A stretch of 64,000 nucleotides of DNA from Candidatus Spyradenecus sp. GTDB lineage: Bacteria; Verrucomicrobiota; Verrucomicrobiia; Opitutales; UBA953. Under the pieces are notes generated by a model. It did no database searches. It saw only the letters and a program-made list of their open reading frames with translations, and had not been told where the DNA came from. Numbering within the stretch: position 1 is the stretch's first letter; each line of letters starts with the position of its first letter. The translations under genes and the position numbers were made by a program. Location: contig JAZSKX010000014.1 in NCBI GenBank assembly GCA_045535075.1, positions 1-64,000 of the forward strand. Direction: 5' to 3'. Below are positions 1 through 64,000 of the stretch, one piece after another.

Positions 1-712
1 CCAACCCTTCCAATGGTCGTCCGAAGTTTACGACTCCGAACTCGACCTTGTTTACTACAACTACCGCCACTACTCCCCCTCGCTCGGCCGCTTCCTCTCC
101 CGCGACCCCATCGAGGAGCAAGGAGGGTTGAATCTGTATGCATTCGTGAAGAATAAGGTAGATGGTGTTTTCGATTGGAAAGGGTTGTTTCTTTGGCCTT
201 GGGAAACTCATGATTTAGACATAGATGATAAGTGGCATACGGACATAAGTAATTATATCTTGAAGAAGGATGATCTTGCTATAATTCCGTTTGATTCAGT
301 CGTCTTTAATATAAGCGTAAAATGCAAAAACGAATGCTATCTTGACGAGCGATCTGTAAGGAGAAAAACGTGGAATTTTTCTTCGGTAGAGGTAGATATA
401 ATCATAAATATTTATCTTCGTTCAGAGCAATGGTATGAAGCTCATGGGTTTAAGAATAAGATTGCGAAGATTAAGTCTAATGAAGAAGAACACCTCCAAG
501 ACTATATATCATGGAGCAATGGAACTGGGATTAATCTCCTAAAAGAAAAGGCAAATCCCTCAAAATTTTCTGATTTTAATAGCGAAAGTCGCTGTGTCTC
601 GGAAGTGAGAAATGAAATTTTGACTTCTTTGAGGGTTTCTCTGCACAATGCTTTTATTGATAGCAAGAGAAAGTATGATCTTTCCGGGCTACATACAATT
701 TACAAAGACTAG
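1..712 (+). CDS. Rhs (YD-repeat) protein, 3' end: core end plus C-terminal toxin domain 1 (5'-partial)
   Basis: Frame 2 from base 2 reads QPFQWSSEVYDSELDLVYYNYRHYSPSLGRFLSRDPIEEQGGLNLYAFVKN...DWKG (Rhs-associated core with DxxG boundary), then an AT-rich variable C-terminal domain. Confidence 0.9.
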   Translation, partial: QPFQWSSEVYDSELDLVYYNYRHYSPSLGRFLSRDPIEEQGGLNLYAFVKNKVDGVFDWKGLFLWPWETHDLDIDDKWHTDISNYILKKDDLAIIPFDSVVFNISVKCKNECYLDERSVRRKTWNFSSVEVDIIINIYLRSEQWYEAHGFKNKIAKIKSNEEEHLQDYISWSNGTGINLLKEKANPSKFSDFNSESRCVSEVRNEILTSLRVSLHNAFIDSKRKYDLSGLHTIYKD

Positions 713-718
713 CTTCTT

Positions 719-1309
719 GTGAAATTTTTTATTTTATTGCCCTTGCTGTTTTTCTCCGCCTGTATCCCTCGGGCGAGAATTGTTTCGTCTGAAGATTATA
801 TGCGTTCTCGGGAAAGTGATATTCGCTTGAACGATAATCTGAGACACTTAAAAATTATTGTTAAAGAGGCGCAGTTCGCCGAGCGGGAATTGTACATTTC
901 CGGCTATATTCAAAATGTTTCGGAAGAAGAAATGGCTTGTTTGCGGTCGGTAGATTGGAGCTACGGCAGAGTAGCGATTAATAAAAAATCAACGTTTCCT
1001 GAGATGCCAAAACTCGTTTTGCTCTGGGAAAATTTCTGCTTTAAAAAGCATGGTGGCGGTTGGATCCCGATATTCGAAGATGTTGATTGTAGAAATGTAT
1101 TTTGGGGGCAAAAGGCGCGAATACAACCTCGAGCGAAGGTTCCCTTCATATTGCACCTCTCTTTCCCAGCCGGATTCTCGCCTAAGGATTTTGAAAAATC
1201 GCTCTTCAAATTGTCTTACCCCATGTGTTCCTCTCAAGCAGACCTATCGCCTTCATGCCTGTTAGGTTCCAACGAATTTTCCATTAACCCCATTTGCAAA
1301 GAGAAATGA
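719..1309 (+). CDS. Putative immunity lipoprotein A for Rhs-CT1
   Basis: Directly follows the toxin CT; signal peptide with lipobox MKFFILLPLLFFSA-C. Confidence 0.7.
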   Translation: MKFFILLPLLFFSACIPRARIVSSEDYMRSRESDIRLNDNLRHLKIIVKEAQFAERELYISGYIQNVSEEEMACLRSVDWSYGRVAINKKSTFPEMPKLVLLWENFCFKKHGGGWIPIFEDVDCRNVFWGQKARIQPRAKVPFILHLSFPAGFSPKDFEKSLFKLSYPMCSSQADLSPSCLLGSNEFSINPICKEK

Positions 1310-1929
1310 AATATTTTTCCCTTTTGGTGTTTACTGCATTGCTTTCTGCATGTCACAGCGAATATTCAGAAAGTGAGTACAAAATGAGCGAGATTGAGGA
1401 GTCTGTTTATTTAGCGGATACAGGCTGTTTAAAACTTTATGTAATTTCGGCATTTTTTAATGACTACGATGAAATTGAAATTCTCGGTTATATTGAAAAT
1501 ATTTCCGAAGAAAAATTTGTCCGTCTCTATCTTGCCGATGACTATTTGTGTTGGGGAGAAAACGAACGGAACGACACAGAAAGCCTAAGTCTCATCCAGT
1601 TGTGGTGGGAAAATTTTCTCTTCGTGAAAGACAACGATCGGTGGAATGTCCTTTGGGAAAACCCTCCCAAAGACTCTCAATTTCGCTCTTCTTACGTCAT
1701 GATTCAGCCGCGAGCAAAACTCTCTTTTCGAATAACGCGTTTGCCGGTAAATGGTGTTTATGCGGGGGGCTACCCGGAAAGGCGATTAGAAAAATTGAAA
1801 AATGCTGATTTTAAAATCATTTACGACATGGGACAATTCCTTCCAGAAAAAGAAAAAGGAAATTCAAACAAATCCTTAGAATCCAATGTTTTTAAGATAA
1901 TGCCTACCGAAAAAAGTCACCCCTTATGA
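1306..1929 (+). CDS. Putative immunity lipoprotein B, paralogue of 719-1309
   Basis: ATGA overlap with previous gene; lipobox LLSA-C; shares GYIxNxSEE, WENF, IQPRAK and SNxFxIxP blocks with the preceding protein. Confidence 0.7.
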   Translation: MKYFSLLVFTALLSACHSEYSESEYKMSEIEESVYLADTGCLKLYVISAFFNDYDEIEILGYIENISEEKFVRLYLADDYLCWGENERNDTESLSLIQLWWENFLFVKDNDRWNVLWENPPKDSQFRSSYVMIQPRAKLSFRITRLPVNGVYAGGYPERRLEKLKNADFKIIYDMGQFLPEKEKGNSNKSLESNVFKIMPTEKSHPL

Positions 1930-3110
1930 CTTCTTCTTTTTCTAATTTAGCGTTGAAAAAATACTGTACGCAGAAAAACGCCGAGACGGGAACGGTAATC
2001 ACGATGACGTTTGATTCGCAGGGACGACGCACGGAATATAAATCCGTGACAAACGGCGTTCAAAACACATGGCTACGCTTCCTCTACGACGGCTATCTGT
2101 GTATCCAAGTTTTGTATTCAAATGCACCTTACAATGTGTTTAAGGAGTTCGTTTGGGATCCGACGGAACCCGTTGCGACGCGTCCGCTCGTCTTCCGCTA
2201 CGCGCCGAACAACCTGAATCTGTTCTACGCTTTCGACGGGAACAAAAATGTTTCCGACGTGTTCTATCGCTTAAACTCAAACGGCATCGGAGCTCACTAC
2301 GACTACGCCCCCTTCGGCGCGGTAACGGAATCCGGCGACGTTTCCCAACCCTTCCAATGGTCGTCCGAAGTTTACGACTCCGAACTCGACCTTGTTTACT
2401 ACAACTACCGCCACTATTCGCCTTCGCTCGGCCGCTTCCTCTCCCGCGACCCGATCGAGGAGCAAGGCGGCCTGAATCTGTATGCTTGCATGGGAAATCA
2501 ACCGGTTTCCATTACTGATTGTTTAGGATATGCAAAGCTAGAGGATGTTCTTGAAATGCTAACTTTAATAGAGCTTGCTCGGGAAAGATGTTTTAAATGT
2601 AAAAAAGTCGTTTCTATTCTAGGGAATTTAGAGGACGAAATTTACGAAGAAAATGAAGAGAGTATAGGCGAAATTATGCCTCTGGTTAGGGATTTCACTA
2701 GTGCAATTTCCGTGTATACGAACGGGAAAAAGAAAGTCGTCGATTTTACTGTGTTTTTGGAAGATGTTTTCGGGAAAGAAAGTATTAACAAAGACGCGTT
2801 AAAAGATCTCAGCGGTGGGCTTGGGCGTGTAACGAATATCCTGAACAAGATTAGTGCAATTTCGGATTTCGGAGATTCTCTTAGAAGAAAAGACGGGTTG
2901 GATTTGTTTCTGACAGTAACAAATCAGTTTCCCGTGACGCAAATTCTAACAGGACATCTTCGCGATGCTTATCGAAGTGCCTTGGAGTGGAGTCGAAATA
3001 TGAAATATATTCCTAACAATAAGATGTTGATTCGAGAAGCGCGGAAAGCATGTCGAGAGCGTAACGGGTGTTGCACAGCTGAAACAATTTTAGTGGGATT
3101 GAAAAAATGA
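1926..3110 (+). CDS. Orphan Rhs module: partial core plus C-terminal toxin domain 2
   Basis: YD-type repeats and core YYNYRHYSPSLGRFLSRDP...ITDCLG followed by a variable CT; no full N-terminal region. Confidence 0.85.
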   Translation: MTSSFSNLALKKYCTQKNAETGTVITMTFDSQGRRTEYKSVTNGVQNTWLRFLYDGYLCIQVLYSNAPYNVFKEFVWDPTEPVATRPLVFRYAPNNLNLFYAFDGNKNVSDVFYRLNSNGIGAHYDYAPFGAVTESGDVSQPFQWSSEVYDSELDLVYYNYRHYSPSLGRFLSRDPIEEQGGLNLYACMGNQPVSITDCLGYAKLEDVLEMLTLIELARERCFKCKKVVSILGNLEDEIYEENEESIGEIMPLVRDFTSAISVYTNGKKKVVDFTVFLEDVFGKESINKDALKDLSGGLGRVTNILNKISAISDFGDSLRRKDGLDLFLTVTNQFPVTQILTGHLRDAYRSALEWSRNMKYIPNNKMLIREARKACRERNGCCTAETILVGLKK

Positions 3111-3388
3111 GATGTCTTCTATTCTTCTGTATAGTGTCCGTTTGTGTGCGTGCTTCAACTTTTGATTTTTCAAAAACACTTCTTGAGCAGAGCACTTGTT
3201 CTATCTCCGGAGCTTATCAAAATAATGGTATTTTTCTCGAATGGGACAATGTGAATTCTTCGGGAGAAGAATCTTATTGTGCCCTCACGATGAATCCGTA
3301 TGGCGATGAGAGATTTATCCGATTTGTCTTCAAGGAACGTCCTATTTTTTTAAGGGAACTATATACAAAACTACACGGGGAGAGGTAA
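3107..3388 (+). CDS. Putative immunity protein for CT2 (exported, possibly truncated)
   Basis: ATGA overlap with the CT2 stop; hydrophobic N-terminal signal-like segment. Confidence 0.5.
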   Translation: MRCLLFFCIVSVCVRASTFDFSKTLLEQSTCSISGAYQNNGIFLEWDNVNSSGEESYCALTMNPYGDERFIRFVFKERPIFLRELYTKLHGER

Positions 3389-3712
3389 ATGAAAAACTTA
3401 CAAAAAGGGGTTAAGAATAAGCTCTCCAAATGGTCTGATGTTTGCAAGGATGATAATAATCCTCCGTGTTCTCCTCCTTATCCATCGTGGGCAGATGAGC
3501 TCTCGAATAAATATATTCCGGAGCCGGTTTATCCGCAATCACCGCCGTTATCAATTTGGGATATGATTGTTATCGGGGCAGGGCTTGGAGCCGCAACAGC
3601 ACTCGCAGGAGGACAGGCTGGTCCACAAGTGTTACTTCCTGAAGAGATTGTTACAGTTCCAGTGGGAGCCGTAATAGGCGGTGTTGTTGGTGCGATAAAT
3701 TATCTGTGGTAG
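3389..3712 (+). CDS. Probable detached toxin C-terminal fragment with Pro-rich linker and Gly-rich hydrophobic tail
   Basis: PPCSPPYP...GAGLGAATALAGG...GAVIGGVVGA; lies within the cassette array with no Rhs core of its own. Confidence 0.45.
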   Translation: MKNLQKGVKNKLSKWSDVCKDDNNPPCSPPYPSWADELSNKYIPEPVYPQSPPLSIWDMIVIGAGLGAATALAGGQAGPQVLLPEEIVTVPVGAVIGGVVGAINYLW

Positions 3713-3718
3713 GTTTTT

Positions 3719-4132
3719 ATGAAAAAAGCAATGCTCAGGCTGAAACTAGAGATTATAGAGGCGTTTCCCACAGGCGGTTTCGTTGAAAAACCTCTACTCT
3801 CTCGTGATTATTTAGACTTATGTTACGCCATGTCTCGCCTCAGGTTTTCGGATGCGCTCAAGATATTACCGACAGTATTATTGAAAGAGACCGAGCTTGT
3901 TTTAAAAGGGCTTGAGGGGTCATACGGAGACGGGATTATTTATTGGTTAGAAGGATTGGATTCACGTTCCGAGCTGTGCCTATTGACGTCGAGGCAACTT
4001 TCTCTACTAATACAATGGATACATTTTGTTGCGACACCTCTCTATGGAGAAACAGTAAGGAGTAGTATTAATACGGCTCTGAAAAAACTTAACGAATCTC
4101 TCCTGTATGTACTAAACAACGATAAATGTTAA
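3719..4132 (+). CDS. Putative immunity protein (helical, Leu-rich)
   Basis: 137-aa ORF immediately after the putative CT fragment; AT-rich composition. Confidence 0.5.
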   Translation: MKKAMLRLKLEIIEAFPTGGFVEKPLLSRDYLDLCYAMSRLRFSDALKILPTVLLKETELVLKGLEGSYGDGIIYWLEGLDSRSELCLLTSRQLSLLIQWIHFVATPLYGETVRSSINTALKKLNESLLYVLNNDKC

Positions 4133-4403
4133 AATCCAAGAATTCCTATTCCATGGATAATTTTGCCCTTAAAATTAAGATAAAACATATTCTGTTCTTT
4201 TGTGTAGATAAATTGGCAAGAAACTATGTTGTTACAAACATGTGGAATATAAATTTCTGTTACCATGAAAAACGAAATCGATGAAGTATATGATTTCACT
4301 TATTGGAATGGAGGGGAATTATACTGCTTTGTGGAATAACTGCCGTGATTTTTCGGCAAATTTGTTTGATTATCTTAGCCTGAAGAATTTCGAAGGACCA
4401 CTC

Positions 4404-4768
4404 ATGAAAGTTATTAACCTCTTAGCTTCACTCCTCTTCCTATCTGCTTGTACAGGGAGAGTATCTCCGGAGAAAATAGCGGGGCTTAATTTTTACATTG
4501 ATAATCAGTTCGTGTACGAGCCGATACTAACAGTAGATTCACGCATGAATATTTGAAAGATTGCACAGGTGTATACGACTTTGCGACCTATGCCCCTCCG
4601 GTTTTTGTATTTAGGAATGAACATGTCGCTATTTATTTTTATAGAGAGGGCTTAGTTACAACCATTTTGGGCGTAACATCGTCGGAGTCTCTTCAAATCC
4701 GCAGGTCTACTACGAAATCAGAGCAACTTTTATACAACGAGTTTGTTTGTAAATATCTGAACCTGTAA
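4404..4768 (+). pseudogene. Frameshifted orphan immunity lipoprotein
   Basis: Lipobox MKVINLLASLLFLSA-C from 4404 stops at 4556, while an overlapping frame stays open from about 4510 to 4768. Confidence 0.45.
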
Positions 4769-4779
4769 ATGATTCTAAC

Positions 4780-6231
4780 ATGTTAAATGCACAGATGAAT
4801 CCTTCTCAAACTGGCACGACGCAAAATGATACATTCGGCTATAACTCGCGGAGCGAACTCGTTTCTGCGACGCTCGGGAACGATAATTATTCCTACGGCT
4901 TCGACGCCATCGGCAACCGCGCAACTTCCTCTGAAGCGGGAACGGCACTCGCCTACACGGCAAACAATCTCAATCAGTACACGGAAATTTGCTCGGTAGA
5001 GCCGATTCAACAGACGGCAACGCCGTCGGCTCAGCTCTCAGCTCTTCAGCTTTCGTATGACGCCGACGGGAACGCTACGCTGATTCGCACGTCCGCGGGA
5101 ACGTGGTCGATCACCTACAACGGCGCGAATCGTCCTGTGCGTTTCCGTAATGAAGAAACGGATACAACGGTTGAATGCGGCTACGATTCGCAAGGTCGGC
5201 GTTACTTCAAAAAAGTAACCGTCGCGGGAACGGTAACGCTTCACCACCGCTACATCTATCGCGGTTATTTGCAAATTGCCTGCGTGGATTGCACGCGTTC
5301 CGGGCATCCGGCGCTTTGGTTCGGCACCTGGGATCCGTTGCAAGCGACGCCGACGCGTCCGCTCGCGATTCAAAAAGACGGCACGTGGTTCACCTACGGC
5401 TACGACCTCACGAAAAACATCTGCGAAGTCTTCGGTCCCGCCGGCTACATCCGCACGGCGTATTCCTACGCTCCCTTCGGGAACGTAACGGAATCCGGCG
5501 ACGTCTCCCAACCCTTCCAATGGTCATCGGAACACTACGATTCCGAGCTCGCTCTCGTGTACTACAACTTCCGCCACTACTCGCCCTCGCTCGGTCGCTT
5601 CCTCTCCCGCGACCCCATCGCCGAACAAGGCGGCCTCAATCTCTACGCCTTCGTGAGAAATACACCAACAAAAACAATTGATTTATACGGGCAAGCAGAG
5701 CCTTCTTTGGGTCGACATGTCGGTCCGGACTGGTTACGAGAGCTCTTAGGGGTGCCAGATGAAGATCTTACGGAATGGTTTTTTCGTCGCTTCCCGAATG
5801 CTCTTGAATTTGCAAAATCAAAAATGCGAGAAACGTTATCATCTAAGATCTGCGCCAATAATGGAGCTTCGACAATGCCAAATGATTCCACAACTTGGGC
5901 CTTTGGTGCAGACGACTTTGCAAAGTATGGTGATGAAAACATGAGCTTTTATGAAGAATATCTACTAATGGGGCATTTTAGTGTTCGCACGAAAGATATT
6001 GCTGTTATATGGGCGAATAAATGTGAGTTTTCATGGACAGCAACTTTCTATCTGGAGGATCAGACAGGTTCTACGTTCCCGTCTTTAAAAGACAAGCTTC
6101 CCGCATTCCTTTACGACTTAGTTATACATTCCTACCCAATCCTAACGTACATATTTTGGCCGAGAACGGTTATTATGGGAGAATGGGAAGATTCTGGTTC
6201 CGGATGTTGTCCGGAAAAGGAGAATAAATGA
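4780..6231 (+). CDS. Orphan Rhs module: partial core plus C-terminal toxin domain 3
   Basis: YD repeats (YGFDAIGNR, YDADGN, YDSQGRR) and core ...RDPIAEQGGLNLYAFVRN...TIDLYG, then CT. Confidence 0.9.
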   Translation: MLNAQMNPSQTGTTQNDTFGYNSRSELVSATLGNDNYSYGFDAIGNRATSSEAGTALAYTANNLNQYTEICSVEPIQQTATPSAQLSALQLSYDADGNATLIRTSAGTWSITYNGANRPVRFRNEETDTTVECGYDSQGRRYFKKVTVAGTVTLHHRYIYRGYLQIACVDCTRSGHPALWFGTWDPLQATPTRPLAIQKDGTWFTYGYDLTKNICEVFGPAGYIRTAYSYAPFGNVTESGDVSQPFQWSSEHYDSELALVYYNFRHYSPSLGRFLSRDPIAEQGGLNLYAFVRNTPTKTIDLYGQAEPSLGRHVGPDWLRELLGVPDEDLTEWFFRRFPNALEFAKSKMRETLSSKICANNGASTMPNDSTTWAFGADDFAKYGDENMSFYEEYLLMGHFSVRTKDIAVIWANKCEFSWTATFYLEDQTGSTFPSLKDKLPAFLYDLVIHSYPILTYIFWPRTVIMGEWEDSGSGCCPEKENK

Positions 6232-6662
6232 AGAAGGGATTAGTGATTGCCCTTGTGTTAATTCCTGTGTTGTTCGTTATAGTTTCGGCCTTGTGGAGGG
6301 AACCATTGTCGGAACTATCGCCAGAGCGAAATTACACAATACTAAAAAGTAAAGATTCTTGGAGTCTACTGGGAGGAGGACAGAGTCGCAAGTACCTGCT
6401 TCAAATAGATAATCCCGATCAATTCAAAAAGGATTGCGATGCGTTCTTTTCAGTAGGCAATGGAAACAGTGATGCTTATTTCTATTGTGCTCTTTTTTTT
6501 GAAGATGCATCGGTATTTTCTGCGGGTTATGATGGAGCTCGATTTTCTTTTAAGTCGTTAAAGATGTGGAAAAACGAGAGGGATTTGCAGGTTTTGTGGA
6601 GATGTATATTTAGTGAGAACAAAAAATACTGTTATATCGAATGGATTAACCTAAAAAATTAA
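6228..6662 (+). CDS. Putative immunity protein for CT3 (N-terminal membrane anchor)
   Basis: ATGA-type overlap with CT3; N-terminal hydrophobic helix GLVIALVLIPVLFVIV. Confidence 0.65.
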   Translation: MKKGLVIALVLIPVLFVIVSALWREPLSELSPERNYTILKSKDSWSLLGGGQSRKYLLQIDNPDQFKKDCDAFFSVGNGNSDAYFYCALFFEDASVFSAGYDGARFSFKSLKMWKNERDLQVLWRCIFSENKKYCYIEWINLKN

Positions 6663-6670
6663 TTTTATTT

Positions 6671-7402
6671 GTGAAAATGACTCGAAGCCACTACTCGCCC
6701 TCACTCGGTCGCTTCCTCTTCCGCGACCCCATCGCCGAACAAGGCGGTAGAAATCTGTATGCATTTGTAAAGAATGTAACGATTTCTCGTATAGATGAGT
6801 ATGGTTTACTTGATCCGTTCTGGGGTGGTGGTTGTGGAATTGGTAATAGAGGGTGTAGGACGGATCCGGACGGAACGTACCATCCACCTGGACCGCATTG
6901 GGATGATCAAATAAATCCAGGAGGGTGTCGCGGAGACAGTGGAGAGGCAGATTATAGAAAATGGTTTGATCAACGGTTTCCCGGCACGATGGCCGCTGCA
7001 AGAAATTTTCTCCAAGGCAAAATATCTGTAGCTTTAGGAGGTTTTTGTGAAACATATTCTGTCCCATCTATTTACTGTCGAGTTGGACCAACTCCTGCAG
7101 GAAAGGATGAGAAGAACTATTTGGGTAATTTTGATAAGTTTGGAGACGAAACAGAGAGCTGGCTTGAAGAGCATACAATGATTGAGAATTTCTCTGTACA
7201 TTTGGATTTCAAGATAACACCAATTGGGAACCACAAATTTTCATGGTCTGCGTCTGCTGTTGTTTGGGAAGATGCGGGAACGTCTTATACGGATAATGAT
7301 CTATTTTTCTTTCTTGCGTGGTTTTGTAAGAAGCGACGGGTGAAGATGGGTGAATGGTTTCTCGGAATCGGAGAAATAGATTGTTGCCAAAGTGAAAAAT
7401 AA
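6671..7402 (+). CDS. Minimal orphan Rhs stub plus C-terminal toxin domain 4
   Basis: HYSPSLGRFLFRDPIAEQGGRNLYAFVKN...RIDEYG then a CT homologous to CT3. Confidence 0.85.
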   Translation: MKMTRSHYSPSLGRFLFRDPIAEQGGRNLYAFVKNVTISRIDEYGLLDPFWGGGCGIGNRGCRTDPDGTYHPPGPHWDDQINPGGCRGDSGEADYRKWFDQRFPGTMAAARNFLQGKISVALGGFCETYSVPSIYCRVGPTPAGKDEKNYLGNFDKFGDETESWLEEHTMIENFSVHLDFKITPIGNHKFSWSASAVVWEDAGTSYTDNDLFFFLAWFCKKRRVKMGEWFLGIGEIDCCQSEK

Positions 7403-7790
7403 CGACATGAAAGCATTCGTTTATGTATTTGGAGTTTTTACTCTCTTATTATTATACTCCTTGCACATCGCCAACCATAATGAAGAAGAAAATGCTTGGC
7501 GAAATACGTACATTTCGCAATTGATTCCATTCGAAAAATTAGAGCAAATCTCGGTCAACGCTACGGGGTTCTTACAATCCCAAACATGTTCGATAGTCGC
7601 AAGAATATCAGAAAACGAAAATCTAGATGAAATACTGGATGTATTGAGAAATGCCGAATTTGATGAAATTAAGGAGACAGAAGAGCATTTATTTTGTTCT
7701 ATCAACCATCCGATCAGCCCGCATTACCCGTTATTTATCGTGTTTTCAAAAGAAATAAGAGTCGTTTATGTTCGTTGGTTTCATTTATGA
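7392..7790 (+). CDS. Putative immunity protein for CT4 (N-terminal membrane anchor)
   Basis: Overlaps the CT4 stop; hydrophobic AFVYVFGVFTLLLLY. Confidence 0.65.
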   Translation: MKNNDMKAFVYVFGVFTLLLLYSLHIANHNEEENAWRNTYISQLIPFEKLEQISVNATGFLQSQTCSIVARISENENLDEILDVLRNAEFDEIKETEEHLFCSINHPISPHYPLFIVFSKEIRVVYVRWFHL

Positions 7791-8071
7791 AGAGTAAAGA
7801 TAGCGGTTCCTACAACGGCGCGAATCGTCCGGTGTGTTTCCGTAATGAAGAAACGGACACAACGGTTGACTGCGGCTACGATTCGCAAGGTCGGCGCTAC
7901 TTCAAAAAAGTAACGGTCGCGGGAACGGATGTTGTCTTGCGAAACTATACTTACGACGTGGTCTCAGTTCTTCGGCTTTCGCGTATGACGCCGGCGGGAA
8001 CAGTTTCACGCGTCTTTATTGAAAAGTCTTTTTTGGGCTTTTTGATTATTGCGGGAGCTTTTGTTCCGTAA
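7787..8071 (+). pseudogene. Rhs core remnant
   Basis: 7809-7928 is a near-identical copy of 5114-5233 (YNGANRPV.FRNEETDTTV.CGYDSQGRRYFKKVTVAGT); no CT follows. Confidence 0.7.
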
Positions 8072-8203
8072 TTTATTCAGTGTGCTTTATGATGAGACAA
8101 TACAGGCGTCAAATTGCCTTAAAATCGGCGTGAAATTTTCCGGAGATTTTGATTTAATCCGTTTCTCTAAACACAGCTAATCTTCATTTTAATTATTCCC
8201 CGC

Positions 8204-9352
8204 ATGATCAAAAAATACTTCAAATCTCAGTTTAACTGCGAACCGACGGCAATCGCCAAAGCCCCCGGTCGCCTTGAATTCATCGGCAATCACGTCGATT
8301 ACAACCAGGGGATCGTTATGGGCGTCGCGATTGAAAACCACATTACGGTGGCGGTTTCGATGCGCGACGACGACGAAATCCACATGGCATCCGAAGGCTT
8401 GCATTGCTTTGGGAAAGTTAAGCTTTCCGAAGTCGTCCTTCAGGAGAAAAAACAGAAATTCATGAATTATCCGCTCGGCGTTTTTGCGATGTTGCGCGAA
8501 GCCGGAATGAAGGCGGACAAAGGGTTTAATCTTGCCGACACTTCCACGGTTCCGACGGGAGCGGGTGTCAGCTCATCTGCTGCGATTGAGCTCGCGACGG
8601 CCTATGCGCTTTGCAAACTTTATAATTTCCCGCTTTCGAAAATCGATACGGTGCGTATCGGCAAGGCGGCGGAAAATAAGTTTGTCGGGATGCCGTGCGG
8701 AATTCTTGACCAAGGAGTCTCCGGTTTCGGAGAAAAAGACGCGATTGTGCGCATTGATTGCAAGACGGAAGCATTTTCGACGCTTCCGCTTCCTGCGGGA
8801 ACGTATTTTTGGGTCTTTAATTCCGGGGTTAAACACGCGCTTGTTGCCGGCGATTATGCCAAACGCCACGCGTCTTGCATGGAAGCCAAGGACGTTCTCG
8901 GGAAATACAATCCGGCGATTACTTGCCTTGCCGATGCGACGGTCAGTGCTGTTGAGGCGAACAAATCGAAACTTTCTGCGGAAACGTTTAATCGAGCGCT
9001 TCACGTTGTCGGCGAAAATCAGCGTGTTATCGAAATGGAGCATGCGCTTGCCGTAGGAGATCTTCCCGCTGTCGGGGATTTGATGAAGGCGTCGCACATG
9101 AGCTCGCGTTTTCTCTTTGAAAATTCCTGTACGGAAATCGATTTCCTGGTAACGGAACTTTCTGCGCAGAAGAACGTTTACGGAGCGCGCCTTTCCGGCG
9201 GCGGCTTCGGCGGGATTGCAATTGCATTGACCAACGGAGATTTTTCCGAGGCGCAAGCGAAGGAAGTCGCAGAAAAATTCCACGAAAAATTCGGTTCTTA
9301 CCCGAAATATTTCCGTACGACGACCGGGCCCGGCGCAGGCATTGTCGAATAA
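8204..9352 (+). CDS. galK: Galactokinase
   Basis: APGRLEFIGNHVDYN, PTGAGVSSSAA, CGILDQ and GARLSGGGFGG GHMP kinase motifs. Confidence 0.92.
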   Translation: MIKKYFKSQFNCEPTAIAKAPGRLEFIGNHVDYNQGIVMGVAIENHITVAVSMRDDDEIHMASEGLHCFGKVKLSEVVLQEKKQKFMNYPLGVFAMLREAGMKADKGFNLADTSTVPTGAGVSSSAAIELATAYALCKLYNFPLSKIDTVRIGKAAENKFVGMPCGILDQGVSGFGEKDAIVRIDCKTEAFSTLPLPAGTYFWVFNSGVKHALVAGDYAKRHASCMEAKDVLGKYNPAITCLADATVSAVEANKSKLSAETFNRALHVVGENQRVIEMEHALAVGDLPAVGDLMKASHMSSRFLFENSCTEIDFLVTELSAQKNVYGARLSGGGFGGIAIALTNGDFSEAQAKEVAEKFHEKFGSYPKYFRTTTGPGAGIVE

Positions 9353-9370
9353 GCGCAATTCTCCCGAAAG

Positions 9371-9405
9371 GCGTTCCCGCAGTTTGCTTGCGGGAACGCT
9401 TTTTA
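9371..9405 (+). terminator. Rho-independent terminator made of an inverted pair of the GCGGGAACG motif
   Basis: gcgttcccgca-gtttgct-tgcgggaacgc-ttttt after the galK stop. Confidence 0.85.
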
Positions 9406-9501
9406 TTACGGTATCGAATTGATGTGTTCTTCCGTTGAAAACAGAAAGCAAAGCCATTATCTTTTCACGATAATTAGAAAAATCCGCTACTGTTTCCGTC
9501 C

Positions 9502-10344
9502 ATGGAGTTTAATCTGAAAAAGATTTTGAAAGCTTTGCTTGCGTCGACTTCCGAGCCGCTTTCCATCAAAGACATTCAGGCTGTCATTACGCGTTATCAT
9601 GAACAACGCGAGAAAAATGCAAAAAACACGCTTCCCGAAATCGACGAAGGCGGCGTTCCCGTCGCGCGAACGGGGAACGGCGATGCCGAGCCTGAACAGC
9701 GCGTTATTGAAGATATTATCAATCAGGTGCCGACTTTGTTGACTGCGACGCAGATTCGCGAAGCGATTGAAGAACTGAACGCGGAAATGAAGGATTCGCA
9801 TGATGCGACCCGAATCGTAATCGGACCGGAGGGATTTCGGATGGTGGTTGCTCCGGACTATGCCGAGTGGATTCGCTTGTTGCGCAACGATCCTCGCCCG
9901 CAGCGCCTCACGGCTGCGGCTCTCGAAACGCTCGCCATTGTCGCTTACCGGCAGCCTGTAACGCGTGCCGAAATGGAGGCATTACGCGGCGTTTCCGTGG
10001 ATTCGGCGCTTTCGCGTTTGTTGGATTTGGAATTGATTATGGTTTCCGGAAGAGCGGATTTGCCCGGACGTCCGTCACAGTTTTCGACGACTTCCAAGTT
10101 CCTCGAATTTATCGGACTACAAACGATTTCCGAATTGCCGGAGTCGGATGTGCTTTCTCCGTCGCAAATTTCGGCGTGGATTCAAAAAGCAATGAATCCG
10201 AATCGCCCGACGAATGCCGATGTCGGCCTTAATGAAGAAGATTCCGCAACAACACAGCTTGAGTTTACGCAAGTGGTTGAACCCGAAGCAACGGAGCAGG
10301 GCGTTCCCGCAGAACCTTCGGACTCATCAAATTCTTTAAAATAA
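9502..10344 (+). CDS. scpB: SMC-Scp complex subunit ScpB
   Basis: LTAAALETLAIVAYRQPVTRAEMEALRGV...GRP..F.TT..FL signature. Confidence 0.92.
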   Translation: MEFNLKKILKALLASTSEPLSIKDIQAVITRYHEQREKNAKNTLPEIDEGGVPVARTGNGDAEPEQRVIEDIINQVPTLLTATQIREAIEELNAEMKDSHDATRIVIGPEGFRMVVAPDYAEWIRLLRNDPRPQRLTAAALETLAIVAYRQPVTRAEMEALRGVSVDSALSRLLDLELIMVSGRADLPGRPSQFSTTSKFLEFIGLQTISELPESDVLSPSQISAWIQKAMNPNRPTNADVGLNEEDSATTQLEFTQVVEPEATEQGVPAEPSDSSNSLK

Positions 10345-10351
10345 TTTTCTT

Positions 10352-11422
10352 ATGAAAAGTATTCCGGAAGCCCGTCAAGATATTGAAAAAATCGATGCGC
10401 AAATCGTACGCCTTATTGGCGAACGGCAAGCATGCGCAAAGATAATCGGCGAAAATAAAATGCGCGAAGGCAAAAACGTTTTTGTTCCCGAGCGGGAAGA
10501 AGAATTATTGCGGAAGCTCGAAAAAATTGCGGCAGATATTCCGATCCCGCAGGCAAATATTAGAGCGATTTACCGGGAAATTATTTCCGCGTCCGTCGCA
10601 TTGCAAATGCAACTTCCTGTCGCGTACCTCGGGCCGGAAGGGACGTTTACCCATCAAGCGGCACGCAAAAATTTCGGGGGAAGCGTGGAATTGCTTCCCA
10701 AACGGACGCTTGCCGAGATTTTTGAAGCAGTTGATCGCGGATTGTGTGCTTACGGAGTTGTTCCCGTAGAAAATACGAATGCCGGAGCTGTTACGGGAAC
10801 GCTCGATATGCTTGCCGAAACGGATTTGAAAATTATCGCGCAAATACAGCTCGAAATCGAACAGTGCCTTGTTTGCGCGGGAACGCTCGATAAGGTAACG
10901 CGCGTGCTTTCCAAAGATATTGCGCTCGAACAGTGTTCCGAGTGGCTGATGCACAATTTGCCGAATGCGGATTTGGTGCCGACTGATTCAACGGCGGCTG
11001 CTGTCGAAACTGCCGCAAAAGATTTGACCGTCGCGGCAATTTCTTCGACAATCGCAGCGGAAATGCGCGGCGTTCCCGTCTTGGAACGCGCTATTCAAAA
11101 CCGGGGTGTGAACATGACACGTTTCTTGGTTGTCGGAAAAAAACCGAACCCGTCCTGCACCCTTTGCGAAGAAAAAACAAGTATCGTTCTTGTCGTCAAA
11201 AACGAACCGGGGAGCCTTTTGCGTGCGCTCGAACCGTTCTCAAAACGGACTTTGAATATTATGCGTATCGAGTCGCGTCCTGTTCGCGCACGCGCTTGGG
11301 AATATATGTTTTTCATCGACTTCATCGGATCGTGGGACGATGAAAAAGTCCGTGAAGCCATTGCCGAACTCGAAAAAACAGCTGTTTCCGTCAAACATCT
11401 CGGCTCCTACCCGAATACGTAG
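10352..11422 (+). CDS. pheA: Chorismate mutase/prephenate dehydratase (P-protein)
   Basis: N-terminal CM domain (R..I..ID), AYLGPEGTFT, VPVEN, TRF and C-terminal ACT domain with IESRP. Confidence 0.93.
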   Translation: MKSIPEARQDIEKIDAQIVRLIGERQACAKIIGENKMREGKNVFVPEREEELLRKLEKIAADIPIPQANIRAIYREIISASVALQMQLPVAYLGPEGTFTHQAARKNFGGSVELLPKRTLAEIFEAVDRGLCAYGVVPVENTNAGAVTGTLDMLAETDLKIIAQIQLEIEQCLVCAGTLDKVTRVLSKDIALEQCSEWLMHNLPNADLVPTDSTAAAVETAAKDLTVAAISSTIAAEMRGVPVLERAIQNRGVNMTRFLVVGKKPNPSCTLCEEKTSIVLVVKNEPGSLLRALEPFSKRTLNIMRIESRPVRARAWEYMFFIDFIGSWDDEKVREAIAELEKTAVSVKHLGSYPNT

Positions 11423-11930
11423 GCAAATTGCATCAAGGATCGGCTCGGAGGCACTTTGCAATTTGCGTTCGAGTAAGACTTTTGCCAAGGCTACGCCAAG
11501 CACTTTCAGTTTGCGCACCTGCTTCGGGTCGGAATAAAGCTCGTTGTGTTCCCGGATAAAGTCCTGAATCATTCTGCGGGAACGGAGTCTTTATTTGTCG
11601 GTTGTTCCCGTGAACCATCTATCAAATTTTCTGCTCTTTTGGTAGGTTTTAGCGGGTTATAGCGGGTTTTAGCAGAATCCTGCTCAAAGTGGCTAAAACT
11701 CCCTAAAACTGCCCTTTGCTCAAACGCCACCGCGCGATAACGATCAACCGCATTCGCAATCTCGTTCTCAATCTTTGTCCCGCGCGTTGCACGAAATAGC
11801 TTTCGCAAAAACTCCAAGCATCGATTGAAGAAGTTTTTGTTTTCCTGCCGGATTTCAAAAAGCGCGTCGAAACTTCTTAAGCACAGTGTTCTGTGTGACG
11901 ATTTGGAAAATGCTTTTCCGGGGTAAAAAG

Positions 11931-11956
11931 AAAAGACCCGCATTTCTGCGGGTCTT
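11931..11956 (-). terminator. Terminator downstream of tRNA-Lys
   Basis: Hairpin aagacccgca-tttc-tgcgggtctt followed by a T-tract on the minus strand. Confidence 0.7.
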
Positions 11957-11961
11957 GAAAG

Positions 11962-12036
<75 letters not shown>

Positions 12037-12155
12037 GTGTTGTTCAAAAAAGAACGAAATTCACGATGTCATTGTATGGGCGGTTTTGCAAGCTTTTTTT
12101 CGAGAAATCGAATTCCTTTGTCATTTTCGGTGAACTTTGTTTCAATCTTCAGCCT

Positions 12156-12329
12156 ATGACAACAGACAAGCAAGTTCGAAACGTTGCGGGAACGCAGCGT
12201 GTTCCCGCGAAAGCCCGCCTTCGGGTTCAACCTTTGGCTTCGGATGCTTTTTCGACCTTGTCTTATTCTTGTATTATGGCGCTTTTATTTTTTGAGCTGC
12301 TTGCGCTTTTTTGGCTCGATATCTTTTAA
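12156..12329 (+). CDS. Small hypothetical membrane protein (57 aa)
   Basis: ATG at 12156; C-terminal hydrophobic helix; stops 5 nt before the hisS start. Confidence 0.45.
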   Translation: MTTDKQVRNVAGTQRVPAKARLRVQPLASDAFSTLSYSCIMALLFFELLALFWLDIF

Positions 12330-12334
12330 TTTGT

Positions 12335-13726
12335 ATGGCTACGTTCAAATCTCTTCCCGGCTTCCGTGAGTTTTATCCGGAAGATTGTGCTGTTCGTAAT
12401 TTTATTTTTTCCCGTTGGCGTGATGCGGCTCAACGTTTCAATTTCCTCGAGTGGGATGCTCCCGCGTTGGAACCGCTTGAGCTTTTTACCGAAAAATCGG
12501 GAGAAGAAATTGTTTCCCAGCTTTTTAATTTTGAAGACAAGGGTGGGCGGAAGGTTTCGCTTCGACCGGAAATGACTCCGTCGCTTGCCCGTTTGGTTGC
12601 GGCGCGGGCAGGATCGCTCCGGCGTCCGATTAAATGGTTCGGAATCGGTGAAAATTACCGTTACGAAAAACAGCAGCGCGGGCGTTTGCGTGCGTTTTAT
12701 CAGTACAATGCGGATATTTTGGGAGAAGCCGGATGTTCGGCGGATGCGGAAATCATTGCTCTTTGCGTTGAGTCGCTTTGTGCATTCGGATTGAGCAGCG
12801 AGGATTTTTGTATTCGCCTGAGCGACCGTACGCTGTGGTTCCTTTTCCTCGAAAGCTTAGGAATCTCCGATGAGTCGATTGCGGTTAAGGTGCTTTCGGT
12901 TGCAGACAAGCTTGAGCGCGTTGCGCACGACGGGCTTGTCGAAATGATGGCGGAGGCGCTTGCGGGAACGGGGTTGGATGCCGCGGGAACGCTTGCAAGG
13001 ATCCGTGAATTTGTTTCGCTTGAAGATTTTTCCGCGATTGAAAAATATTTTGACGGGAACGAAAAGCTGGCGGCACGCCTTGATGATTGGCGTGTTTTGC
13101 TCGGCTTGCTGACAGCGCTCGGAGTGGGGGATTTTATTCGCGTGGACTTGACGATTGTGCGAGGACTTGCGTACTACACGGGCTTTGTGTTTGAAGCGTT
13201 TCAGCTAGTCGGGGAAGGGCGCGCGCTTGCCGGCGGAGGGCGTTACGATAAGCTTGTTAAAAAACTTGGCGGACCGGATATGCCGGCTGTCGGTTTCGGA
13301 ATGGGCGATGTTACTTTGAGGAATTTGCTTGAGCAGCAAGGGTTGCTTCCGCAAGTGGCGGATGTTCCGGATTTTTACACGATTATTCTCGGAGATGAAA
13401 ATCGAACGGAGGCGCTGGCGGATGTTGCCGATTTGCGCCGTTGCGGGTTGCGCGTGGAATATGCGTTTAAAGACGGGAAGTTCGGCAAGCTGATTCAGGC
13501 GGCGGAGCAGGCGGGCGCACGCTATGCTTTGATTTACGGAACCAATGAGCTTGCGCTGGGAGTTGTTAAAGTGCGCGATACACAGGAACGGCGTGAGATT
13601 GCGTTCCCGCGAGAAGGCTTGGCGGACACGCTTTTCGGCGTGCTTCAAAACGGGTTGCCCGTTATCGAAGAACCGCATTGTCACGGCGACGGTTCTTGTG
13701 AGCATTGCACTTGCGGCAAAAAATAA
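12335..13726 (+). CDS. hisS: Histidine--tRNA ligase
   Basis: LRPEMTPSLAR, YRYEKQQRGRLRAFYQ, VRGLAYYTG and GGGRYDKL motifs. Confidence 0.96.
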   Translation: MATFKSLPGFREFYPEDCAVRNFIFSRWRDAAQRFNFLEWDAPALEPLELFTEKSGEEIVSQLFNFEDKGGRKVSLRPEMTPSLARLVAARAGSLRRPIKWFGIGENYRYEKQQRGRLRAFYQYNADILGEAGCSADAEIIALCVESLCAFGLSSEDFCIRLSDRTLWFLFLESLGISDESIAVKVLSVADKLERVAHDGLVEMMAEALAGTGLDAAGTLARIREFVSLEDFSAIEKYFDGNEKLAARLDDWRVLLGLLTALGVGDFIRVDLTIVRGLAYYTGFVFEAFQLVGEGRALAGGGRYDKLVKKLGGPDMPAVGFGMGDVTLRNLLEQQGLLPQVADVPDFYTIILGDENRTEALADVADLRRCGLRVEYAFKDGKFGKLIQAAEQAGARYALIYGTNELALGVVKVRDTQERREIAFPREGLADTLFGVLQNGLPVIEEPHCHGDGSCEHCTCGKK

Positions 13727-13734
13727 AAAGTTTA

Positions 13735-13767
13735 GCGACGCCGTTTTTTTACGGCGTCGTTTTTTTT
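13735..13767. terminator. Terminator between convergent hisS and rluA-like gene
   Basis: gcgacgccgt-tttttt-acggcgtcgt followed by a T-tract. Confidence 0.75.
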
Positions 13768-14590
13768 AAACTTCTTTTGCGATTAGGGATTCGAGTTCGG
13801 AATCAGAATAATTGAGTTTCTCTTTTAGGAAAGTCTTCATGTCTTGCGGGAGCGGAGCCGTGAAGGTGCGGACAAATTCCGGGCTTTTAAATTCAAGCTT
13901 TGCGGCGTGGAGGGCTTGGCGCGGGAGCTCCAGTTCCGCTTCGTGGCGTGCACCCCAGCCTTTTTCGCAAAAATCCAAATAGAGCCGCTCGTCATGTCCG
14001 TAAAGTTTGTCTCCGACGATGCAGTGCCCGATGTGTTGCGCATGCGCGCGGATTTGATGTTTGCGTCCGGTGTAAAGTGCGACGCGCGCCAGCGTATAGC
14101 CGTTTTGGGCTACAAGCGGTTCGAAAAACGTGACGGCGTTTTGGGAGTCCGGACCGTCGCCGATGCATTGTTTGACCAAAACCGGGCTTGCCGTGTCGCG
14201 GCGCAGAGGCGCATCAACGAGTTGCGGTTCTCGCAGTTCGCCTTCCAGAATCGCCAGATATGTTTTGGAGACCCAGCGGCGTTCGACGGCTTTTTGGGCT
14301 CGACTGGCAGCATCCCGATTCAAGGCAATCAGAATAATCCCGCTGGTTTCGCGGTCCAGGCGGCTGACAAGATGCAATGTTTCTGCGCCGATCCATTCCC
14401 GAGCCGCGCCGACAAGACTCGACCACGGACCGTTTTTAGACGGATGACAAACGACCCAGCCCGGCTTGTTAAACGCTAAAAAATCCTCATCGCGCTCGAC
14501 AAGCCAGGTCGGCAATTCTGCGGGAGCGATGAGCGGAGCATTCAGCGCTTGGGCGCCGGGCGGGTGAAAATTGGCGGGAACGGAATCCAT
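13766..14590 (-). CDS. RluA-family pseudouridine synthase
   Basis: NKPG, SRLDRETSG (catalytic Asp), TGRKHQIR, IVGDKLYG and QALHA motifs. Confidence 0.9.
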   Translation of the reverse strand: MDSVPANFHPPGAQALNAPLIAPAELPTWLVERDEDFLAFNKPGWVVCHPSKNGPWSSLVGAAREWIGAETLHLVSRLDRETSGIILIALNRDAASRAQKAVERRWVSKTYLAILEGELREPQLVDAPLRRDTASPVLVKQCIGDGPDSQNAVTFFEPLVAQNGYTLARVALYTGRKHQIRAHAQHIGHCIVGDKLYGHDERLYLDFCEKGWGARHEAELELPRQALHAAKLEFKSPEFVRTFTAPLPQDMKTFLKEKLNYSDSELESLIAKEV

Positions 14591-14784
14591 AAACTCTTTT
14601 ATAGTGTCGCGGGAACGACGTTAAAAGTGAAAAATCCGTGTTTGAGTTTTCTTGCGCCCGGTGTTTTTTTTATTTTAATAGAGTTTACTATTTTGGAAAC
14701 TATTAAATATCTTTTCCGGCTTGACTGGAAAATGCCCGGGTGATTCAATCTTTGAAAATTAACCCTATTTTCCCCGATAACACT

Positions 14785-15441
14785 ATGGATAGAGCCACGA
14801 TTGAGACTTTGGTTCGCAACGCGATTGTGAAGCGCCTGGGCGGGAACGGCGGAGCTCCGGCACCGACATTGGTTGTCAACAGTTCTGCGCGCCACATGCA
14901 TATTTCGCAAGAAGACTTGGAAACGCTTTTCGGACCGGGCTATAAGTTGAACGTTCATAAAATGCTTTATCAGGACGGACAATTTGCCGCGAAGGAAACG
15001 GTTACGTTGATTGGTCCGCGCAAGCGTATGATCCCGAATCTGCGTATTTTGGGTCCGACGCGTAAGCAATCGCAAATTGAATTGGCGTTTACCGATGCGG
15101 TTTCCTTGGGAATTCCGGATATTCCGACGCGCATGTCGGGCGAACTCGACGGTACGCCGGGCGCTTACATCATGGGGCCGAAGGGTATTTTAGAGCTGAA
15201 GCAGGGCGTGATTCGTGCGATGCGGCACGTTCACATGTCTCCGTCGGACGCAGCGTTTTACGGATTGAAAAATCACGACCTTTGTCAGCTGAAAATTACG
15301 GCGCCGTCGTGCACGACCGTTTTCGACGAAGTTGCCGTGCGCATTGATCCGACGTTTAAGCTGGAGGTTCACATTGATACGGACGAAGCGAACGCTTGCG
15401 ATTTGGATCACGCAACGAAGGTCGAGATTCTGAAGGCGTAA
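14785..15441 (+). CDS. pduL: PduL-type phosphate acyltransferase with N-terminal encapsulation peptide
   Basis: SARHMHIS, QFAAKETV, RILGP.R..SQIE, RHVHM and VHIDTDEANA motifs; N-terminal MDRATIETLVRNAIVKRL amphipathic helix. Confidence 0.92.
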   Translation: MDRATIETLVRNAIVKRLGGNGGAPAPTLVVNSSARHMHISQEDLETLFGPGYKLNVHKMLYQDGQFAAKETVTLIGPRKRMIPNLRILGPTRKQSQIELAFTDAVSLGIPDIPTRMSGELDGTPGAYIMGPKGILELKQGVIRAMRHVHMSPSDAAFYGLKNHDLCQLKITAPSCTTVFDEVAVRIDPTFKLEVHIDTDEANACDLDHATKVEILKA

Positions 15442-15485
15442 AAATATTTAACATTAAAAACATCAACAATTAACAAATTAAAATT

Positions 15486-15755
15486 ATGAGCGAAGCAATC
15501 GGACTTATTGAAACGCGCGGTTACGTCGGACTGGTCGAAGCCAGTGATGCGATGGTGAAAGCCGCGAACGTCGAGCTCGTCAAGTCGATTTCCATCGGCG
15601 GGGCGTTGGTTACGACGATTATTAAGGGCGACGTCGGCAGCGTGAAAGCAGCCGTCGAAGCGGGCAAGGAAACGGCATCTCGCGTCGGCAATCTCGTTGC
15701 CTCGCACGTGATGGCGCGTCCGTCGCCGGAACTGTTGAAATTCTTCGTCGGCTAA
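15486..15755 (+). CDS. BMC shell hexamer protein (BMC-H)
   Basis: AIGLIETRGYVGLVEASDAMVKAANV...[13 protein letters not shown]...HVMARP. Confidence 0.95.
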   Translation: MSEAIGLIETRGYVGLVEASDAMVKAANVELVKSISIGGALVTTIIKGDVGSVKAAVEAGKETASRVGNLVASHVMARPSPELLKFFVG

Positions 15756-15803
15756 GTTGCGGGAAGAGTTTTTAAGAAAACATTTTAAACAAAGGAAAAT
15801 ATC

Positions 15804-16106
15804 ATGGCTGCACAAGCACTTGGAATGGTTGAAACGAAGGGTCTCGTTTGCCAATTTGAAGCTACGGATGCGATGCTCAAGAGCGCGGACGTTGAACTCG
15901 TCGGTTGGGAAAAAATCGGTTCGGGGCACGTTTGCGTTTTCGTTCGCGGGCAGGTGGCTGCGGTTAAGGCTGCGGTTGAAGCCGGCGCGACGGCTGCGAG
16001 CACAATCGGCGAAGTCGTCGCTGTTCACGTGATCCCGCGCCCGCACGAAGATCTCGGTCAGCTCGGCAAGTTTCTCGGTTCGACGGCAACTCCGGCGAAG
16101 AAATAG
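15804..16106 (+). CDS. BMC shell hexamer protein (BMC-H)
   Basis: [10 protein letters not shown]...DAMLKSADV...KIGSG...VHVIPRPH. Confidence 0.95.
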
Positions 16107-16159
16107 TCGCCGCGTTCTGCGTTTTGTCGGATCGTTTTGAACGTTTCCGTATTTTCGTT

Positions 16160-17341
16160 ATGGCAAACAAAATTCTGGTCGCCAATATCGGTAGCACCTC
16201 GTTTAAGTTCAAGCTTTACGAGATGCCGGAAGAGCGTGTGCTTGCTTCGGGCGGAATTGAGCGTATCGGCGCGGAAGAAGGTTCCTTCAAGTACAAAATC
16301 GGCTCTGCGGAGGAAGTACGCGGGAACGCGGCATTTCCGGATTACGCCGCGGCGATTGCCTTTGTCGAAAAAGCTCTCGGCGGTTTCGGCGAATTGGCGG
16401 CAGTCGGTTTCAAGCCGGTGATGGCGAAGGGAATCTCGGGAACGCAATTCATGGAAGAACCGGTTTTAGCGGCGATGGAAGCGCTTTACACGCTCTTCCC
16501 GGCGCACAATCCGCCTTACGTGAATGCGATTCGCAGTTTCCGCAAGGCATTTCCGGAATTGCCCTGTATCGGAACGTTCGAAACGGCGTTTTACGACGAT
16601 TTACCGGAACACAACCGCCGTTATCCCGTGCCGCGTGCGTGGGAGTCCGAATACGGCATCCGCCGCTACGGTTTCCACGGCGCCTCGCACCGCTACATCT
16701 CTCAGCGTGTTGCCGAGCTCCGCGGGAACGAAAAAAATCTCCGCATCATTTCCTGCCACCTCGGCGGAAGTTCGTCGATTTGCTGCATTCAAAACGGCAC
16801 GGCGATTGATTCCTCCTGGGGAATGACGCCGCAGAGCGGCTTGCCGCAAAATAACCGCGTCGGCGATTTTGATGTTTTCGCCGCAATTTACTTGGCGCGG
16901 GATTTGAAACTCGGCGTTGATGAAGTCGAACGCGTGCTCTCGAAAGAATCGGGCTTGAAAGGGCTTTCGAATCTTCCGCAGGGCGATATGCGCGACTTAC
17001 TCGCCGCAGCCGAAAGCGGGAACGCGGATGCTTCCGTAGCAATCGACGTTTTTGTCGGCGCGATTCGCAAATACATCGGACAGTTCCTTGTCGAAATGAA
17101 CGGTGCGGATGTGATTTCGTTTACGGCGGGTATCGCGGAAAATAATCCGATTTTGCGAGAAAAAATTCTCGCGGGAATGGATTTTGCGGGAGTTAAACTC
17201 GACAAAGCCGCCAACGACGGTGCACGTTCCTGTGAAGCCGTCCTTTCGACGCCGGATTCCAAAATTGAAGTCCGGCTCGTTCCGACCAACGAAGAACTCA
17301 TCATCGCCCGCAATGCGTGGGCGAAACTCCACGAAAAATAA
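16160..17341 (+). CDS. ackA: Acetate/propionate kinase, BMC-associated
   Basis: NIGSTSFK, PAHNP, FETAF, RRYGFHGASH, CHLGGSSS and PTNEEL motifs. Confidence 0.92.
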   Translation: MANKILVANIGSTSFKFKLYEMPEERVLASGGIERIGAEEGSFKYKIGSAEEVRGNAAFPDYAAAIAFVEKALGGFGELAAVGFKPVMAKGISGTQFMEEPVLAAMEALYTLFPAHNPPYVNAIRSFRKAFPELPCIGTFETAFYDDLPEHNRRYPVPRAWESEYGIRRYGFHGASHRYISQRVAELRGNEKNLRIISCHLGGSSSICCIQNGTAIDSSWGMTPQSGLPQNNRVGDFDVFAAIYLARDLKLGVDEVERVLSKESGLKGLSNLPQGDMRDLLAAAESGNADASVAIDVFVGAIRKYIGQFLVEMNGADVISFTAGIAENNPILREKILAGMDFAGVKLDKAANDGARSCEAVLSTPDSKIEVRLVPTNEELIIARNAWAKLHEK

Positions 17342-17374
17342 AATTTATAAAAAACAAAAAGAAAGAATCTAACT

Positions 17375-17656
17375 ATGGCAAATCAAGCACTTGGAATGAT
17401 TGAAACCCGCGGGCTGATCGCGCTCGTCGAAGCGACGGACGCAATGCTCAAGTCGGCAAACGTTGAACTCGTCGGTCCGATGACGCAAGTCGGCAACGCG
17501 ATGGTTACGGTTTGCGTGACGGGCGATGTTGCCGCCGTCAAGGCAGCCGTCGAATCCGGTAAAACTGCAGCGCTCGCTCTCGGCGAAGTCGTTTCGACCA
17601 GCGTCATTGCGCGTCCGCACAACGACACGGCGGTTGTTCTCCCGAAAGCGAAATAA
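17375..17656 (+). CDS. BMC shell hexamer protein (BMC-H)
   Basis: [26 protein letters not shown]...[10 protein letters not shown]...VIARPH. Confidence 0.95.
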   Translation: MANQALGMIETRGLIALVEATDAMLKSANVELVGPMTQVGNAMVTVCVTGDVAAVKAAVESGKTAALALGEVVSTSVIARPHNDTAVVLPKAK

Positions 17657-17701
17657 CGCTTCGGCGGAAAGAATCCGTTCAACCCTTAGCGTTCCCGCGA
17701 A

Positions 17702-18013
17702 ATGCTGATTGCGCGCGTAGAAGGCTCGGTTGTCGCGACGAAAAAGAACGACAAGATGACCGGTCGTCGCATGGTGCTCGTTCGCCCGTTTGTGGTGAGC
17801 GAGCCCGGTGCACAAGCGTTTAAACCGGCTTCGACGACGCTTGTCGCCTATGACGCGCTCGGCGCGGGAACGGGCGAACTCGTCCTCGTTGTTCAAGGCT
17901 CTTCGGCGCGTCTTGCCGCTCCCGACAAGGATACGCCCGTGGACGCCGTCGTTATCGGCATCGTCGATTCCGTTGACTGCGGGAAGACAAAGCTGTATTC
18001 GTCGGAAGGATAA
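17702..18013 (+). CDS. BMC vertex pentamer (BMC-P, EutN/CcmL family)
   Basis: MLIARVEGSVVATKK...VAYDALGAGTGELVL...GSSAR...PVDAVVIGIVD. Confidence 0.93.
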   Translation: MLIARVEGSVVATKKNDKMTGRRMVLVRPFVVSEPGAQAFKPASTTLVAYDALGAGTGELVLVVQGSSARLAAPDKDTPVDAVVIGIVDSVDCGKTKLYSSEG

Positions 18014-18149
18014 TATAAAAAGCTTACGGATGAGGGCTTAGAGCTTAGAGGTTCATGCGTTCCCGCAGCGGGAAAAAGGATTTCAAAATCCTTTTGTGCA
18101 GATACCTTTTATCCCCTCATCTATTCTCTATCATCCGAAATTTAAAACT

Positions 18150-19598
18150 ATGTCTCAGATTGATAAAAATTTAGTTTCTTCCGTTGTCGCGGAAGTTTTG
18201 GCGCAGTTGCGGGAAAAAGGAATCAATCCCACGGGAATGCCCACCGGCGCTTGTTCCGCCGTTCCCGCGCAAACGCAGTTCGGCGTTTACGACAATATGG
18301 AAGATGCCATCGATGCGGCGCAGCGCTCGTATAAGATGCTTTGCGAAAAAGGCGTTGCCGCACGTCGCAAGGCGGTTGCCTGCATTCGTAAGCTCGCCGT
18401 CGAAAATGCGGAAGCTTGGGGCAAGATGGAATTTGAAGAAACCAAGATCGGCAAGCTCGCACACAAAGTCGAAAAGCTCCGTTCCTGCATTCCCGTCGTT
18501 CCCGGTGTCGAATATCTCGACCGCACGGCGTTTTCGGGCGATGCCGGATTGACGGTTATCGACAACACGCCGTGGGGCGTTATCGGTGCGATTACGCCTT
18601 CGACGCACTCCGTTCCGACACTCAGCGGAAACGCGATTAACATGATTGCGGCAGGCAATGCCGTCGTGTTCAATACACATCCGGGAGCCTGCAAAATTGC
18701 GGCTCACGCGATTCGCGCTTACAACGAAGCCATTTACAAAGAAATCGGTATTCCGGATTTGATGACCTGTGTCAAAAAACCGACCTTGCAATCGTTTGAC
18801 ATTATGTGCAAATCGCCGACGGTGCGGTTGCTCTGTGTGACGGGCGGCGGACCGGTTGTCAAAGCGGCGATGAACTCCGGAAAGCGCGCAATTTGCGGCG
18901 GCCCCGGAAATCCGCCTGTCGTTGTCGACGAAACAGCGGATATCGCCAAGGCGGCACGCGATATTCTCGCGGGAGCGGCGTTTGACAACAATTTGCTTTG
19001 TTGCGGAGAAAAAGAAGTTTTCGTTGTCGAGAGCGTCGCCGATCAGCTTCTCGCCGAATTCTCCAAGCTTAAATGCGTGCGCCTTACGCGGGAACAAATG
19101 GACGCAGTCGTCCGCGAATGCTTCCTTCCCTATGACGGCAAGGGCTATCCGCACCCGAAAAAGGAATTTGTCGGGAAAGACGCCGCCGTCATCGCGAAGG
19201 CGATCGGCTTGGACGTTCCCGCAGACACGGAAATGCTCTTCGGCGAAACCGATGCGGAGCACCAACTTGTTCAAGGAGAACAAATGATGCCTGTTATGCC
19301 GATTGTTCGCGTTCCCTGCTACAAAGCGGCAATCAAAGGCGCGCTTCAGGCAGAGCACGGATTCCGCCATACTTGCGTTATGCATTCGAAAAATGTCGAT
19401 CGCCTCACCGAAATGGCACAACGTTGCGATACGACGCTTTTCGTCAAAAACGGACCTTCGACGGCGGGACTCGGGCTCGGCGGGGAAGGCTTCCTCAGCT
19501 TTACGATTGCGACACCGACCGGCGAAGGCGTGACGACTCCGATGACGTTTACGCGTTCCCGCCGCTGTGTCATGGTCGAAGCCTTGAATCTTTACTAA
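18150..19598 (+). CDS. CoA-acylating aldehyde dehydrogenase (EutE/PduP family) with N-terminal encapsulation peptide
   Basis: PWGVIGAITPSTH, GGPGNPPVVVDETAD, FDNNLLCCGEKE and FTIATPTGEG motifs; N-terminal IDKNLVSSVVAEVLAQL. Confidence 0.93.
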   Translation: MSQIDKNLVSSVVAEVLAQLREKGINPTGMPTGACSAVPAQTQFGVYDNMEDAIDAAQRSYKMLCEKGVAARRKAVACIRKLAVENAEAWGKMEFEETKIGKLAHKVEKLRSCIPVVPGVEYLDRTAFSGDAGLTVIDNTPWGVIGAITPSTHSVPTLSGNAINMIAAGNAVVFNTHPGACKIAAHAIRAYNEAIYKEIGIPDLMTCVKKPTLQSFDIMCKSPTVRLLCVTGGGPVVKAAMNSGKRAICGGPGNPPVVVDETADIAKAARDILAGAAFDNNLLCCGEKEVFVVESVADQLLAEFSKLKCVRLTREQMDAVVRECFLPYDGKGYPHPKKEFVGKDAAVIAKAIGLDVPADTEMLFGETDAEHQLVQGEQMMPVMPIVRVPCYKAAIKGALQAEHGFRHTCVMHSKNVDRLTEMAQRCDTTLFVKNGPSTAGLGLGGEGFLSFTIATPTGEGVTTPMTFTRSRRCVMVEALNLY

Positions 19599-19618
19599 AA
19601 CGACTTCCGGAATTTCCG

Positions 19619-19897
19619 ATGCGCATCGCAATTATCAAAGGCCACGTGACGGCGACGGTGAAACACCCGACGCTTGAGGGCTGGCGAATGCTGATTGCGC
19701 AACCGGTAACGCCGGAAGGAGCGCCCGACGGCCCGCCGCAAATCGTGATCGATACGCTCGGCGCGGCTCCGGGGCAAAAAGTTGTTATCAATAGTGACGG
19801 AGCCGAAGCGCGCCGCTTGGTTAAGGCGAAGCATTCGCCGGCGCGTTGGACGGTGATGGGCATTGTTGATGCTCCGAAAGAAGGAGTTGCGCAATGA
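19619..19897 (+). CDS. BMC vertex pentamer (BMC-P)
   Basis: MRIAIIKGHVTATVKHPTLEG...IDTLGA.PGQKV...SDG.EAR...SPARWTVMGIVD. Confidence 0.9.
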   Translation: MRIAIIKGHVTATVKHPTLEGWRMLIAQPVTPEGAPDGPPQIVIDTLGAAPGQKVVINSDGAEARRLVKAKHSPARWTVMGIVDAPKEGVAQ

Positions 19898-20184
19898 GGG
19901 CGGGAACGGTTATCGGGCGTGTCGTTTGCACGGTGATGCATCCGGCTTTTCGCGGCGATACTTTTGTCCTCGTGCTCCCGTGGAATACGAAGACTTGGAA
20001 TGCCGGCGGGAAGGCGAATTTTGATAATTCGCTAGTTGCTTACGACGAACTCGGCGCGGCGGACGGACAAACTGTTGCCTTTGCCGAATCCGGGGAAGCG
20101 GCTGCGGCGCTCAATCCGCCCAAGCCGGTTGATGCGTATTGCGCGATGATTTTGGATTCCGTCGAATACGACGAAAAAGCCTGA
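19894..20184 (+). CDS. BMC vertex pentamer (BMC-P)
   Basis: MRAGTVIGRVV...VAYDELGA..GQ.V...ESGEAA...PVDAYCAMILD. Confidence 0.9.
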   Translation: MRAGTVIGRVVCTVMHPAFRGDTFVLVLPWNTKTWNAGGKANFDNSLVAYDELGAADGQTVAFAESGEAAAALNPPKPVDAYCAMILDSVEYDEKA

Positions 20185-20322
20185 TAGACATCAGGTCTCC
20201 AAATATCGAGTTTCAAGAAAATTGTCCCTTGATCTTTGTGGCTTGGGGACGATGCTTGAGACTCGTTATTTTTTATAAACTTTTGTTTCGCTTGAATCGG
20301 ATTGATTTCCTATTTTCAAGCT

Positions 20323-21885
20323 ATGTTTTCTACTGTTTATTCCGGAGCGTTACAGGGAGTCGAAGCTCTTTCTGTTCAAGTTGAGGTAAAATCCGATCTT
20401 CCCGGGGATTTCCGATTTCAGATTGTCGGTTTGCCTGATGCGGCAGTAAAAGAAGCGTCGGATCGCGTGCTTGCGGCGCTTTCGAATTGTCGCTTGCCGT
20501 CGCCGTCAACGAAAACGGTGGTGAATCTTGCTCCGGGCAATATTCGCAAGGAAGGTCCGATGTACGACTTGCCGATTGCGCTTGCGCTGTTAGCGGCTCA
20601 GGGCGTGATCCTGCGGGAACGCCTCAACGGTTTTATTGTTGCGGGGGAATTGGGATTAAACGGCGATGTTCGCGCCGTACGCGGCGGTGTGTCGCTTGCG
20701 CTTTTGGCGTTGCGGGAACACCGATCGGTTGTGCTTCCAAGACAATCTGCCGAGGAGGCTGCTCTGGTTGAAGGTGTGAAAGTTTTCCCCGTAGATTCGT
20801 TGCGGGAATGCGTTGATTTCTTTTTGGGACTTGCGCCAATCGAAGCGCTTTCATCGAAAAACAGTGCGTTTCGACGTAATGTTTCCCGTATTCCGGAAGT
20901 TGATTTTTCTGAAGTTAAGGGGCAACAGCAAGTGCGGCGCGCCGTGGAGGTTGCCGTTGCAGGCGGGCACAATTTGCTGATGATCGGTTCGCCCGGATCC
21001 GGAAAAAGCATGATTGCCAAGCGTATTTCGACGATACTTCCCGAGCCTTCGCTTGAGGAATTTTTGGAAATCTTGGGAATTCATTCGGCGGCGGGAATTA
21101 CGCTTTCGGATGAAAATTGTGCGATTCGCCGTCCGTTTCGTTCGCCGCATCACACGATTTCCGATGTCGGCTTAATCGGTGGCGGAAGCATTCCCGGCCC
21201 GGGCGAAATTTCGCTTGCGCACAACGGCGTTTTGTTCTTGGACGAATTTCCGGAGTTCAAGCGATCGGCACTCGAAGTCATGCGTCAACCGCTTGAAGAC
21301 GGCGAAGTCAGCATTTCCCGTGCCGCCGGGAAAATTACGATTCCGTCGCGCTTCATGCTCGTCGCGGCGATGAATCCTTGCCCCTGCGGTTATCTTGGCG
21401 ACAAGCAACACAAATGTACTTGCTCGCCCGTTCAGGTTCAGCGCTACCGCGCGCGTATTTCCGGTCCGCTTCTTGATCGTATTGATATTCACGTTGAAGC
21501 GCCGACGCTTTCGATTGACGAATTGCGAACCGCCGCTCCGGGAGAATCTTCCGCCGTTATGCGAGAACGCATTGTTGCCGCGCGGGAACGCCAGCAAAAG
21601 CGCTTCGGAAACGATGTTAATGATGCGATCGCTTCCGTGAAAACGCGTTGCAATGCACGAATGTCTTCCCGCCAGATTCGCCGCTATTGCGAACTCGATG
21701 ACTCGCAGGGACAAATTCTTCAGCGTGCGATGGAGCAACTCGGGCTTTCCGCCCGGGCATATGATCGTGTTCTGAAAGTTGCCCGAACGATTGCGGATCT
21801 TGCGGGAACGGAAAAAATTGAAACCGATCACTTGCTTGAAGCGATTCACTATCGCTCACTCGATCGTCGTGTAAACTATTTTTAG
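20323..21885 (+). CDS. comM: ComM/YifB family Mg-chelatase-like AAA+ ATPase
   Basis: [73 protein letters not shown] and LSARAYDR. Confidence 0.93.
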
Positions 21886-21892
21886 GAGCGGT

Positions 21893-22597
21893 TCAAGAAA
21901 GTAAGGCGGCGTCGGCGAAAGAAAAATAACCGGAGGTGTGGGGCGGAATATTACGTCGCCCGACGATGACGTGGTCAAGTAGATCGATGTCAAGTGTCCG
22001 GGCGGCTTCGGCAAGTTTGCGCGTGATCTTGATGTCATTGGAACTGGGTGTTGAATCACCGCTCGGATGGTTGTGAACGAGCACAATTTTTTCTGCGTTA
22101 CTGCGAACCGCCGGACGGAGGAAATCGCGGGGATGGAAGAGCGAACCGCTTGCCGTTCCCGCCGTGATTTCGTCGTAGCGGAGTACGCGTAGCTTTATGT
22201 CCAGGCAAAGAATCCAGCAACATTCGCGGTCGAGCGGGAGCGCCCGTTTTTCAAAAAAATCAAAGATATCGCGGGAATTTGTAATCGGCTTGGAAATTTC
22301 GCAACGATCTTCGAAGCGGCGGGAGAGCTCGAATGCGGCGACCAGATTCGTGGCGCGCTTCCAGGAAAGTCCGGTTGCTGTGAAATCCGAAATTGCCCAG
22401 CGCGAAAGCCGGTAAAGTGAACCGTCGGTACATTCGAGTATCGATTGTGCCGCGTGTAGAGGTGAGGTTTTGAGTGACGAATCGGTGTCCAGCAAAACGG
22501 CGATGATCTCCGCATCGCTAAGACAACGCGCCCCGCGACGGTCGAGCCGTGCGCGGGGGCGATTCGGTTGCGGTGTCTGCTCTTGAGGAGCCGGCAT
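21893..22597 (-). CDS. radC: RadC/JAB-domain protein
   Basis: RPRARL...G...LSDAEIIAVLL N-terminus; HPRD, VHNHPSGDSTPS..D and LLDHVIVG. Confidence 0.9.
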   Translation of the reverse strand: MPAPQEQTPQPNRPRARLDRRGARCLSDAEIIAVLLDTDSSLKTSPLHAAQSILECTDGSLYRLSRWAISDFTATGLSWKRATNLVAAFELSRRFEDRCEISKPITNSRDIFDFFEKRALPLDRECCWILCLDIKLRVLRYDEITAGTASGSLFHPRDFLRPAVRSNAEKIVLVHNHPSGDSTPSSNDIKITRKLAEAARTLDIDLLDHVIVGRRNIPPHTSGYFSFADAALLS

Positions 22598-22617
22598 CGT
22601 ATTGTTGAAACCGGGAT

Positions 22618-23913
22618 TTAGTCGATTTTGCCGACAACGGTTCCGGCGGGAACGATTGCGTCTTTCTTGACGATAAGAACGCCGTCGCGGACGCAAAGCT
22701 GATCGGTTTCCCAGCCGTCTTCAACGCCTTCCGGAGAAAGCTTGCAATTGGCTCCGATGCGGGCGTTTTTGTCAATAATCGCGTCTTTGATAACGCAATT
22801 CGGACCGACGCCGACAATCGGCGTTCCCGCGGCGCGCGCGACTCCGACTTCTTCGAGCGTTTCGTAATAATCGGCTCCCATGTGGACGACATTTTCAAGC
22901 TTGGAACCTTCGTCAACAACTGCACGAATCCCGATGACGCAACGATTCAGACTTGCGTGCGTAACGATGGCGCCTTCCGCCATGATGACGCGTTCGAGCG
23001 TGCATCCGTTGAGTTTTGCTGCGGGAAGCAGACGGTCGTGCGTGTAGATCGGAGCGACTTCGTCAAAGAAATCAAACGGCGGAACCGGATCCGTGAGCGC
23101 GAGGTTGGTTTCCCAAAATGCGCGAACCGTTCCGATGTCTTCCCAGTAGCTGTCGAAAACGTGTGCGACGAGCTTTTTCTTGCCGAGCATTCCCGGGATA
23201 ACTTCTTTCCCGAAGTCCTTCATATCGTTGTTGAGGGCTTCTCTGAGGAATTTTCCCGAGAAAACATAGATGCCCATCGAAGCGAGGCAGTATTCCGCGT
23301 CGGATTTGTCGGAAAGATTATCGCGAAGTTTGCCGCTGATGACGAGCGAGTCGATAACTTTCGGGTCTTTCGGTTTTTCAACGAACTCCGTGATTTCGGA
23401 ATCTTCCTTGACTCGCATGACGCCGAGTGCGGAGACTTCCGCTTTCGGCATTGCCTTGGCGGCGATGGTAACGTCCGCGTGGCTTTGGATGTGTTGCAGA
23501 ATCATCGGACGGAAGTCCATGCGGAACAGTTGGTCGCCCGAGAGAATTAACACGTAGTCGTTGTCCTTCAGATTCAAGTGTTGAAGGTTGTGGCGAACGG
23601 CGTCGGCGGTGCCTTGATACCAAGCTTCGCTTTCCATATTTTGTTCGGCGGCAAGAATATCGACATATCCTTTCCCGAACGCGTCGAATTTGTAAGTGCG
23701 CTGAATGTGGCTGTGAAGCGATGCCGTGTTAAACTGCGTGAGTACGCAAATTGTATTGTAGCCGGAATTGAGGCAGTTGCTAATCGGAATGTCGATGAGG
23801 CGATATTTCCCGGCGAGCGGAACTGCCGGTTTGCAACGGGCTGCCGTTAAGGGATAGAGACGGGTGCCGCGACCGCCGCCCATGATGACGCATACTACTT
23901 TGGAGGTTGCCAT
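22618..23913 (-). CDS. glgC: Glucose-1-phosphate adenylyltransferase
   Basis: GGGRGTRLYPLT..RCKPAVP.AGKYRLIDIPISNC, WYQGTADAVR, FVEKP, ASMGIYVF and YWEDIGT. Confidence 0.96.
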   Translation of the reverse strand: MATSKVVCVIMGGGRGTRLYPLTAARCKPAVPLAGKYRLIDIPISNCLNSGYNTICVLTQFNTASLHSHIQRTYKFDAFGKGYVDILAAEQNMESEAWYQGTADAVRHNLQHLNLKDNDYVLILSGDQLFRMDFRPMILQHIQSHADVTIAAKAMPKAEVSALGVMRVKEDSEITEFVEKPKDPKVIDSLVISGKLRDNLSDKSDAEYCLASMGIYVFSGKFLREALNNDMKDFGKEVIPGMLGKKKLVAHVFDSYWEDIGTVRAFWETNLALTDPVPPFDFFDEVAPIYTHDRLLPAAKLNGCTLERVIMAEGAIVTHASLNRCVIGIRAVVDEGSKLENVVHMGADYYETLEEVGVARAAGTPIVGVGPNCVIKDAIIDKNARIGANCKLSPEGVEDGWETDQLCVRDGVLIVKKDAIVPAGTVVGKID

Positions 23914-24057
23914 ATTTTTGGGGATAATGTGTTTGTATTATGTGAAATATTGAAGGACGGAGTAAAATCCGAACAATTTCTCAGAATAGACATTTTTACG
24001 TTGCGGGCAAGAGAAATCACCGTAGCAACATGGGCAGGCGAGGCAGTGTCAAATTGA

Positions 24058-24909
24058 TTAGCGCTTTTTGTTCTTTAGGCGGACTTCAAACCTGCCGATG
24101 CGCATTGTTGTTTTCGGGGATTCTTCGGTGCTCACGGGAGCATTTCCGAAAACGGTTTCGAAAATTTCGGGAAGCGGCGATTCCGCACGGAAGCGAATTG
24201 TCTTTCCTCGCCACGGGAACGCGATTTCCGTTTCCGCGGCATGGAGGAAGAGGCGGTTTCGTACGTGGGCGGCAAGGTCCGTCGTTTTTTTATTTGCCCG
24301 GAAGTCTCCGTAAGCTTTGTCCCCTAAAATCGGAAATCCGTGCGTTGCGCATTGAACGCGCAGTTGATGCGTGCGCCCGGTGTGCGGAGAAAGTTTTACA
24401 AGTGAATAAGCGGCGGAGTGCCGTATTGCTGTCGCAACGGTTTCCGCGAATTGTGCGCCTCGGAGTTTGCCGTGCGGGACGACCCGGACGTTCAGATTTC
24501 CGTTACGGTTTTCTTTGATTAAAAAATCTTTCCAAATCGCCGTTCCCGTAAACTCTCCGAGAACCAACGCGAAGTAAGTTTTTTGGACTTCCGTTCCCGC
24601 AAATGCCGCGCGTGCGAGCAAGGCGATTTTTTCGTCGTTTGCACAAAGTACGACGCCGCTTGTCGGAGAATCCAAGCGATTCAGAATAAAAATTTTCTTT
24701 GTGCAACCGTTCCCGTCGCGGACAAAATAACATTCGTTCTTTAGGCTGTAGTCAGCAACGAGTAATGCGTTTTTAGCGGCGGCGAGGCCGGGCGCGTTCG
24801 GATGTGTCATTATTCCCGCCGGCTTTTCCAATGCAAAAATTCCGCAGGAATCGGAGGCAAGGAGGCGAACGTTTTTGTTCAGCGGGAGAAAATCCGTTTC
24901 GGAAAGCAT
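24058..24909 (-). CDS. RluA-family pseudouridine synthase
   Basis: EKPAG, NRLDSPTSG, TGRTHQLRV, PILGDKAYG and LFLHA. Confidence 0.88.
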   Translation of the reverse strand: MLSETDFLPLNKNVRLLASDSCGIFALEKPAGIMTHPNAPGLAAAKNALLVADYSLKNECYFVRDGNGCTKKIFILNRLDSPTSGVVLCANDEKIALLARAAFAGTEVQKTYFALVLGEFTGTAIWKDFLIKENRNGNLNVRVVPHGKLRGAQFAETVATAIRHSAAYSLVKLSPHTGRTHQLRVQCATHGFPILGDKAYGDFRANKKTTDLAAHVRNRLFLHAAETEIAFPWRGKTIRFRAESPLPEIFETVFGNAPVSTEESPKTTMRIGRFEVRLKNKKR

Positions 24910-24959
24910 TGCGAGCTAAATGCGGAACTTTAGAAACGACGGCGGAAGCGGTGCGGATT

Positions 24960-26057
24960 TTAGGCGGACAAGGCTTTCCAAACGGATTCGGCGGCATCTG
25001 CGGGAACGTCGCCGGTCGTAAAAGCTTCGCCGACGGCACGCATCAGCACGAAGCGAAGTTTGCCGGCGCGGACTTTTTTATCCGAAGCCATGGCGCGCAT
25101 AAGCATTTCTACGGGAAGGCGCGAATGCAGGCGGACGGGAAGCGCATTCTTTTTCAAGAGCGCAATACAACGCGGAGCGAGCGTTCCCGCGGGCGCATAG
25201 CCGAGTTGCTCCGAGAGTAGCGCCGCCGCGACGGTTCCGACGGCAACCGCTTCGCCGTGGAGGTATTCGCCGTAGCCGGCGACTTTTTCAATCGCGTGCC
25301 CGAAAGTGTGCCCGAGGTTTAAAAGTGCGCGCCCGTTTTCCTGCGCCGTTTCGCGCTCGTCCGAAGCAACGACTTGCGCTTTGATTTCGCAACAGCGTTT
25401 GACAATGTCCGGAAGCTTCGGCGAATCCCACGCGAGCGTTCCCGCATTTTCCAAGGTTTCAAAGAGCCGGGCATCGCCGAGCAGTCCGTATTTAATGACT
25501 TCCGCCATTCCTGCGGAGAATTCGCGCGGCGGAAGCGTGGAAAGCAATCGCATATCCGCAAAAACCGCCTGCGGCTGATAAAACGCTCCGACAAGATTTT
25601 TCCCGGCGGAAAGATTCAAGCCGGTCTTTCCGCCGACAGAGCTGTCCACCATCGAAAGCAAAGTCGTCGGCACCTGGATAAAATCAATTCCGCGTAAAAA
25701 TGATGCTGCCGCAAATCCCGCTAAATCACCGACAACGCCGCCGCCGACAGCGACGATTGCGCCCGAACGGTCAATACGTTCCCGCGCGAGCGTTTCCCAA
25801 ATTTCGACGAGCTCTTTGACATTTTTGGCGGTTTCGCCGTCTACACTCGTTGTAATTGTAATGCGTGCAACGGAACTGAGGCGTTCAAAAAGTTTTGCAT
25901 GTTTTTCGGGAAGCGTCGGGCAGGTAACAACGGCAATCGGGCGCCCGGCATCGACGTATTTTTGGAGAAATTCCAACAATGCGTCCGCAAGATTATGCCC
26001 GATGTGAATCGGGTAGCGGCGTTCTCCGAGTTCGACGTTGACGGTTTCGGCGTTCAT
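24960..26057 (-). CDS. aroB: 3-dehydroquinate synthase
   Basis: GGGVVGDLAGF, PTTLLSMVDSSVGGKTG, KNLVGAF, LNLGHTFGHAIE and HGEAVA. Confidence 0.96.
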   Translation of the reverse strand: MNAETVNVELGERRYPIHIGHNLADALLEFLQKYVDAGRPIAVVTCPTLPEKHAKLFERLSSVARITITTSVDGETAKNVKELVEIWETLARERIDRSGAIVAVGGGVVGDLAGFAAASFLRGIDFIQVPTTLLSMVDSSVGGKTGLNLSAGKNLVGAFYQPQAVFADMRLLSTLPPREFSAGMAEVIKYGLLGDARLFETLENAGTLAWDSPKLPDIVKRCCEIKAQVVASDERETAQENGRALLNLGHTFGHAIEKVAGYGEYLHGEAVAVGTVAAALLSEQLGYAPAGTLAPRCIALLKKNALPVRLHSRLPVEMLMRAMASDKKVRAGKLRFVLMRAVGEAFTTGDVPADAAESVWKALSA

Positions 26058-26063
26058 GAAGCG

Positions 26064-27248
26064 TTAACGATTACGGCGTTTTTTCGGCTTTGCGGCAAGC
26101 GACGGCAGAAGCATAAGCGGTTCCTGGCGATAGAAAAATCCGTCGAGTTTTTTTCGCTCGATTGTTTTATTCAGAAGTTTTTCGATTGCCTGAAGCTGAA
26201 GCAATTCGTCCGGCGAAAACAGAGTGAACGCTTCGCCTTCATCTCCGGCACGTCCGGTACGGCCGATGCGGTGAACGTAATCTTCCGGATGCTCGGGAAC
26301 GTTGTAGTTTATGACATGCGAGACTCCGGAAATGTCGAGCCCGCGAGACGCAATATCGGTTGCGACAAGGACGTTGTATTTCCCTTCGCGAAATCCCTGA
26401 AGCGCTGCCGTGCGTTCCCGTTGCGTGCGATCCGCATGCATTGTCGCGACGGCAATTTCGTGGGCTTCGAGCCATTCGGTAATACGGTCGGCATCGCGTT
26501 TTGTCCGCGTAAATACGATAACACTTTTGTATTGCGTACGTTCAAGTAGCGCGAGCAACAGGTCGTATTTCTGAAATCCGGCTACGGGGTAAATTGCGTG
26601 CGAAATTGTGTCGGCGGTAAGCGTTCCCGTACGAACATCAATTTCGACGGGCTCCCGCAATGCCCAATCGGCAATGTCGCGGATCGTCTTGTTAACGGTC
26701 GCCGAGAAAAGCAGGGTTTGGCGTTCTTTCGGGCAAAGACGAATAATGCGGGAAACATCTTCGATGAAGCCCATGTCAAGCATGCGGTCCACTTCATCGA
26801 GAATCAGCACTTCGATTTTGGAAAGATCGACGAAGCGTTGTTGCCAAAGATCAATCAGGCGTCCCGGCGTTGCGACGACGATTTCGGCACCTTCGCGAAG
26901 CGCCCGGACTTGTTGTTCGTAGCGGACTCCGCCGTAGAGCAGAGCGATGCGCTTGTCCGCGTTTTCGGCAAAGCGGCGGAATGCTTCATCAACCTGCATG
27001 GCGAGTTCCCGCGTGGGAACGAGGACGAGGCAACGCGGGAACGCTTGGCTTGCGCCGAGTCGGGCGAGTGTCGGGAGCGCGTAAGCCGCCGTTTTTCCGG
27101 TTCCCGTTTGCGCGGCACCGATGATGTCGCGCCCCTCAAGCGCCGTCGGAATGGCGCGTTCCTGAATCGGTGTCGGTTGGGAAAATCCGATTTTTTCAAG
27201 CGTCGTTAAAATGTTTTCGGGAAGCCCGAGCTCTGCGAAAGTTTTCAT
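26064..27248 (-). CDS. DEAD-box RNA helicase (RhlE-like)
   Basis: Q motif PTPIQ, AQTGTGKT, PTRELA, DEVD, SAT and HRIGRTGRAG. Confidence 0.94.
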   Translation of the reverse strand: MKTFAELGLPENILTTLEKIGFSQPTPIQERAIPTALEGRDIIGAAQTGTGKTAAYALPTLARLGASQAFPRCLVLVPTRELAMQVDEAFRRFAENADKRIALLYGGVRYEQQVRALREGAEIVVATPGRLIDLWQQRFVDLSKIEVLILDEVDRMLDMGFIEDVSRIIRLCPKERQTLLFSATVNKTIRDIADWALREPVEIDVRTGTLTADTISHAIYPVAGFQKYDLLLALLERTQYKSVIVFTRTKRDADRITEWLEAHEIAVATMHADRTQRERTAALQGFREGKYNVLVATDIASRGLDISGVSHVINYNVPEHPEDYVHRIGRTGRAGDEGEAFTLFSPDELLQLQAIEKLLNKTIERKKLDGFFYRQEPLMLLPSLAAKPKKRRNR

Positions 27249-27337
27249 GGAAAAGAAAAATCCTAGAGATTAAGCCCCGGCGCTTAAAGCCGAAAGTTGC
27301 CGTATTGTGCGGCGCGACTGCTTACGGAAACGTCTTT

Positions 27338-28648
27338 TTAGCGGAGATGCCGGCGCATGCGTCCGCCGAGGATTAGTGCCATTGTCGCGAGCCCCGCCGC
27401 CAAGCCGATCCAAACGCCGACGCCGTGAAGCCCGAGCGGGAACGCGAGCAAAAGCGCAAGCGGGCAGGCGATAATCCAGTAGCTGATAAATGAGGCAACG
27501 GCGATGATGCGCACGTCGCTCAGCCCGCGCAACGCTCCCGCCGCGATGGTTTGAAAGCCGTCGAAAAGCATGTAGGCGCAGGCAACAATGATGAACGAGG
27601 CGGCAATCTGCGAGGCTTCCGCGCCCAGATTAAAGAGCAGGGGAATTTGTTCCCGAAAACCGATAAATCCGATTGAGCATATTCCCATGAGTGCAAGCGT
27701 AAAAAACATTGCACCCGTAAAAATCGTGCGGACGCGCGGGAACTCCCGTTTGCCGTAGGCTTCGCCGATACGGATTGAAAGCGCTTGGGAAATTCCCAGC
27801 GGGAACATGTAAACGAGCGAAGAAATCGTCATGGCGACTTGGTTGGCAGCGATGGAGGCTTCATTAATCCACCCCATAAAAAAGGGCGCGATAATGAAAA
27901 TTCCGGCTTCACAGAGAATGTGCAGCGAACTCGGCACCGCAATGCTCAGGTTTTCCTTAATCGGTTTCAGCGAAAATCCTTTTCCGAATTCGCAGATGAG
28001 GCGTTCGTGCAGAACAATTCCCGCGAGTGAAATCATGCGAGAAAAGAGCGTTCCCGCCGCGGCGCCTTCCAAGCCCCAGTTCGGAAATCCGAGCGAACCC
28101 GACATGAAAACCCAGTTCAGAAAAATATTGGTTAATAGCCCGATTATTGTCCAAAGCAGAGAAATCCATTGCCCGTTGTTGGCATCGCGAAAGGATTTTA
28201 CTGCTTGGAATCCCGCTGCGGCGGGAATCGAAAGTGCGATCAGACACGAGAAATTCTTGGCATTGGCGCAAACGCGCTCGGGTTGCCCGAGCAAATAAAG
28301 TCCGTCGAAATAAACGAACGCACAGAGCAACGCGGCTCCGAGGCACGAGGTGAGCAAGCTGATGAAAAGACCGTGGCGGAGAATTTCCGGAAGCCGCTCG
28401 CCCGTTCCCGCGCCGCGAGCTTGCGCGGAAAGCACGGGAATTGCGACGCAAAGCCCGACGCAGAGCAGAAGCGGAATCCAGTTGAGGTTGTTCCCGAGAG
28501 TCGCAGCTGCCAGTGCATGTTCGCCGAGCATGTTTCCGATCATAATCGTATCAATGACTCCGAAAAGCCCTTGACCGATTAATCCCACGGTGATCGGAAC
28601 CGAAAGCCGGAACGTGTATTTGAACTCGTGGCGTATTTCGGAGCCCAT
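27338..28648 (-). CDS. MATE family efflux transporter
   Basis: About 12 hydrophobic segments; DTIMIG, GLEGAAAGT, SIRIG..YG, GALRGL.D and G..GVWIGL patterns. Confidence 0.88.
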   Translation of the reverse strand: MGSEIRHEFKYTFRLSVPITVGLIGQGLFGVIDTIMIGNMLGEHALAAATLGNNLNWIPLLLCVGLCVAIPVLSAQARGAGTGERLPEILRHGLFISLLTSCLGAALLCAFVYFDGLYLLGQPERVCANAKNFSCLIALSIPAAAGFQAVKSFRDANNGQWISLLWTIIGLLTNIFLNWVFMSGSLGFPNWGLEGAAAGTLFSRMISLAGIVLHERLICEFGKGFSLKPIKENLSIAVPSSLHILCEAGIFIIAPFFMGWINEASIAANQVAMTISSLVYMFPLGISQALSIRIGEAYGKREFPRVRTIFTGAMFFTLALMGICSIGFIGFREQIPLLFNLGAEASQIAASFIIVACAYMLFDGFQTIAAGALRGLSDVRIIAVASFISYWIIACPLALLLAFPLGLHGVGVWIGLAAGLATMALILGGRMRRHLR

Positions 28649-28663
28649 TGCGGGAACGCAAAA

Positions 28664-30082
28664 TTATTTACCCGACTGCGTGAGCCTGCTGCGAATCTGC
28701 TCGACCTTGAATTTGTCGGCGGCGCTTGTCGCAATGCGATTTTTAACCGCTTTTTCCGCATTAATCACCGTTCCGTGATCCCGACCGCCGAATGCGTTCC
28801 CGACCGCCGTCAGCGTCATGTTAATGAGATCACGGCAAAGATACATGGCGACTTGGCGAGCAAAGGCAACTTCCGCGCGCCCGCGCCCTTTTGCCGTCAT
28901 TTGCGCGACTTCGACGCGGTAGGTTTCGGCAACGAGGCGCTGGATGTACTCCGGCGTAATCTTTGCGGTTTCTTCCTGGCGGAGAAGATTGCTCAGAATG
29001 CTTTCCGCTTCCGGAATCGTCAGCGTCGTGTTGCGGTTGATTTCGACGTAGCGCGCCAGCGTGTTGACGGCGCCTTCGAGGTTGCGAACGTTGCGCGTGA
29101 TGTTTTGCGCGACGAATTCGAGCAGATTCGGGTAACGTGAAAAATCAAAGTGTTTAGATGCGGCTTTGCGTAGCAGAATGGCGATGCGCATTTCAAGGCA
29201 AGGCGGCATGATGTCCGCCGAAATTCCCTGTTGGAAACGCGAAATCAGGCGATCCTCAATTTGAATGTCCGATGCGGGCCGGTCGCTTGTAAGGACGATT
29301 TTGCATCCGTTGACGACGAGTTGGTTGAACGTGTGGAAAAATTCTTCCTGAAGACCTTTTTTGCCTTCAAGGAACTGAATGTCGTCCATCAATAAAAGAT
29401 TCAAATTGCGGTAACGGCGACGGAAATCATGAACGGCGTTTTGCGAAAGCGCATAGGTGTAATCGTTCGTGAACATTTCGCAGGTTACATAGCAAATCTG
29501 TGCTCCGGAATTTTTTTCGAAAACCGCATTGGCGATGGCGTGCATGAGGTGGGTTTTCCCGACTCCCGAAGGTCCGTAAATGAAAAGCGGGTTGGCGGCA
29601 TCCGGATCTGAAAGATTGTTCGCCAAAGATTGCGAAATCGCGAACGCCATTTGGTTTTCGGAACCGCAAATGAAGTTATCAAACGTGTTTTGGCGGCGGA
29701 TCGCAGGGGAAAGTTCTTGCGCGGGAACGGCCGGCTTGGGCGGAACTTGCGGAAACGAAGAGGCCGAAGCGATTGCGGGCGATGCTGCGGGAACACCTGA
29801 AACAGGAACCGGGGCGTGCTTGATTTCCGCTTTTTGGATTTTGAATCGAACGGAACGCCCGGTTACATTGCGAAGTTCTTCTTCAACGATATCGCTGTAG
29901 TTGTAGGCGATGAAAACAGCCGCAAAAGAGTCCGACGAAACGAGATTGAAAGTCTCGTCGGAGAAGTTCGAAAAATGAATATCGCTAAACCACTGGTTGA
30001 AAATGTCCGAATTGAGGCGATTTTTTAATGCTTGCTTGGCGGATTCCCACGCTTCCGCGTGGCTGAAAAGGGTCGAGGTCAT
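28664..30082 (-). CDS. dnaA: Chromosomal replication initiator DnaA
   Basis: TFDNFI.G..N, NPLFIYGPSGVGKTHLMHAI, LMDDIQFL, QEEFFHTFN, NVRNLEGA, RQVAMYL and FGGRDHGTV. Confidence 0.96.
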   Translation of the reverse strand: MTSTLFSHAEAWESAKQALKNRLNSDIFNQWFSDIHFSNFSDETFNLVSSDSFAAVFIAYNYSDIVEEELRNVTGRSVRFKIQKAEIKHAPVPVSGVPAASPAIASASSFPQVPPKPAVPAQELSPAIRRQNTFDNFICGSENQMAFAISQSLANNLSDPDAANPLFIYGPSGVGKTHLMHAIANAVFEKNSGAQICYVTCEMFTNDYTYALSQNAVHDFRRRYRNLNLLLMDDIQFLEGKKGLQEEFFHTFNQLVVNGCKIVLTSDRPASDIQIEDRLISRFQQGISADIMPPCLEMRIAILLRKAASKHFDFSRYPNLLEFVAQNITRNVRNLEGAVNTLARYVEINRNTTLTIPEAESILSNLLRQEETAKITPEYIQRLVAETYRVEVAQMTAKGRGRAEVAFARQVAMYLCRDLINMTLTAVGNAFGGRDHGTVINAEKAVKNRIATSAADKFKVEQIRSRLTQSGK

Positions 30083-30089
30083 GATTTTT

Positions 30090-30630
30090 GGCGGATAAGT
30101 CCCAATTTATTCACATTCAAGGGGAATTACTTGCGGATACCGTTCCCGCGGGAACGACGGTCTGTCGGCGCGCCCGCCTCCGTGCGGTGCGTGCGCGCAC
30201 GCGAAGCCGACGCATTTGCCGATTCTTCTGAAATGCTGATAAATAAAGGGATGGAAAGAAATTGGAACATTGAAATTAAAGAATTTTTTTCGGGTTTCGG
30301 GCGGAAAATCGCCGTTCCCGAGGCTGTAAAAAGACTGCGGTCGGAGGCCTTTTTTCGCAAGGTGTTTCTGTAAACAGTTTATTCCCAATTAATTGTGAAT
30401 AACTTTTTTTAATTTCATGCTTGAAAAAATCATTCAAAAATTTTTCGCCGTGAAATCCCTTTTTTTAAGCCCTTCTGCGCTGTAAAGTTTTTTTTAAGGA
30501 AAAATATACACGCCTATTCACAGCCTATTCTCAGCTTATTCACATTAAAAAATAGATATTTTATTATTAGAAAAAGTTATAAATGGAAGAATCTGTGAAA
30601 ATAAATTTTACGTTTAAGTTGGTTTTTAAT
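30090..30630. promoter_or_regulatory. Probable replication origin / DnaA-box cluster upstream of dnaA
   Basis: TTATTCACA-type boxes at 30107, 30394 (reverse) and 30536; variants at 30379, 30514 and 30525; three tandem boxes at 11-bp spacing followed by a very AT-rich tract (30545-30630). Confidence 0.7.
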
Positions 30631-30788
30631 CAGAGCTCGCGGGAACGAGAGGCGGCGGACGAAGCAAGTTCGTTGGAAAAATATTGAGAAGCAAAATTAC
30701 CCGTCTCGTTCAAGGCGATTCGGGTAAGGACAAAACGAGAAAGTTCCGTTTAACGCGGACTTCGGAATTTCCGGTACTCGGCTTCCTT

Positions 30789-31451
30789 TTACAGGCTTCT
30801 CAAAGCTGCAATTGTGCTGAGATTTAAATCTCGAATGCCGTCAAGAACAACATCGGCGCCGGCGCGCTCAAGAAGCGACTTCGGATTCAACGTGGCGACG
30901 GCGACGGTTTTGATTCCGGCGTTGCGTGCTGCTTCAATTCCGGCAATCGTGCTTTGTACGGCAATGCATTCGGACGGATCGCATTCGACGGATTTTGCCG
31001 CGAGCAGAAAGGCTTCCGTTTCGGAAACGGGGGTTTGGACGTTCCCGTGCGCGATAACAACCGGAAAATAGCTTTTCAGATCCAAAAGTTCTAAAAGCCA
31101 AGTGATTTCTTCCCGAAACGCGGGGCAGGCAATTGCACAGGCGATTTCACGATCTTTAAGCGCCTGAAGCAGCGCGCGGATACCGGGTTGCGGCTCGGCG
31201 GCTTCCTCCGTGAAAATATGCTTTAGGAGCATTGCCCGCCGCTCCGAAAGCTCATTTATGCGTTGCGGATCCGAGCTCCAATTTAAAATTTTTGAGATGG
31301 TGAAGCGAGTACTGTGTCCGAAACTTTTACCGAGGTAGCCGGCGCAAAGCTCAAGCCCGCATTCGTCGGCAAGCATTTCCCAGCTGCGTTTGTCGTACTC
31401 CGACGAATCAAAAATGACGCCGTTCCAGTCAAAAATAACACCGGTTTTCAT
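30789..31451 (-). CDS. HAD-family hydrolase (beta-phosphoglucomutase-like; catalytic motifs diverged)
   Basis: VIFDWNGVIFDS motif I (DxN instead of DxD); GIEAARNAG; expected EDS motif reads QST. Confidence 0.75.
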   Translation of the reverse strand: MKTGVIFDWNGVIFDSSEYDKRSWEMLADECGLELCAGYLGKSFGHSTRFTISKILNWSSDPQRINELSERRAMLLKHIFTEEAAEPQPGIRALLQALKDREIACAIACPAFREEITWLLELLDLKSYFPVVIAHGNVQTPVSETEAFLLAAKSVECDPSECIAVQSTIAGIEAARNAGIKTVAVATLNPKSLLERAGADVVLDGIRDLNLSTIAALRSL

Positions 31452-31595
31452 GGGGTTGTGAGGTTAGTGTGAGAAAGGGTAGTTTTTGACTTATACCAAT
31501 TTCTTCTCCGAAATAAAACTCAAAATTCCGAAAACGATTCTGCCTTGATGAATCCTCACTTGCATCTATATAATCGAAACTTTCGCATTAACATT

Positions 31596-31997
31596 ATGCT
31601 CTTAGACATTCTTCATTCCAAAATTTTGCGTGCCGAAGTTACCGACGCGCAGTTGCATTACGAAGGCAGTCTCGCCATCGATACCGAAATCATGGATATG
31701 ATCGGCATGCTTCCGAACGAAAAAATCCTTGTCGGAAACATCTCGAACGGGCATCGCTTCGAAACCTACGCCATTCCGGCGCCCGCAGGTTCCCGCCAAT
31801 TCTGCCTCAACGGTGCGGTCGCGCATCTCGGAAAAGTCGGGGATCTCATCGTTATCATGTCTTTCGCACGCATGACACCCGAAGAAGCCAAGGCTTGGAC
31901 GCCGCGCGTTGTTGTTTTCGGCGACGGAAATTCTCGCATTGTAAAGCTGACTTCCGACATCGCCGATCCCGCCGTTGTCGCAAAATTCAAGCGCTAG
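31596..31997 (+). CDS. panD: Aspartate 1-decarboxylase
   Basis: SKI.RA.VT.A.LHYEGS (Gly-Ser cleavage site), NG.RFETY.I, LNGA.AH and GD..IMS. Confidence 0.93.
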   Translation: MLLDILHSKILRAEVTDAQLHYEGSLAIDTEIMDMIGMLPNEKILVGNISNGHRFETYAIPAPAGSRQFCLNGAVAHLGKVGDLIVIMSFARMTPEEAKAWTPRVVVFGDGNSRIVKLTSDIADPAVVAKFKR

Positions 31998-33538
31998 TCG
32001 GCTTCGACAAAATTTTCTCGGGCTTCGACAATAACGCCCGGACGTAATCCCGCGCAGAAAATCGTGCGGGATTTTTTTGTTGCCGTTCCCGTCGCATCGG
32101 CTTCAAGCCAGATTTCGATTTCGGCGACAGTTACGGCTGCCGGATGCGGGACTTCGGAAATCGTTTTCCACCAACCGACGCGTTCTCGTCGCAAATACCA
32201 CGGGAGCGGCCAATATTCCGGTCCGACAAGCGCGACAAAAAAGTTTCTCGGATTTCCGCCGCCCGCGATGAAATTCGCTTTCGATTTTTCAATTGCGGGA
32301 ACGATTTTTACGATGTCGTCGTACGGATGTTCGTATCGAAGCCCGCTTTCGCTTTTCCCGAAATCCGGAACCCGACAAAGTGCCCAAAACAGGAAAATCG
32401 CGATAATTCCCCGTTTGATCCGGTTTTCATAAATCGTACGTAAGACCCGGGATTCAGCGACAAGCGCCGGCATCAAGGCGATTCCGGGAATAAGCCCCAA
32501 AACGCACCACGGTGTTTTGTAAGGAAGTAGTGAATACAAGATGAGTATGGCGAGTGTCGCTGATGCGGTGAAAACGATTTTTGAAAAATCGCTCAGCATG
32601 AAACGGCATCCGAATTTGCGTTCTTTGCGTGTGGGAAAAAATGTTCGCAGGAGAAACAGCGCGAGCGGCGTTCCCGCGAAAAAGAGAAGCCAACGCTCAT
32701 TTTGAGAAAGGAGCTTCGCATAATAAAAAAACGATTTGCCGTGCGGCGATTCCGAGTTCGTTCCCGTAAAAAAATAATTTTTGAAGGCAACGAAAAAATC
32801 CGCCAATCCGCCGGGATTTTGTCCGAATGAACTGTAAAAAAGCGCGGCAATCGTTCCCGCAGCGACGGTGGCGATACCAAGGCGATTGGCAAATTGCTTT
32901 GCAGATTCTCCCGGCTCGTGAAAATGCCGCCGCAAGAGGATAATTCCTGCGCCGCCGAGCGCGAATGCCGCCGCCATGAGAAGCCAAGTTTCTTTGCTCG
33001 CAACGGCGATTCCCGCGCAGATTCCTGCGAGCAAGGCGTTTAATAAATTTTTTTTCCTAAAAAACCAAATGCCCGCCGCCGTCCAGGCAAAGACGACTAA
33101 GACTGTTTCCTGAATAAAATAGCCGGAATAAAAAGCGGCAATTTGCGAGGCGGCGAGAAGTGTCCCCGCAAGTGCTACAGGAAGAATTTTCTTCCCGAAA
33201 AAACTCAGCGGAATCAGCACGCAACCGAGCGCTCCGACAATCGCGGGAACGGCGCGCACAAGCGTTTCCGTCAACTCGGCGAAACTGGCGATTCCGAAAA
33301 TTTTGCAAAGCCAAAACGTGAAAAAATAAAGCGTCGGACCGTGAAAATCCTGAGGATTATAGACGAACGTTTTCCCGGCGAGCATTTCTCCGACGCGGTA
33401 AGCCTGAACGGCTTCGTCGCTGTGCATTGCGCGTGTGTCGATTCCCTCAAAACGTAAGTAAATCGAAAATACGAAAATCGCCGCGAGCGTTCCCGCGAAA
33501 ATCAGATTTCGGGTAATCGGCGACGGATTTTTCGGCAT
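31994..33538 (-). CDS. GT-C-like polytopic membrane protein (TIGR03663/Agl23-like)
   Basis: MHSDEAVQ, YNP..FHGP.LY, SKETW, H.K.FFYY, PYKTPW and YWPLPWYLR motifs; many TM segments. Confidence 0.7.
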   Translation of the reverse strand: MPKNPSPITRNLIFAGTLAAIFVFSIYLRFEGIDTRAMHSDEAVQAYRVGEMLAGKTFVYNPQDFHGPTLYFFTFWLCKIFGIASFAELTETLVRAVPAIVGALGCVLIPLSFFGKKILPVALAGTLLAASQIAAFYSGYFIQETVLVVFAWTAAGIWFFRKKNLLNALLAGICAGIAVASKETWLLMAAAFALGGAGIILLRRHFHEPGESAKQFANRLGIATVAAGTIAALFYSSFGQNPGGLADFFVAFKNYFFTGTNSESPHGKSFFYYAKLLSQNERWLLFFAGTPLALFLLRTFFPTRKERKFGCRFMLSDFSKIVFTASATLAILILYSLLPYKTPWCVLGLIPGIALMPALVAESRVLRTIYENRIKRGIIAIFLFWALCRVPDFGKSESGLRYEHPYDDIVKIVPAIEKSKANFIAGGGNPRNFFVALVGPEYWPLPWYLRRERVGWWKTISEVPHPAAVTVAEIEIWLEADATGTATKKSRTIFCAGLRPGVIVEARENFVEAD

Positions 33539-34920
33539 CAGGATTTTTTCTTGCGGGAAGGCTTTGCGTTTTGGCGGCGAATTTTTTCGCGAAGTTCGTT
33601 CCATCGTGCAAGGCGTTCGGCGATGGCGGCTTCCGTTCCGTTTGTTTTCGGCGTGTAGATTTTAAGCGGCGTTTCCAAATAGGTCTGCCCGGAAATGCCT
33701 TCGGGAAATTCGTGCGAATAAAGATAATCCGCGCCGTTCCCGAGCGATTTGTTCAGCTTGTTATGGGCATCGCGCAAATGCGCGGGAACACGTTGGCGAG
33801 GCGTTTCGCGAATCAGGGCGCGCGCGGCGAAAATGGCTTCCGTTGCGCTGTTGCTTTTCGGGCAAGTCGCAAGAAAAAGTGTGGCGTGCGCGAGCGTCAG
33901 CTGTGCTTCCGGCATTCCGATAAAATCGCAAGCCTGTTGCGCGGCCACGGCAACCGTGAGCGCGCGTGAGTCCGCCAATCCGATGTCTTCGCTTGCTAAA
34001 ATTACAAGCCGACGCGCAATAAAACGCGGGTCTTCGCCGCCTTCGAGCATAACGGCGAGCCAATAAACCGCCGCATCCGGGTCGCTCCCGCGAACCGATT
34101 TGATAAACGCCGAAATCGTGTCGTAATGCTCGTCTTCGTTGCGGTCGTAGCGGATTTGGCGTTCCCGTGCGAAGGCGGCGATATCGTCGAGGGTCAGGGC
34201 GGAATTCGGCGCGTGCCCGAGGGCGACGGTTTCGAGCGCGTTTAAGGCGCGGCGCATATCGCCTTCGCTCATGCGTGCGAGCGCGAGCAAGACTTCTTCG
34301 GTTGCGGAAATTTTTAGAGAGCCCAATCCGCGTTCTTCGTCGGCGAGCGCGCGTGCGAGCGACGCGACAACGTGTTTTTCCGCGACGGGTTCGAGCCGGA
34401 AAAGATGCGAGCGCGACAGCAACGGAGGAATGACGTAAAAGCCCGGATTGTGCGTCGTGCAACCGATGATGCGGACGTTGCCGGCTTCGACGTCGGGCAA
34501 AAGCAAATCCTGTTGCGCTTTGTTAAAGCGATGAATTTCGTCGATGAGCAGAAGCGTTCGCTGCGACGGATTCGCGCGCGCCATGCGCAAAATATCGCGC
34601 AGTTCCGCCGTGTTTGAAAGTACGGCGTTGATTCGGACGCAACGGCAATGCGTGACGGCGGCGATGACTTCCGCGAGCGTGGTTTTTCCGCAACCGGGCG
34701 GACCGTAGAAAAGCAGACTGCCGAAATTGTCCGTCGAAATCAGACGCGGCAAAAGTGTTCCCGCGCCGAGAATTTTTTCGTGTCCGAAAATTTCTTCCAG
34801 ATTGCGCGGGCGCATACGTGCCGCCAACGGACGCCGGAAACCGTGTTCCCGCGTTTCTTCGTGCGGCGTGTTTTCTTCAATATTTTCCGCAAAAAGCGAA
34901 TCTGTAAAGTCGTCGGACAT
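33538..34920 (-). CDS. rarA: Replication-associated recombination protein A (RarA/MgsA)
   Basis: PLAARMRP, GPPGCGKTT, DEIHRFNKAQQD, HYDTISAFIKSVRGSDPDAA and ASEDIGLAD. Confidence 0.95.
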   Translation of the reverse strand: MSDDFTDSLFAENIEENTPHEETREHGFRRPLAARMRPRNLEEIFGHEKILGAGTLLPRLISTDNFGSLLFYGPPGCGKTTLAEVIAAVTHCRCVRINAVLSNTAELRDILRMARANPSQRTLLLIDEIHRFNKAQQDLLLPDVEAGNVRIIGCTTHNPGFYVIPPLLSRSHLFRLEPVAEKHVVASLARALADEERGLGSLKISATEEVLLALARMSEGDMRRALNALETVALGHAPNSALTLDDIAAFARERQIRYDRNEDEHYDTISAFIKSVRGSDPDAAVYWLAVMLEGGEDPRFIARRLVILASEDIGLADSRALTVAVAAQQACDFIGMPEAQLTLAHATLFLATCPKSNSATEAIFAARALIRETPRQRVPAHLRDAHNKLNKSLGNGADYLYSHEFPEGISGQTYLETPLKIYTPKTNGTEAAIAERLARWNELREKIRRQNAKPSRKKKS

Positions 34921-34983
34921 TGAGACGTCAGTCTAAGCCTTAGCGCTTTATTCTTAAAGAAAAATTCCGGTTTGCAGCGGGAG

Positions 34984-35817
34984 TTACTGCGCTGTCGCGT
35001 TTTTACTTTCCTCCTGAATGTTGTTGCAAATTTCGATAAATTCGGCGAGGGGAACAGGAAAAATTTCTTCCCGGTCCAAGTTGAGGTTTTCCGGATTACC
35101 GGTAAAGCGGATACTGTTTTCTACGTTGCTCGGGTAAAACGAAAATTCGGTCGACGGGGGAGAAATTTGTTTTGAGATTGCACTTCCGTTGCGGGCGAAC
35201 ATTTTTACGGATACCGTTTCCTTTTCTTTGACGAGGTAGATGTGCGGAGCAAGCGAAAGTTGCGGATTATGTTTGTCGGGGAAGTTGACAATCAGAAGGA
35301 AAATCGCCGGGAGTACAATCCAGGCAAGCTTTATACCCCATGTTGCGGGAACGGTTTTTCCGTACTTTTGCATTCCCGCGGGATTACTTTTTTTCAGAAG
35401 CAGATAAAGAAAGATAGTGACTGTTACAATTGAAAGATAGGGAATCGGAAAGTCTCCGAAGAGTAGAATCCACCAACCGCTAAGTCCGGCATCGTGAAAA
35501 CGGCGAACCGTATGCGTCCAGAAAAAGAAAGTTATTTGTAGCGCGACTAAAATCTGCAGATTGTACAGGACGATTCCGGTCCAAAACGGAAAACTCGCCT
35601 GAAAGTAAAGCTCTTTGAGCGAATAAGCACCAAAAATTCGGAGGAGAAGCTCGAAGCCGAGTTGATCAAGCAAAAGTCCGACGGCTGTAATCGGAATCAC
35701 GGCAAGCCAGTAATTCTGCCTCGACATGCAACCTGAAAAAGTTCCATGATTTCGATAGGCATCAAGCCAAGCTTTTTTTAATGTTTCCACGATTGCGGCG
35801 GAGTCGGGAGAATTCAA
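34984..35817 (-). CDS. DUF805-domain membrane protein with C-terminal extension
   Basis: F.G..SR..YW and VRRFHDAGLSGWWIL motifs. Confidence 0.75.
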   Translation of the reverse strand: MNSPDSAAIVETLKKAWLDAYRNHGTFSGCMSRQNYWLAVIPITAVGLLLDQLGFELLLRIFGAYSLKELYFQASFPFWTGIVLYNLQILVALQITFFFWTHTVRRFHDAGLSGWWILLFGDFPIPYLSIVTVTIFLYLLLKKSNPAGMQKYGKTVPATWGIKLAWIVLPAIFLLIVNFPDKHNPQLSLAPHIYLVKEKETVSVKMFARNGSAISKQISPPSTEFSFYPSNVENSIRFTGNPENLNLDREEIFPVPLAEFIEICNNIQEESKNATAQ

Positions 35818-36818
35818 TTCCGGATTGCGGAGAGAACTTGAAACGCGTGCCCCATTTTCCCCGGATGAATAATTTCGATGAGTTTGGCGCGTTCCCGTAT
35901 GGCGCTTTCCGAGTGTTGGCGCTCGCCGGCATCAATGATTTTTTGAATCGCGGGCAGGGCGAATTTCATGAAAAAAGCTTCTTGTCGAAGCGTTCGGACG
36001 CGGGAAAATCCGGCGGCTTCGGCAATCGGTTCGAGGCGATCCCAAAGGACGTGGCAAGTCAAGTCCTGCTCTCCCGGGCGTGCCGTTAGTGCATTGCTCT
36101 GTGAGTGGCGGAAATAAGCGCGTGCCGTTCCCGCAGGAAACGTGTCGAGGCAATCGGCGAGGCGTTTCCCGTAATCGGGAAAAATCATTGCGCCGTGCCA
36201 ATTGCCGGCGAGAATTTTTTGCAAAAGCATTTCGGCGTCGAGCGCAATGTCCAAGTGCCAGTCTTCGTCTATTTGTTGCGGGAGCGCCTCTGAGATGAAT
36301 CGGGCGAGGGCGTCTGTCGAAATTTCGGGTAAGACGGTTTCAAGCCATTCGCCGTCGCGGGAACGGAAGACACCGATTTCCCGCCATTTTCCTTCTTTAA
36401 AAACGAGTCGGTGAAACGGTTGCGCGTCCAGGAGTTCGTTTGCAAAGACAACGGACTTTTCGGGAATTTCAATAGTTTCGCCGAGGCGGAATGTTTTTGT
36501 TTCTGCGAAAACGCCGGCGGCTTCCTCCAAATGGCATTGTCCCGGTTCGGCGCCGATTTCGACGAATGTGCATTCGCGGGAGTCTATGCCGGCTTCCGCC
36601 AAAAGGCTTTGCGCCGAGGCGACGAGGAGTTTCCCGAAAACATCACCCATCGTCGCGGAGGTGTAAAAATCCGTGCCCGCCGCCGTACCGACGCGTTCCC
36701 GTTTGCGTGCGTAGTAACCGTACTTGGGCGCAAAAAGCGCGATTTCGCAAAAATCCCGAAAACTCAAAATTCCGCCGCGTTCCCGCGCCGCAATGTTTAA
36801 TAGCGCATCTATTCCCAT
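35814..36818 (-). CDS. SAM-dependent methyltransferase, MidA/NDUFAF7 family
   Basis: GYY...G...DFYTS, EIGA..G, ANELLDA.P, DYG and PGEQDLT.HV. Confidence 0.88.
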   Translation of the reverse strand: MGIDALLNIAARERGGILSFRDFCEIALFAPKYGYYARKRERVGTAAGTDFYTSATMGDVFGKLLVASAQSLLAEAGIDSRECTFVEIGAEPGQCHLEEAAGVFAETKTFRLGETIEIPEKSVVFANELLDAQPFHRLVFKEGKWREIGVFRSRDGEWLETVLPEISTDALARFISEALPQQIDEDWHLDIALDAEMLLQKILAGNWHGAMIFPDYGKRLADCLDTFPAGTARAYFRHSQSNALTARPGEQDLTCHVLWDRLEPIAEAAGFSRVRTLRQEAFFMKFALPAIQKIIDAGERQHSESAIRERAKLIEIIHPGKMGHAFQVLSAIRN

Positions 36819-36830
36819 CGGGTTTCCCGT

Positions 36831-38786
36831 TTATTTTTTGGCGCGCACACGGGAACGCTTTTTGCGCGCGGGAACGAGGTAGGATTTGTTTTTAATGAGA
36901 TTTTCGTAGAGCGCAAGCAACGCGATGCCTTCCCGCGGGCGCACTTTATCCGCCTTGGTCGCTCGATCGATTTCGCGTTTGAGCATACGGCAAAGATCGT
37001 CGGCGTTGTATTGAATCATGTTCAGAATTTTATCGACCGAGTAGCCGGAGATGGCTTCTTCGATGTAAAACCCGTCTTCTTCGTCGTCTTCGAGGAAGAC
37101 GTGTGCCTCATCAACGCGTCCGAAAAGATTGTGCAAATCGCCGATGATGTCCTGATAGGCGCCGACGAGGAAGACGCCGAGGTAATAAGGCGCATTCGGC
37201 GTGATCTTGTGCAGATTGAGCGTGTTGCGAATATCTTCGAAATCAACGAATTCGGAAACCTTCCCGTCGCTGTCGCAGGTGATATCGACGAGCGTTGTCG
37301 GCACCGTCGGTTTTTCGGTTAGGCGATGGACGGGAGCGATCGGGAAGAGTTGTCCGATTGCCCAACTGTCGAGCAAAGATTGAAAAACGGAGAAATTGCA
37401 GACGTATTGTTCCGAGAGCATGACGTCCAAATCGAGCAAGTCTTCGGGAACGTTGCCTTCGAGCGAGGGAATTTCCTTGTGAATTTGGCGGCAGATGTGC
37501 CAAAAAAGGCGGTCGGCTTCGGCGCGGTTTTCGAGGTTGAGATAGCCGTGTTGGAAAAGCGAATGCGCTTCTTCCCGTTTTTGTCGCGCATCGTGGAAGC
37601 GTTCAAGCAGTCCGTAATGGCTTCCGCCGTTGAGAATTTCTTCGAGTTCCCGCACGATGGGCGCTTTTTTGCGCGTGACGAGCGGTTGCGCCGTGTCGTC
37701 CGCCGTTACGATGCGCCCGACGGCTTCGGTAATCAAAATCGCGTGCGGTGCAACGATTGCTCTGCCGCTTTCCGAAGTAATTGTCGGGTGGGCAATATCC
37801 GCGTCATCGCAAACCGTCTTGATGTTGGCAACGACGTCGCGCGCGTAAACTTCCATCGAATAATTCATGGAGCTTTCGTAGTTTGAGCGGGAACCGTCGT
37901 AGTCGATCCCGAGCCCGCCGCCGACATCCAGATGTCCCATCGGGAAGCCCATTTTAACCAGCTCGCAGTAAAAGCGTGCCGCTTCCGTAACCGCTTTTTT
38001 GATGGTTAGAATATTCGGTACCTGCGAGCCGATGTGGAAATGCAGGAGGCGGAGCGACGCCGTCATTCTCGCGCGCTTCAGTTTTTTTGCCGCCAGAATA
38101 ATTTCGCCCGGCGTCAGTCCGAATTTCGCATATTCGCCGGTTGATTTTGCCCATTTGCCTTCACCGCTGGTCGTGAGTTTAACACGAAATCCGATTTGCG
38201 GTTCCGCGTTCATTTCCTTGGCGATGCGGATAATTTGATCTACTTCATCGAGTTGCTCGACGACAATAATCGTGCGCTTGCCGAGACGTTGTCCGAGCAA
38301 CGCAAGACGAATGTAATCTTCGTCCTTGTATCCGTTGCAAATCAGCAGGGCTTTTTTGTTCTCAAGCAATGCGAGCGCGATTTGAAGTTCCGGTTTACTT
38401 CCTGCTTCGAGACCGTAATCGTAGTCGTCTCCCGCATCTAAAATTTCTTCAACGACTTCCCGTAACTGGTTTACTTTAATCGGGAAAACTCCCTGGTAGC
38501 GCCCGCGGTAGTTCTCATCTTCAATTGCCGCGCGGAAAGCCCGATTGAGTTGAATCACGCGGGAACGCAAAATGTCCTGGACGCGAATGGTCATCGGCGG
38601 ACGCAACCCCATGCTTTCCGCTTCTTTAATGATGTCCGTGATGCGAATGTGTCGGGCGTCGCCTTGCGGATGAACGTTCAGGAAGCCTTCTTCGTCCACG
38701 GAAAACAGATTCGCACCCCAGCGTTTAAATCCGTAATAATCTTCGGCTTGAGCCGGCGTCCACACAGTCGTCTGATTTTTTTTCAT
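36831..38786 (-). CDS. speA: Biosynthetic arginine decarboxylase
   Basis: FPIKVNQ (PLP Lys), GLEAGSKPEL, HFHIGSQ, DVGGGLG.DYDG, SESGRA, DITCDSDG and GAYQ..GDLHNLFG. Confidence 0.96.
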   Translation of the reverse strand: MKKNQTTVWTPAQAEDYYGFKRWGANLFSVDEEGFLNVHPQGDARHIRITDIIKEAESMGLRPPMTIRVQDILRSRVIQLNRAFRAAIEDENYRGRYQGVFPIKVNQLREVVEEILDAGDDYDYGLEAGSKPELQIALALLENKKALLICNGYKDEDYIRLALLGQRLGKRTIIVVEQLDEVDQIIRIAKEMNAEPQIGFRVKLTTSGEGKWAKSTGEYAKFGLTPGEIILAAKKLKRARMTASLRLLHFHIGSQVPNILTIKKAVTEAARFYCELVKMGFPMGHLDVGGGLGIDYDGSRSNYESSMNYSMEVYARDVVANIKTVCDDADIAHPTITSESGRAIVAPHAILITEAVGRIVTADDTAQPLVTRKKAPIVRELEEILNGGSHYGLLERFHDARQKREEAHSLFQHGYLNLENRAEADRLFWHICRQIHKEIPSLEGNVPEDLLDLDVMLSEQYVCNFSVFQSLLDSWAIGQLFPIAPVHRLTEKPTVPTTLVDITCDSDGKVSEFVDFEDIRNTLNLHKITPNAPYYLGVFLVGAYQDIIGDLHNLFGRVDEAHVFLEDDEEDGFYIEEAISGYSVDKILNMIQYNADDLCRMLKREIDRATKADKVRPREGIALLALYENLIKNKSYLVPARKKRSRVRAKK

Positions 38787-38898
38787 TTCTCGAAAAAGCA
38801 GTGTAAAGATTCGAACTTCGAAGTTTAGGAATTAACGGGATAAAATTAAAGATTAAAGAGCGACCGGAAGCGAAGCGGGAATTGAAAATGAGCAAGAC

Positions 38899-38946
38899 AA
38901 AAACGCGTTCCCGCGGAGTCAGTCACGGGAACGCGTTTGTTTTTTC
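38899..38946 (-). terminator. ilvE terminator made of an inverted motif pair
   Basis: aaacgcgttcccg-N12-cgggaacgcgttt with flanking A/T tracts. Confidence 0.8.
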
Positions 38947-38966
38947 GGATGATAAAATTCGGGAAA

Positions 38967-39836
38967 TTACGCAATCATCGTGCCGTCGATGCGGACTTTT
39001 TTGCGGAAGAGTTCGAGGATTTTTTCCGTGAGCGGACCGCATTTGCCTGCGCCGATTTTGCGTCCGTCGAGTTCGACGACGGGAACGACTTCTGCCGCCG
39101 ATCCCGTAATAAAAGCTTCGTCCGCATTCCAAATGTCATAGCGCGTCATGTCCGTTTCGACGACGGGAATGCCGAGTTCGCGTGCGCATTCCATCGCCGC
39201 CGAGCGCGTAATGCCGATGAGCAGCCCGGACGCGGGAGCAGGCGTGATGAGCTTTCCTTTGTGAATGATGAAAATGTTGTCGCCGGAGCATTCTGCGACG
39301 TTGCCCTGGTCGTTGAGCAAGAGGCATTCGTCGTAGCCGCAGTTAATCGCTTCGATTTTGGCGAGAATATTGTTCAAATAATTCAGCGATTTGACCATCG
39401 GCGGGAGCGCGGCAACGCTCATGCGGCGCGTCGGCACCGTGATGAGTTTAATGCCGTTGGTGTATACTTCCGGCGGATACAATTTAATGGAATCCGCGAT
39501 GATAATCATCGACGGTTTGGAGCAGTTGCGCGGGCTGAGTCCGAGGTCTCCCACGCCGCGCGTGATGACGGTGCGGATGTAGCCGTTGGCAACGCCGTTG
39601 CGGCGGCAGGCTTCGACGTGTGCCTGCGCGATTTCCTCACGGCTCCACGGCAAATCGAGCGCGATGGCTTTCGCCGAGTATTCGATGCGTTCGAGGTGCG
39701 CGTCGAGTTTGAAAATGCAGTTGTCGTAAACGCGAATGCCTTCAAAAAGCCCGTCGCCGTAGAGCAAACCGTGGTCGAAAACAGAGATTTTAGCGTCTTC
39801 TTTTTTGTAAAATTGTCCGTCGATGTAAACTTCCAT
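38967..39836 (-). CDS. ilvE: Branched-chain amino acid aminotransferase
   Basis: DHGLLYGDGLFEG.R.Y, KSLNYLNNILAK, ECSGDNIF, L.GITR and ADEAF.TG.AAE. Confidence 0.95.
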   Translation of the reverse strand: MEVYIDGQFYKKEDAKISVFDHGLLYGDGLFEGIRVYDNCIFKLDAHLERIEYSAKAIALDLPWSREEIAQAHVEACRRNGVANGYIRTVITRGVGDLGLSPRNCSKPSMIIIADSIKLYPPEVYTNGIKLITVPTRRMSVAALPPMVKSLNYLNNILAKIEAINCGYDECLLLNDQGNVAECSGDNIFIIHKGKLITPAPASGLLIGITRSAAMECARELGIPVVETDMTRYDIWNADEAFITGSAAEVVPVVELDGRKIGAGKCGPLTEKILELFRKKVRIDGTMIA

Positions 39837-39921
39837 AAGTGCGCCTATGGAATCACTCGGCGAGCCGAAACGCAAAGATTTTCTTTCCGGAATTAAAATT
39901 GCGGAAAAATCTGCGGGAACG

Positions 39922-41679
39922 CTATTCTGCGGGAAGAATTGCGTTGATGAAAAGTGTCATGCGTTCCTGAATGCTGCGCGGGTTAGAATCCGTCAGGCAT
40001 TCCCGGGCGAGTTTTTGCATGTCCGAGAGCGCGCAATGCCTTAAAATATAGCGAATTCGCGGAGCCGAATTTGCCGTCATGCTGAGAGAATCCGCGCCGA
40101 AGCCGATGAGGAGCGGCGCGAACGCGGGATCGCCGGCGACTTCTCCGCATACGGCACACGGGATTTTTGCCCGGTGCGCCGTGGCGATGGTTCGCGCAAT
40201 TGCACGAATAACAGCGGGGTGGTAAGAATCGTAAAGATGCGAAATCTTTTCGTTCCCGCGATCCACGGCAAGCATGTATTGCGTGAGATCGTTGGTGCCG
40301 ATACTGAAGAAATCCGCTTCGCGGGCAAGATCTTCGGAGACGGAAACGGCGGCGGGAACTTCAATCATCGTCCCGACGGGAATGTCTTCGTCGAAGGGAA
40401 TTCCGGCGGTGCGCAACTCGTTTTTGGCTTCTTCCAAAACGTCCTTGGCGTTGATTAGCTCGGCAAGAGAACTAATCATCGGAAAAAGAATGCGGACGTT
40501 CCCGCGAACGCTCGTTCGTAGGATTGCACGTAATTGCTCCTTAAATATATCCCGGAATTCGAGGCAAAAACGAATGGCGCGAAATCCCATAAACGGATTT
40601 TCCTCCGCCGGCATCAGCCCGCTCGAAATATGTTTGTCGCCGCCGATATCAAGCGTGCGTATGATGACATTGCTGTGTTTCGGCAGAGCATCGACGACTT
40701 GGCGGTATTCTTCGTATTGAACTTCTTCCGGCGGGAAACGATCCGAACGCAAAAAAACACCTTCGGAGCGGAAAAGCCCGATGTCGTAAATATGCATTTT
40801 CCGCATCGTATCCAAATTTTCCTTACCGGAAATATTGGCTTCAATGTGGAAGAAATGACCGTCCGCAGTCGTATCCGGCTTGGCGCTTTCTTCCGCGATA
40901 AGTGCTTCAAGGCGGGAACGACGCAACGAAATCTGCTCGTAGATATCGAGCGTTTTCTTACTCGGATTGACGTAGACAAGCCCCTTGTCGCCGTCGACAA
41001 GGACTTCGTCGTCTTGCGCAATTCTCAGAGTCGCCTTGCGAAGCCCGACGACGGCGGGAATGCCGAGCGAGCGCGCAATAATTGCGGCGTGCGATGTGTG
41101 GTTTCCCGTATCCGTCAAAATTGCTAAGACGCGGGAACGATCAAACGCAATCGTTTCGGAGGGCGTGAGTTCTTCGGCAACGACAACCCGATTACAAAGG
41201 CGTTCCGAAGTGTTTTCCTGGGCTTTTCCGAGAAGATTTTTCAAAACGCGTTGTAAAACGTCCCGAATATCGGCGACGCGCTCTTTGAGATAGCTGTCGT
41301 CCATCCCGGAAAAAAAATCAATGTAATGTCCGGCAACGGAATTAACGCAATGTTCGGCGTTGAGCTTGGAGGTTTGAATCGCGCGCTTGGTTTCGTCAAT
41401 AACGGCGGGATCGTCCAAAACAAGCAGATGCGCGTCAAAAATCTCGGCATTGGCGGGACCGACTTGCGAGATAACTTCCTCAATGAGCTTGGAAATTTGT
41501 TTGCGGGTCTGAGCGACAGCTTTGTCAAAGCGGAGAATTTCGGCTTCGACGTCGTCAATTTTGTAGCAGGGCAGATCGACTTTTTTTTGAAGGAAAACAA
41601 ACGCCTTCCCGCGCGCAACGCCCGGCGCGCAACCGATGCCTTGAAGCCGATATTCCGTTTTGCCTGCCGTCTCGTTCAT
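39922..41679 (-). CDS. ptsI: PTS enzyme I (PEP-protein phosphotransferase)
   Basis: TSHAAIIARSLGIP (phospho-His), GLFRSE, IRTLDIGGDK, NPFMGFRAIR, FFSIGTNDLTQY and CGE. Confidence 0.95.
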   Translation of the reverse strand: MNETAGKTEYRLQGIGCAPGVARGKAFVFLQKKVDLPCYKIDDVEAEILRFDKAVAQTRKQISKLIEEVISQVGPANAEIFDAHLLVLDDPAVIDETKRAIQTSKLNAEHCVNSVAGHYIDFFSGMDDSYLKERVADIRDVLQRVLKNLLGKAQENTSERLCNRVVVAEELTPSETIAFDRSRVLAILTDTGNHTSHAAIIARSLGIPAVVGLRKATLRIAQDDEVLVDGDKGLVYVNPSKKTLDIYEQISLRRSRLEALIAEESAKPDTTADGHFFHIEANISGKENLDTMRKMHIYDIGLFRSEGVFLRSDRFPPEEVQYEEYRQVVDALPKHSNVIIRTLDIGGDKHISSGLMPAEENPFMGFRAIRFCLEFRDIFKEQLRAILRTSVRGNVRILFPMISSLAELINAKDVLEEAKNELRTAGIPFDEDIPVGTMIEVPAAVSVSEDLAREADFFSIGTNDLTQYMLAVDRGNEKISHLYDSYHPAVIRAIARTIATAHRAKIPCAVCGEVAGDPAFAPLLIGFGADSLSMTANSAPRIRYILRHCALSDMQKLARECLTDSNPRSIQERMTLFINAILPAE

Positions 41680-41973
41680 GAAAACAACGATAAGAGCCCG
41701 TCTTCCCCGGCGCAAGCGCTATTATAAAACAAAACTTTTCTTTGTCTCTTTCGCTGTCCCGGCAAGCGAAACGCGGGAACGCTTTGAATTTTTTAGTCTT
41801 AAGTAAAGCAATTTTGCGTTACTGATGCTTCGCGAAAAAAACGAGGCGCCTGAAAGGTAGAAATCAGCGAAATCGGAGTTCGAGATTTGGTGAAAAATTT
41901 GTGCGTGTTTTTCAAGTTTTGTGAGAAAAACAAGAAATCCGCTTTCCATTTTTCGGGTATTGGCGTATTTTAA

Positions 41974-43608
<1,635 letters not shown>

Positions 43609-43650
43609 GGGGCTTCGAAATTGTAATTAAAAAACGAATATTTTGTTATC

Positions 43651-44208
43651 ATGAAAATCCAAGAAAAAAACGTGGTGGGTTTCCATTACACGCTGAAAGA
43701 TAAAGACGGGAACGTGCTTGATTCCTCCGAAGGACGCACGCCGCTCGAATATTTACACGGCGCCGGCAATATTATTCCCGGGCTCGAAAAGGAACTGATC
43801 GGACTCGCCGTCGGCGATAAAAAACAGGTTGAAGTCGCTCCGGAACTCGCTTACGGAGTAAAGCAAGACGCACTCGTCATTTCCGTTCCGCGTAAAAATA
43901 TCGAATTCGACGGCGAAATCGTTGCGGGAATGCGTTTCCATGCACAAGCCGCCGACGGGAACGTTCACGCGTTTACGGTCGTCGAAGTTGATGCCGAAAA
44001 CGTTAAAATGGACGGGAATCATCCGCTCGCGGGCGTTACGCTGTTTTTTGACGTGGAAATTACGTCGATTCGCGAAGCCACGGCGCGGGAACTCGCCGAA
44101 GGACATCCGCACATGGAAGGTTGTTCCTGTGGTTGCCACGGCGGGAACGACCATGAATGCGATTGTGACGGGGATTGCGACTGCGACGGCGGTTGCGGGT
44201 GCCACTAA
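43651..44208 (+). CDS. slyD: FKBP-type peptidyl-prolyl isomerase SlyD
   Basis: PLEYLHGAGNIIPGLE, DGNHPLAG.TL.F.V and a Cys/His-rich C-terminal tail. Confidence 0.94.
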   Translation: MKIQEKNVVGFHYTLKDKDGNVLDSSEGRTPLEYLHGAGNIIPGLEKELIGLAVGDKKQVEVAPELAYGVKQDALVISVPRKNIEFDGEIVAGMRFHAQAADGNVHAFTVVEVDAENVKMDGNHPLAGVTLFFDVEITSIREATARELAEGHPHMEGCSCGCHGGNDHECDCDGDCDCDGGCGCH

Positions 44209-44222
44209 GCGAGGGAAAAATC

Positions 44223-46076
44223 ATGGCTCCTTTAACGCCTATTGAAGAACTTCGCCACAGCGCGGCGCACGTGCTCGGCGCCGCCGTTTTGCGCCTTTTC
44301 CCGGAAGCGCAACTCGATGTCGGGCCGGCCGTTGAAAACGGTTTTTATTACGACTTCGATCTCGACCATAAATTCACTTCTGAAGACCTCGAAAAAATCG
44401 AGGCGGAAATGAAAAAAATCGCGAAGGAAAATCAGAAATTCGAATTTACCGAAGTTTCGCGGGAAGAAGCCGAAAAGCTCGTTTCGGAAACGCCTTACCT
44501 GCAGGAATTCAAGCCCGGACGCCTTGCCGATATTCCCGAAGGCGAAAAAATCACGTTTTACCGCAACGGCGAGTTCATCGATTTGTGCCGCGGTCCGCAC
44601 GTGCGTTACACTTCGCAAATCAAAGCGTTTAAGCTGATGTCCGTCGCGGGAGCCTATCACCGCGGGAACGAAAACAATAAGCAGCTTCAGCGAATTTACG
44701 GCGTGGCGTTTGCCTCGAAAGCGGAACTTGATGAGTATTTACACAATCTCGACGAAGCCAAAAAGCGCGATCACCGCAAGCTCGGGCGGGAACTCAAGCT
44801 TTTCCATATCGACGAAGATGTCGGGCAGGGCTTGATTCTTTGGACGCCGAACGGTGCAATCGTTCGTCAGGAACTCCAAACCTTTATTTCCGAACAGCTT
44901 TTTAAGCAGGATTACAAACAGGTCTTCACGCCGAATATCGGCAACTTAAATCTCTATCGTACGTCCGGGCACTTTCCGTATTACCGTGAATCGCAGTTCA
45001 CGCCGGTTATCGATCAGGAACAAATCCAGAAGCTCGCGACCGAAGGAAAATCCTGCGGGGACTTGGCGAATTTGCTGACAGCCGGACAGCTCGACGGCTT
45101 CCTGCTTAAGCCGATGAATTGTCCGCACCACATCAAAATTTTTGCATCGCAACCGCATTCCTATCGCGATCTTCCCGTGCGCCTCGCCGAATTCGGTACG
45201 GTTTACCGCTGGGAACAATCCGGCGAACTTAACGGACTGACGCGTGTGCGCGGGTTTACGCAGGATGACGGACACCTTTTCTGCACCGAAGACCAAATCG
45301 GACAGGAAGTGCTCGGGTGCCTCGAACTCGTGAAGATTATTCTTTCCACGCTCGGAATGACGAATTACACCGTGCGCGTCGGTTTGCGCGATCCGGAATC
45401 GTCGAAATATATCGGGAAAGCCGAGAACTGGGAAAAAGCCGAAAATGCCTGCCGTATCGCAGCTGCAACGCTTGGCGTTCCCGTCAGAGAAGAAAAGGGC
45501 GAAGCCGCATTTTACGGACCGAAAATCGACTTTGTTGTTAAAGACGTGCTCGGGCGCGGTTGGCAACTCGGAACGGTTCAGGTGGACTTCAATTTGCCGG
45601 AACGCTTCAAACTCGAATACACGGGGGCGGACAACAAGCCGTGCCGTCCGGTGATGATTCACCGCGCGCCGTTCGGCTCCATGGAGCGTTTTGTCGGTAT
45701 TTTGATTGAGCATTTTGCGGGCGATTTTCCGACATGGCTCGCGCCCGAACAGGTTCGCATTCTTCCGCTTAACGATTCGCTCGTTCCCGCCGCCCGCGAA
45801 ATGCGCGAAACGCTCAAGGCAAAAGGAATTCGTGCGAGCGTCGATGAACATTCCGACAAGCTTGGTGCGAAAATCCGCCGCGCGGAATTGGAAAAAGTAC
45901 CGCACATGCTTGTGGTTGGCGCCAAGGAAATGGAAGCCGGCTTGGTCAACGTGCGTTCCCGCGCGGACAAATCGCTCGAAGGCTCCTGCACGCTTCAGGA
46001 ATTTATCGACAAACTTCTTCCGATTATCAAAGAGCGTCGCCTTTCGCCCGACGCGCCTTTGGCGAAGAAGGCTTAA
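44223..46076 (+). CDS. thrS: Threonine--tRNA ligase (no N-terminal TGS domain)
   Basis: RHSAAH, DLCRGPH, RDHRKLG, LKPMNCPHH, GLTRVRGFTQDD, AFYGPKID and MIHRAPFGS.ERF. Confidence 0.97.
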   Translation: MAPLTPIEELRHSAAHVLGAAVLRLFPEAQLDVGPAVENGFYYDFDLDHKFTSEDLEKIEAEMKKIAKENQKFEFTEVSREEAEKLVSETPYLQEFKPGRLADIPEGEKITFYRNGEFIDLCRGPHVRYTSQIKAFKLMSVAGAYHRGNENNKQLQRIYGVAFASKAELDEYLHNLDEAKKRDHRKLGRELKLFHIDEDVGQGLILWTPNGAIVRQELQTFISEQLFKQDYKQVFTPNIGNLNLYRTSGHFPYYRESQFTPVIDQEQIQKLATEGKSCGDLANLLTAGQLDGFLLKPMNCPHHIKIFASQPHSYRDLPVRLAEFGTVYRWEQSGELNGLTRVRGFTQDDGHLFCTEDQIGQEVLGCLELVKIILSTLGMTNYTVRVGLRDPESSKYIGKAENWEKAENACRIAAATLGVPVREEKGEAAFYGPKIDFVVKDVLGRGWQLGTVQVDFNLPERFKLEYTGADNKPCRPVMIHRAPFGSMERFVGILIEHFAGDFPTWLAPEQVRILPLNDSLVPAAREMRETLKAKGIRASVDEHSDKLGAKIRRAELEKVPHMLVVGAKEMEAGLVNVRSRADKSLEGSCTLQEFIDKLLPIIKERRLSPDAPLAKKA

Positions 46077-46092
46077 TGCCGACGATGCTTAG

Positions 46093-46136
46093 AAAAAAGG
46101 CGTTCCCGCATGAAATTTCGCGGGAACGCCTTTTTG
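46093..46136. terminator. Bidirectional terminator (thrS / tatD-like) made of an inverted motif pair
   Basis: aaaaaggcgttcccgc-N10-gcgggaacgccttttt. Confidence 0.88.
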
Positions 46137-46137
46137 T

Positions 46138-46734
46138 TTAAATTGAGCCGAGTGCGGCATCGGATTCTTCAAAAATCCGTTCCGGAGGAATTGCTTCGCG
46201 TACTCGGCGCAGTTTTTCGGAGCCGCGTTGTTTCGGGGAAAACGAAAAAGTTGCGTCGGCAAGCCGAAGAAGTTCCCGTGCGATTTCAGGCGAACCGGAA
46301 AATGCATGAAAATGAAGCTTCGGGATTTGTTTTTCGGCATGAAAAATTCTTAAAAGCTCGTTCCATGCGCGGACGCAATGAATGTTTGCGGGAATATTCA
46401 GTTCGATTGCAAGTTGTAACTGTGAGGTAAAAATATCCGTCTGCTCGTCAAGAGAAACCTCGTGAACACGAATTTTATCCAGCCCGATTTCGCCGACTTG
46501 CGCGCGCGGTGTGCTTTCGAGAAATCGGCGAAGCACTTCGAGCCAATTTGCGCCGCGTTCCCGCAAGAACCAGGGATGTAGCCCGAATGCGGGAATAATG
46601 CCGCCGTTTTTTTTCGCGAGCGAGCTCAAGTTCTCAAAATCGCTTTCGCGAACGGCACAGACAACGCCGCTCCAATCTGCGGGAAGTGAAAAATCTTCCC
46701 GCTCCGGCAAGTGCGCGTGTGCGTCAAACTTCAT
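46138..46734 (-). CDS. TatD-family hydrolase (short)
   Basis: DAHAH, FGLHPW, GEIGLD, HCVRAW, HAFSGS and ESDA. Confidence 0.88.
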   Translation of the reverse strand: MKFDAHAHLPEREDFSLPADWSGVVCAVRESDFENLSSLAKKNGGIIPAFGLHPWFLRERGANWLEVLRRFLESTPRAQVGEIGLDKIRVHEVSLDEQTDIFTSQLQLAIELNIPANIHCVRAWNELLRIFHAEKQIPKLHFHAFSGSPEIARELLRLADATFSFSPKQRGSEKLRRVREAIPPERIFEESDAALGSI

Positions 46735-46735
46735 T

Positions 46736-47725
46736 TTACTCGCCGTCCGCTTCGGCGTGATCTTTCGCTTCGGGAATCGCGGGAACGCCGTCCCAGGCCT
46801 GCTCGCGTGTCCACGGAACGTCTGCCGGAAACCAGCGTAAATCAAGGCAGCGTTTGCCGACTTCCGTCTTCGGGCAACGAATTGCGAGCATTTTGTAAAA
46901 ATCGTCCGCTACTTCCGGGTCGCGTGCTTTCAGCCAAACGCCGGCAGTGAATAGCAGACGCGCCGTGCGTTCGTCGTTGTTGGGAAGAAGCCCGGCGGCG
47001 TAGCGTGCCAAAGTTGCGGCGCGGAGGCGAATTGTGCTGACCGGTTCGGTAATTCCTCGGGAAAGGACGCGTTCGCGTTCGTCTTCAGTCGCGAAGTTTT
47101 TTTCTGCGACAAATTCCGGGACGGAGAAAAGCGAGAAAAGCGCATCGCCGTTCCCGCGAACAATCATGGCGGCGTCCCAAAAACCGCGCGCCCGGGAAAA
47201 GTCGTCGGAATTAAAATTATAGCCGCGACGAATTGCCTCTACGTAGGCATCGAAAATGGGAATGAGTTCTTGCGGGAAGTATTTCCGAGATTCCTGAGGG
47301 CGGTTTTCCCGCATGAGGCGCCGCGCCAGCGTGTAGCGAATTTCATTGGCGATTTCATCGGAGTCGCACCCGATTTCTCCGGCATCGTTTTCATTCGGCA
47401 TGCTTTCCTTCGGCGCGTCCGGATAATTTTTTTCAACGAAATCAATGAGTTCGTTTGTTTCCATGACGCATTCGGCAATGTAATTGGAAACGCCATACAT
47501 TTTTTCTTTGAGCGAGGCGGCAAGCGCGTCGTCGTAACGGCAATCTTTGAGCGACTCGGCAATCTGTTCCGAGTCGGATTCGGGAACAAGATCTGCTGTG
47601 GTTGCGGTCGTTGCGGCAGAATCGGATTCGTCCGCTAAGGTCAAATCGGAATCGGTCGTCGCGCATGAGCACAATAAAAGTGCCGAAGCGGCAATTGCGG
47701 CAAAACTTGTGGGCTTTCTCTGCAT
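46736..47725 (-). CDS. Hypothetical lipoprotein, helical-repeat-like
   Basis: Signal peptide with LLCS-C lipobox; low-complexity linker; 329-aa ORF co-oriented with the tatD-like gene. Confidence 0.7.
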   Translation of the reverse strand: MQRKPTSFAAIAASALLLCSCATTDSDLTLADESDSAATTATTADLVPESDSEQIAESLKDCRYDDALAASLKEKMYGVSNYIAECVMETNELIDFVEKNYPDAPKESMPNENDAGEIGCDSDEIANEIRYTLARRLMRENRPQESRKYFPQELIPIFDAYVEAIRRGYNFNSDDFSRARGFWDAAMIVRGNGDALFSLFSVPEFVAEKNFATEDERERVLSRGITEPVSTIRLRAATLARYAAGLLPNNDERTARLLFTAGVWLKARDPEVADDFYKMLAIRCPKTEVGKRCLDLRWFPADVPWTREQAWDGVPAIPEAKDHAEADGE

Positions 47726-47787
47726 AAATCCATCCTATGCCTTTTTACTCTCAATTCGCGACAAATTTTTGTAGAGTTTCCGATACG

Positions 47788-48252
47788 ATGAATACGATTA
47801 CGCTTAAAGTAAAGAAAGTGCACCCGGACGCGGTCGTTCCGCGCTACGCAAAACCGGGAGACGCCGGAATGGACTTAACAGCCGTTTCCGCCGAATTTGT
47901 TGCTCCGAAAAAAATTAAAGTCGATTTCGGCTTGCAGATGGAAATTCCCGAAGGTCACGTCGGGCTTATTTTCCCGCGCAGTTCGGTTCAGAAAACGTTT
48001 TGCCGGCTTTCCAACAGTGTAGGCGTTATCGATAGCGGCTATCGCGGGAACGTAATGGCGGTATTTGATATTTTGGACGTTTGTCCGGAAGGCGAAAATG
48101 ATGCATTGATTGCGGCGGAAAAACTTTATGCGCCCGGAATGCGTTGCGCCCAAATTATCATCATGCCTTATCCGCAGGTGGCGGTTGTCGAAGCGGATGA
48201 ACTTTCATCGACGGAACGCGGCGCCGGCGGCTACGGCTCCAGCGGAATTTGA
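47788..48252 (+). CDS. dut: dUTP diphosphatase
   Basis: AGMDL, PRSS, GVIDSGYRG, AQ and RGAGGYGSSG (five dUTPase motifs). Confidence 0.95.
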   Translation: MNTITLKVKKVHPDAVVPRYAKPGDAGMDLTAVSAEFVAPKKIKVDFGLQMEIPEGHVGLIFPRSSVQKTFCRLSNSVGVIDSGYRGNVMAVFDILDVCPEGENDALIAAEKLYAPGMRCAQIIIMPYPQVAVVEADELSSTERGAGGYGSSGI

Positions 48253-48983
48253 CACAGGTGAAAAACTCGGTGGAAATCGTCGTTCCCGCGTTTGACGAAG
48301 CTTTGCGCTTGGAACGGGGATTTTGGAGCTTGCGCACGTGGCTTGACGGGAACGGATTCGCCGACGTGCGCATTTGCATTGCCGAAAACGGTTCCCGCGA
48401 TACAACACCGAAAATAGCCGATAAACTGGCGGAAATTTGCGCGGGAACGCGGGTGCTGCATCTGCCGGAGCCGAGCCTTTCCGACGCGCTGAAAACGGCG
48501 TGGAGGACTTCAGATGCCGCAATTCTAGGCTATTGCGATGCGGATATGTCCACCGGGTTTGAACACATCGCGGAAGCCTTGAGTGTTTTACGCGAGTTTC
48601 CGAATTGCGTTCTGGTTTCTGGCTCGCGACATTTGGCGCAATCACGCGTCAGCGGGCGCAATTGGCGGCGGCGGATTGTTTCCCGCGTTTACGCCGCATG
48701 CGTGAATTTTGCACTCGGGACGGATTTTTCGGATACTGCCTGCGGCTTTAAATTTCTGCGGCGCGCGTGGTTTGACTCGGTCGAAAAAAGCCTTGTCGCG
48801 GAAAAATTTACATTAGGCGCGGAATTGGCGTTGCTCGCTACGCGGCGTTCCCGCGACGCATTAAAAGAAATTCCCGTGCGCTGGGAAGAACGCACGGGAA
48901 CGCATATTCGTTTATTGTCGGCAATTTTTTCGTCTGCGTATGGCGTGTTGAAAATTCGGAGTGCGCATCGTCAGACGAAGTAA
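48249..48983 (+). CDS. GT2 glycosyltransferase (polyprenol-phosphate glycosyltransferase-like)
   Basis: IVVPAFDE, NGSRD.T, YCDAD.S, GSR, D..CGFK and EIPV.W. Confidence 0.85.
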   Translation: MTQVKNSVEIVVPAFDEALRLERGFWSLRTWLDGNGFADVRICIAENGSRDTTPKIADKLAEICAGTRVLHLPEPSLSDALKTAWRTSDAAILGYCDADMSTGFEHIAEALSVLREFPNCVLVSGSRHLAQSRVSGRNWRRRIVSRVYAACVNFALGTDFSDTACGFKFLRRAWFDSVEKSLVAEKFTLGAELALLATRRSRDALKEIPVRWEERTGTHIRLLSAIFSSAYGVLKIRSAHRQTK

Positions 48984-48986
48984 AAT

Positions 48987-50264
48987 CTAAGCCAGCGCTT
49001 GGCTGAGGTCGCCGAGAATGTCGTCGATATGTTCGATTCCGACGGAAAGTCGGATTGTGTTCGGGCGAATTCCGCAGGCGTTAAGCTCTTCCCGTGTCAT
49101 TTGCGAATGTGTCGTCGATGCCGGATGAATAACGAGTGATTTGGCATCTGCGACGTTGGCGAGTAGGGAAAATAGCTTCAATCGGTCGATGAAGTTGCGC
49201 GCGTCCGTGTCGTTCCCGCGAATGTCAAAGGTGAAAATCGATCCGCCTCCCTGCGGAAAATATTTTTTGTAAAGAGCGTGTGTCGGCGCATCGGAAAGTG
49301 ACGGATGGCTGACGCGCTCGACTTTCGGATGAGCTTTTAGAAATTCGACGACTTTGAGCGCGTTTTGCACGTGGCGCTCAATTCTCAGCGAAAGCGTTTC
49401 CAAGCCTTGCAAAAATAAAAACGCGTGGAAAGGCGAAATCGCCGCTCCCGTGTCGCGAAGTAAAGTCGCTCGAATTTTGGTTGCGTATGCGGCGTTCCCG
49501 CAGGCTTGAGCAAAGGAAATTCCGTGATAACTCGGATTCGGCTCCGAAAGCCCGGGAAACTTTTTGCTTGCCGCCCAATCGAAGTTCCCACCGTCAACGA
49601 TAATTCCGCCGATCGCCGTACCGTGTCCGCCGATGAATTTTGTCGCCGAATGAACAACGACATTAGCTCCGTATTCAATCGGACGAAGCAGAAAAGGAGT
49701 TCCGAAAGTGTTGTCGACAATCAGCGGAATCGCATGCCGGTTGGCGATTTCCGCGACGGCGGCGATGTCGGAAACGTCACTGTTGGGATTTCCCAAAGTT
49801 TCGATAAAAATCGCTTTCGTGTTCGGACGAATTGCCGCTTCATAGGTTTCCGCCAGCGGATCAACGAATGTTGTCGTAATGCCTGATTCCGCAAGCGTGT
49901 AGGCGAGCAAATTGTATGTACCGCCGTAAATGCTGCGTTGCGCGACGATGTGATCCCCCGAGCGGGCGATATTCTGAATCGCGTAGGTGATGGCGGCGGC
50001 TCCGGAGGCGACGGCAAGCGCGGCACTCCCGCCTTCGAGCGCCGCGACGCGTCGTTCGAAAACGTCTTGGGTAGGGTTCGTCAAACGTCCGTAAATATTG
50101 CCTGCTTTTTGCAGAGCAAAGCGATCGGCGGCATCTTGAGCATTGTGAAAGACAAAGGACGTACTCGCGTAAATCGGTACGGCACGAGCGTCTGTCGCGG
50201 AATCCGGCGTTTCTTGTCCGGCATGAACTTGTAGCGTTTCGAAGCGAGGTTGATTCTGTTTCAT
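48987..50264 (-). CDS. metY: O-acetylhomoserine/O-acetylserine sulfhydrylase
   Basis: [36 protein letters not shown] and [18 protein letters not shown]. Confidence 0.92.
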
Positions 50265-50401
50265 AATTTTAATTCCTATTAAATTGGTATGAAATAATCC
50301 TGTAGAAAGCTTTCTTTCGTATCAAGTGTTTTCGAGCTCCCGATACGACTCTTTTTTGTTTTGTTTCGGCGGGAACGCGGGATTAGATTTTTTCGGAAAA
50401 T

Positions 50402-52447
50402 ATGAACGCAGAACATCCTTTTCTTTCGGAAGATTTTTATGTCGATTGGGCGCAACTGACGCCGGAACGCATCGTGCCCGACATCACATTCGCGCTTGAA
50501 CGCGCACGCGGGAACGTTGAAGCGATTTGCTCGCAAACGCCCGAATGTATTTCTTTTGAAAATACAATTCTCGGTTTCGCCCGCGCCACGCGGGAACTCG
50601 GTCGCGCGTGGGGACGCGTCTGCCACCTCGAAAGCGTGGAAAACACGCCCGCGCTCCGCGAAGCCTACAACACCGTTTTGCCGAAAGTAACGGAATTTTT
50701 CAGCTCGCTCACGCTCAACGCGCGACTTTGGGAAAAAATCAAAGCCGCCGCAGAACGCATTCCCGCGGGAACGCTCGGTGCCGTGCAGCAGCGTTTTCTC
50801 GACGAAGCACTCGCCGATTTCCGTGAAAACGGCGCGGATTTGCCCGACGACAAAAAATCCCGCCTCGCCGCCATCAACGCCAAGCTCGCCGAGCTCACGA
50901 CGAAATTCGGTGAAAACGTGCTCGATTCCACCAACGCGTGGGAAAAATTGGTTGCCGACGAAACGCTTCTCGCCGGCATTCCCGCGAGCGCGAAAACCGC
51001 AGCCGCCGCTTCCGCCAAAGCGAAAAACTGCGACGGCGAATTCCGCTTCACGCTCCAAGCGCCGTCGCTCGTTCCCGTGATGCAATACGCGGAAAACGAC
51101 GCTCTGCGCCGCGAGTTTTGGGAAGCCTCCAACGCCGTCGCCCGCGACGACGCAAAGTTTGACAACGCGCCGCTCATCCGCGAAATCCTCGCCCTGCGCG
51201 ACGAAAAAGCAAAGCTTCTCGGTTTCGCCGATTTTGCCGATTACACGACTTCGCGCCGCATGGCGAAAAGCGGGAAAACCGCGCGCGATTTTGTCGAAAA
51301 TTTGCGCTCCCGCGTGGATTCTTTTTTCAAAAAAGAGACGGAAGATCTCGTAAATTTTGCGCGGGAACGCGGCGACGCGACGGCTGCGAAAACGGGAAAA
51401 CTCGCTCCGTGGGCGCTCGGTTTTTGGGCGGAAAAACTGCGACGCGAACGCTACGATTTTGATGCGGAAAGCCTGCGACCGTATTTTGAAGTCAACGCCG
51501 TTATCGCCGGAGCTTTCGCGATCGCGGAAAAACTTTTCGGCGTAAAAATTGTCGAAAAAACGGGCGTTCCCGCGTGGCATCCGGAAGTGAAAACCTATGA
51601 AGTTTTCGACGGCGAAAAAATGCTCGGCGCATTTTACACGGATTGGCATCCGCGCGAAACTAAGCGCGCCGGCGCATGGATGAATTTTCTCGCAACGCGC
51701 GGCGAAGGCGTTCCCGCGCACCTCGGGCTGATTTGCGGCAATATGTCGCCCGCTGTGGACGGCAAGCCGGCGTTGCTTTCGTTCGATGAAGTGCTGACAA
51801 TTTTTCACGAGTTCGGGCACTTGCTGCACCACGTTTTGAGCGAAGTCGAAATTCCCGAGCTCGCGGGAACGAATGTCGCGTGGGATTTCGTCGAACTTCC
51901 CTCGCAAATCATGGAAAACTGGTGCAAGCACGCAGAGTCGCTGAGCCTTTTCGCCAAGCATTTTGAAACCGGCGAGCCGCTCCCGCAGGAATTGTTGGAA
52001 AAACTTCTTCGTGCGCAAAACTTCCGCGCCGCAAGTGCCTGCGTGCGCCAGCTTTCCTTCGGGAAAATGGACTTGGATTTCCACATCGAAACCGCGAAAT
52101 ACAAGGACTGCGATTTGGAAAACTACTGGAACGAAACGCTCGCCGATTACCTCGTGCCGACCGCGTTCCCGCAGGTTTCCATGGCGCGGAAATTCCTGCA
52201 CCTGTTTTCCGAATCCACGGGCTACGCGGCGGGTTATTATTCCTACAAATGGGCGGAAATGCTCGAAGCCGACTGCTTCACGCGCTTTTTGAACGAGGGA
52301 ATTTTGAACGAAAAAACCGGACGCGAATTTCGCGAAAAAATCCTCGCGCGCGGGAACGCCGCTCCTGCCGAAGCACTCTTCCGCGATTTCATGGGACGCG
52401 CGCCCGACCCCGCTGCTCTCCTCAAGCGCGAAGGCTTAGCGGAGTAA
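50402..52447 (+). CDS. prlC: M3 family oligopeptidase A
   Basis: KRAGAWM, HEFGH.LH, WDFVELPSQ.MEN and GYAAGYYSYKWAE. Confidence 0.9.
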   Translation: MNAEHPFLSEDFYVDWAQLTPERIVPDITFALERARGNVEAICSQTPECISFENTILGFARATRELGRAWGRVCHLESVENTPALREAYNTVLPKVTEFFSSLTLNARLWEKIKAAAERIPAGTLGAVQQRFLDEALADFRENGADLPDDKKSRLAAINAKLAELTTKFGENVLDSTNAWEKLVADETLLAGIPASAKTAAAASAKAKNCDGEFRFTLQAPSLVPVMQYAENDALRREFWEASNAVARDDAKFDNAPLIREILALRDEKAKLLGFADFADYTTSRRMAKSGKTARDFVENLRSRVDSFFKKETEDLVNFARERGDATAAKTGKLAPWALGFWAEKLRRERYDFDAESLRPYFEVNAVIAGAFAIAEKLFGVKIVEKTGVPAWHPEVKTYEVFDGEKMLGAFYTDWHPRETKRAGAWMNFLATRGEGVPAHLGLICGNMSPAVDGKPALLSFDEVLTIFHEFGHLLHHVLSEVEIPELAGTNVAWDFVELPSQIMENWCKHAESLSLFAKHFETGEPLPQELLEKLLRAQNFRAASACVRQLSFGKMDLDFHIETAKYKDCDLENYWNETLADYLVPTAFPQVSMARKFLHLFSESTGYAAGYYSYKWAEMLEADCFTRFLNEGILNEKTGREFREKILARGNAAPAEALFRDFMGRAPDPAALLKREGLAE

Positions 52448-52908
52448 AATCGGGAATAAAAACGCAAAGTTTTTAGAACCACGAAAGCGCACGGATTTTT
52501 TACGGTAACGAAACATTGTTTAAAGGAGAACAGGCCGGACGCCTGTTTTTACTTCTTCCAACGCTCTGAAGGAGTGAACATTAACAACCCCATGCGAAGC
52601 GAGCAACGCGAGCGGAGCTTGGGAAGTCGGACAAAACAAAAACCGTGCCGCGCCGGGAACGCGCTTCACCCCTGGCGTTCCCGCAGCGCAATCGCGCAAA
52701 GACTTCCTATACGTGCTTCCGGGCGCTATGACGTCTTTCGTATATTTTGTTCTTGCGAGAAACGGAAATAGTTTATAGCCCTATACCCTATGAACTCGAA
52801 AAGCGGAAGTTTCTCATTGCCCGATGCGGAAAAAGCGTCTCGCAGTTTGTTTTCATCGCATTGTATGTGCGTTGACGGATTGATTGAGCCTTTGAAAAAG
52901 ATTTGATT

Positions 52909-54921
52909 ATGAGTTGCCCGAATTGTCAGAAAAAGAAATCGGAAGTAAGCGTTCCCGCGAAGGGTGAGGGAGCCTGTTGCGGCGGCACGAAGCGTGCGCC
53001 TTCCCGCGAAGCGCTTTGCCTTTGGGTCGCGTTTGCAAGTCTTGTTGCAAGTTTCGCAATTACGTATTTTGAATTGCCGCTTCCCGGCTTTCCACTGAGT
53101 GATCCGGCCTGGATTGCGGTTTTTCTTTGCGGCTTTCCGATTTTGCGAGTCGCTGTTGAATCGCTTTTTCTTTCGAAAAAAATCTCTTCGGCGCTTTTGG
53201 TTTCCGTCGGAATTCTTGCTGCTATCGCATTGCAGTTTTTTATGAGTTTCGGTGCAAATGCTGCGGGAACGCATTGCCACGACAGTTATATTTTCGCCGC
53301 AGGTGAAATCGCGTTTTTGATGGCGCTCGGCGAAATGCTCGAAAATCGGACCTTGCGGAAAACGCGCGAAGGGATTGAGGCTCTCGTACGCGTTTCCCCG
53401 AAGCTGGCGACGCGGATCAAGCCTTGCGGGAACACCGAAAGTATTCCCGTGGAAGCGCTTGAAATCGGCGATTGCGTTGTTGTGCGTTCGGACGAAATGA
53501 TTCCCGTTGACGGTGTCATCGTCGAAGGAACGAGTTCCGTCAATCAGGCTTCGCTGACCGGCGAGGGGCTCCCTCTGGATAAAATGCCGGGCGATACGGT
53601 TTTGGCGGGAACGCGTAACCTCCACGGCGTGCTGACGGTGCGTGTGACGAAGCGTTCCGGCGATACGGCGATTGCGCGCTTGATTCGCCTTGTCGAAGAA
53701 GCCGAAGCGAAAAAAGCGCCGATTCAGCATGTTGCTGATCGCTGGGCATCGAAAATTGTTCCCGCGGCGATTCTTTTTTCAGTGGCGGTTTTCGCATTTG
53801 CGTTTTGGTTTTTAGGTGTCGGCGCGGAAGCGGCGCTTGTTCGCGGGGTAACGATTCTTGTTGTCTTTTGCCCTTGTGCGTTTGCGTTGGCAACACCGAC
53901 TGCGATTGCGGCGGGTATCGGAAATGCGGCGCGTCGCGGAGTGCTTATTAAAAGCGGCGCGGCGCTCGAACGCCTTGCGGAAACGGATACGGCGGTTTTC
54001 GACAAGACGGGAACGCTGACGCGTGCGGAATTGCGCGTGCAGGCGATTTTCCCGGCAAACGGATTTTCTGAAAAAGAAATTTTGGAGTTTTGCGGTGCGG
54101 CGGAGAAACATTCGCAGCATCCGATTGCGCGTGCGATTGTTGCTGCCTGCGGGAATGCGTCGTTGCCGTTTGCGGAAGATTTTAAAACCGAAAACGGAGT
54201 CGGCATTTCCTGCAAAATCGGCGGGAAAAACGTGGAAGTTTCTTCCCGTCGGGCATTGGAAAAATCGCTTTCTCCGGAAGAAGAAGATTTTTCAAACGCA
54301 CATGCGAATCGCGGAGAAAGTCTCGTGTTTCTTGCGATTAACGGGACTCTCTCCGGGATCATTGCGCTTTCGGATACGCTTCGCGAGGGCGTTCCCGCGA
54401 CTGTGCGTTCTCTAAAAAATGCGGGAATTCGTACCGTGATGCTCACGGGAGATAATCGAGCTGCGGGATCGTACGCCGCGAAGCTTGCCGGGGTTGATTC
54501 CGTTTTTTCCGAGTTGCTTCCGGAAGATAAGGCAAATGCCTTGAATCGTTTGCGTAAAGAGGGCGTGCGCGGCTTGCTAATGGTCGGCGACGGCGTGAAT
54601 GACGCGCCCGCGCTTGCGGCGGCGGATTGTTCGGTCGCGATGGGTGCGCTCGGCTCGGAACTTGCCGTCGAGACGGCGGAAATTGCGTTGTTAAACGATC
54701 GTATTGAGTTCGTTCCCGCGCTGATTAAATTTTCGAAAACGGTTTTGCGGACAATTCATTCGAACTTTGCGATTTCGATTCTGATCAATTTGAGCTCGGT
54801 TGTGCTCAGTGCGGCGGGAATTCTTGATCCTGTCAGCGGAGCGCTTGTTCACAATGCGTCGTCGTTGTTGGTCGTGATGAATTCGGCATCGCTGCTCACT
54901 CGGAAATTTGATACACGTTAA
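52909..54921 (+). CDS. Heavy-metal-translocating P1B-type ATPase
   Basis: LTGE, CPC.F.LATP, DKTGTLT, S.HP, MLTGD and GDGVNDAPAL; Cys-rich N-terminus. Confidence 0.93.
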   Translation: MSCPNCQKKKSEVSVPAKGEGACCGGTKRAPSREALCLWVAFASLVASFAITYFELPLPGFPLSDPAWIAVFLCGFPILRVAVESLFLSKKISSALLVSVGILAAIALQFFMSFGANAAGTHCHDSYIFAAGEIAFLMALGEMLENRTLRKTREGIEALVRVSPKLATRIKPCGNTESIPVEALEIGDCVVVRSDEMIPVDGVIVEGTSSVNQASLTGEGLPLDKMPGDTVLAGTRNLHGVLTVRVTKRSGDTAIARLIRLVEEAEAKKAPIQHVADRWASKIVPAAILFSVAVFAFAFWFLGVGAEAALVRGVTILVVFCPCAFALATPTAIAAGIGNAARRGVLIKSGAALERLAETDTAVFDKTGTLTRAELRVQAIFPANGFSEKEILEFCGAAEKHSQHPIARAIVAACGNASLPFAEDFKTENGVGISCKIGGKNVEVSSRRALEKSLSPEEEDFSNAHANRGESLVFLAINGTLSGIIALSDTLREGVPATVRSLKNAGIRTVMLTGDNRAAGSYAAKLAGVDSVFSELLPEDKANALNRLRKEGVRGLLMVGDGVNDAPALAAADCSVAMGALGSELAVETAEIALLNDRIEFVPALIKFSKTVLRTIHSNFAISILINLSSVVLSAAGILDPVSGALVHNASSLLVVMNSASLLTRKFDTR

Positions 54922-54924
54922 GAC

Positions 54925-55254
54925 ATGTCCAAAGAAAAAGCACTTCAGCTGTTTCGTTCTCCGCCGCACAATTACAATTGTGCGCAAACTGTTGCCGCCG
55001 GCTTCGGGAACGAAGATTTTATCGAACCTTTTAAAGCATGCGGCGGCGGGCGCGCTCCCGAAGGGCTTTGCGGTGCGCTTCATGCGGCGATGGAATTGGC
55101 GCCGGAAGCCAAGCGCGCGGAAATTCTTGAGGCGTTTCGCCAAAAAAACGGAGCGATTAGCTGTCGTGAATTGAAGCAAACGTTTCGTGTTCCCTGCCCG
55201 CAGTGCGTTGCCGTTGCCGCCGAGCTTTTGGAAAAAGCGAAAGCCGGTGCGTAA
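54925..55254 (+). CDS. C-GCAxxG-C-C family putative redox protein
   Basis: YNCAQ, GGG...CGAL, G.ISCREL and C..CV pattern. Confidence 0.8.
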   Translation: MSKEKALQLFRSPPHNYNCAQTVAAGFGNEDFIEPFKACGGGRAPEGLCGALHAAMELAPEAKRAEILEAFRQKNGAISCRELKQTFRVPCPQCVAVAAELLEKAKAGA

Positions 55255-55305
55255 GCGCTTTTCTTTTGATTCGAGCCGCGGGAACGCGCATACTCAGCAA
55301 TCACT

Positions 55306-55878
55306 ATGAATCCCGAAATCCAAGAAGAAGTTCTCAATATTTTCAAAGAAAGCGGCGCATTATTGTCCGGACATTTTATTTTGCGCAGCGGATTGCACAG
55401 CGCGAATTATTTTCAGTGTGCGCAGGTTTGCCAATACATGGACAAGGTTTCGCGTCTTGTTGAATTGCTTTTGCCGAAGCTGAAAGATCTTGGTGTCGAA
55501 ACCGTACTTGCTCCCGCAATGGGCGGCTTGGTTGTCGGTCAGGAAATTGCGCGTCAACTCGGTGTCCGCTTTATTTTTGCGGAAAAAGAAGACAACAAGC
55601 TGGTGCTTCGTCGTAATTTTAAAATTGCCCCCGGCGAAAAAATTCTTGTCGCCGAAGACGTGGTTACGCGCGGCGGTCGCGTCATCGAATGCGCGGATAT
55701 TATCAAGGCTTGGGGCGGTGTTCCCGTCGCCTGCGCGATGCTTGTCGATCGTTCCGCCGGAAACGCGACGCTTCCGATGCCGGCAGTTTCCCTGCTTGAA
55801 CTCTCGTTCCCGACTTATCAGCCGGATGCGCTCCCGCCGGAGCTTGCGGCGATTCCCGCCGTTCATCCCGGGTCTTAA
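55306..55878 (+). CDS. pyrE: Orotate phosphoribosyltransferase
   Basis: GHF.L.SG.HS..Y.Q, PAMGG and VAEDVVTRGG PRPP motif. Confidence 0.93.
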   Translation: MNPEIQEEVLNIFKESGALLSGHFILRSGLHSANYFQCAQVCQYMDKVSRLVELLLPKLKDLGVETVLAPAMGGLVVGQEIARQLGVRFIFAEKEDNKLVLRRNFKIAPGEKILVAEDVVTRGGRVIECADIIKAWGGVPVACAMLVDRSAGNATLPMPAVSLLELSFPTYQPDALPPELAAIPAVHPGS

Positions 55879-55891
55879 ATTGTTTTTCGAC

Positions 55892-55928
55892 AAAAAGCCG
55901 TTCCCGCAACAAGCGGAAACGGCTTTTT
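55892..55928. terminator. Bidirectional terminator (pyrE / ruvC): one exact and one variant motif
   Basis: aaaaagccgttcccgc-aacaa-gcggaaacggcttttt. Confidence 0.8.
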
Positions 55929-56563
55929 TAATTTTCGCGGAAAGTGTAGGCGTGGCAAAGCGCGGCGGCGGCGGCATCGGATTCGTCAAACGGAAGTGTT
56001 TCGCTCAAATGAAGAATCTGCTTTGTCATGCCGGCGACTTGCGCTTTTCCCGCACGCCCGAATCCGACGACTGCCTGTTTGATGCGCAAAGGCGGATACT
56101 CGAAAACCGGTTTGCCGATAACGTTTGCTGCCGCAATCGCCGCGCCGCGAGCCGCACCGAGGACTTGAGCGACTTTGAAGTTGTTGACGTAAATGGTTTC
56201 TTCGAGCGCAACGTGGCGAATCGGATATTCGTGGCAACAGTCCGAGCAAAGTTTGTAGATTTCGCCGAGGCAATCGGCGAGCGGGAGCGTCGGCTTGAGG
56301 CGAAGTGTTCGGGAAAAATAAAGCTTCGGGTCTTCGTGTAATGAAAACTTAACTACGGCAAATCCGCTCCCGCGCAAGCTCGGGTCGATGCCGAGAACGA
56401 ACCCTTCGTAGGGAAGGCGTTTGCCCGGAATGATTTCAGCGTTGCGGTGTTTCTCGGGAAGGCGCTCGATTAAATTATTGCGTGCATTCTGCGGTGCGCT
56501 GTTTTTTGAGGCGTTCCCGCCGCCGAGAATTTTCTGAGTCCAAAGGTTGCGAGCCGACGGCAT
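55928..56563 (-). CDS. ruvC: Holliday junction resolvase RuvC with N-terminal extension
   Basis: VLGIDP, ALEE, LGAARG, EY.P..IKQAVVG.GRA.K.QV and DESDA.A.ALCH. Confidence 0.92.
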   Translation of the reverse strand: MPSARNLWTQKILGGGNASKNSAPQNARNNLIERLPEKHRNAEIIPGKRLPYEGFVLGIDPSLRGSGFAVVKFSLHEDPKLYFSRTLRLKPTLPLADCLGEIYKLCSDCCHEYPIRHVALEETIYVNNFKVAQVLGAARGAAIAAANVIGKPVFEYPPLRIKQAVVGFGRAGKAQVAGMTKQILHLSETLPFDESDAAAAALCHAYTFREN

Positions 56564-56564
56564 T

Positions 56565-57443
56565 TTACGAAATCCGTTTTTGCATTTGGGAAATTAATGC
56601 GATGAGAAAATCCGTGTTCCCGCCGATTTTTTTGCATGTTTCGGTCGCATGCTCGGAAAGCGCGTTTGCGCGTTCCCGCGATTTTTGTATTCCGTGAAAG
56701 CGCGGATAGGTGAGCTTGCGGTTTTCGAGGTCGGCGCGAACGGGTTTTCCCATTGTCTCCGCGTCGCCGGTTTCGTCTAAAATATCGTCGATAATTTGAA
56801 AGGCGATGCCGATGTCGTGTCCGATTTCGCGGGCGGATTTTCGTATCTCGTCAGGCGCATTTCCGAGGACGAAGCCCATTTCGACTGCGGCAGTAATGAG
56901 CGCGGCGGTCTTGTTTTCGTGGATGAAATCGAGCCGTTCGGCGGAGGCTTCGCCGCGTTCGCCTATCATGTCTTCGACTTGCCCGCCGATGAGTTCCCGC
57001 GAGCCGGCGGCTTTGCCGAGAATGCGGATGAGTTTTACCGCGAGCTCCGGTTTGTCGGCGTAAGCGTCCGCAAGCAGAGTAAGCGCGTGCGTGAGCAGGG
57101 CATCGCCGGCGAGTAGGGCAATCGGTTCGTCGAATGCCTTGTGGCAAGTCGGTTTTCCGCGCCGCAAATCCGAATTATCCATGCAGGGCAAATCGTCGTG
57201 GATCAGCGAATACGTGTGCAGGCATTCGACGGCGACGGCGGCGGGAAGCGGGTTGTTTTCTGAAGGGAAAATTTCAAATGCGGCAAGCAGAAGAATCGGG
57301 CGAATACGTTTCCCGCCCGCATTTAAGCTGTAATTCATGGCGCGGTGCAGCAGAGCGGGGCGCGTGGTTTCTGCGGGAACGTATTGCGCGAAGGCATGTT
57401 CGATGCGAGCGGCGTATTCTTTGACTTTTTCGGAGATCGACAT
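56565..57443 (-). CDS. ispA: Polyprenyl (farnesyl/geranylgeranyl) diphosphate synthase
   Basis: GGKRIRP, HTYSLIHDDLPCMD..D.RRGKPT.H, KTAAL and FQI.DDILD. Confidence 0.92.
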   Translation of the reverse strand: MSISEKVKEYAARIEHAFAQYVPAETTRPALLHRAMNYSLNAGGKRIRPILLLAAFEIFPSENNPLPAAVAVECLHTYSLIHDDLPCMDNSDLRRGKPTCHKAFDEPIALLAGDALLTHALTLLADAYADKPELAVKLIRILGKAAGSRELIGGQVEDMIGERGEASAERLDFIHENKTAALITAAVEMGFVLGNAPDEIRKSAREIGHDIGIAFQIIDDILDETGDAETMGKPVRADLENRKLTYPRFHGIQKSRERANALSEHATETCKKIGGNTDFLIALISQMQKRIS

Positions 57444-57568
57444 ACATAAATGGAAAAACCGGAAGCCGCGAAAGGCGAGAAAAATTTCGCCGTAAAATAG
57501 GCAGTCCGGAGGGAAGAGGAGGGGAAAAATTTGCTATTTCGGGGAAAAATCGTTGCAATGGACAAATT

Positions 57569-58033
57569 ATGGCAAAAGTAGACTTGGATATTTTACAACT
57601 CGTTCTGGCACGCAATAACGTCGATGCGCGTATGACGGCGAAAATTATTTCCGAAATTCAGGAGGAAATTAAGCTCGAACAGATGGAAAACAAAGAAAAC
57701 AAGGTTCCCGCCGCGAAGAAAAAATATGTTTTCGTCGCTTGCGACCCGAACGGCGTCTTGGAAGATCAGGAGCTGACCGGCTATGTCGTGCAAATTCCTG
57801 AAGATGAAAGCGAATTTACCGCGACGGAAAAAATTACGGTCGCCGCCTACGAATACAACCGCACGCGCAAAGGGCGACGCAATCCCGTGAAAACGATTGC
57901 CGAAGCTTGCGAGTTCGTTCCCGCAAAATTTTTCAAGGATCAAAATGTTTGGGTGAAAAACAAAGAAGCCGCTTTCCTGCTTCCGACGGACAATATCATT
58001 CCGACCGAAACCAAGCTGAAATCCTTCGAATAA
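57569..58033 (+). CDS. Hypothetical protein
   Basis: Clean 154-aa ORF with host-like codon usage, its own upstream intergenic region and a downstream terminator. Confidence 0.75.
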   Translation: MAKVDLDILQLVLARNNVDARMTAKIISEIQEEIKLEQMENKENKVPAAKKKYVFVACDPNGVLEDQELTGYVVQIPEDESEFTATEKITVAAYEYNRTRKGRRNPVKTIAEACEFVPAKFFKDQNVWVKNKEAAFLLPTDNIIPTETKLKSFE

Positions 58034-58051
58034 TCTAACGAAAAATCGTAC

Positions 58052-58093
58052 AAAAAAGCGTTCCCGTGAAGTTTATCACGGGAACGCTTTTTT
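58052..58093. terminator. Bidirectional terminator made of an inverted ACGGGAACG pair
   Basis: aaaaaagcgttcccgtga-agttta-tcacgggaacgctttttt. Confidence 0.88.
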
Positions 58094-58112
58094 TAGGCTC
58101 TAAGCCTTAATC

Positions 58113-59129
58113 TTAGCCTTCGTAGCCGTTCGGATTCATCGACTGCCACTTCCAGCTGGACGCGCACATGTCGTCGAGCGTATGCGTGGCTTCCCAGCCG
58201 AGAAGTTCCTTGGCGTATTTCGGGTCGGCGTAGCATTCCGGAGCATCGCCCGGGCGGCGCGGCGCAATCGCATACGGAATGTCTTTTCCGCAGGCTTTGG
58301 AAAACGCTTTAATCATTTCGAGGACGGAATAGCCCGTTCCCGTGCCGAGATTGACGGTGTAAATTTCACCCGGCGTTTTTTCGAGCTTCTTGAGCGCGGC
58401 GAGGTGCCCGCGAGCGAGGTCGACGACGTGGATGTAGTCGCGAACGCCCGTGCCGTCTTTCGTCGGGTAGTCATCGCCGAAGACGTTGACCTTCGGGAGG
58501 CGACCGACGGCGACTTGCGCGATGTAGGGCATGAGGTTGTTCGGAATGCCGTTCGGGTTTTCGCCGATGCGTCCCGACGGGTGCGCGCCGACGGGATTGA
58601 AGTAGCGCAGAAGCACGACGCCGAGATCCGGTTCCGCAGCCTTGACGTCGGAAATGACGCGTTCGAGGAAGAGCTTTGTTGCGCCGTAAGGATTGAGCGC
58701 TCCCGTGGAGCAACCTTCGTCCAGCGGTACTTTTTCCGGCATACCGTAAACCGTTGCCGAGGAGGAAAACACGATGTTGCGGCAACCGTATTTTTTCATC
58801 AAATCGAGCAGGTTGAACGTTCCCGTCATGTTGTTGTGGTAGTAGAACAACGGCTTGGCGACGGATTCGCCGACGGCTTTCAGCCCTGCAAAGTGGATGA
58901 CGGCGTCAAATTTATGCGTTTTGAAAACTTCTTCAAGAGCCGCGTAGTCGAGCAAATCGACTTTGTGGAATTCCGGCGTCTTGCCCGCGAGTTCCGCGCC
59001 GCGTTTGACGGCTTCTTCCTGCGAGTTGTAAAGGTTGTCGACAATCGTGATGTCGTAGCCTGCCTGGAGCAGTTCGATGACGGTGTGCGTGCCGATGTAG
59101 CCGGCGCCTCCGGTAACGAGAATTCTCAT
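58113..59129 (-). CDS. galE: UDP-glucose 4-epimerase
   Basis: [40 protein letters not shown] and [11 protein letters not shown]. Confidence 0.96.
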
Positions 59130-59271
59130 AATATTTTTGTGTTGTGGGTTAATTGGAAAAGAAGTTCCCACTGCGGGAACGAATGGGGATTCTATGCTTC
59201 AAAAGCTTGTTCCTACAAGTCTATTTTCGGAATGGATCGCACGGGAACGGCGTTTGTGTTATGATTCGCGC

Positions 59272-60093
59272 ATGCAAGAAAATCACGGAAATTTCAGAGA
59301 TGTTTTTCTTTACGGAAAGGCTGCCGTTCAAGCGGCTTTCAAGTTTCGGCGGATTGCGATTGAAAAACTTTTTTTAACGGCGGAAAACCATAAGACGTTT
59401 TCCGAGCTTTGCTCTTGGCTTGCTTCCGAGCGGCGTCCGTATGAGTCGCAGGATTTCAACGCGCTTTCCCGCATGGTCGGAAGTACAAAGCACGAAGGCG
59501 TTGTTGCGATTACACGTCGTCCCGTTCCCGCGAGCATTCGTCCCGTTATGCGGGATGAATGGCATGCCGCCGGAGAGAAAATTCTTTTTATCGACGGTGT
59601 CGAAGATGCCGCGGAGCTTGCCCGTCTGGCGCACGTTGCGGCGGTTTGCGGAATTTCCCGTTTGATCGTTTCCGAAAATGCCGTTCCCGCATTGATGAGT
59701 GCGGACGCATGGAGCCTTTCGGCAGGAGCGTTAGATGTGCTCAAAATTTATTCCACGGAATCGATGGCAGGATTACTTCGCATGATGCGTGAAAAATTCT
59801 TCATCGTCGGTGCGGTGCGTGAAGGCGGGCGCCGTATTGATTATTCCAAGCCGATTGCGTTTCCCGGGCATCCGGTGGCGCTTTATGTCAGCGGGGATTC
59901 CAACGGTGTTCCCGCTGATTTGGTTGCTCGATTCGATTATTTACTCCACATTGCGGAACCGACGGATGCGTTTTTCCGCTATTCGCCTTCGGAGATTGCG
60001 ACACACTTGCTTCCGTGGCTGAACGCCAAAATCAAGAAACCCGGCGAAGGATTTTTTGCCCGGAAAAAAGAACGCTCCGGAAAACGTAATTAA
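59272..60093 (+). CDS. TrmH/SpoU-family (RlmB/YfiF-like) protein with degenerate catalytic motifs
   Basis: N-terminal substrate-binding domain (LYG..AV, GS..HEGVVA) and SPOUT-like C-terminus (IDGVED, SAGA). Confidence 0.65.
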   Translation: MQENHGNFRDVFLYGKAAVQAAFKFRRIAIEKLFLTAENHKTFSELCSWLASERRPYESQDFNALSRMVGSTKHEGVVAITRRPVPASIRPVMRDEWHAAGEKILFIDGVEDAAELARLAHVAAVCGISRLIVSENAVPALMSADAWSLSAGALDVLKIYSTESMAGLLRMMREKFFIVGAVREGGRRIDYSKPIAFPGHPVALYVSGDSNGVPADLVARFDYLLHIAEPTDAFFRYSPSEIATHLLPWLNAKIKKPGEGFFARKKERSGKRN

Positions 60094-60107
60094 ATTTTAC
60101 AAACAAA

Positions 60108-61538
60108 ATGTTAAACGGCGCATTTGTCGAAAAAACGCTTGGCGCGAAATGGCGCGGCGGGAACGTTCCCGGAAAAATCGCGGGCGCGGCAATTGATACG
60201 CGGAAAATTCTTCCCGGCGAAATTTTTATCGCCATCAAAACCGGAAATCGCGACGGGCACGATTTCCTCGAAACGGCGCGGGAACGCGGCGCGGCGGGAG
60301 CGCTCGTCTCGCGTTTTGTTCCTGAAGTCGCGCTTCCGCAAATTGTCGTTCCCGACACTGTCGCGGCTCTGCAGAAGCTCGCGGCGGCGCATCGCATCGA
60401 AAATTTCCGCGTCGGGAAAACGGTTTTCGGCGTTACGGGAAGCGTCGGGAAAACTTCGACGAAGGATTTACTCGCGCTGATTTTGTCGCAGGAAGCACCG
60501 ACCTTGGCGACGGAGAAAAATTTGAACAACACGCTCGGCGTTCCGCTTACGCTTTTGAAAATAAATCCGGGAGTCCACCGCTTTGCTGTGGTTGAATCGG
60601 GCATGAGCGTTCCCGGCGAACTTGGAGTCTCCGCGCAAATGATTTTTCCGGATGTCGCGTTGGTTACCAATGTCAAGCCGGCGCATCTCGAAGGCTTGGG
60701 CACAATGGAAAACATCGCGCGGGAAAAAGCCTCGCTCGCGGCGGATGTTCACGACGGGAGCGTGATTTTCAATGCGGATTTGTTGCAATACGAAAGTTTC
60801 CGAAAGATTCGCGCGGCATTTGCCGATGTGCTTTCCCGCAATGCGGAAGAAGCGACGCTTACAGAATCATGGAAGCAAAGCGATGAATTCGGAATCGCTT
60901 ATTTTGCGGATAGCGTCGCTTGCGAAATTCTGGATGCGGGAAATAATGTATTTTATTTAAAAATACAGGCGACGCACGAAAAGAAAGGTGTTTTTACCGT
61001 GCGGAACGTTTCGCGCGGCTTGGCGGAAAACGCGGCTTTGGCGATTCAGGCTGCGAGCGAATTCGTTTCGCCGGAAAAAATTCAGGCGGCACTTGATGCG
61101 TGGAAGCCGTCTGCAAATCGCGGCGAGGTGCGGGAACGCGCGTGCGGCGGAAAAATTTTTGTCGATTGCTACAATGCGTCTCCGGCATCGATGCTGGATT
61201 CGGCGGATGCTTTTGCGAAGCGTTTTGCGGGAACTCCGGAAATGCCGCGCCTTTTCGTGCTCGGCGGCATGGGAGAACTGGGGGAAACTTCGGAAGCCCT
61301 TCATCGCGAAGTCGGCGAAAAATTGCCGCTTTGTGCGGAGACGGATTTTCTTGCGCTTTTCGGCGGGAACGCCGCGCAAATCGGGCAGGGCGCAATCGCG
61401 GCGGGCTTTCCGCGGGAACGCGTGCGCGTGTTTGCGGATATTGACGCGCTTCGCGAATTCATCGCCGCGTTTCGCGGGAACGTCATGCTCAAAGGCTCGC
61501 GCGCTTTTGCCCTCGAGCGAGCAATCCCGGAGAATTAA
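60108..61538 (+). CDS. murF: UDP-N-acetylmuramoyl-tripeptide--D-Ala-D-Ala ligase
   Basis: IDTR, DGHDF, GVTGSVGKTSTK, NLNN.LGVP.T, AHLE, D.YNASP.SM, LG.M.ELG and KGSR. Confidence 0.94.
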   Translation: MLNGAFVEKTLGAKWRGGNVPGKIAGAAIDTRKILPGEIFIAIKTGNRDGHDFLETARERGAAGALVSRFVPEVALPQIVVPDTVAALQKLAAAHRIENFRVGKTVFGVTGSVGKTSTKDLLALILSQEAPTLATEKNLNNTLGVPLTLLKINPGVHRFAVVESGMSVPGELGVSAQMIFPDVALVTNVKPAHLEGLGTMENIAREKASLAADVHDGSVIFNADLLQYESFRKIRAAFADVLSRNAEEATLTESWKQSDEFGIAYFADSVACEILDAGNNVFYLKIQATHEKKGVFTVRNVSRGLAENAALAIQAASEFVSPEKIQAALDAWKPSANRGEVRERACGGKIFVDCYNASPASMLDSADAFAKRFAGTPEMPRLFVLGGMGELGETSEALHREVGEKLPLCAETDFLALFGGNAAQIGQGAIAAGFPRERVRVFADIDALREFIAAFRGNVMLKGSRAFALERAIPEN

Positions 61539-61566
61539 GCCCTGCGAAATTTCGTCCTCCGGATAC

Positions 61567-61610
61567 AAAAGGACGCTCCCGCGAGAAATTCTGCGGGAGC
61601 GTCTTTCTTT
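61567..61610. terminator. Bidirectional terminator (murF / sdhB) made of a variant motif pair GCGGGAGCG
   Basis: aaggacgctcccgc-gagaaattct-gcgggagcgtcttt. Confidence 0.8.
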
Positions 61611-61629
61611 TAGACTCTAAACCTTTTGA

Positions 61630-62424
61630 TTAGGCTTTGACTTTTTTGCCGGTGGTCTTGAAGAGCTTCTTGACCGAGGCTACGGCGTAGTCGCGATTCA
61701 TCTTTGCGATGAAGTCGAGCGTTTGTCCTTTCGGGCAAACCGCTTGGCATTCGCCGAGGTTGGAGCAGTTACCGAATCCGGCTTCGTCCATTGCCTTGAC
61801 CATTGCGAGAACGCGTTTGTCCTTTTCAGGCTGTCCCTGCGGGAGCGAGTTGAGCTGCGTAACTTTCGAGGAAACGAAGAGCATCGCGGAAGCGTTTTTA
61901 CACGCAGCAACGCAAGCACCGCAACCGATGCATTCCGCAGCGTCCATCGCCGTGTCGGCGACTTCCTTCGGAATCGGCATGATGTTTGCGTCAATCGCGG
62001 AACCCGTGCGCACGGAAACGAAGCCGCCCGCCTGGATGATCTTGTCAAACGCCGTGCGATCAACGATGAGGTCGCGAATAACCGGGAACGGTTTTGCGCG
62101 CCAAGGCTCAATCGTGACGGTTTCGCCGTCCTTGAAGTGGCGCATGTGAAGCTGGCAGGTCGTTACGCCCGGGAGCGGACCGTGCGGCATCCCGTTAATC
62201 GTCATTGAGCACATCCCGCAAATGCCTTCGCGGCAGTCGTGGTCGAATGCGATCGGTTCTTTGCCTTGGGCGACGAGATCTTCATTGAGAATGTCAAGCA
62301 TTTCAAGGAAGGACGATCCCGTGGAGACATTCGAAACCTTGTGGGTTTCGAAGTAGCCTTGGGTGTTTGCGTCTTTTTGGCGCCAAACCTTGATTGTAAG
62401 AGAAATCGTTTTTTCTTCGGACAT
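61630..62424 (-). CDS. sdhB: Succinate dehydrogenase/fumarate reductase iron-sulfur subunit
   Basis: [21 protein letters not shown]...C and FGNCSN.GEC...CPK. Confidence 0.95.
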
Positions 62425-62458
62425 GATTTATTCCTTATCTTTAAGCATTAAGCTCTCA

Positions 62459-64000
62459 TTATTTGTACGAGCGCGTCGCGAAGTGGACGTTTTCGTAAAC
62501 GAGCGGTTCCTGAACGCGGACCGGTTCCTTGTCGTCGCCTTGGTATTCCCAAACGCCGACGTGAGCGAATTTTTCGTCCACGCGTTGTGCTTCGCCTTCG
62601 TCCGTCGCGTGTTCGAGACGGAAGTGCCCGCCGCAGGATTCGTCGCGTTCCCGTGCATCGAGGCAGAGGAGTTCTGCGAATTCAAGGAAGTCTGCCACGC
62701 GAGCGGCGCGTTCGAGTTCAACGTTGAGCGTATTTTTGTCGCCGACGACACGAACGTTTTTCCAGAATTCTTCACGAAGGGCTTTGACTTCTGCGATGGC
62801 TTCGGTGAGGCCTTCGCGGGTGCGCGCCATACCGCATTTTTCCCAGATGATGTGACCGAGCTTCTGGTGGTAGTAACGGGGCGATTTTGTGCCTTTGACC
62901 GCCATGAGCTTTTCAATGCGTTCCTTAACAGCGGCTTCCGCAGCTGCATATTCCGGGTGGTCCTCCTTCTTCGGAGCGCCTTTGAGGCCGCACTTTGCAA
63001 GGTAGTCCGGGATCGTTGCCGGAAGCACGAAGTAGCCGTCGGAAAGCCCTTGCATGAGAGCGGACGCGCCGAGGCGGTTCGCGCCGTGGTCGGAGAAGTT
63101 GGCTTCGCCGCCGACGAAAAGACCCGGAATCGTGGACATCAAATTGTAGTCTACCCAAAGACCGCCCATCGTGTAGTGGGAAGCCGGGAAGATCTGCATC
63201 GGATTTTTGTACGGGTTAACGCCGGTGATGTTTTCGTACATGTCGAAAAGGTTCCCGTAGCGTTCGCGAATCGTCTGTTCGCCGAGGCGGTTGATGGCAT
63301 CGGAGAAATCGAGGAAGACGCCGTAGCCGGTCGGGGCAACGCCGCGTCCGTCGTCGCAAGCTTCTTTCGCTGCTCGGGAAGAAATATCGCGCGGTGCCAA
63401 GTTCCCGAAGCTCGGGTATTTGCGTTCCAAGTAGTAGTCGCGATCTTCGTCCTTGATGTCGTTCGGATTGAGTTTGCCTTCGCGAACGAGCTTTGCCATT
63501 TCACGTGTTTTCGGCACCCAGATGCGACCGTCGTTGCGGAGCGATTCCGACATAAGCGTGAGCTTGGATTGCTGTTCGCCGTGAACCGGAATGCAGGTCG
63601 GGTGAATTTGCGTGTAGCACGGATTCGCGAAACCGGCGCCGTGTTTGTAGGCGCGGAAAGCCGCCGTGACGTTACAGCCTTGCGCATTCGTCGACAGGTA
63701 GAAGACGTTCCCGTAGCCGCCGGTGCAGAGAACGACGCAGTCTGCGTTCCATGCCTTGACTTCGCCGGTAACCATGTTGCGGGTTACGATACCCTTAGCC
63801 GCGCCGTCAACAATGACGAGATCCATCATTTCGTGGCGGTTGTACATCTTAACCGTGCCGAGGCCGATTTGCTTCGAGAGCGCGGAGTAAGCGCCGAGAA
63901 GGAGCTGCTGACCGGTTTGACCGCGTGCATAGAACGTACGGGAAACCTGCGCGCCGCCGAAAGAGCGGTTGGCGAGTGTTCCTCCGTATTCGCGTGCAAA
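62459..64000 (-). CDS. sdhA: Succinate dehydrogenase/fumarate reductase flavoprotein subunit (5'-partial)
   Basis: [38 protein letters not shown] and ESCGGHFR; frame continues to the window end. Confidence 0.95.

Follow-up and report, generated by a model that had tools for sequence, protein, structure and literature searches.

What maintains one short word at high density throughout a bacterial chromosome, and what reads it? Sequence-specific DNA uptake, whose origin and receptors are still debated, is to our knowledge established in two proteobacterial families only. The first-pass annotation of a 64,000-nucleotide stretch of a Candidatus Spyradenecus genome (Verrucomicrobiota, Opitutales; hereafter the window) proposed that the 9-mer GCGGGAACG is a further, unrelated uptake sequence. 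In the available text of a 2026 survey of prokaryotic terminator motifs, uptake sequences appear in the same two proteobacterial families only (PMC13020248). Full-text literature searches returned no paper with the word as a genomic motif, and nothing linking uptake sequences to Verrucomicrobia or natural transformation to Opitutales.

The annotation had estimated about 110 copies (some 65 forward and 47 reverse) by hand, surrounded by one-mismatch variants and lying in genes in differing frames, and each of these points held on exact counting. The window contains 112 exact matches to GCGGGAACG (65 forward and 47 reverse, 1.75 per kb), against a mean of 1.84 and a maximum of 6 in 100 dinucleotide-preserving shuffles, and they form a dispersed GCGGGAACG/CGTTCCCGC field of mostly single, in-gene copies from 4936 to 64000. 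The 8-mer core CGGGAACG occurs 165 times in the window (88 + 77) and 5159 times genome-wide, and the near-match ACGGGAACG 36 and 1266 times, respectively. Across the 1,949,087 bases of the genome GCGGGAACG is the commonest of all 9-mers, with 3244 copies (1581 + 1663, 1.66 per kb); an unrelated word, GCCTAACGA, has only 9. Markov models of orders 1–3 expect 61–187 copies, and the excess vanishes only at order 5 or above, in models that already contain the word.

Codon-preserving shuffling, a check that the annotation had named, left the enrichment in place: 30 synonymous-codon shuffles of all coding sequences gave 252 copies (160 + 92) versus 2812 observed (1663 + 1149), an approximately 11-fold excess. 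By rough, ORF-based gene calls, 2805 of the 3244 copies lie wholly within coding frames. All six frames are used (970/389/300 sense, 269/187/690 antisense), and the favoured ones encode common peptides (AGT, xVPA). The remaining 439 copies, intergenic or at gene edges, make up 13.5% of copies, compared with 8.4% non-coding sequence. The word is short, non-palindromic, above codon-aware expectation and present in all frames, as in the DUS/USS class, where at least about 1000 copies are expected. Its preferred context is [C/T]GCGGGAACG[C], and the core positions C-G-G-G-A are the least tolerant of variants. Information falls to about zero more than two bases out on either side and conservation reaches 1–2 bases at most, so GCGGGAACG is not a mobile repeat. 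A REP/MITE-type dispersed repeat was considered and rejected, there being no longer conserved unit around the core.

Two further claims, that inverted pairs occur in terminators and that the word is scarce in foreign DNA, were also borne out. Five inverted pairs in the window lie in terminator-like hairpins. At 9372..9398, 20 nt past a galactokinase-like gene, CGTTCCCGC, a 9-nt loop and GCGGGAACG are followed by a T-run; at 38906..38933 a core inverted pair has an A-run upstream and a T-run downstream, resembling a bidirectional terminator; at 46101..46128, where convergent genes meet 25 nt past the threonyl-tRNA synthetase gene, a pair sits between AAAAAA and TTTTT, and similar hairpins match at many places in five congeners; and a core inverted pair at 58059..58086 again carries A- and T-runs. 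Two copies overlap to form a perfect 16-nt palindrome (CGTTCCCGCGGGAACG, 30141..30156), which lies 59 nt upstream of the start of dnaA (28664–30082, minus strand), and pairs with this 8-nt spacing number 13 genome-wide. Within 40 nt, inverted pairs across the genome adopt one configuration 203 times and the other 49 times, with a spacing peak at 20; 139 of the 203 are intergenic, many with A- and T-runs. Terminator-stem pairs with one favoured configuration are likewise a feature of the DUS/USS class, and the available part of an earlier study describes a configuration bias of the same kind for both (PMC1852404).

Motif-free gaps of at least 3.5 kb number 12 in the genome, where 0.43 are expected. 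We fetched 11 of the 12 and annotated ten, taking two adjacent gaps (C16:191868-200403) as one stretch; the first 2.9 kb of gap C8:27052-31779 lay outside the annotation. Mobile-type genes occur in seven of the ten, comprising prophage (three), a restriction-modification system, a reverse transcriptase, TIR/PD-(D/E)XK proteins and a ParB-like protein, and the word is scarce in recently acquired DNA, as are DUS and USS. Of the other three gaps, one in low-G+C DNA holds a large putative DEAD/UvrD helicase, one a 1256-aa ORF with no Pfam match, and one a core gene, rpoB. In the window, the block at 1..4935 lacks any copy of the 9-mer, and its co-directional small ORFs lie at a G+C of 0.39–0.46, versus 52% for the genome. 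Pfam matched none of these ORFs, and the PHROG hits, to a family without assigned function, were all weak; the block is probably recently acquired DNA.

We then asked how the word is distributed among relatives. Each of the 19 genus genomes has more copies than the reversed-word control, 15 carrying 3060–5581 and four, representing two lineages (G001, G002, G013 and G014), 340–760; some congeners attain a density of about 3.3 per kb. The 22 genomes from other genera of the order are not enriched (0–196 copies versus 2–179 for the reversed word), the largest excess being 158 versus 60 in G040, 2.6 times control. Positions are conserved as well. In the comparison with G018, a motif-rich congener at 77% DNA identity, 63% of core sites (410/648) are identical; for control 8-mers the figure is 14.5%, and for composition-matched 8-mers 22.6%. 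Measured at the same 624 sites, identity was 63.3% at the motif versus 10.6–14.1% at offsets of 9–24 nt, and inside the core the codon periodicity of divergence is overridden. Clade restriction with retention at orthologous positions again matches the DUS/USS class, and such letter-for-letter conservation between species is the signature of the self-DNA tags by which a few bacteria select the DNA they take up. Some other resident, sequence-specific maintenance process would equally leave sites conserved and foreign DNA poor in the word.

The low-density genomes record decay. Among approximately 75,500 three-way aligned 8-mer windows, losses numbered 100 in the G013 lineage and 6 in that of the window, so that the latter retained 96% (143/149) while the former lost two thirds of the sites assigned to the common ancestor by parsimony. 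The motif dialects that the annotation had suggested looking for did not materialize: the same word is used genus-wide, 450 kb of G013 yielded no replacement for it, and none was found in small samples from sister genera. One dialect lead, in G019, was rejected on examination.

The window's own genome, G000, encodes much of what transformation would call on. Its type IV pilus genes include a PilT-family ATPase (above cut-off), two PilB/GspE ATPases, PilC, seven prepilin-like genes and a secretin/PilM cluster resembling Amuc_1098-1101, and the genome also carries ComEC, DprA, ComM and RadC. ComM homologues in other bacteria are the branch-migration helicase of natural transformation. The predicted ComM/YifB-family AAA ATPase lies in the window (20302..21885, plus strand; TIGR00368, 580 bits) and has a match in 19 of 19 genus genomes, full length in 18 and split over two contigs in G013; judged by its family, it is part of a competence-type gene set and not the receptor. 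It is adjoined convergently by a RadC-family gene (21893..22696, minus strand), and RadC is a member of competence regulons in some bacteria. The machinery search thus turned up a PilT-equipped pilus, secretin, ComEC, DprA and ComM, and neither ComEA nor a ComP-type domain. In G000 (99.45% complete) TIGR00426 stayed below cut-off, the sole HHH_3 match above cut-off sits in an 805-aa frame, and ComP_DUS (PF16732) had no match at E <= 1. ComEC and DprA occur in 25 of 25 genomes searched, motif-free orders included, and their presence is therefore only permissive.

The motif-rich and motif-poor genomes amount to a natural experiment, which did not point at competence. In all four low-density genomes ten genes (the four-pilin operon, PilB, PilT, PilB2, PilC, ComEC and DprA) keep their full length and contain no stops. 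Also stop-free are the PilM-like gene, the Amuc_1100-like gene, a 336-aa ORF and the secretin, the G014 secretin match covering residues 107–971 of 984, where the fetched stretch ended. Of these genomes, only G001, G002 and G013 yielded the two ORFs that follow the secretin, and ComEC and DprA showed no clear acceleration on the low-density branches.

Together, the genomic data incline us, with some reserve, to regard GCGGGAACG as a DNA-uptake-type self tag of one uncultured Opitutales genus. The testable sequence-level predictions of an uptake tag were borne out, namely enrichment over codon shuffles, strand symmetry, use of all frames, terminator pairs, scarcity in mobile DNA, clade restriction, conservation at orthologous sites and the presence of pilus, ComEC, DprA and ComM genes. 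The reading is not helped by the lack of dialects, of ComEA and of a ComP-type domain, or by the intact state of the genes checked in the decayed lineages. We infer that the bias acts at uptake, and that the reader would be a DNA receptor on the cell surface that prefers double-stranded DNA with GCGGGAACG, probably one of the pilins of the retractile type IV pilus. DNA from tagged relatives would be pulled in through the secretin, pass to ComEC, be loaded by DprA and recombine with the aid of ComM. In the proposed model the word would accumulate by molecular drive, and be held even in genes, because tagged alleles enter and recombine more often; word pairs would have been co-opted as terminator stems. 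We consider it evenly balanced whether the fuller account holds, in which Verrucomicrobiota independently evolved sequence-specific uptake with an Akkermansia-type pilus and a receptor unrelated to ComP, and the system was switched off twice within the genus. Such a double loss would make sister species an on/off contrast for the receptor search.

GCGGGAACG resembles the Neisseriaceae DUS in being a short, non-palindromic word at about 1–3 per kb, in both orientations, in-gene and clade-restricted, with inverted pairs that serve as terminators in one strongly favoured configuration, and in a host with a type IV pilus with PilT, secretin, ComEC, DprA and ComM. Unlike DUS, for which the reader is the minor pilin ComP, it is an unrelated word in another phylum, shows no within-genus dialects, is accompanied by neither a detected ComP_DUS domain nor ComEA, and belongs to a host with a pilus cluster like that of Akkermansia (Amuc_1098-1101 type). 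With the Pasteurellaceae USS it shares a 9-mer core, graded importance of positions (here C-G-G-G-A strictest), favoured common-peptide frames and rarity in foreign DNA; USS positions are reportedly conserved between related species. It differs from USS in its unrelated, G+C-rich sequence, in having no AT-rich extended flank beyond that due to terminator copies, and in congener densities that exceed the USS density. The available text of a preprint proposes ComN/PpdA as the candidate USS receptor (10.1101/2025.06.16.659825).

If the uptake reading is true, a gut-associated phylum would supply a third case, unrelated to the first two, and self-biased transformation would be shown to evolve repeatedly; homologous exchange would also have to be frequent among uncultured Opitutales, and the word would provide a practical means of transforming them. 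The most useful part is the contrast within the genus, between 63% of sites kept at 77% identity and two thirds lost in a sister lineage, which makes the identity of the reader a question answerable by comparative genomics.

Other processes could maintain a resident word. One is an intracellular bias in repair or gene conversion that is specific for the sequence, as when a nuclease correcting mismatches restores near-matches; it would play no part in uptake and might serve no function whatever. The word would then build up solely in resident DNA, be conserved at orthologous sites and decay fast after enzyme loss, and the intact competence and pilus genes checked in lineages that lost the word fit this too. 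We nevertheless think this unlikely: our search, with the Vsr family outside it, identified no candidate enzyme, known very-short-patch effects are small, and we know of no repair system that drives a non-palindromic 8–9-mer to a 50-fold excess. Strong terminator co-option shows only that the word is old.

Slightly less probable again is a site for a chromosomal protein, whether a Chi-like signal for a recombination nuclease, a self mark that shields DNA from a defence nuclease, or the site of a nucleoid or segregation protein. High density and site conservation do imply some reader, and GCGGGAACG is like Chi and KOPS/AIMS an over-represented oligomer read as DNA. Those elements are strongly leading-strand skewed and far less dense, and known Chi densities fall far short of one site per 375 bases. 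The leading-strand share of GCGGGAACG is 0.570 versus 0.60–0.61 for 711–755 control words of the same composition; beyond composition it has no replication-strand polarity, and both orientations are used, as in the DUS/USS class. Inter-copy distances are near exponential (CV 1.10), density does not fall at the skew-inferred terminus, and regional depletion is absent at the inferred origin and terminus, one prophage excepted. The 96% retention would moreover demand strong selection on about 5000 individual sites. In its available text, a Synechococcus preprint offers Chi-like action as one option for the cyanobacterial word HIP1.

HIP1 (GCGATCGC) itself suggests that GCGGGAACG could be the target of a conserved DNA methyltransferase, serving chromosome organisation or methylation-dependent transformation. 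A periodicity of 10–90 kb has been reported for HIP1. The two words are alike in being clade-wide and, as the accessible part of one study describes for HIP1 (PMC5861425), hyper-abundant, frame-independent and conserved at orthologous sites, and HIP1 has lately been tied to methylation-dependent natural transformation in sources seen in part (10.1101/2024.09.10.611283, PMC13756078). HIP1 is a palindrome with conserved orphan methyltransferases, whereas GCGGGAACG is asymmetric and tracked by none of the four Pfam families surveyed in these incomplete, MAG-type assemblies. Among the 19 genus genomes, C5 enzymes (PF00145) matched in 10, N4/N6 (PF01555) in 16, N6 gamma-class (PF02384) in 15 and D12 (PF02086) in 10. 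None of the four is in all 15 motif-rich genomes, each being absent from several, and several of the families occur in motif-poor ones; G018, with 5084 copies at 97% completeness, has only a 41-residue fragment of one family, and the C5 and D12 enzymes found in G000 sit in motif-free mobile islands. The methylation alternative that the annotation had raised is weakened by the asymmetry and the four patchy families, and survives as an improbable one.

That the word exists as the stem of the genus's intrinsic terminators, its other copies being by-products, is scarcely credible: there are 168 tight inverted pairs, 114 with a T-run, and such a pair comes after 154 of the 1582 rough gene ends, yet at most about 400 of the 5159 core copies lie in pairs within 40 nt, and the idea is already contradicted by the 2805 of 3244 9-mers that are in-gene singles, in all frames and conserved between species.

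The 9-mer GCGGGAACG and its reverse complement CGTTCCCGC, together hereafter the word, occur 112 times in the window, 65 forward and 47 reverse, in agreement with the strand counts made by hand in the first-pass annotation; in 100 dinucleotide-preserving shuffles the mean was 1.84 copies and the maximum 6. Across the whole genome (G000; 18 contigs, 1,949,087 bases, 52% G+C, with the window at the beginning of contig C1) the word is the most frequent 9-mer, with 3244 copies (1581 + 1663; 1.66 per kb), and its 8-mer core CGGGAACG has 5159. Markov models of orders 1–3 predict 61–187 copies, and the excess vanishes only once the model order is high enough to include the word itself. Variant counts in G000 revealed that an A is tolerated at the first base (ACGGGAACG, 1266 copies) and that the least variant-tolerant core positions are C-G-G-G-A, with 41–423 copies per position when the three variants are summed. 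The sequence logo reads [C/T]GCGGGAACG[C] and carries essentially no information more than two bases out on both sides, indicating a bare word as opposed to the core of a longer repeat.

Rough gene calls (longest non-overlapping ORFs of at least 80 aa; 1582 genes, 91.6% of the genome) placed 2805 of the 3244 copies inside called frames and in all six phases, the most frequent peptide readings being Ala-Gly-Thr (970 copies) and antisense x-Val-Pro-Ala (690 copies). Intergenic and gene-edge copies number 439, or 13.5% of copies versus 8.4% non-coding sequence. Thirty synonymous-codon shuffles within genes yielded 160 + 92 copies versus 1663 + 1149 observed, so the enrichment reported in the first-pass annotation survives codon-preserving shuffling at about 11-fold.

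We surveyed 41 genomes of the same genus, family and order, using the reversed word as a control. Every one of the 19 genomes of the genus lies above the control counts of 31–87: fifteen are rich in the word (3060–5581 copies, reaching about 3.3 per kb) and four are poor (G001, 746; G002, 732; G013, 760; G014, 340). In the 22 genomes from other genera the word has 0–196 copies versus 2–179 of the reversed word, with the largest excess in G040 (158 versus 60), and the closest named record, an Opitutales bacterium MAG, has 26 copies in 13 kb. A FastTree phylogeny of ThrRS (22 rows; G016, with no match, and G017, with a split gene, are absent) gives the genus a long stem and puts the poor genomes in two nested lineages, one (G001, G002, G013) sister to G000 and the other G014. 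By parsimony on this tree, which is a guide only because it is based on a single gene, the word would have been gained on the genus stem and have decayed twice.

Scarcity of the word in foreign DNA, which the first-pass annotation names as part of the footprint of uptake sequences, is borne out by 12 word-free gaps of at least 3.5 kb in G000 versus 0.43 expected, several of which carry prophage, restriction-modification or defence-type genes. ORFs of 10 of the 12 gaps were scanned against Pfam; in the gap at C8:27052-31779 the scan began 2.9 kb in, and two adjacent gaps in C16:191868-200403 were taken as one stretch. Prophage genes were found at C8:20790-24615 (Mu Gam and an AAA protein), C16:195645-200403 (a ClpP-like serine protease) and C16:216331-221091 (a tail-fibre-like protein and two D12 methylases), and C12:44633-48942 is a restriction-modification island of 0.40 G+C with a C5 methylase, an NgoBV-family restriction endonuclease and an AAA_15 ATPase. 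Further gaps hold a reverse transcriptase (41% G+C), a TIR protein with a PD-(D/E)XK protein, a large DEAD/UvrD helicase (43% G+C) of putative foreign or defensive nature, and a 1256-aa ORF lacking any Pfam match; one is a small contig with a ParB-like gene, and one is rpoB, a core gene. Two ORFs in C16:191868-195645 had no Pfam match, and scanning the gaps with Rfam turned up no RNA gene that accounts for them. The Mu-like prophage at C8:20805-35371 (Mu Gam, AAA protein, a 681-aa protein and a C5 methylase) contains two long stretches without the word and lacks an equivalent at the syntenic position in G013. Positions 1-4935 of the window, at the contig end, likewise lack the word and consist of co-directional ORFs at 39–46% G+C with no family matches. 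ORFs at 2-712, 1926-3110 and 4780-6231, the last just past this block, give weak hits, all within a single region of phrog_10385, a very long phage protein family without assigned function.

Inverted pairs in terminator-like hairpins, which the first-pass annotation lists in the same footprint, occur genome-wide. Core pairs no more than 40 nt apart occur 203 times in the order CGTTCCCG-loop-CGGGAACG versus 49 times in the opposite order, with a spacing peak at 20 and 139 of the 203 intergenic. A T-run follows 114 of 168 tight inverted pairs, an A-run precedes 104, and 78 have both; a motif hairpin lies within about 120 nt of 154 of the 1582 rough gene ends. The word's paired hairpins resemble the terminators formed by the DNA uptake sequences DUS and USS, for which the same arrangement has been described, including the favoured configuration with correctly placed A- and T-tails (PMC1852404). 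A 2026 prokaryote terminator survey gives uptake sequences in terminators for Neisseriaceae and Pasteurellaceae only (PMC13020248).

For 57.0% of copies the G-rich orientation of the word coincides with the G-rich (leading) strand, below the 60–61% of same-composition control words (711–755). The word therefore has no polarity beyond compositional skew, whereas Chi and KOPS are polar. Distances between copies are near exponential (CV 1.10), with the exception of the long gaps. GC skew is positive throughout the contig bearing the window; a sign change suggesting the origin occurs on C16 near 200 kb, and a terminus-like change on C2 at 60–80 kb. The dnaA gene is on the minus strand (window 28664-30156 region), and 59 nt upstream of it lies a 16-nt palindrome made of two copies of the motif.

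To compare orthologous sites we aligned G000 by blastn (best hits of at least 300 nt) with 400 kb of the rich genome G018 and 450 kb of the poor genome G013, a sister species. Against G018, at 77.1% DNA identity, 410 of 648 core sites (63.3%) were identical, versus 14.5% of control 8-mers and 22.6% of composition-matched 8-mers (6 G+C, with CpG). Against G013, at 80.4% identity, the core was identical at 197 of 912 sites (21.6%), versus 21.5% and 24.5% for the same controls. Over a single set of 624 sites the motif was identical in 63.3%, versus 10.6–14.1% for 8-mers 9–24 nt off, and per-base identity within the core (0.79–0.96) overrode the codon periodicity of the flanks. A three-way comparison by parsimony over about 75,500 aligned 8-mer windows gave 43 sites in all three genomes, 100 in G000 and G018 and absent from G013, and 6 in G013 and G018 and absent from G000; of 149 inferred ancestral sites, G000 therefore kept 143 and G013 kept 49. 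Over 20 kb of the window, a smaller comparison of five genomes agrees (G018 26/48, G004 21/47, G013 9/53, G002 8/52, G014 2/30). This pattern of retention indicates that each copy is held in place by something in the rich species, and that the holding has ended in the poor ones.

We consider a DUS/USS-like function, a self tag for DNA uptake, to be the best explanation of the word, with a confidence slightly better than even, because biased DNA uptake followed by recombination is to our knowledge the only established mechanism giving a non-palindromic, strand-symmetric word of this kind. It would explain the frame independence, the restriction to a single clade and the density of roughly one or more copies per kb, as well as the scarcity in foreign DNA and the paired use in terminators. 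Site conservation and decay are predicted equally by a repair or conversion bias, or by a protein-binding self mark, either of which may keep the word in resident DNA. A HIP1-like modified site may do the same and makes equal predictions, but DNA methyltransferases are patchy in the genus, some of whose assemblies are incomplete: none of the four families searched (C5 in 10/19 genomes, N4/N6 in 16/19, N6 gamma-class in 15/19, D12 in 10/19) occurs in all 15 rich genomes, several occur in poor ones, and G018, with 5084 copies of the word, carries just a 41-residue fragment of one of these. HIP1 itself is now being tied to transformation, according to two reports (10.1101/2024.09.10.611283; PMC13756078).

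The competence genes that the first-pass annotation had suggested seeking are present in part: a type IV pilus with a PilT-family ATPase, ComEC and DprA were found in G000, along with a secretin and ComM, and ComEA and a ComP_DUS domain were not. ComEC (570 aa) is encoded at C11:3775-5487 and DprA at C9:80972-82117, and the ComM and RadC genes both lie within the window. One cluster encodes a PilT-family ATPase above the curated cut-off, two PilB/GspE ATPases and PilC; the secretin and a PilM-like protein sit in a cluster resembling Akkermansia Amuc_1098-1101; and four of the seven prepilin-like genes form one operon at C1:259100-262397. For ComEA, the one HHH_3 match above cut-off falls in an 805-aa frame that we take to be Tex-like. 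By homology the system does not belong to the neisserial ComP group. All 25 genomes searched, motif-free orders included, have ComEC and DprA, and their presence is thus only permissive.

Loss of the competence and pilus genes checked was rejected as the cause of decay, as the pilin operon, the pilus ATPase and secretin clusters, ComEC, DprA and ComM occur without stops in the poor lineages. Ten genes (four pilins, PilB, PilT, PilB2, PilC, ComEC and DprA) are full length without stops in all four poor genomes. The PilM-like gene, the Amuc_1100-like gene, a 336-aa ORF and the secretin also lack stops, the G014 secretin match spanning residues 107–971 of 984, where the sequence stretch examined stopped. 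Two ORFs after the secretin were matched, among the poor genomes, in G001, G002 and G013 only, and ComM matches occur in 19 of 19 genomes of the genus, split over two contigs in G013. No determinant of decay emerged among the competence and pilus genes compared. Between G000 and G013, identity is 63% for ComEC and 76% for DprA, 98% for ThrRS, and 97% for PilB, PilT and PilC; ComEC identity falls to 30–38% across the genus, and ComEC and DprA evolve unusually fast throughout it. Relaxed selection on the two in the poor lineages was discarded, FastTree trees showing no clear excess branch length. Scanning G000 for syntenic gaps relative to the G013 sample gave six segments, made up of the Mu-like prophage, two single genes and four large multi-gene blocks in which rearrangement is possible.

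Of the seven prepilin-like proteins, only a 141-aa pilin (C5:99026-99451) has a globular part that is not acidic. Each of the other 18 genomes of the genus has a match spanning about 92% or more of its length, five of these matches reading through a TAA near the 3' end; six same-family genomes of other genera gave no such near-full-length match, and just 12 close homologues were found among 5.8 billion proteins. AlphaFold2 modelled the pilin with moderate confidence (pLDDT 70.9), and Foldseek found nothing in the PDB at E ≤ 0.001; its top hit was the minor pilin FimU (E 0.034, TM 0.32). We propose this protein as a candidate DNA-contacting receptor pilin; it could simply be a fast-evolving major pilin, and is a lead only, since fast evolution is also typical of major pilins.

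Among the full-text literature matches listed for the 9-mer, all concerned unrelated topics. Searches for 'DNA uptake sequence' with 'Verrucomicrobia' gave unrelated work only, judged by listing, and 'natural transformation' with 'Opitutales' gave no paper.

Motif dialects in related genomes, a further suggestion made at first pass, did not materialize: k-mer tables from 40–60 kb each of G001, G002, G013, G014, G003, G009 and G019, 22 kb of G022, and additionally 450 kb of G013, contained no replacement word. The word GATCGCCAAG of G019 was dropped as a dialect, being locally frequent yet present in 16 copies genome-wide. In the 450 kb of G013, CACAGAGCCAC..., ACGGAGACAC and CTTTAATCTT occur 24–51 times, 20–150 times expectation (loci L007-L009, L162-L168, L199 and L202-L221); these low-count words resemble fragments of one or two longer repeats of a CRISPR or REP-like kind. 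In G014 (L010-L012 and others), GGTTGGTGGTG and its relatives occur 15–19 times in 68 kb, probably as a tandem coding repeat within one gene.
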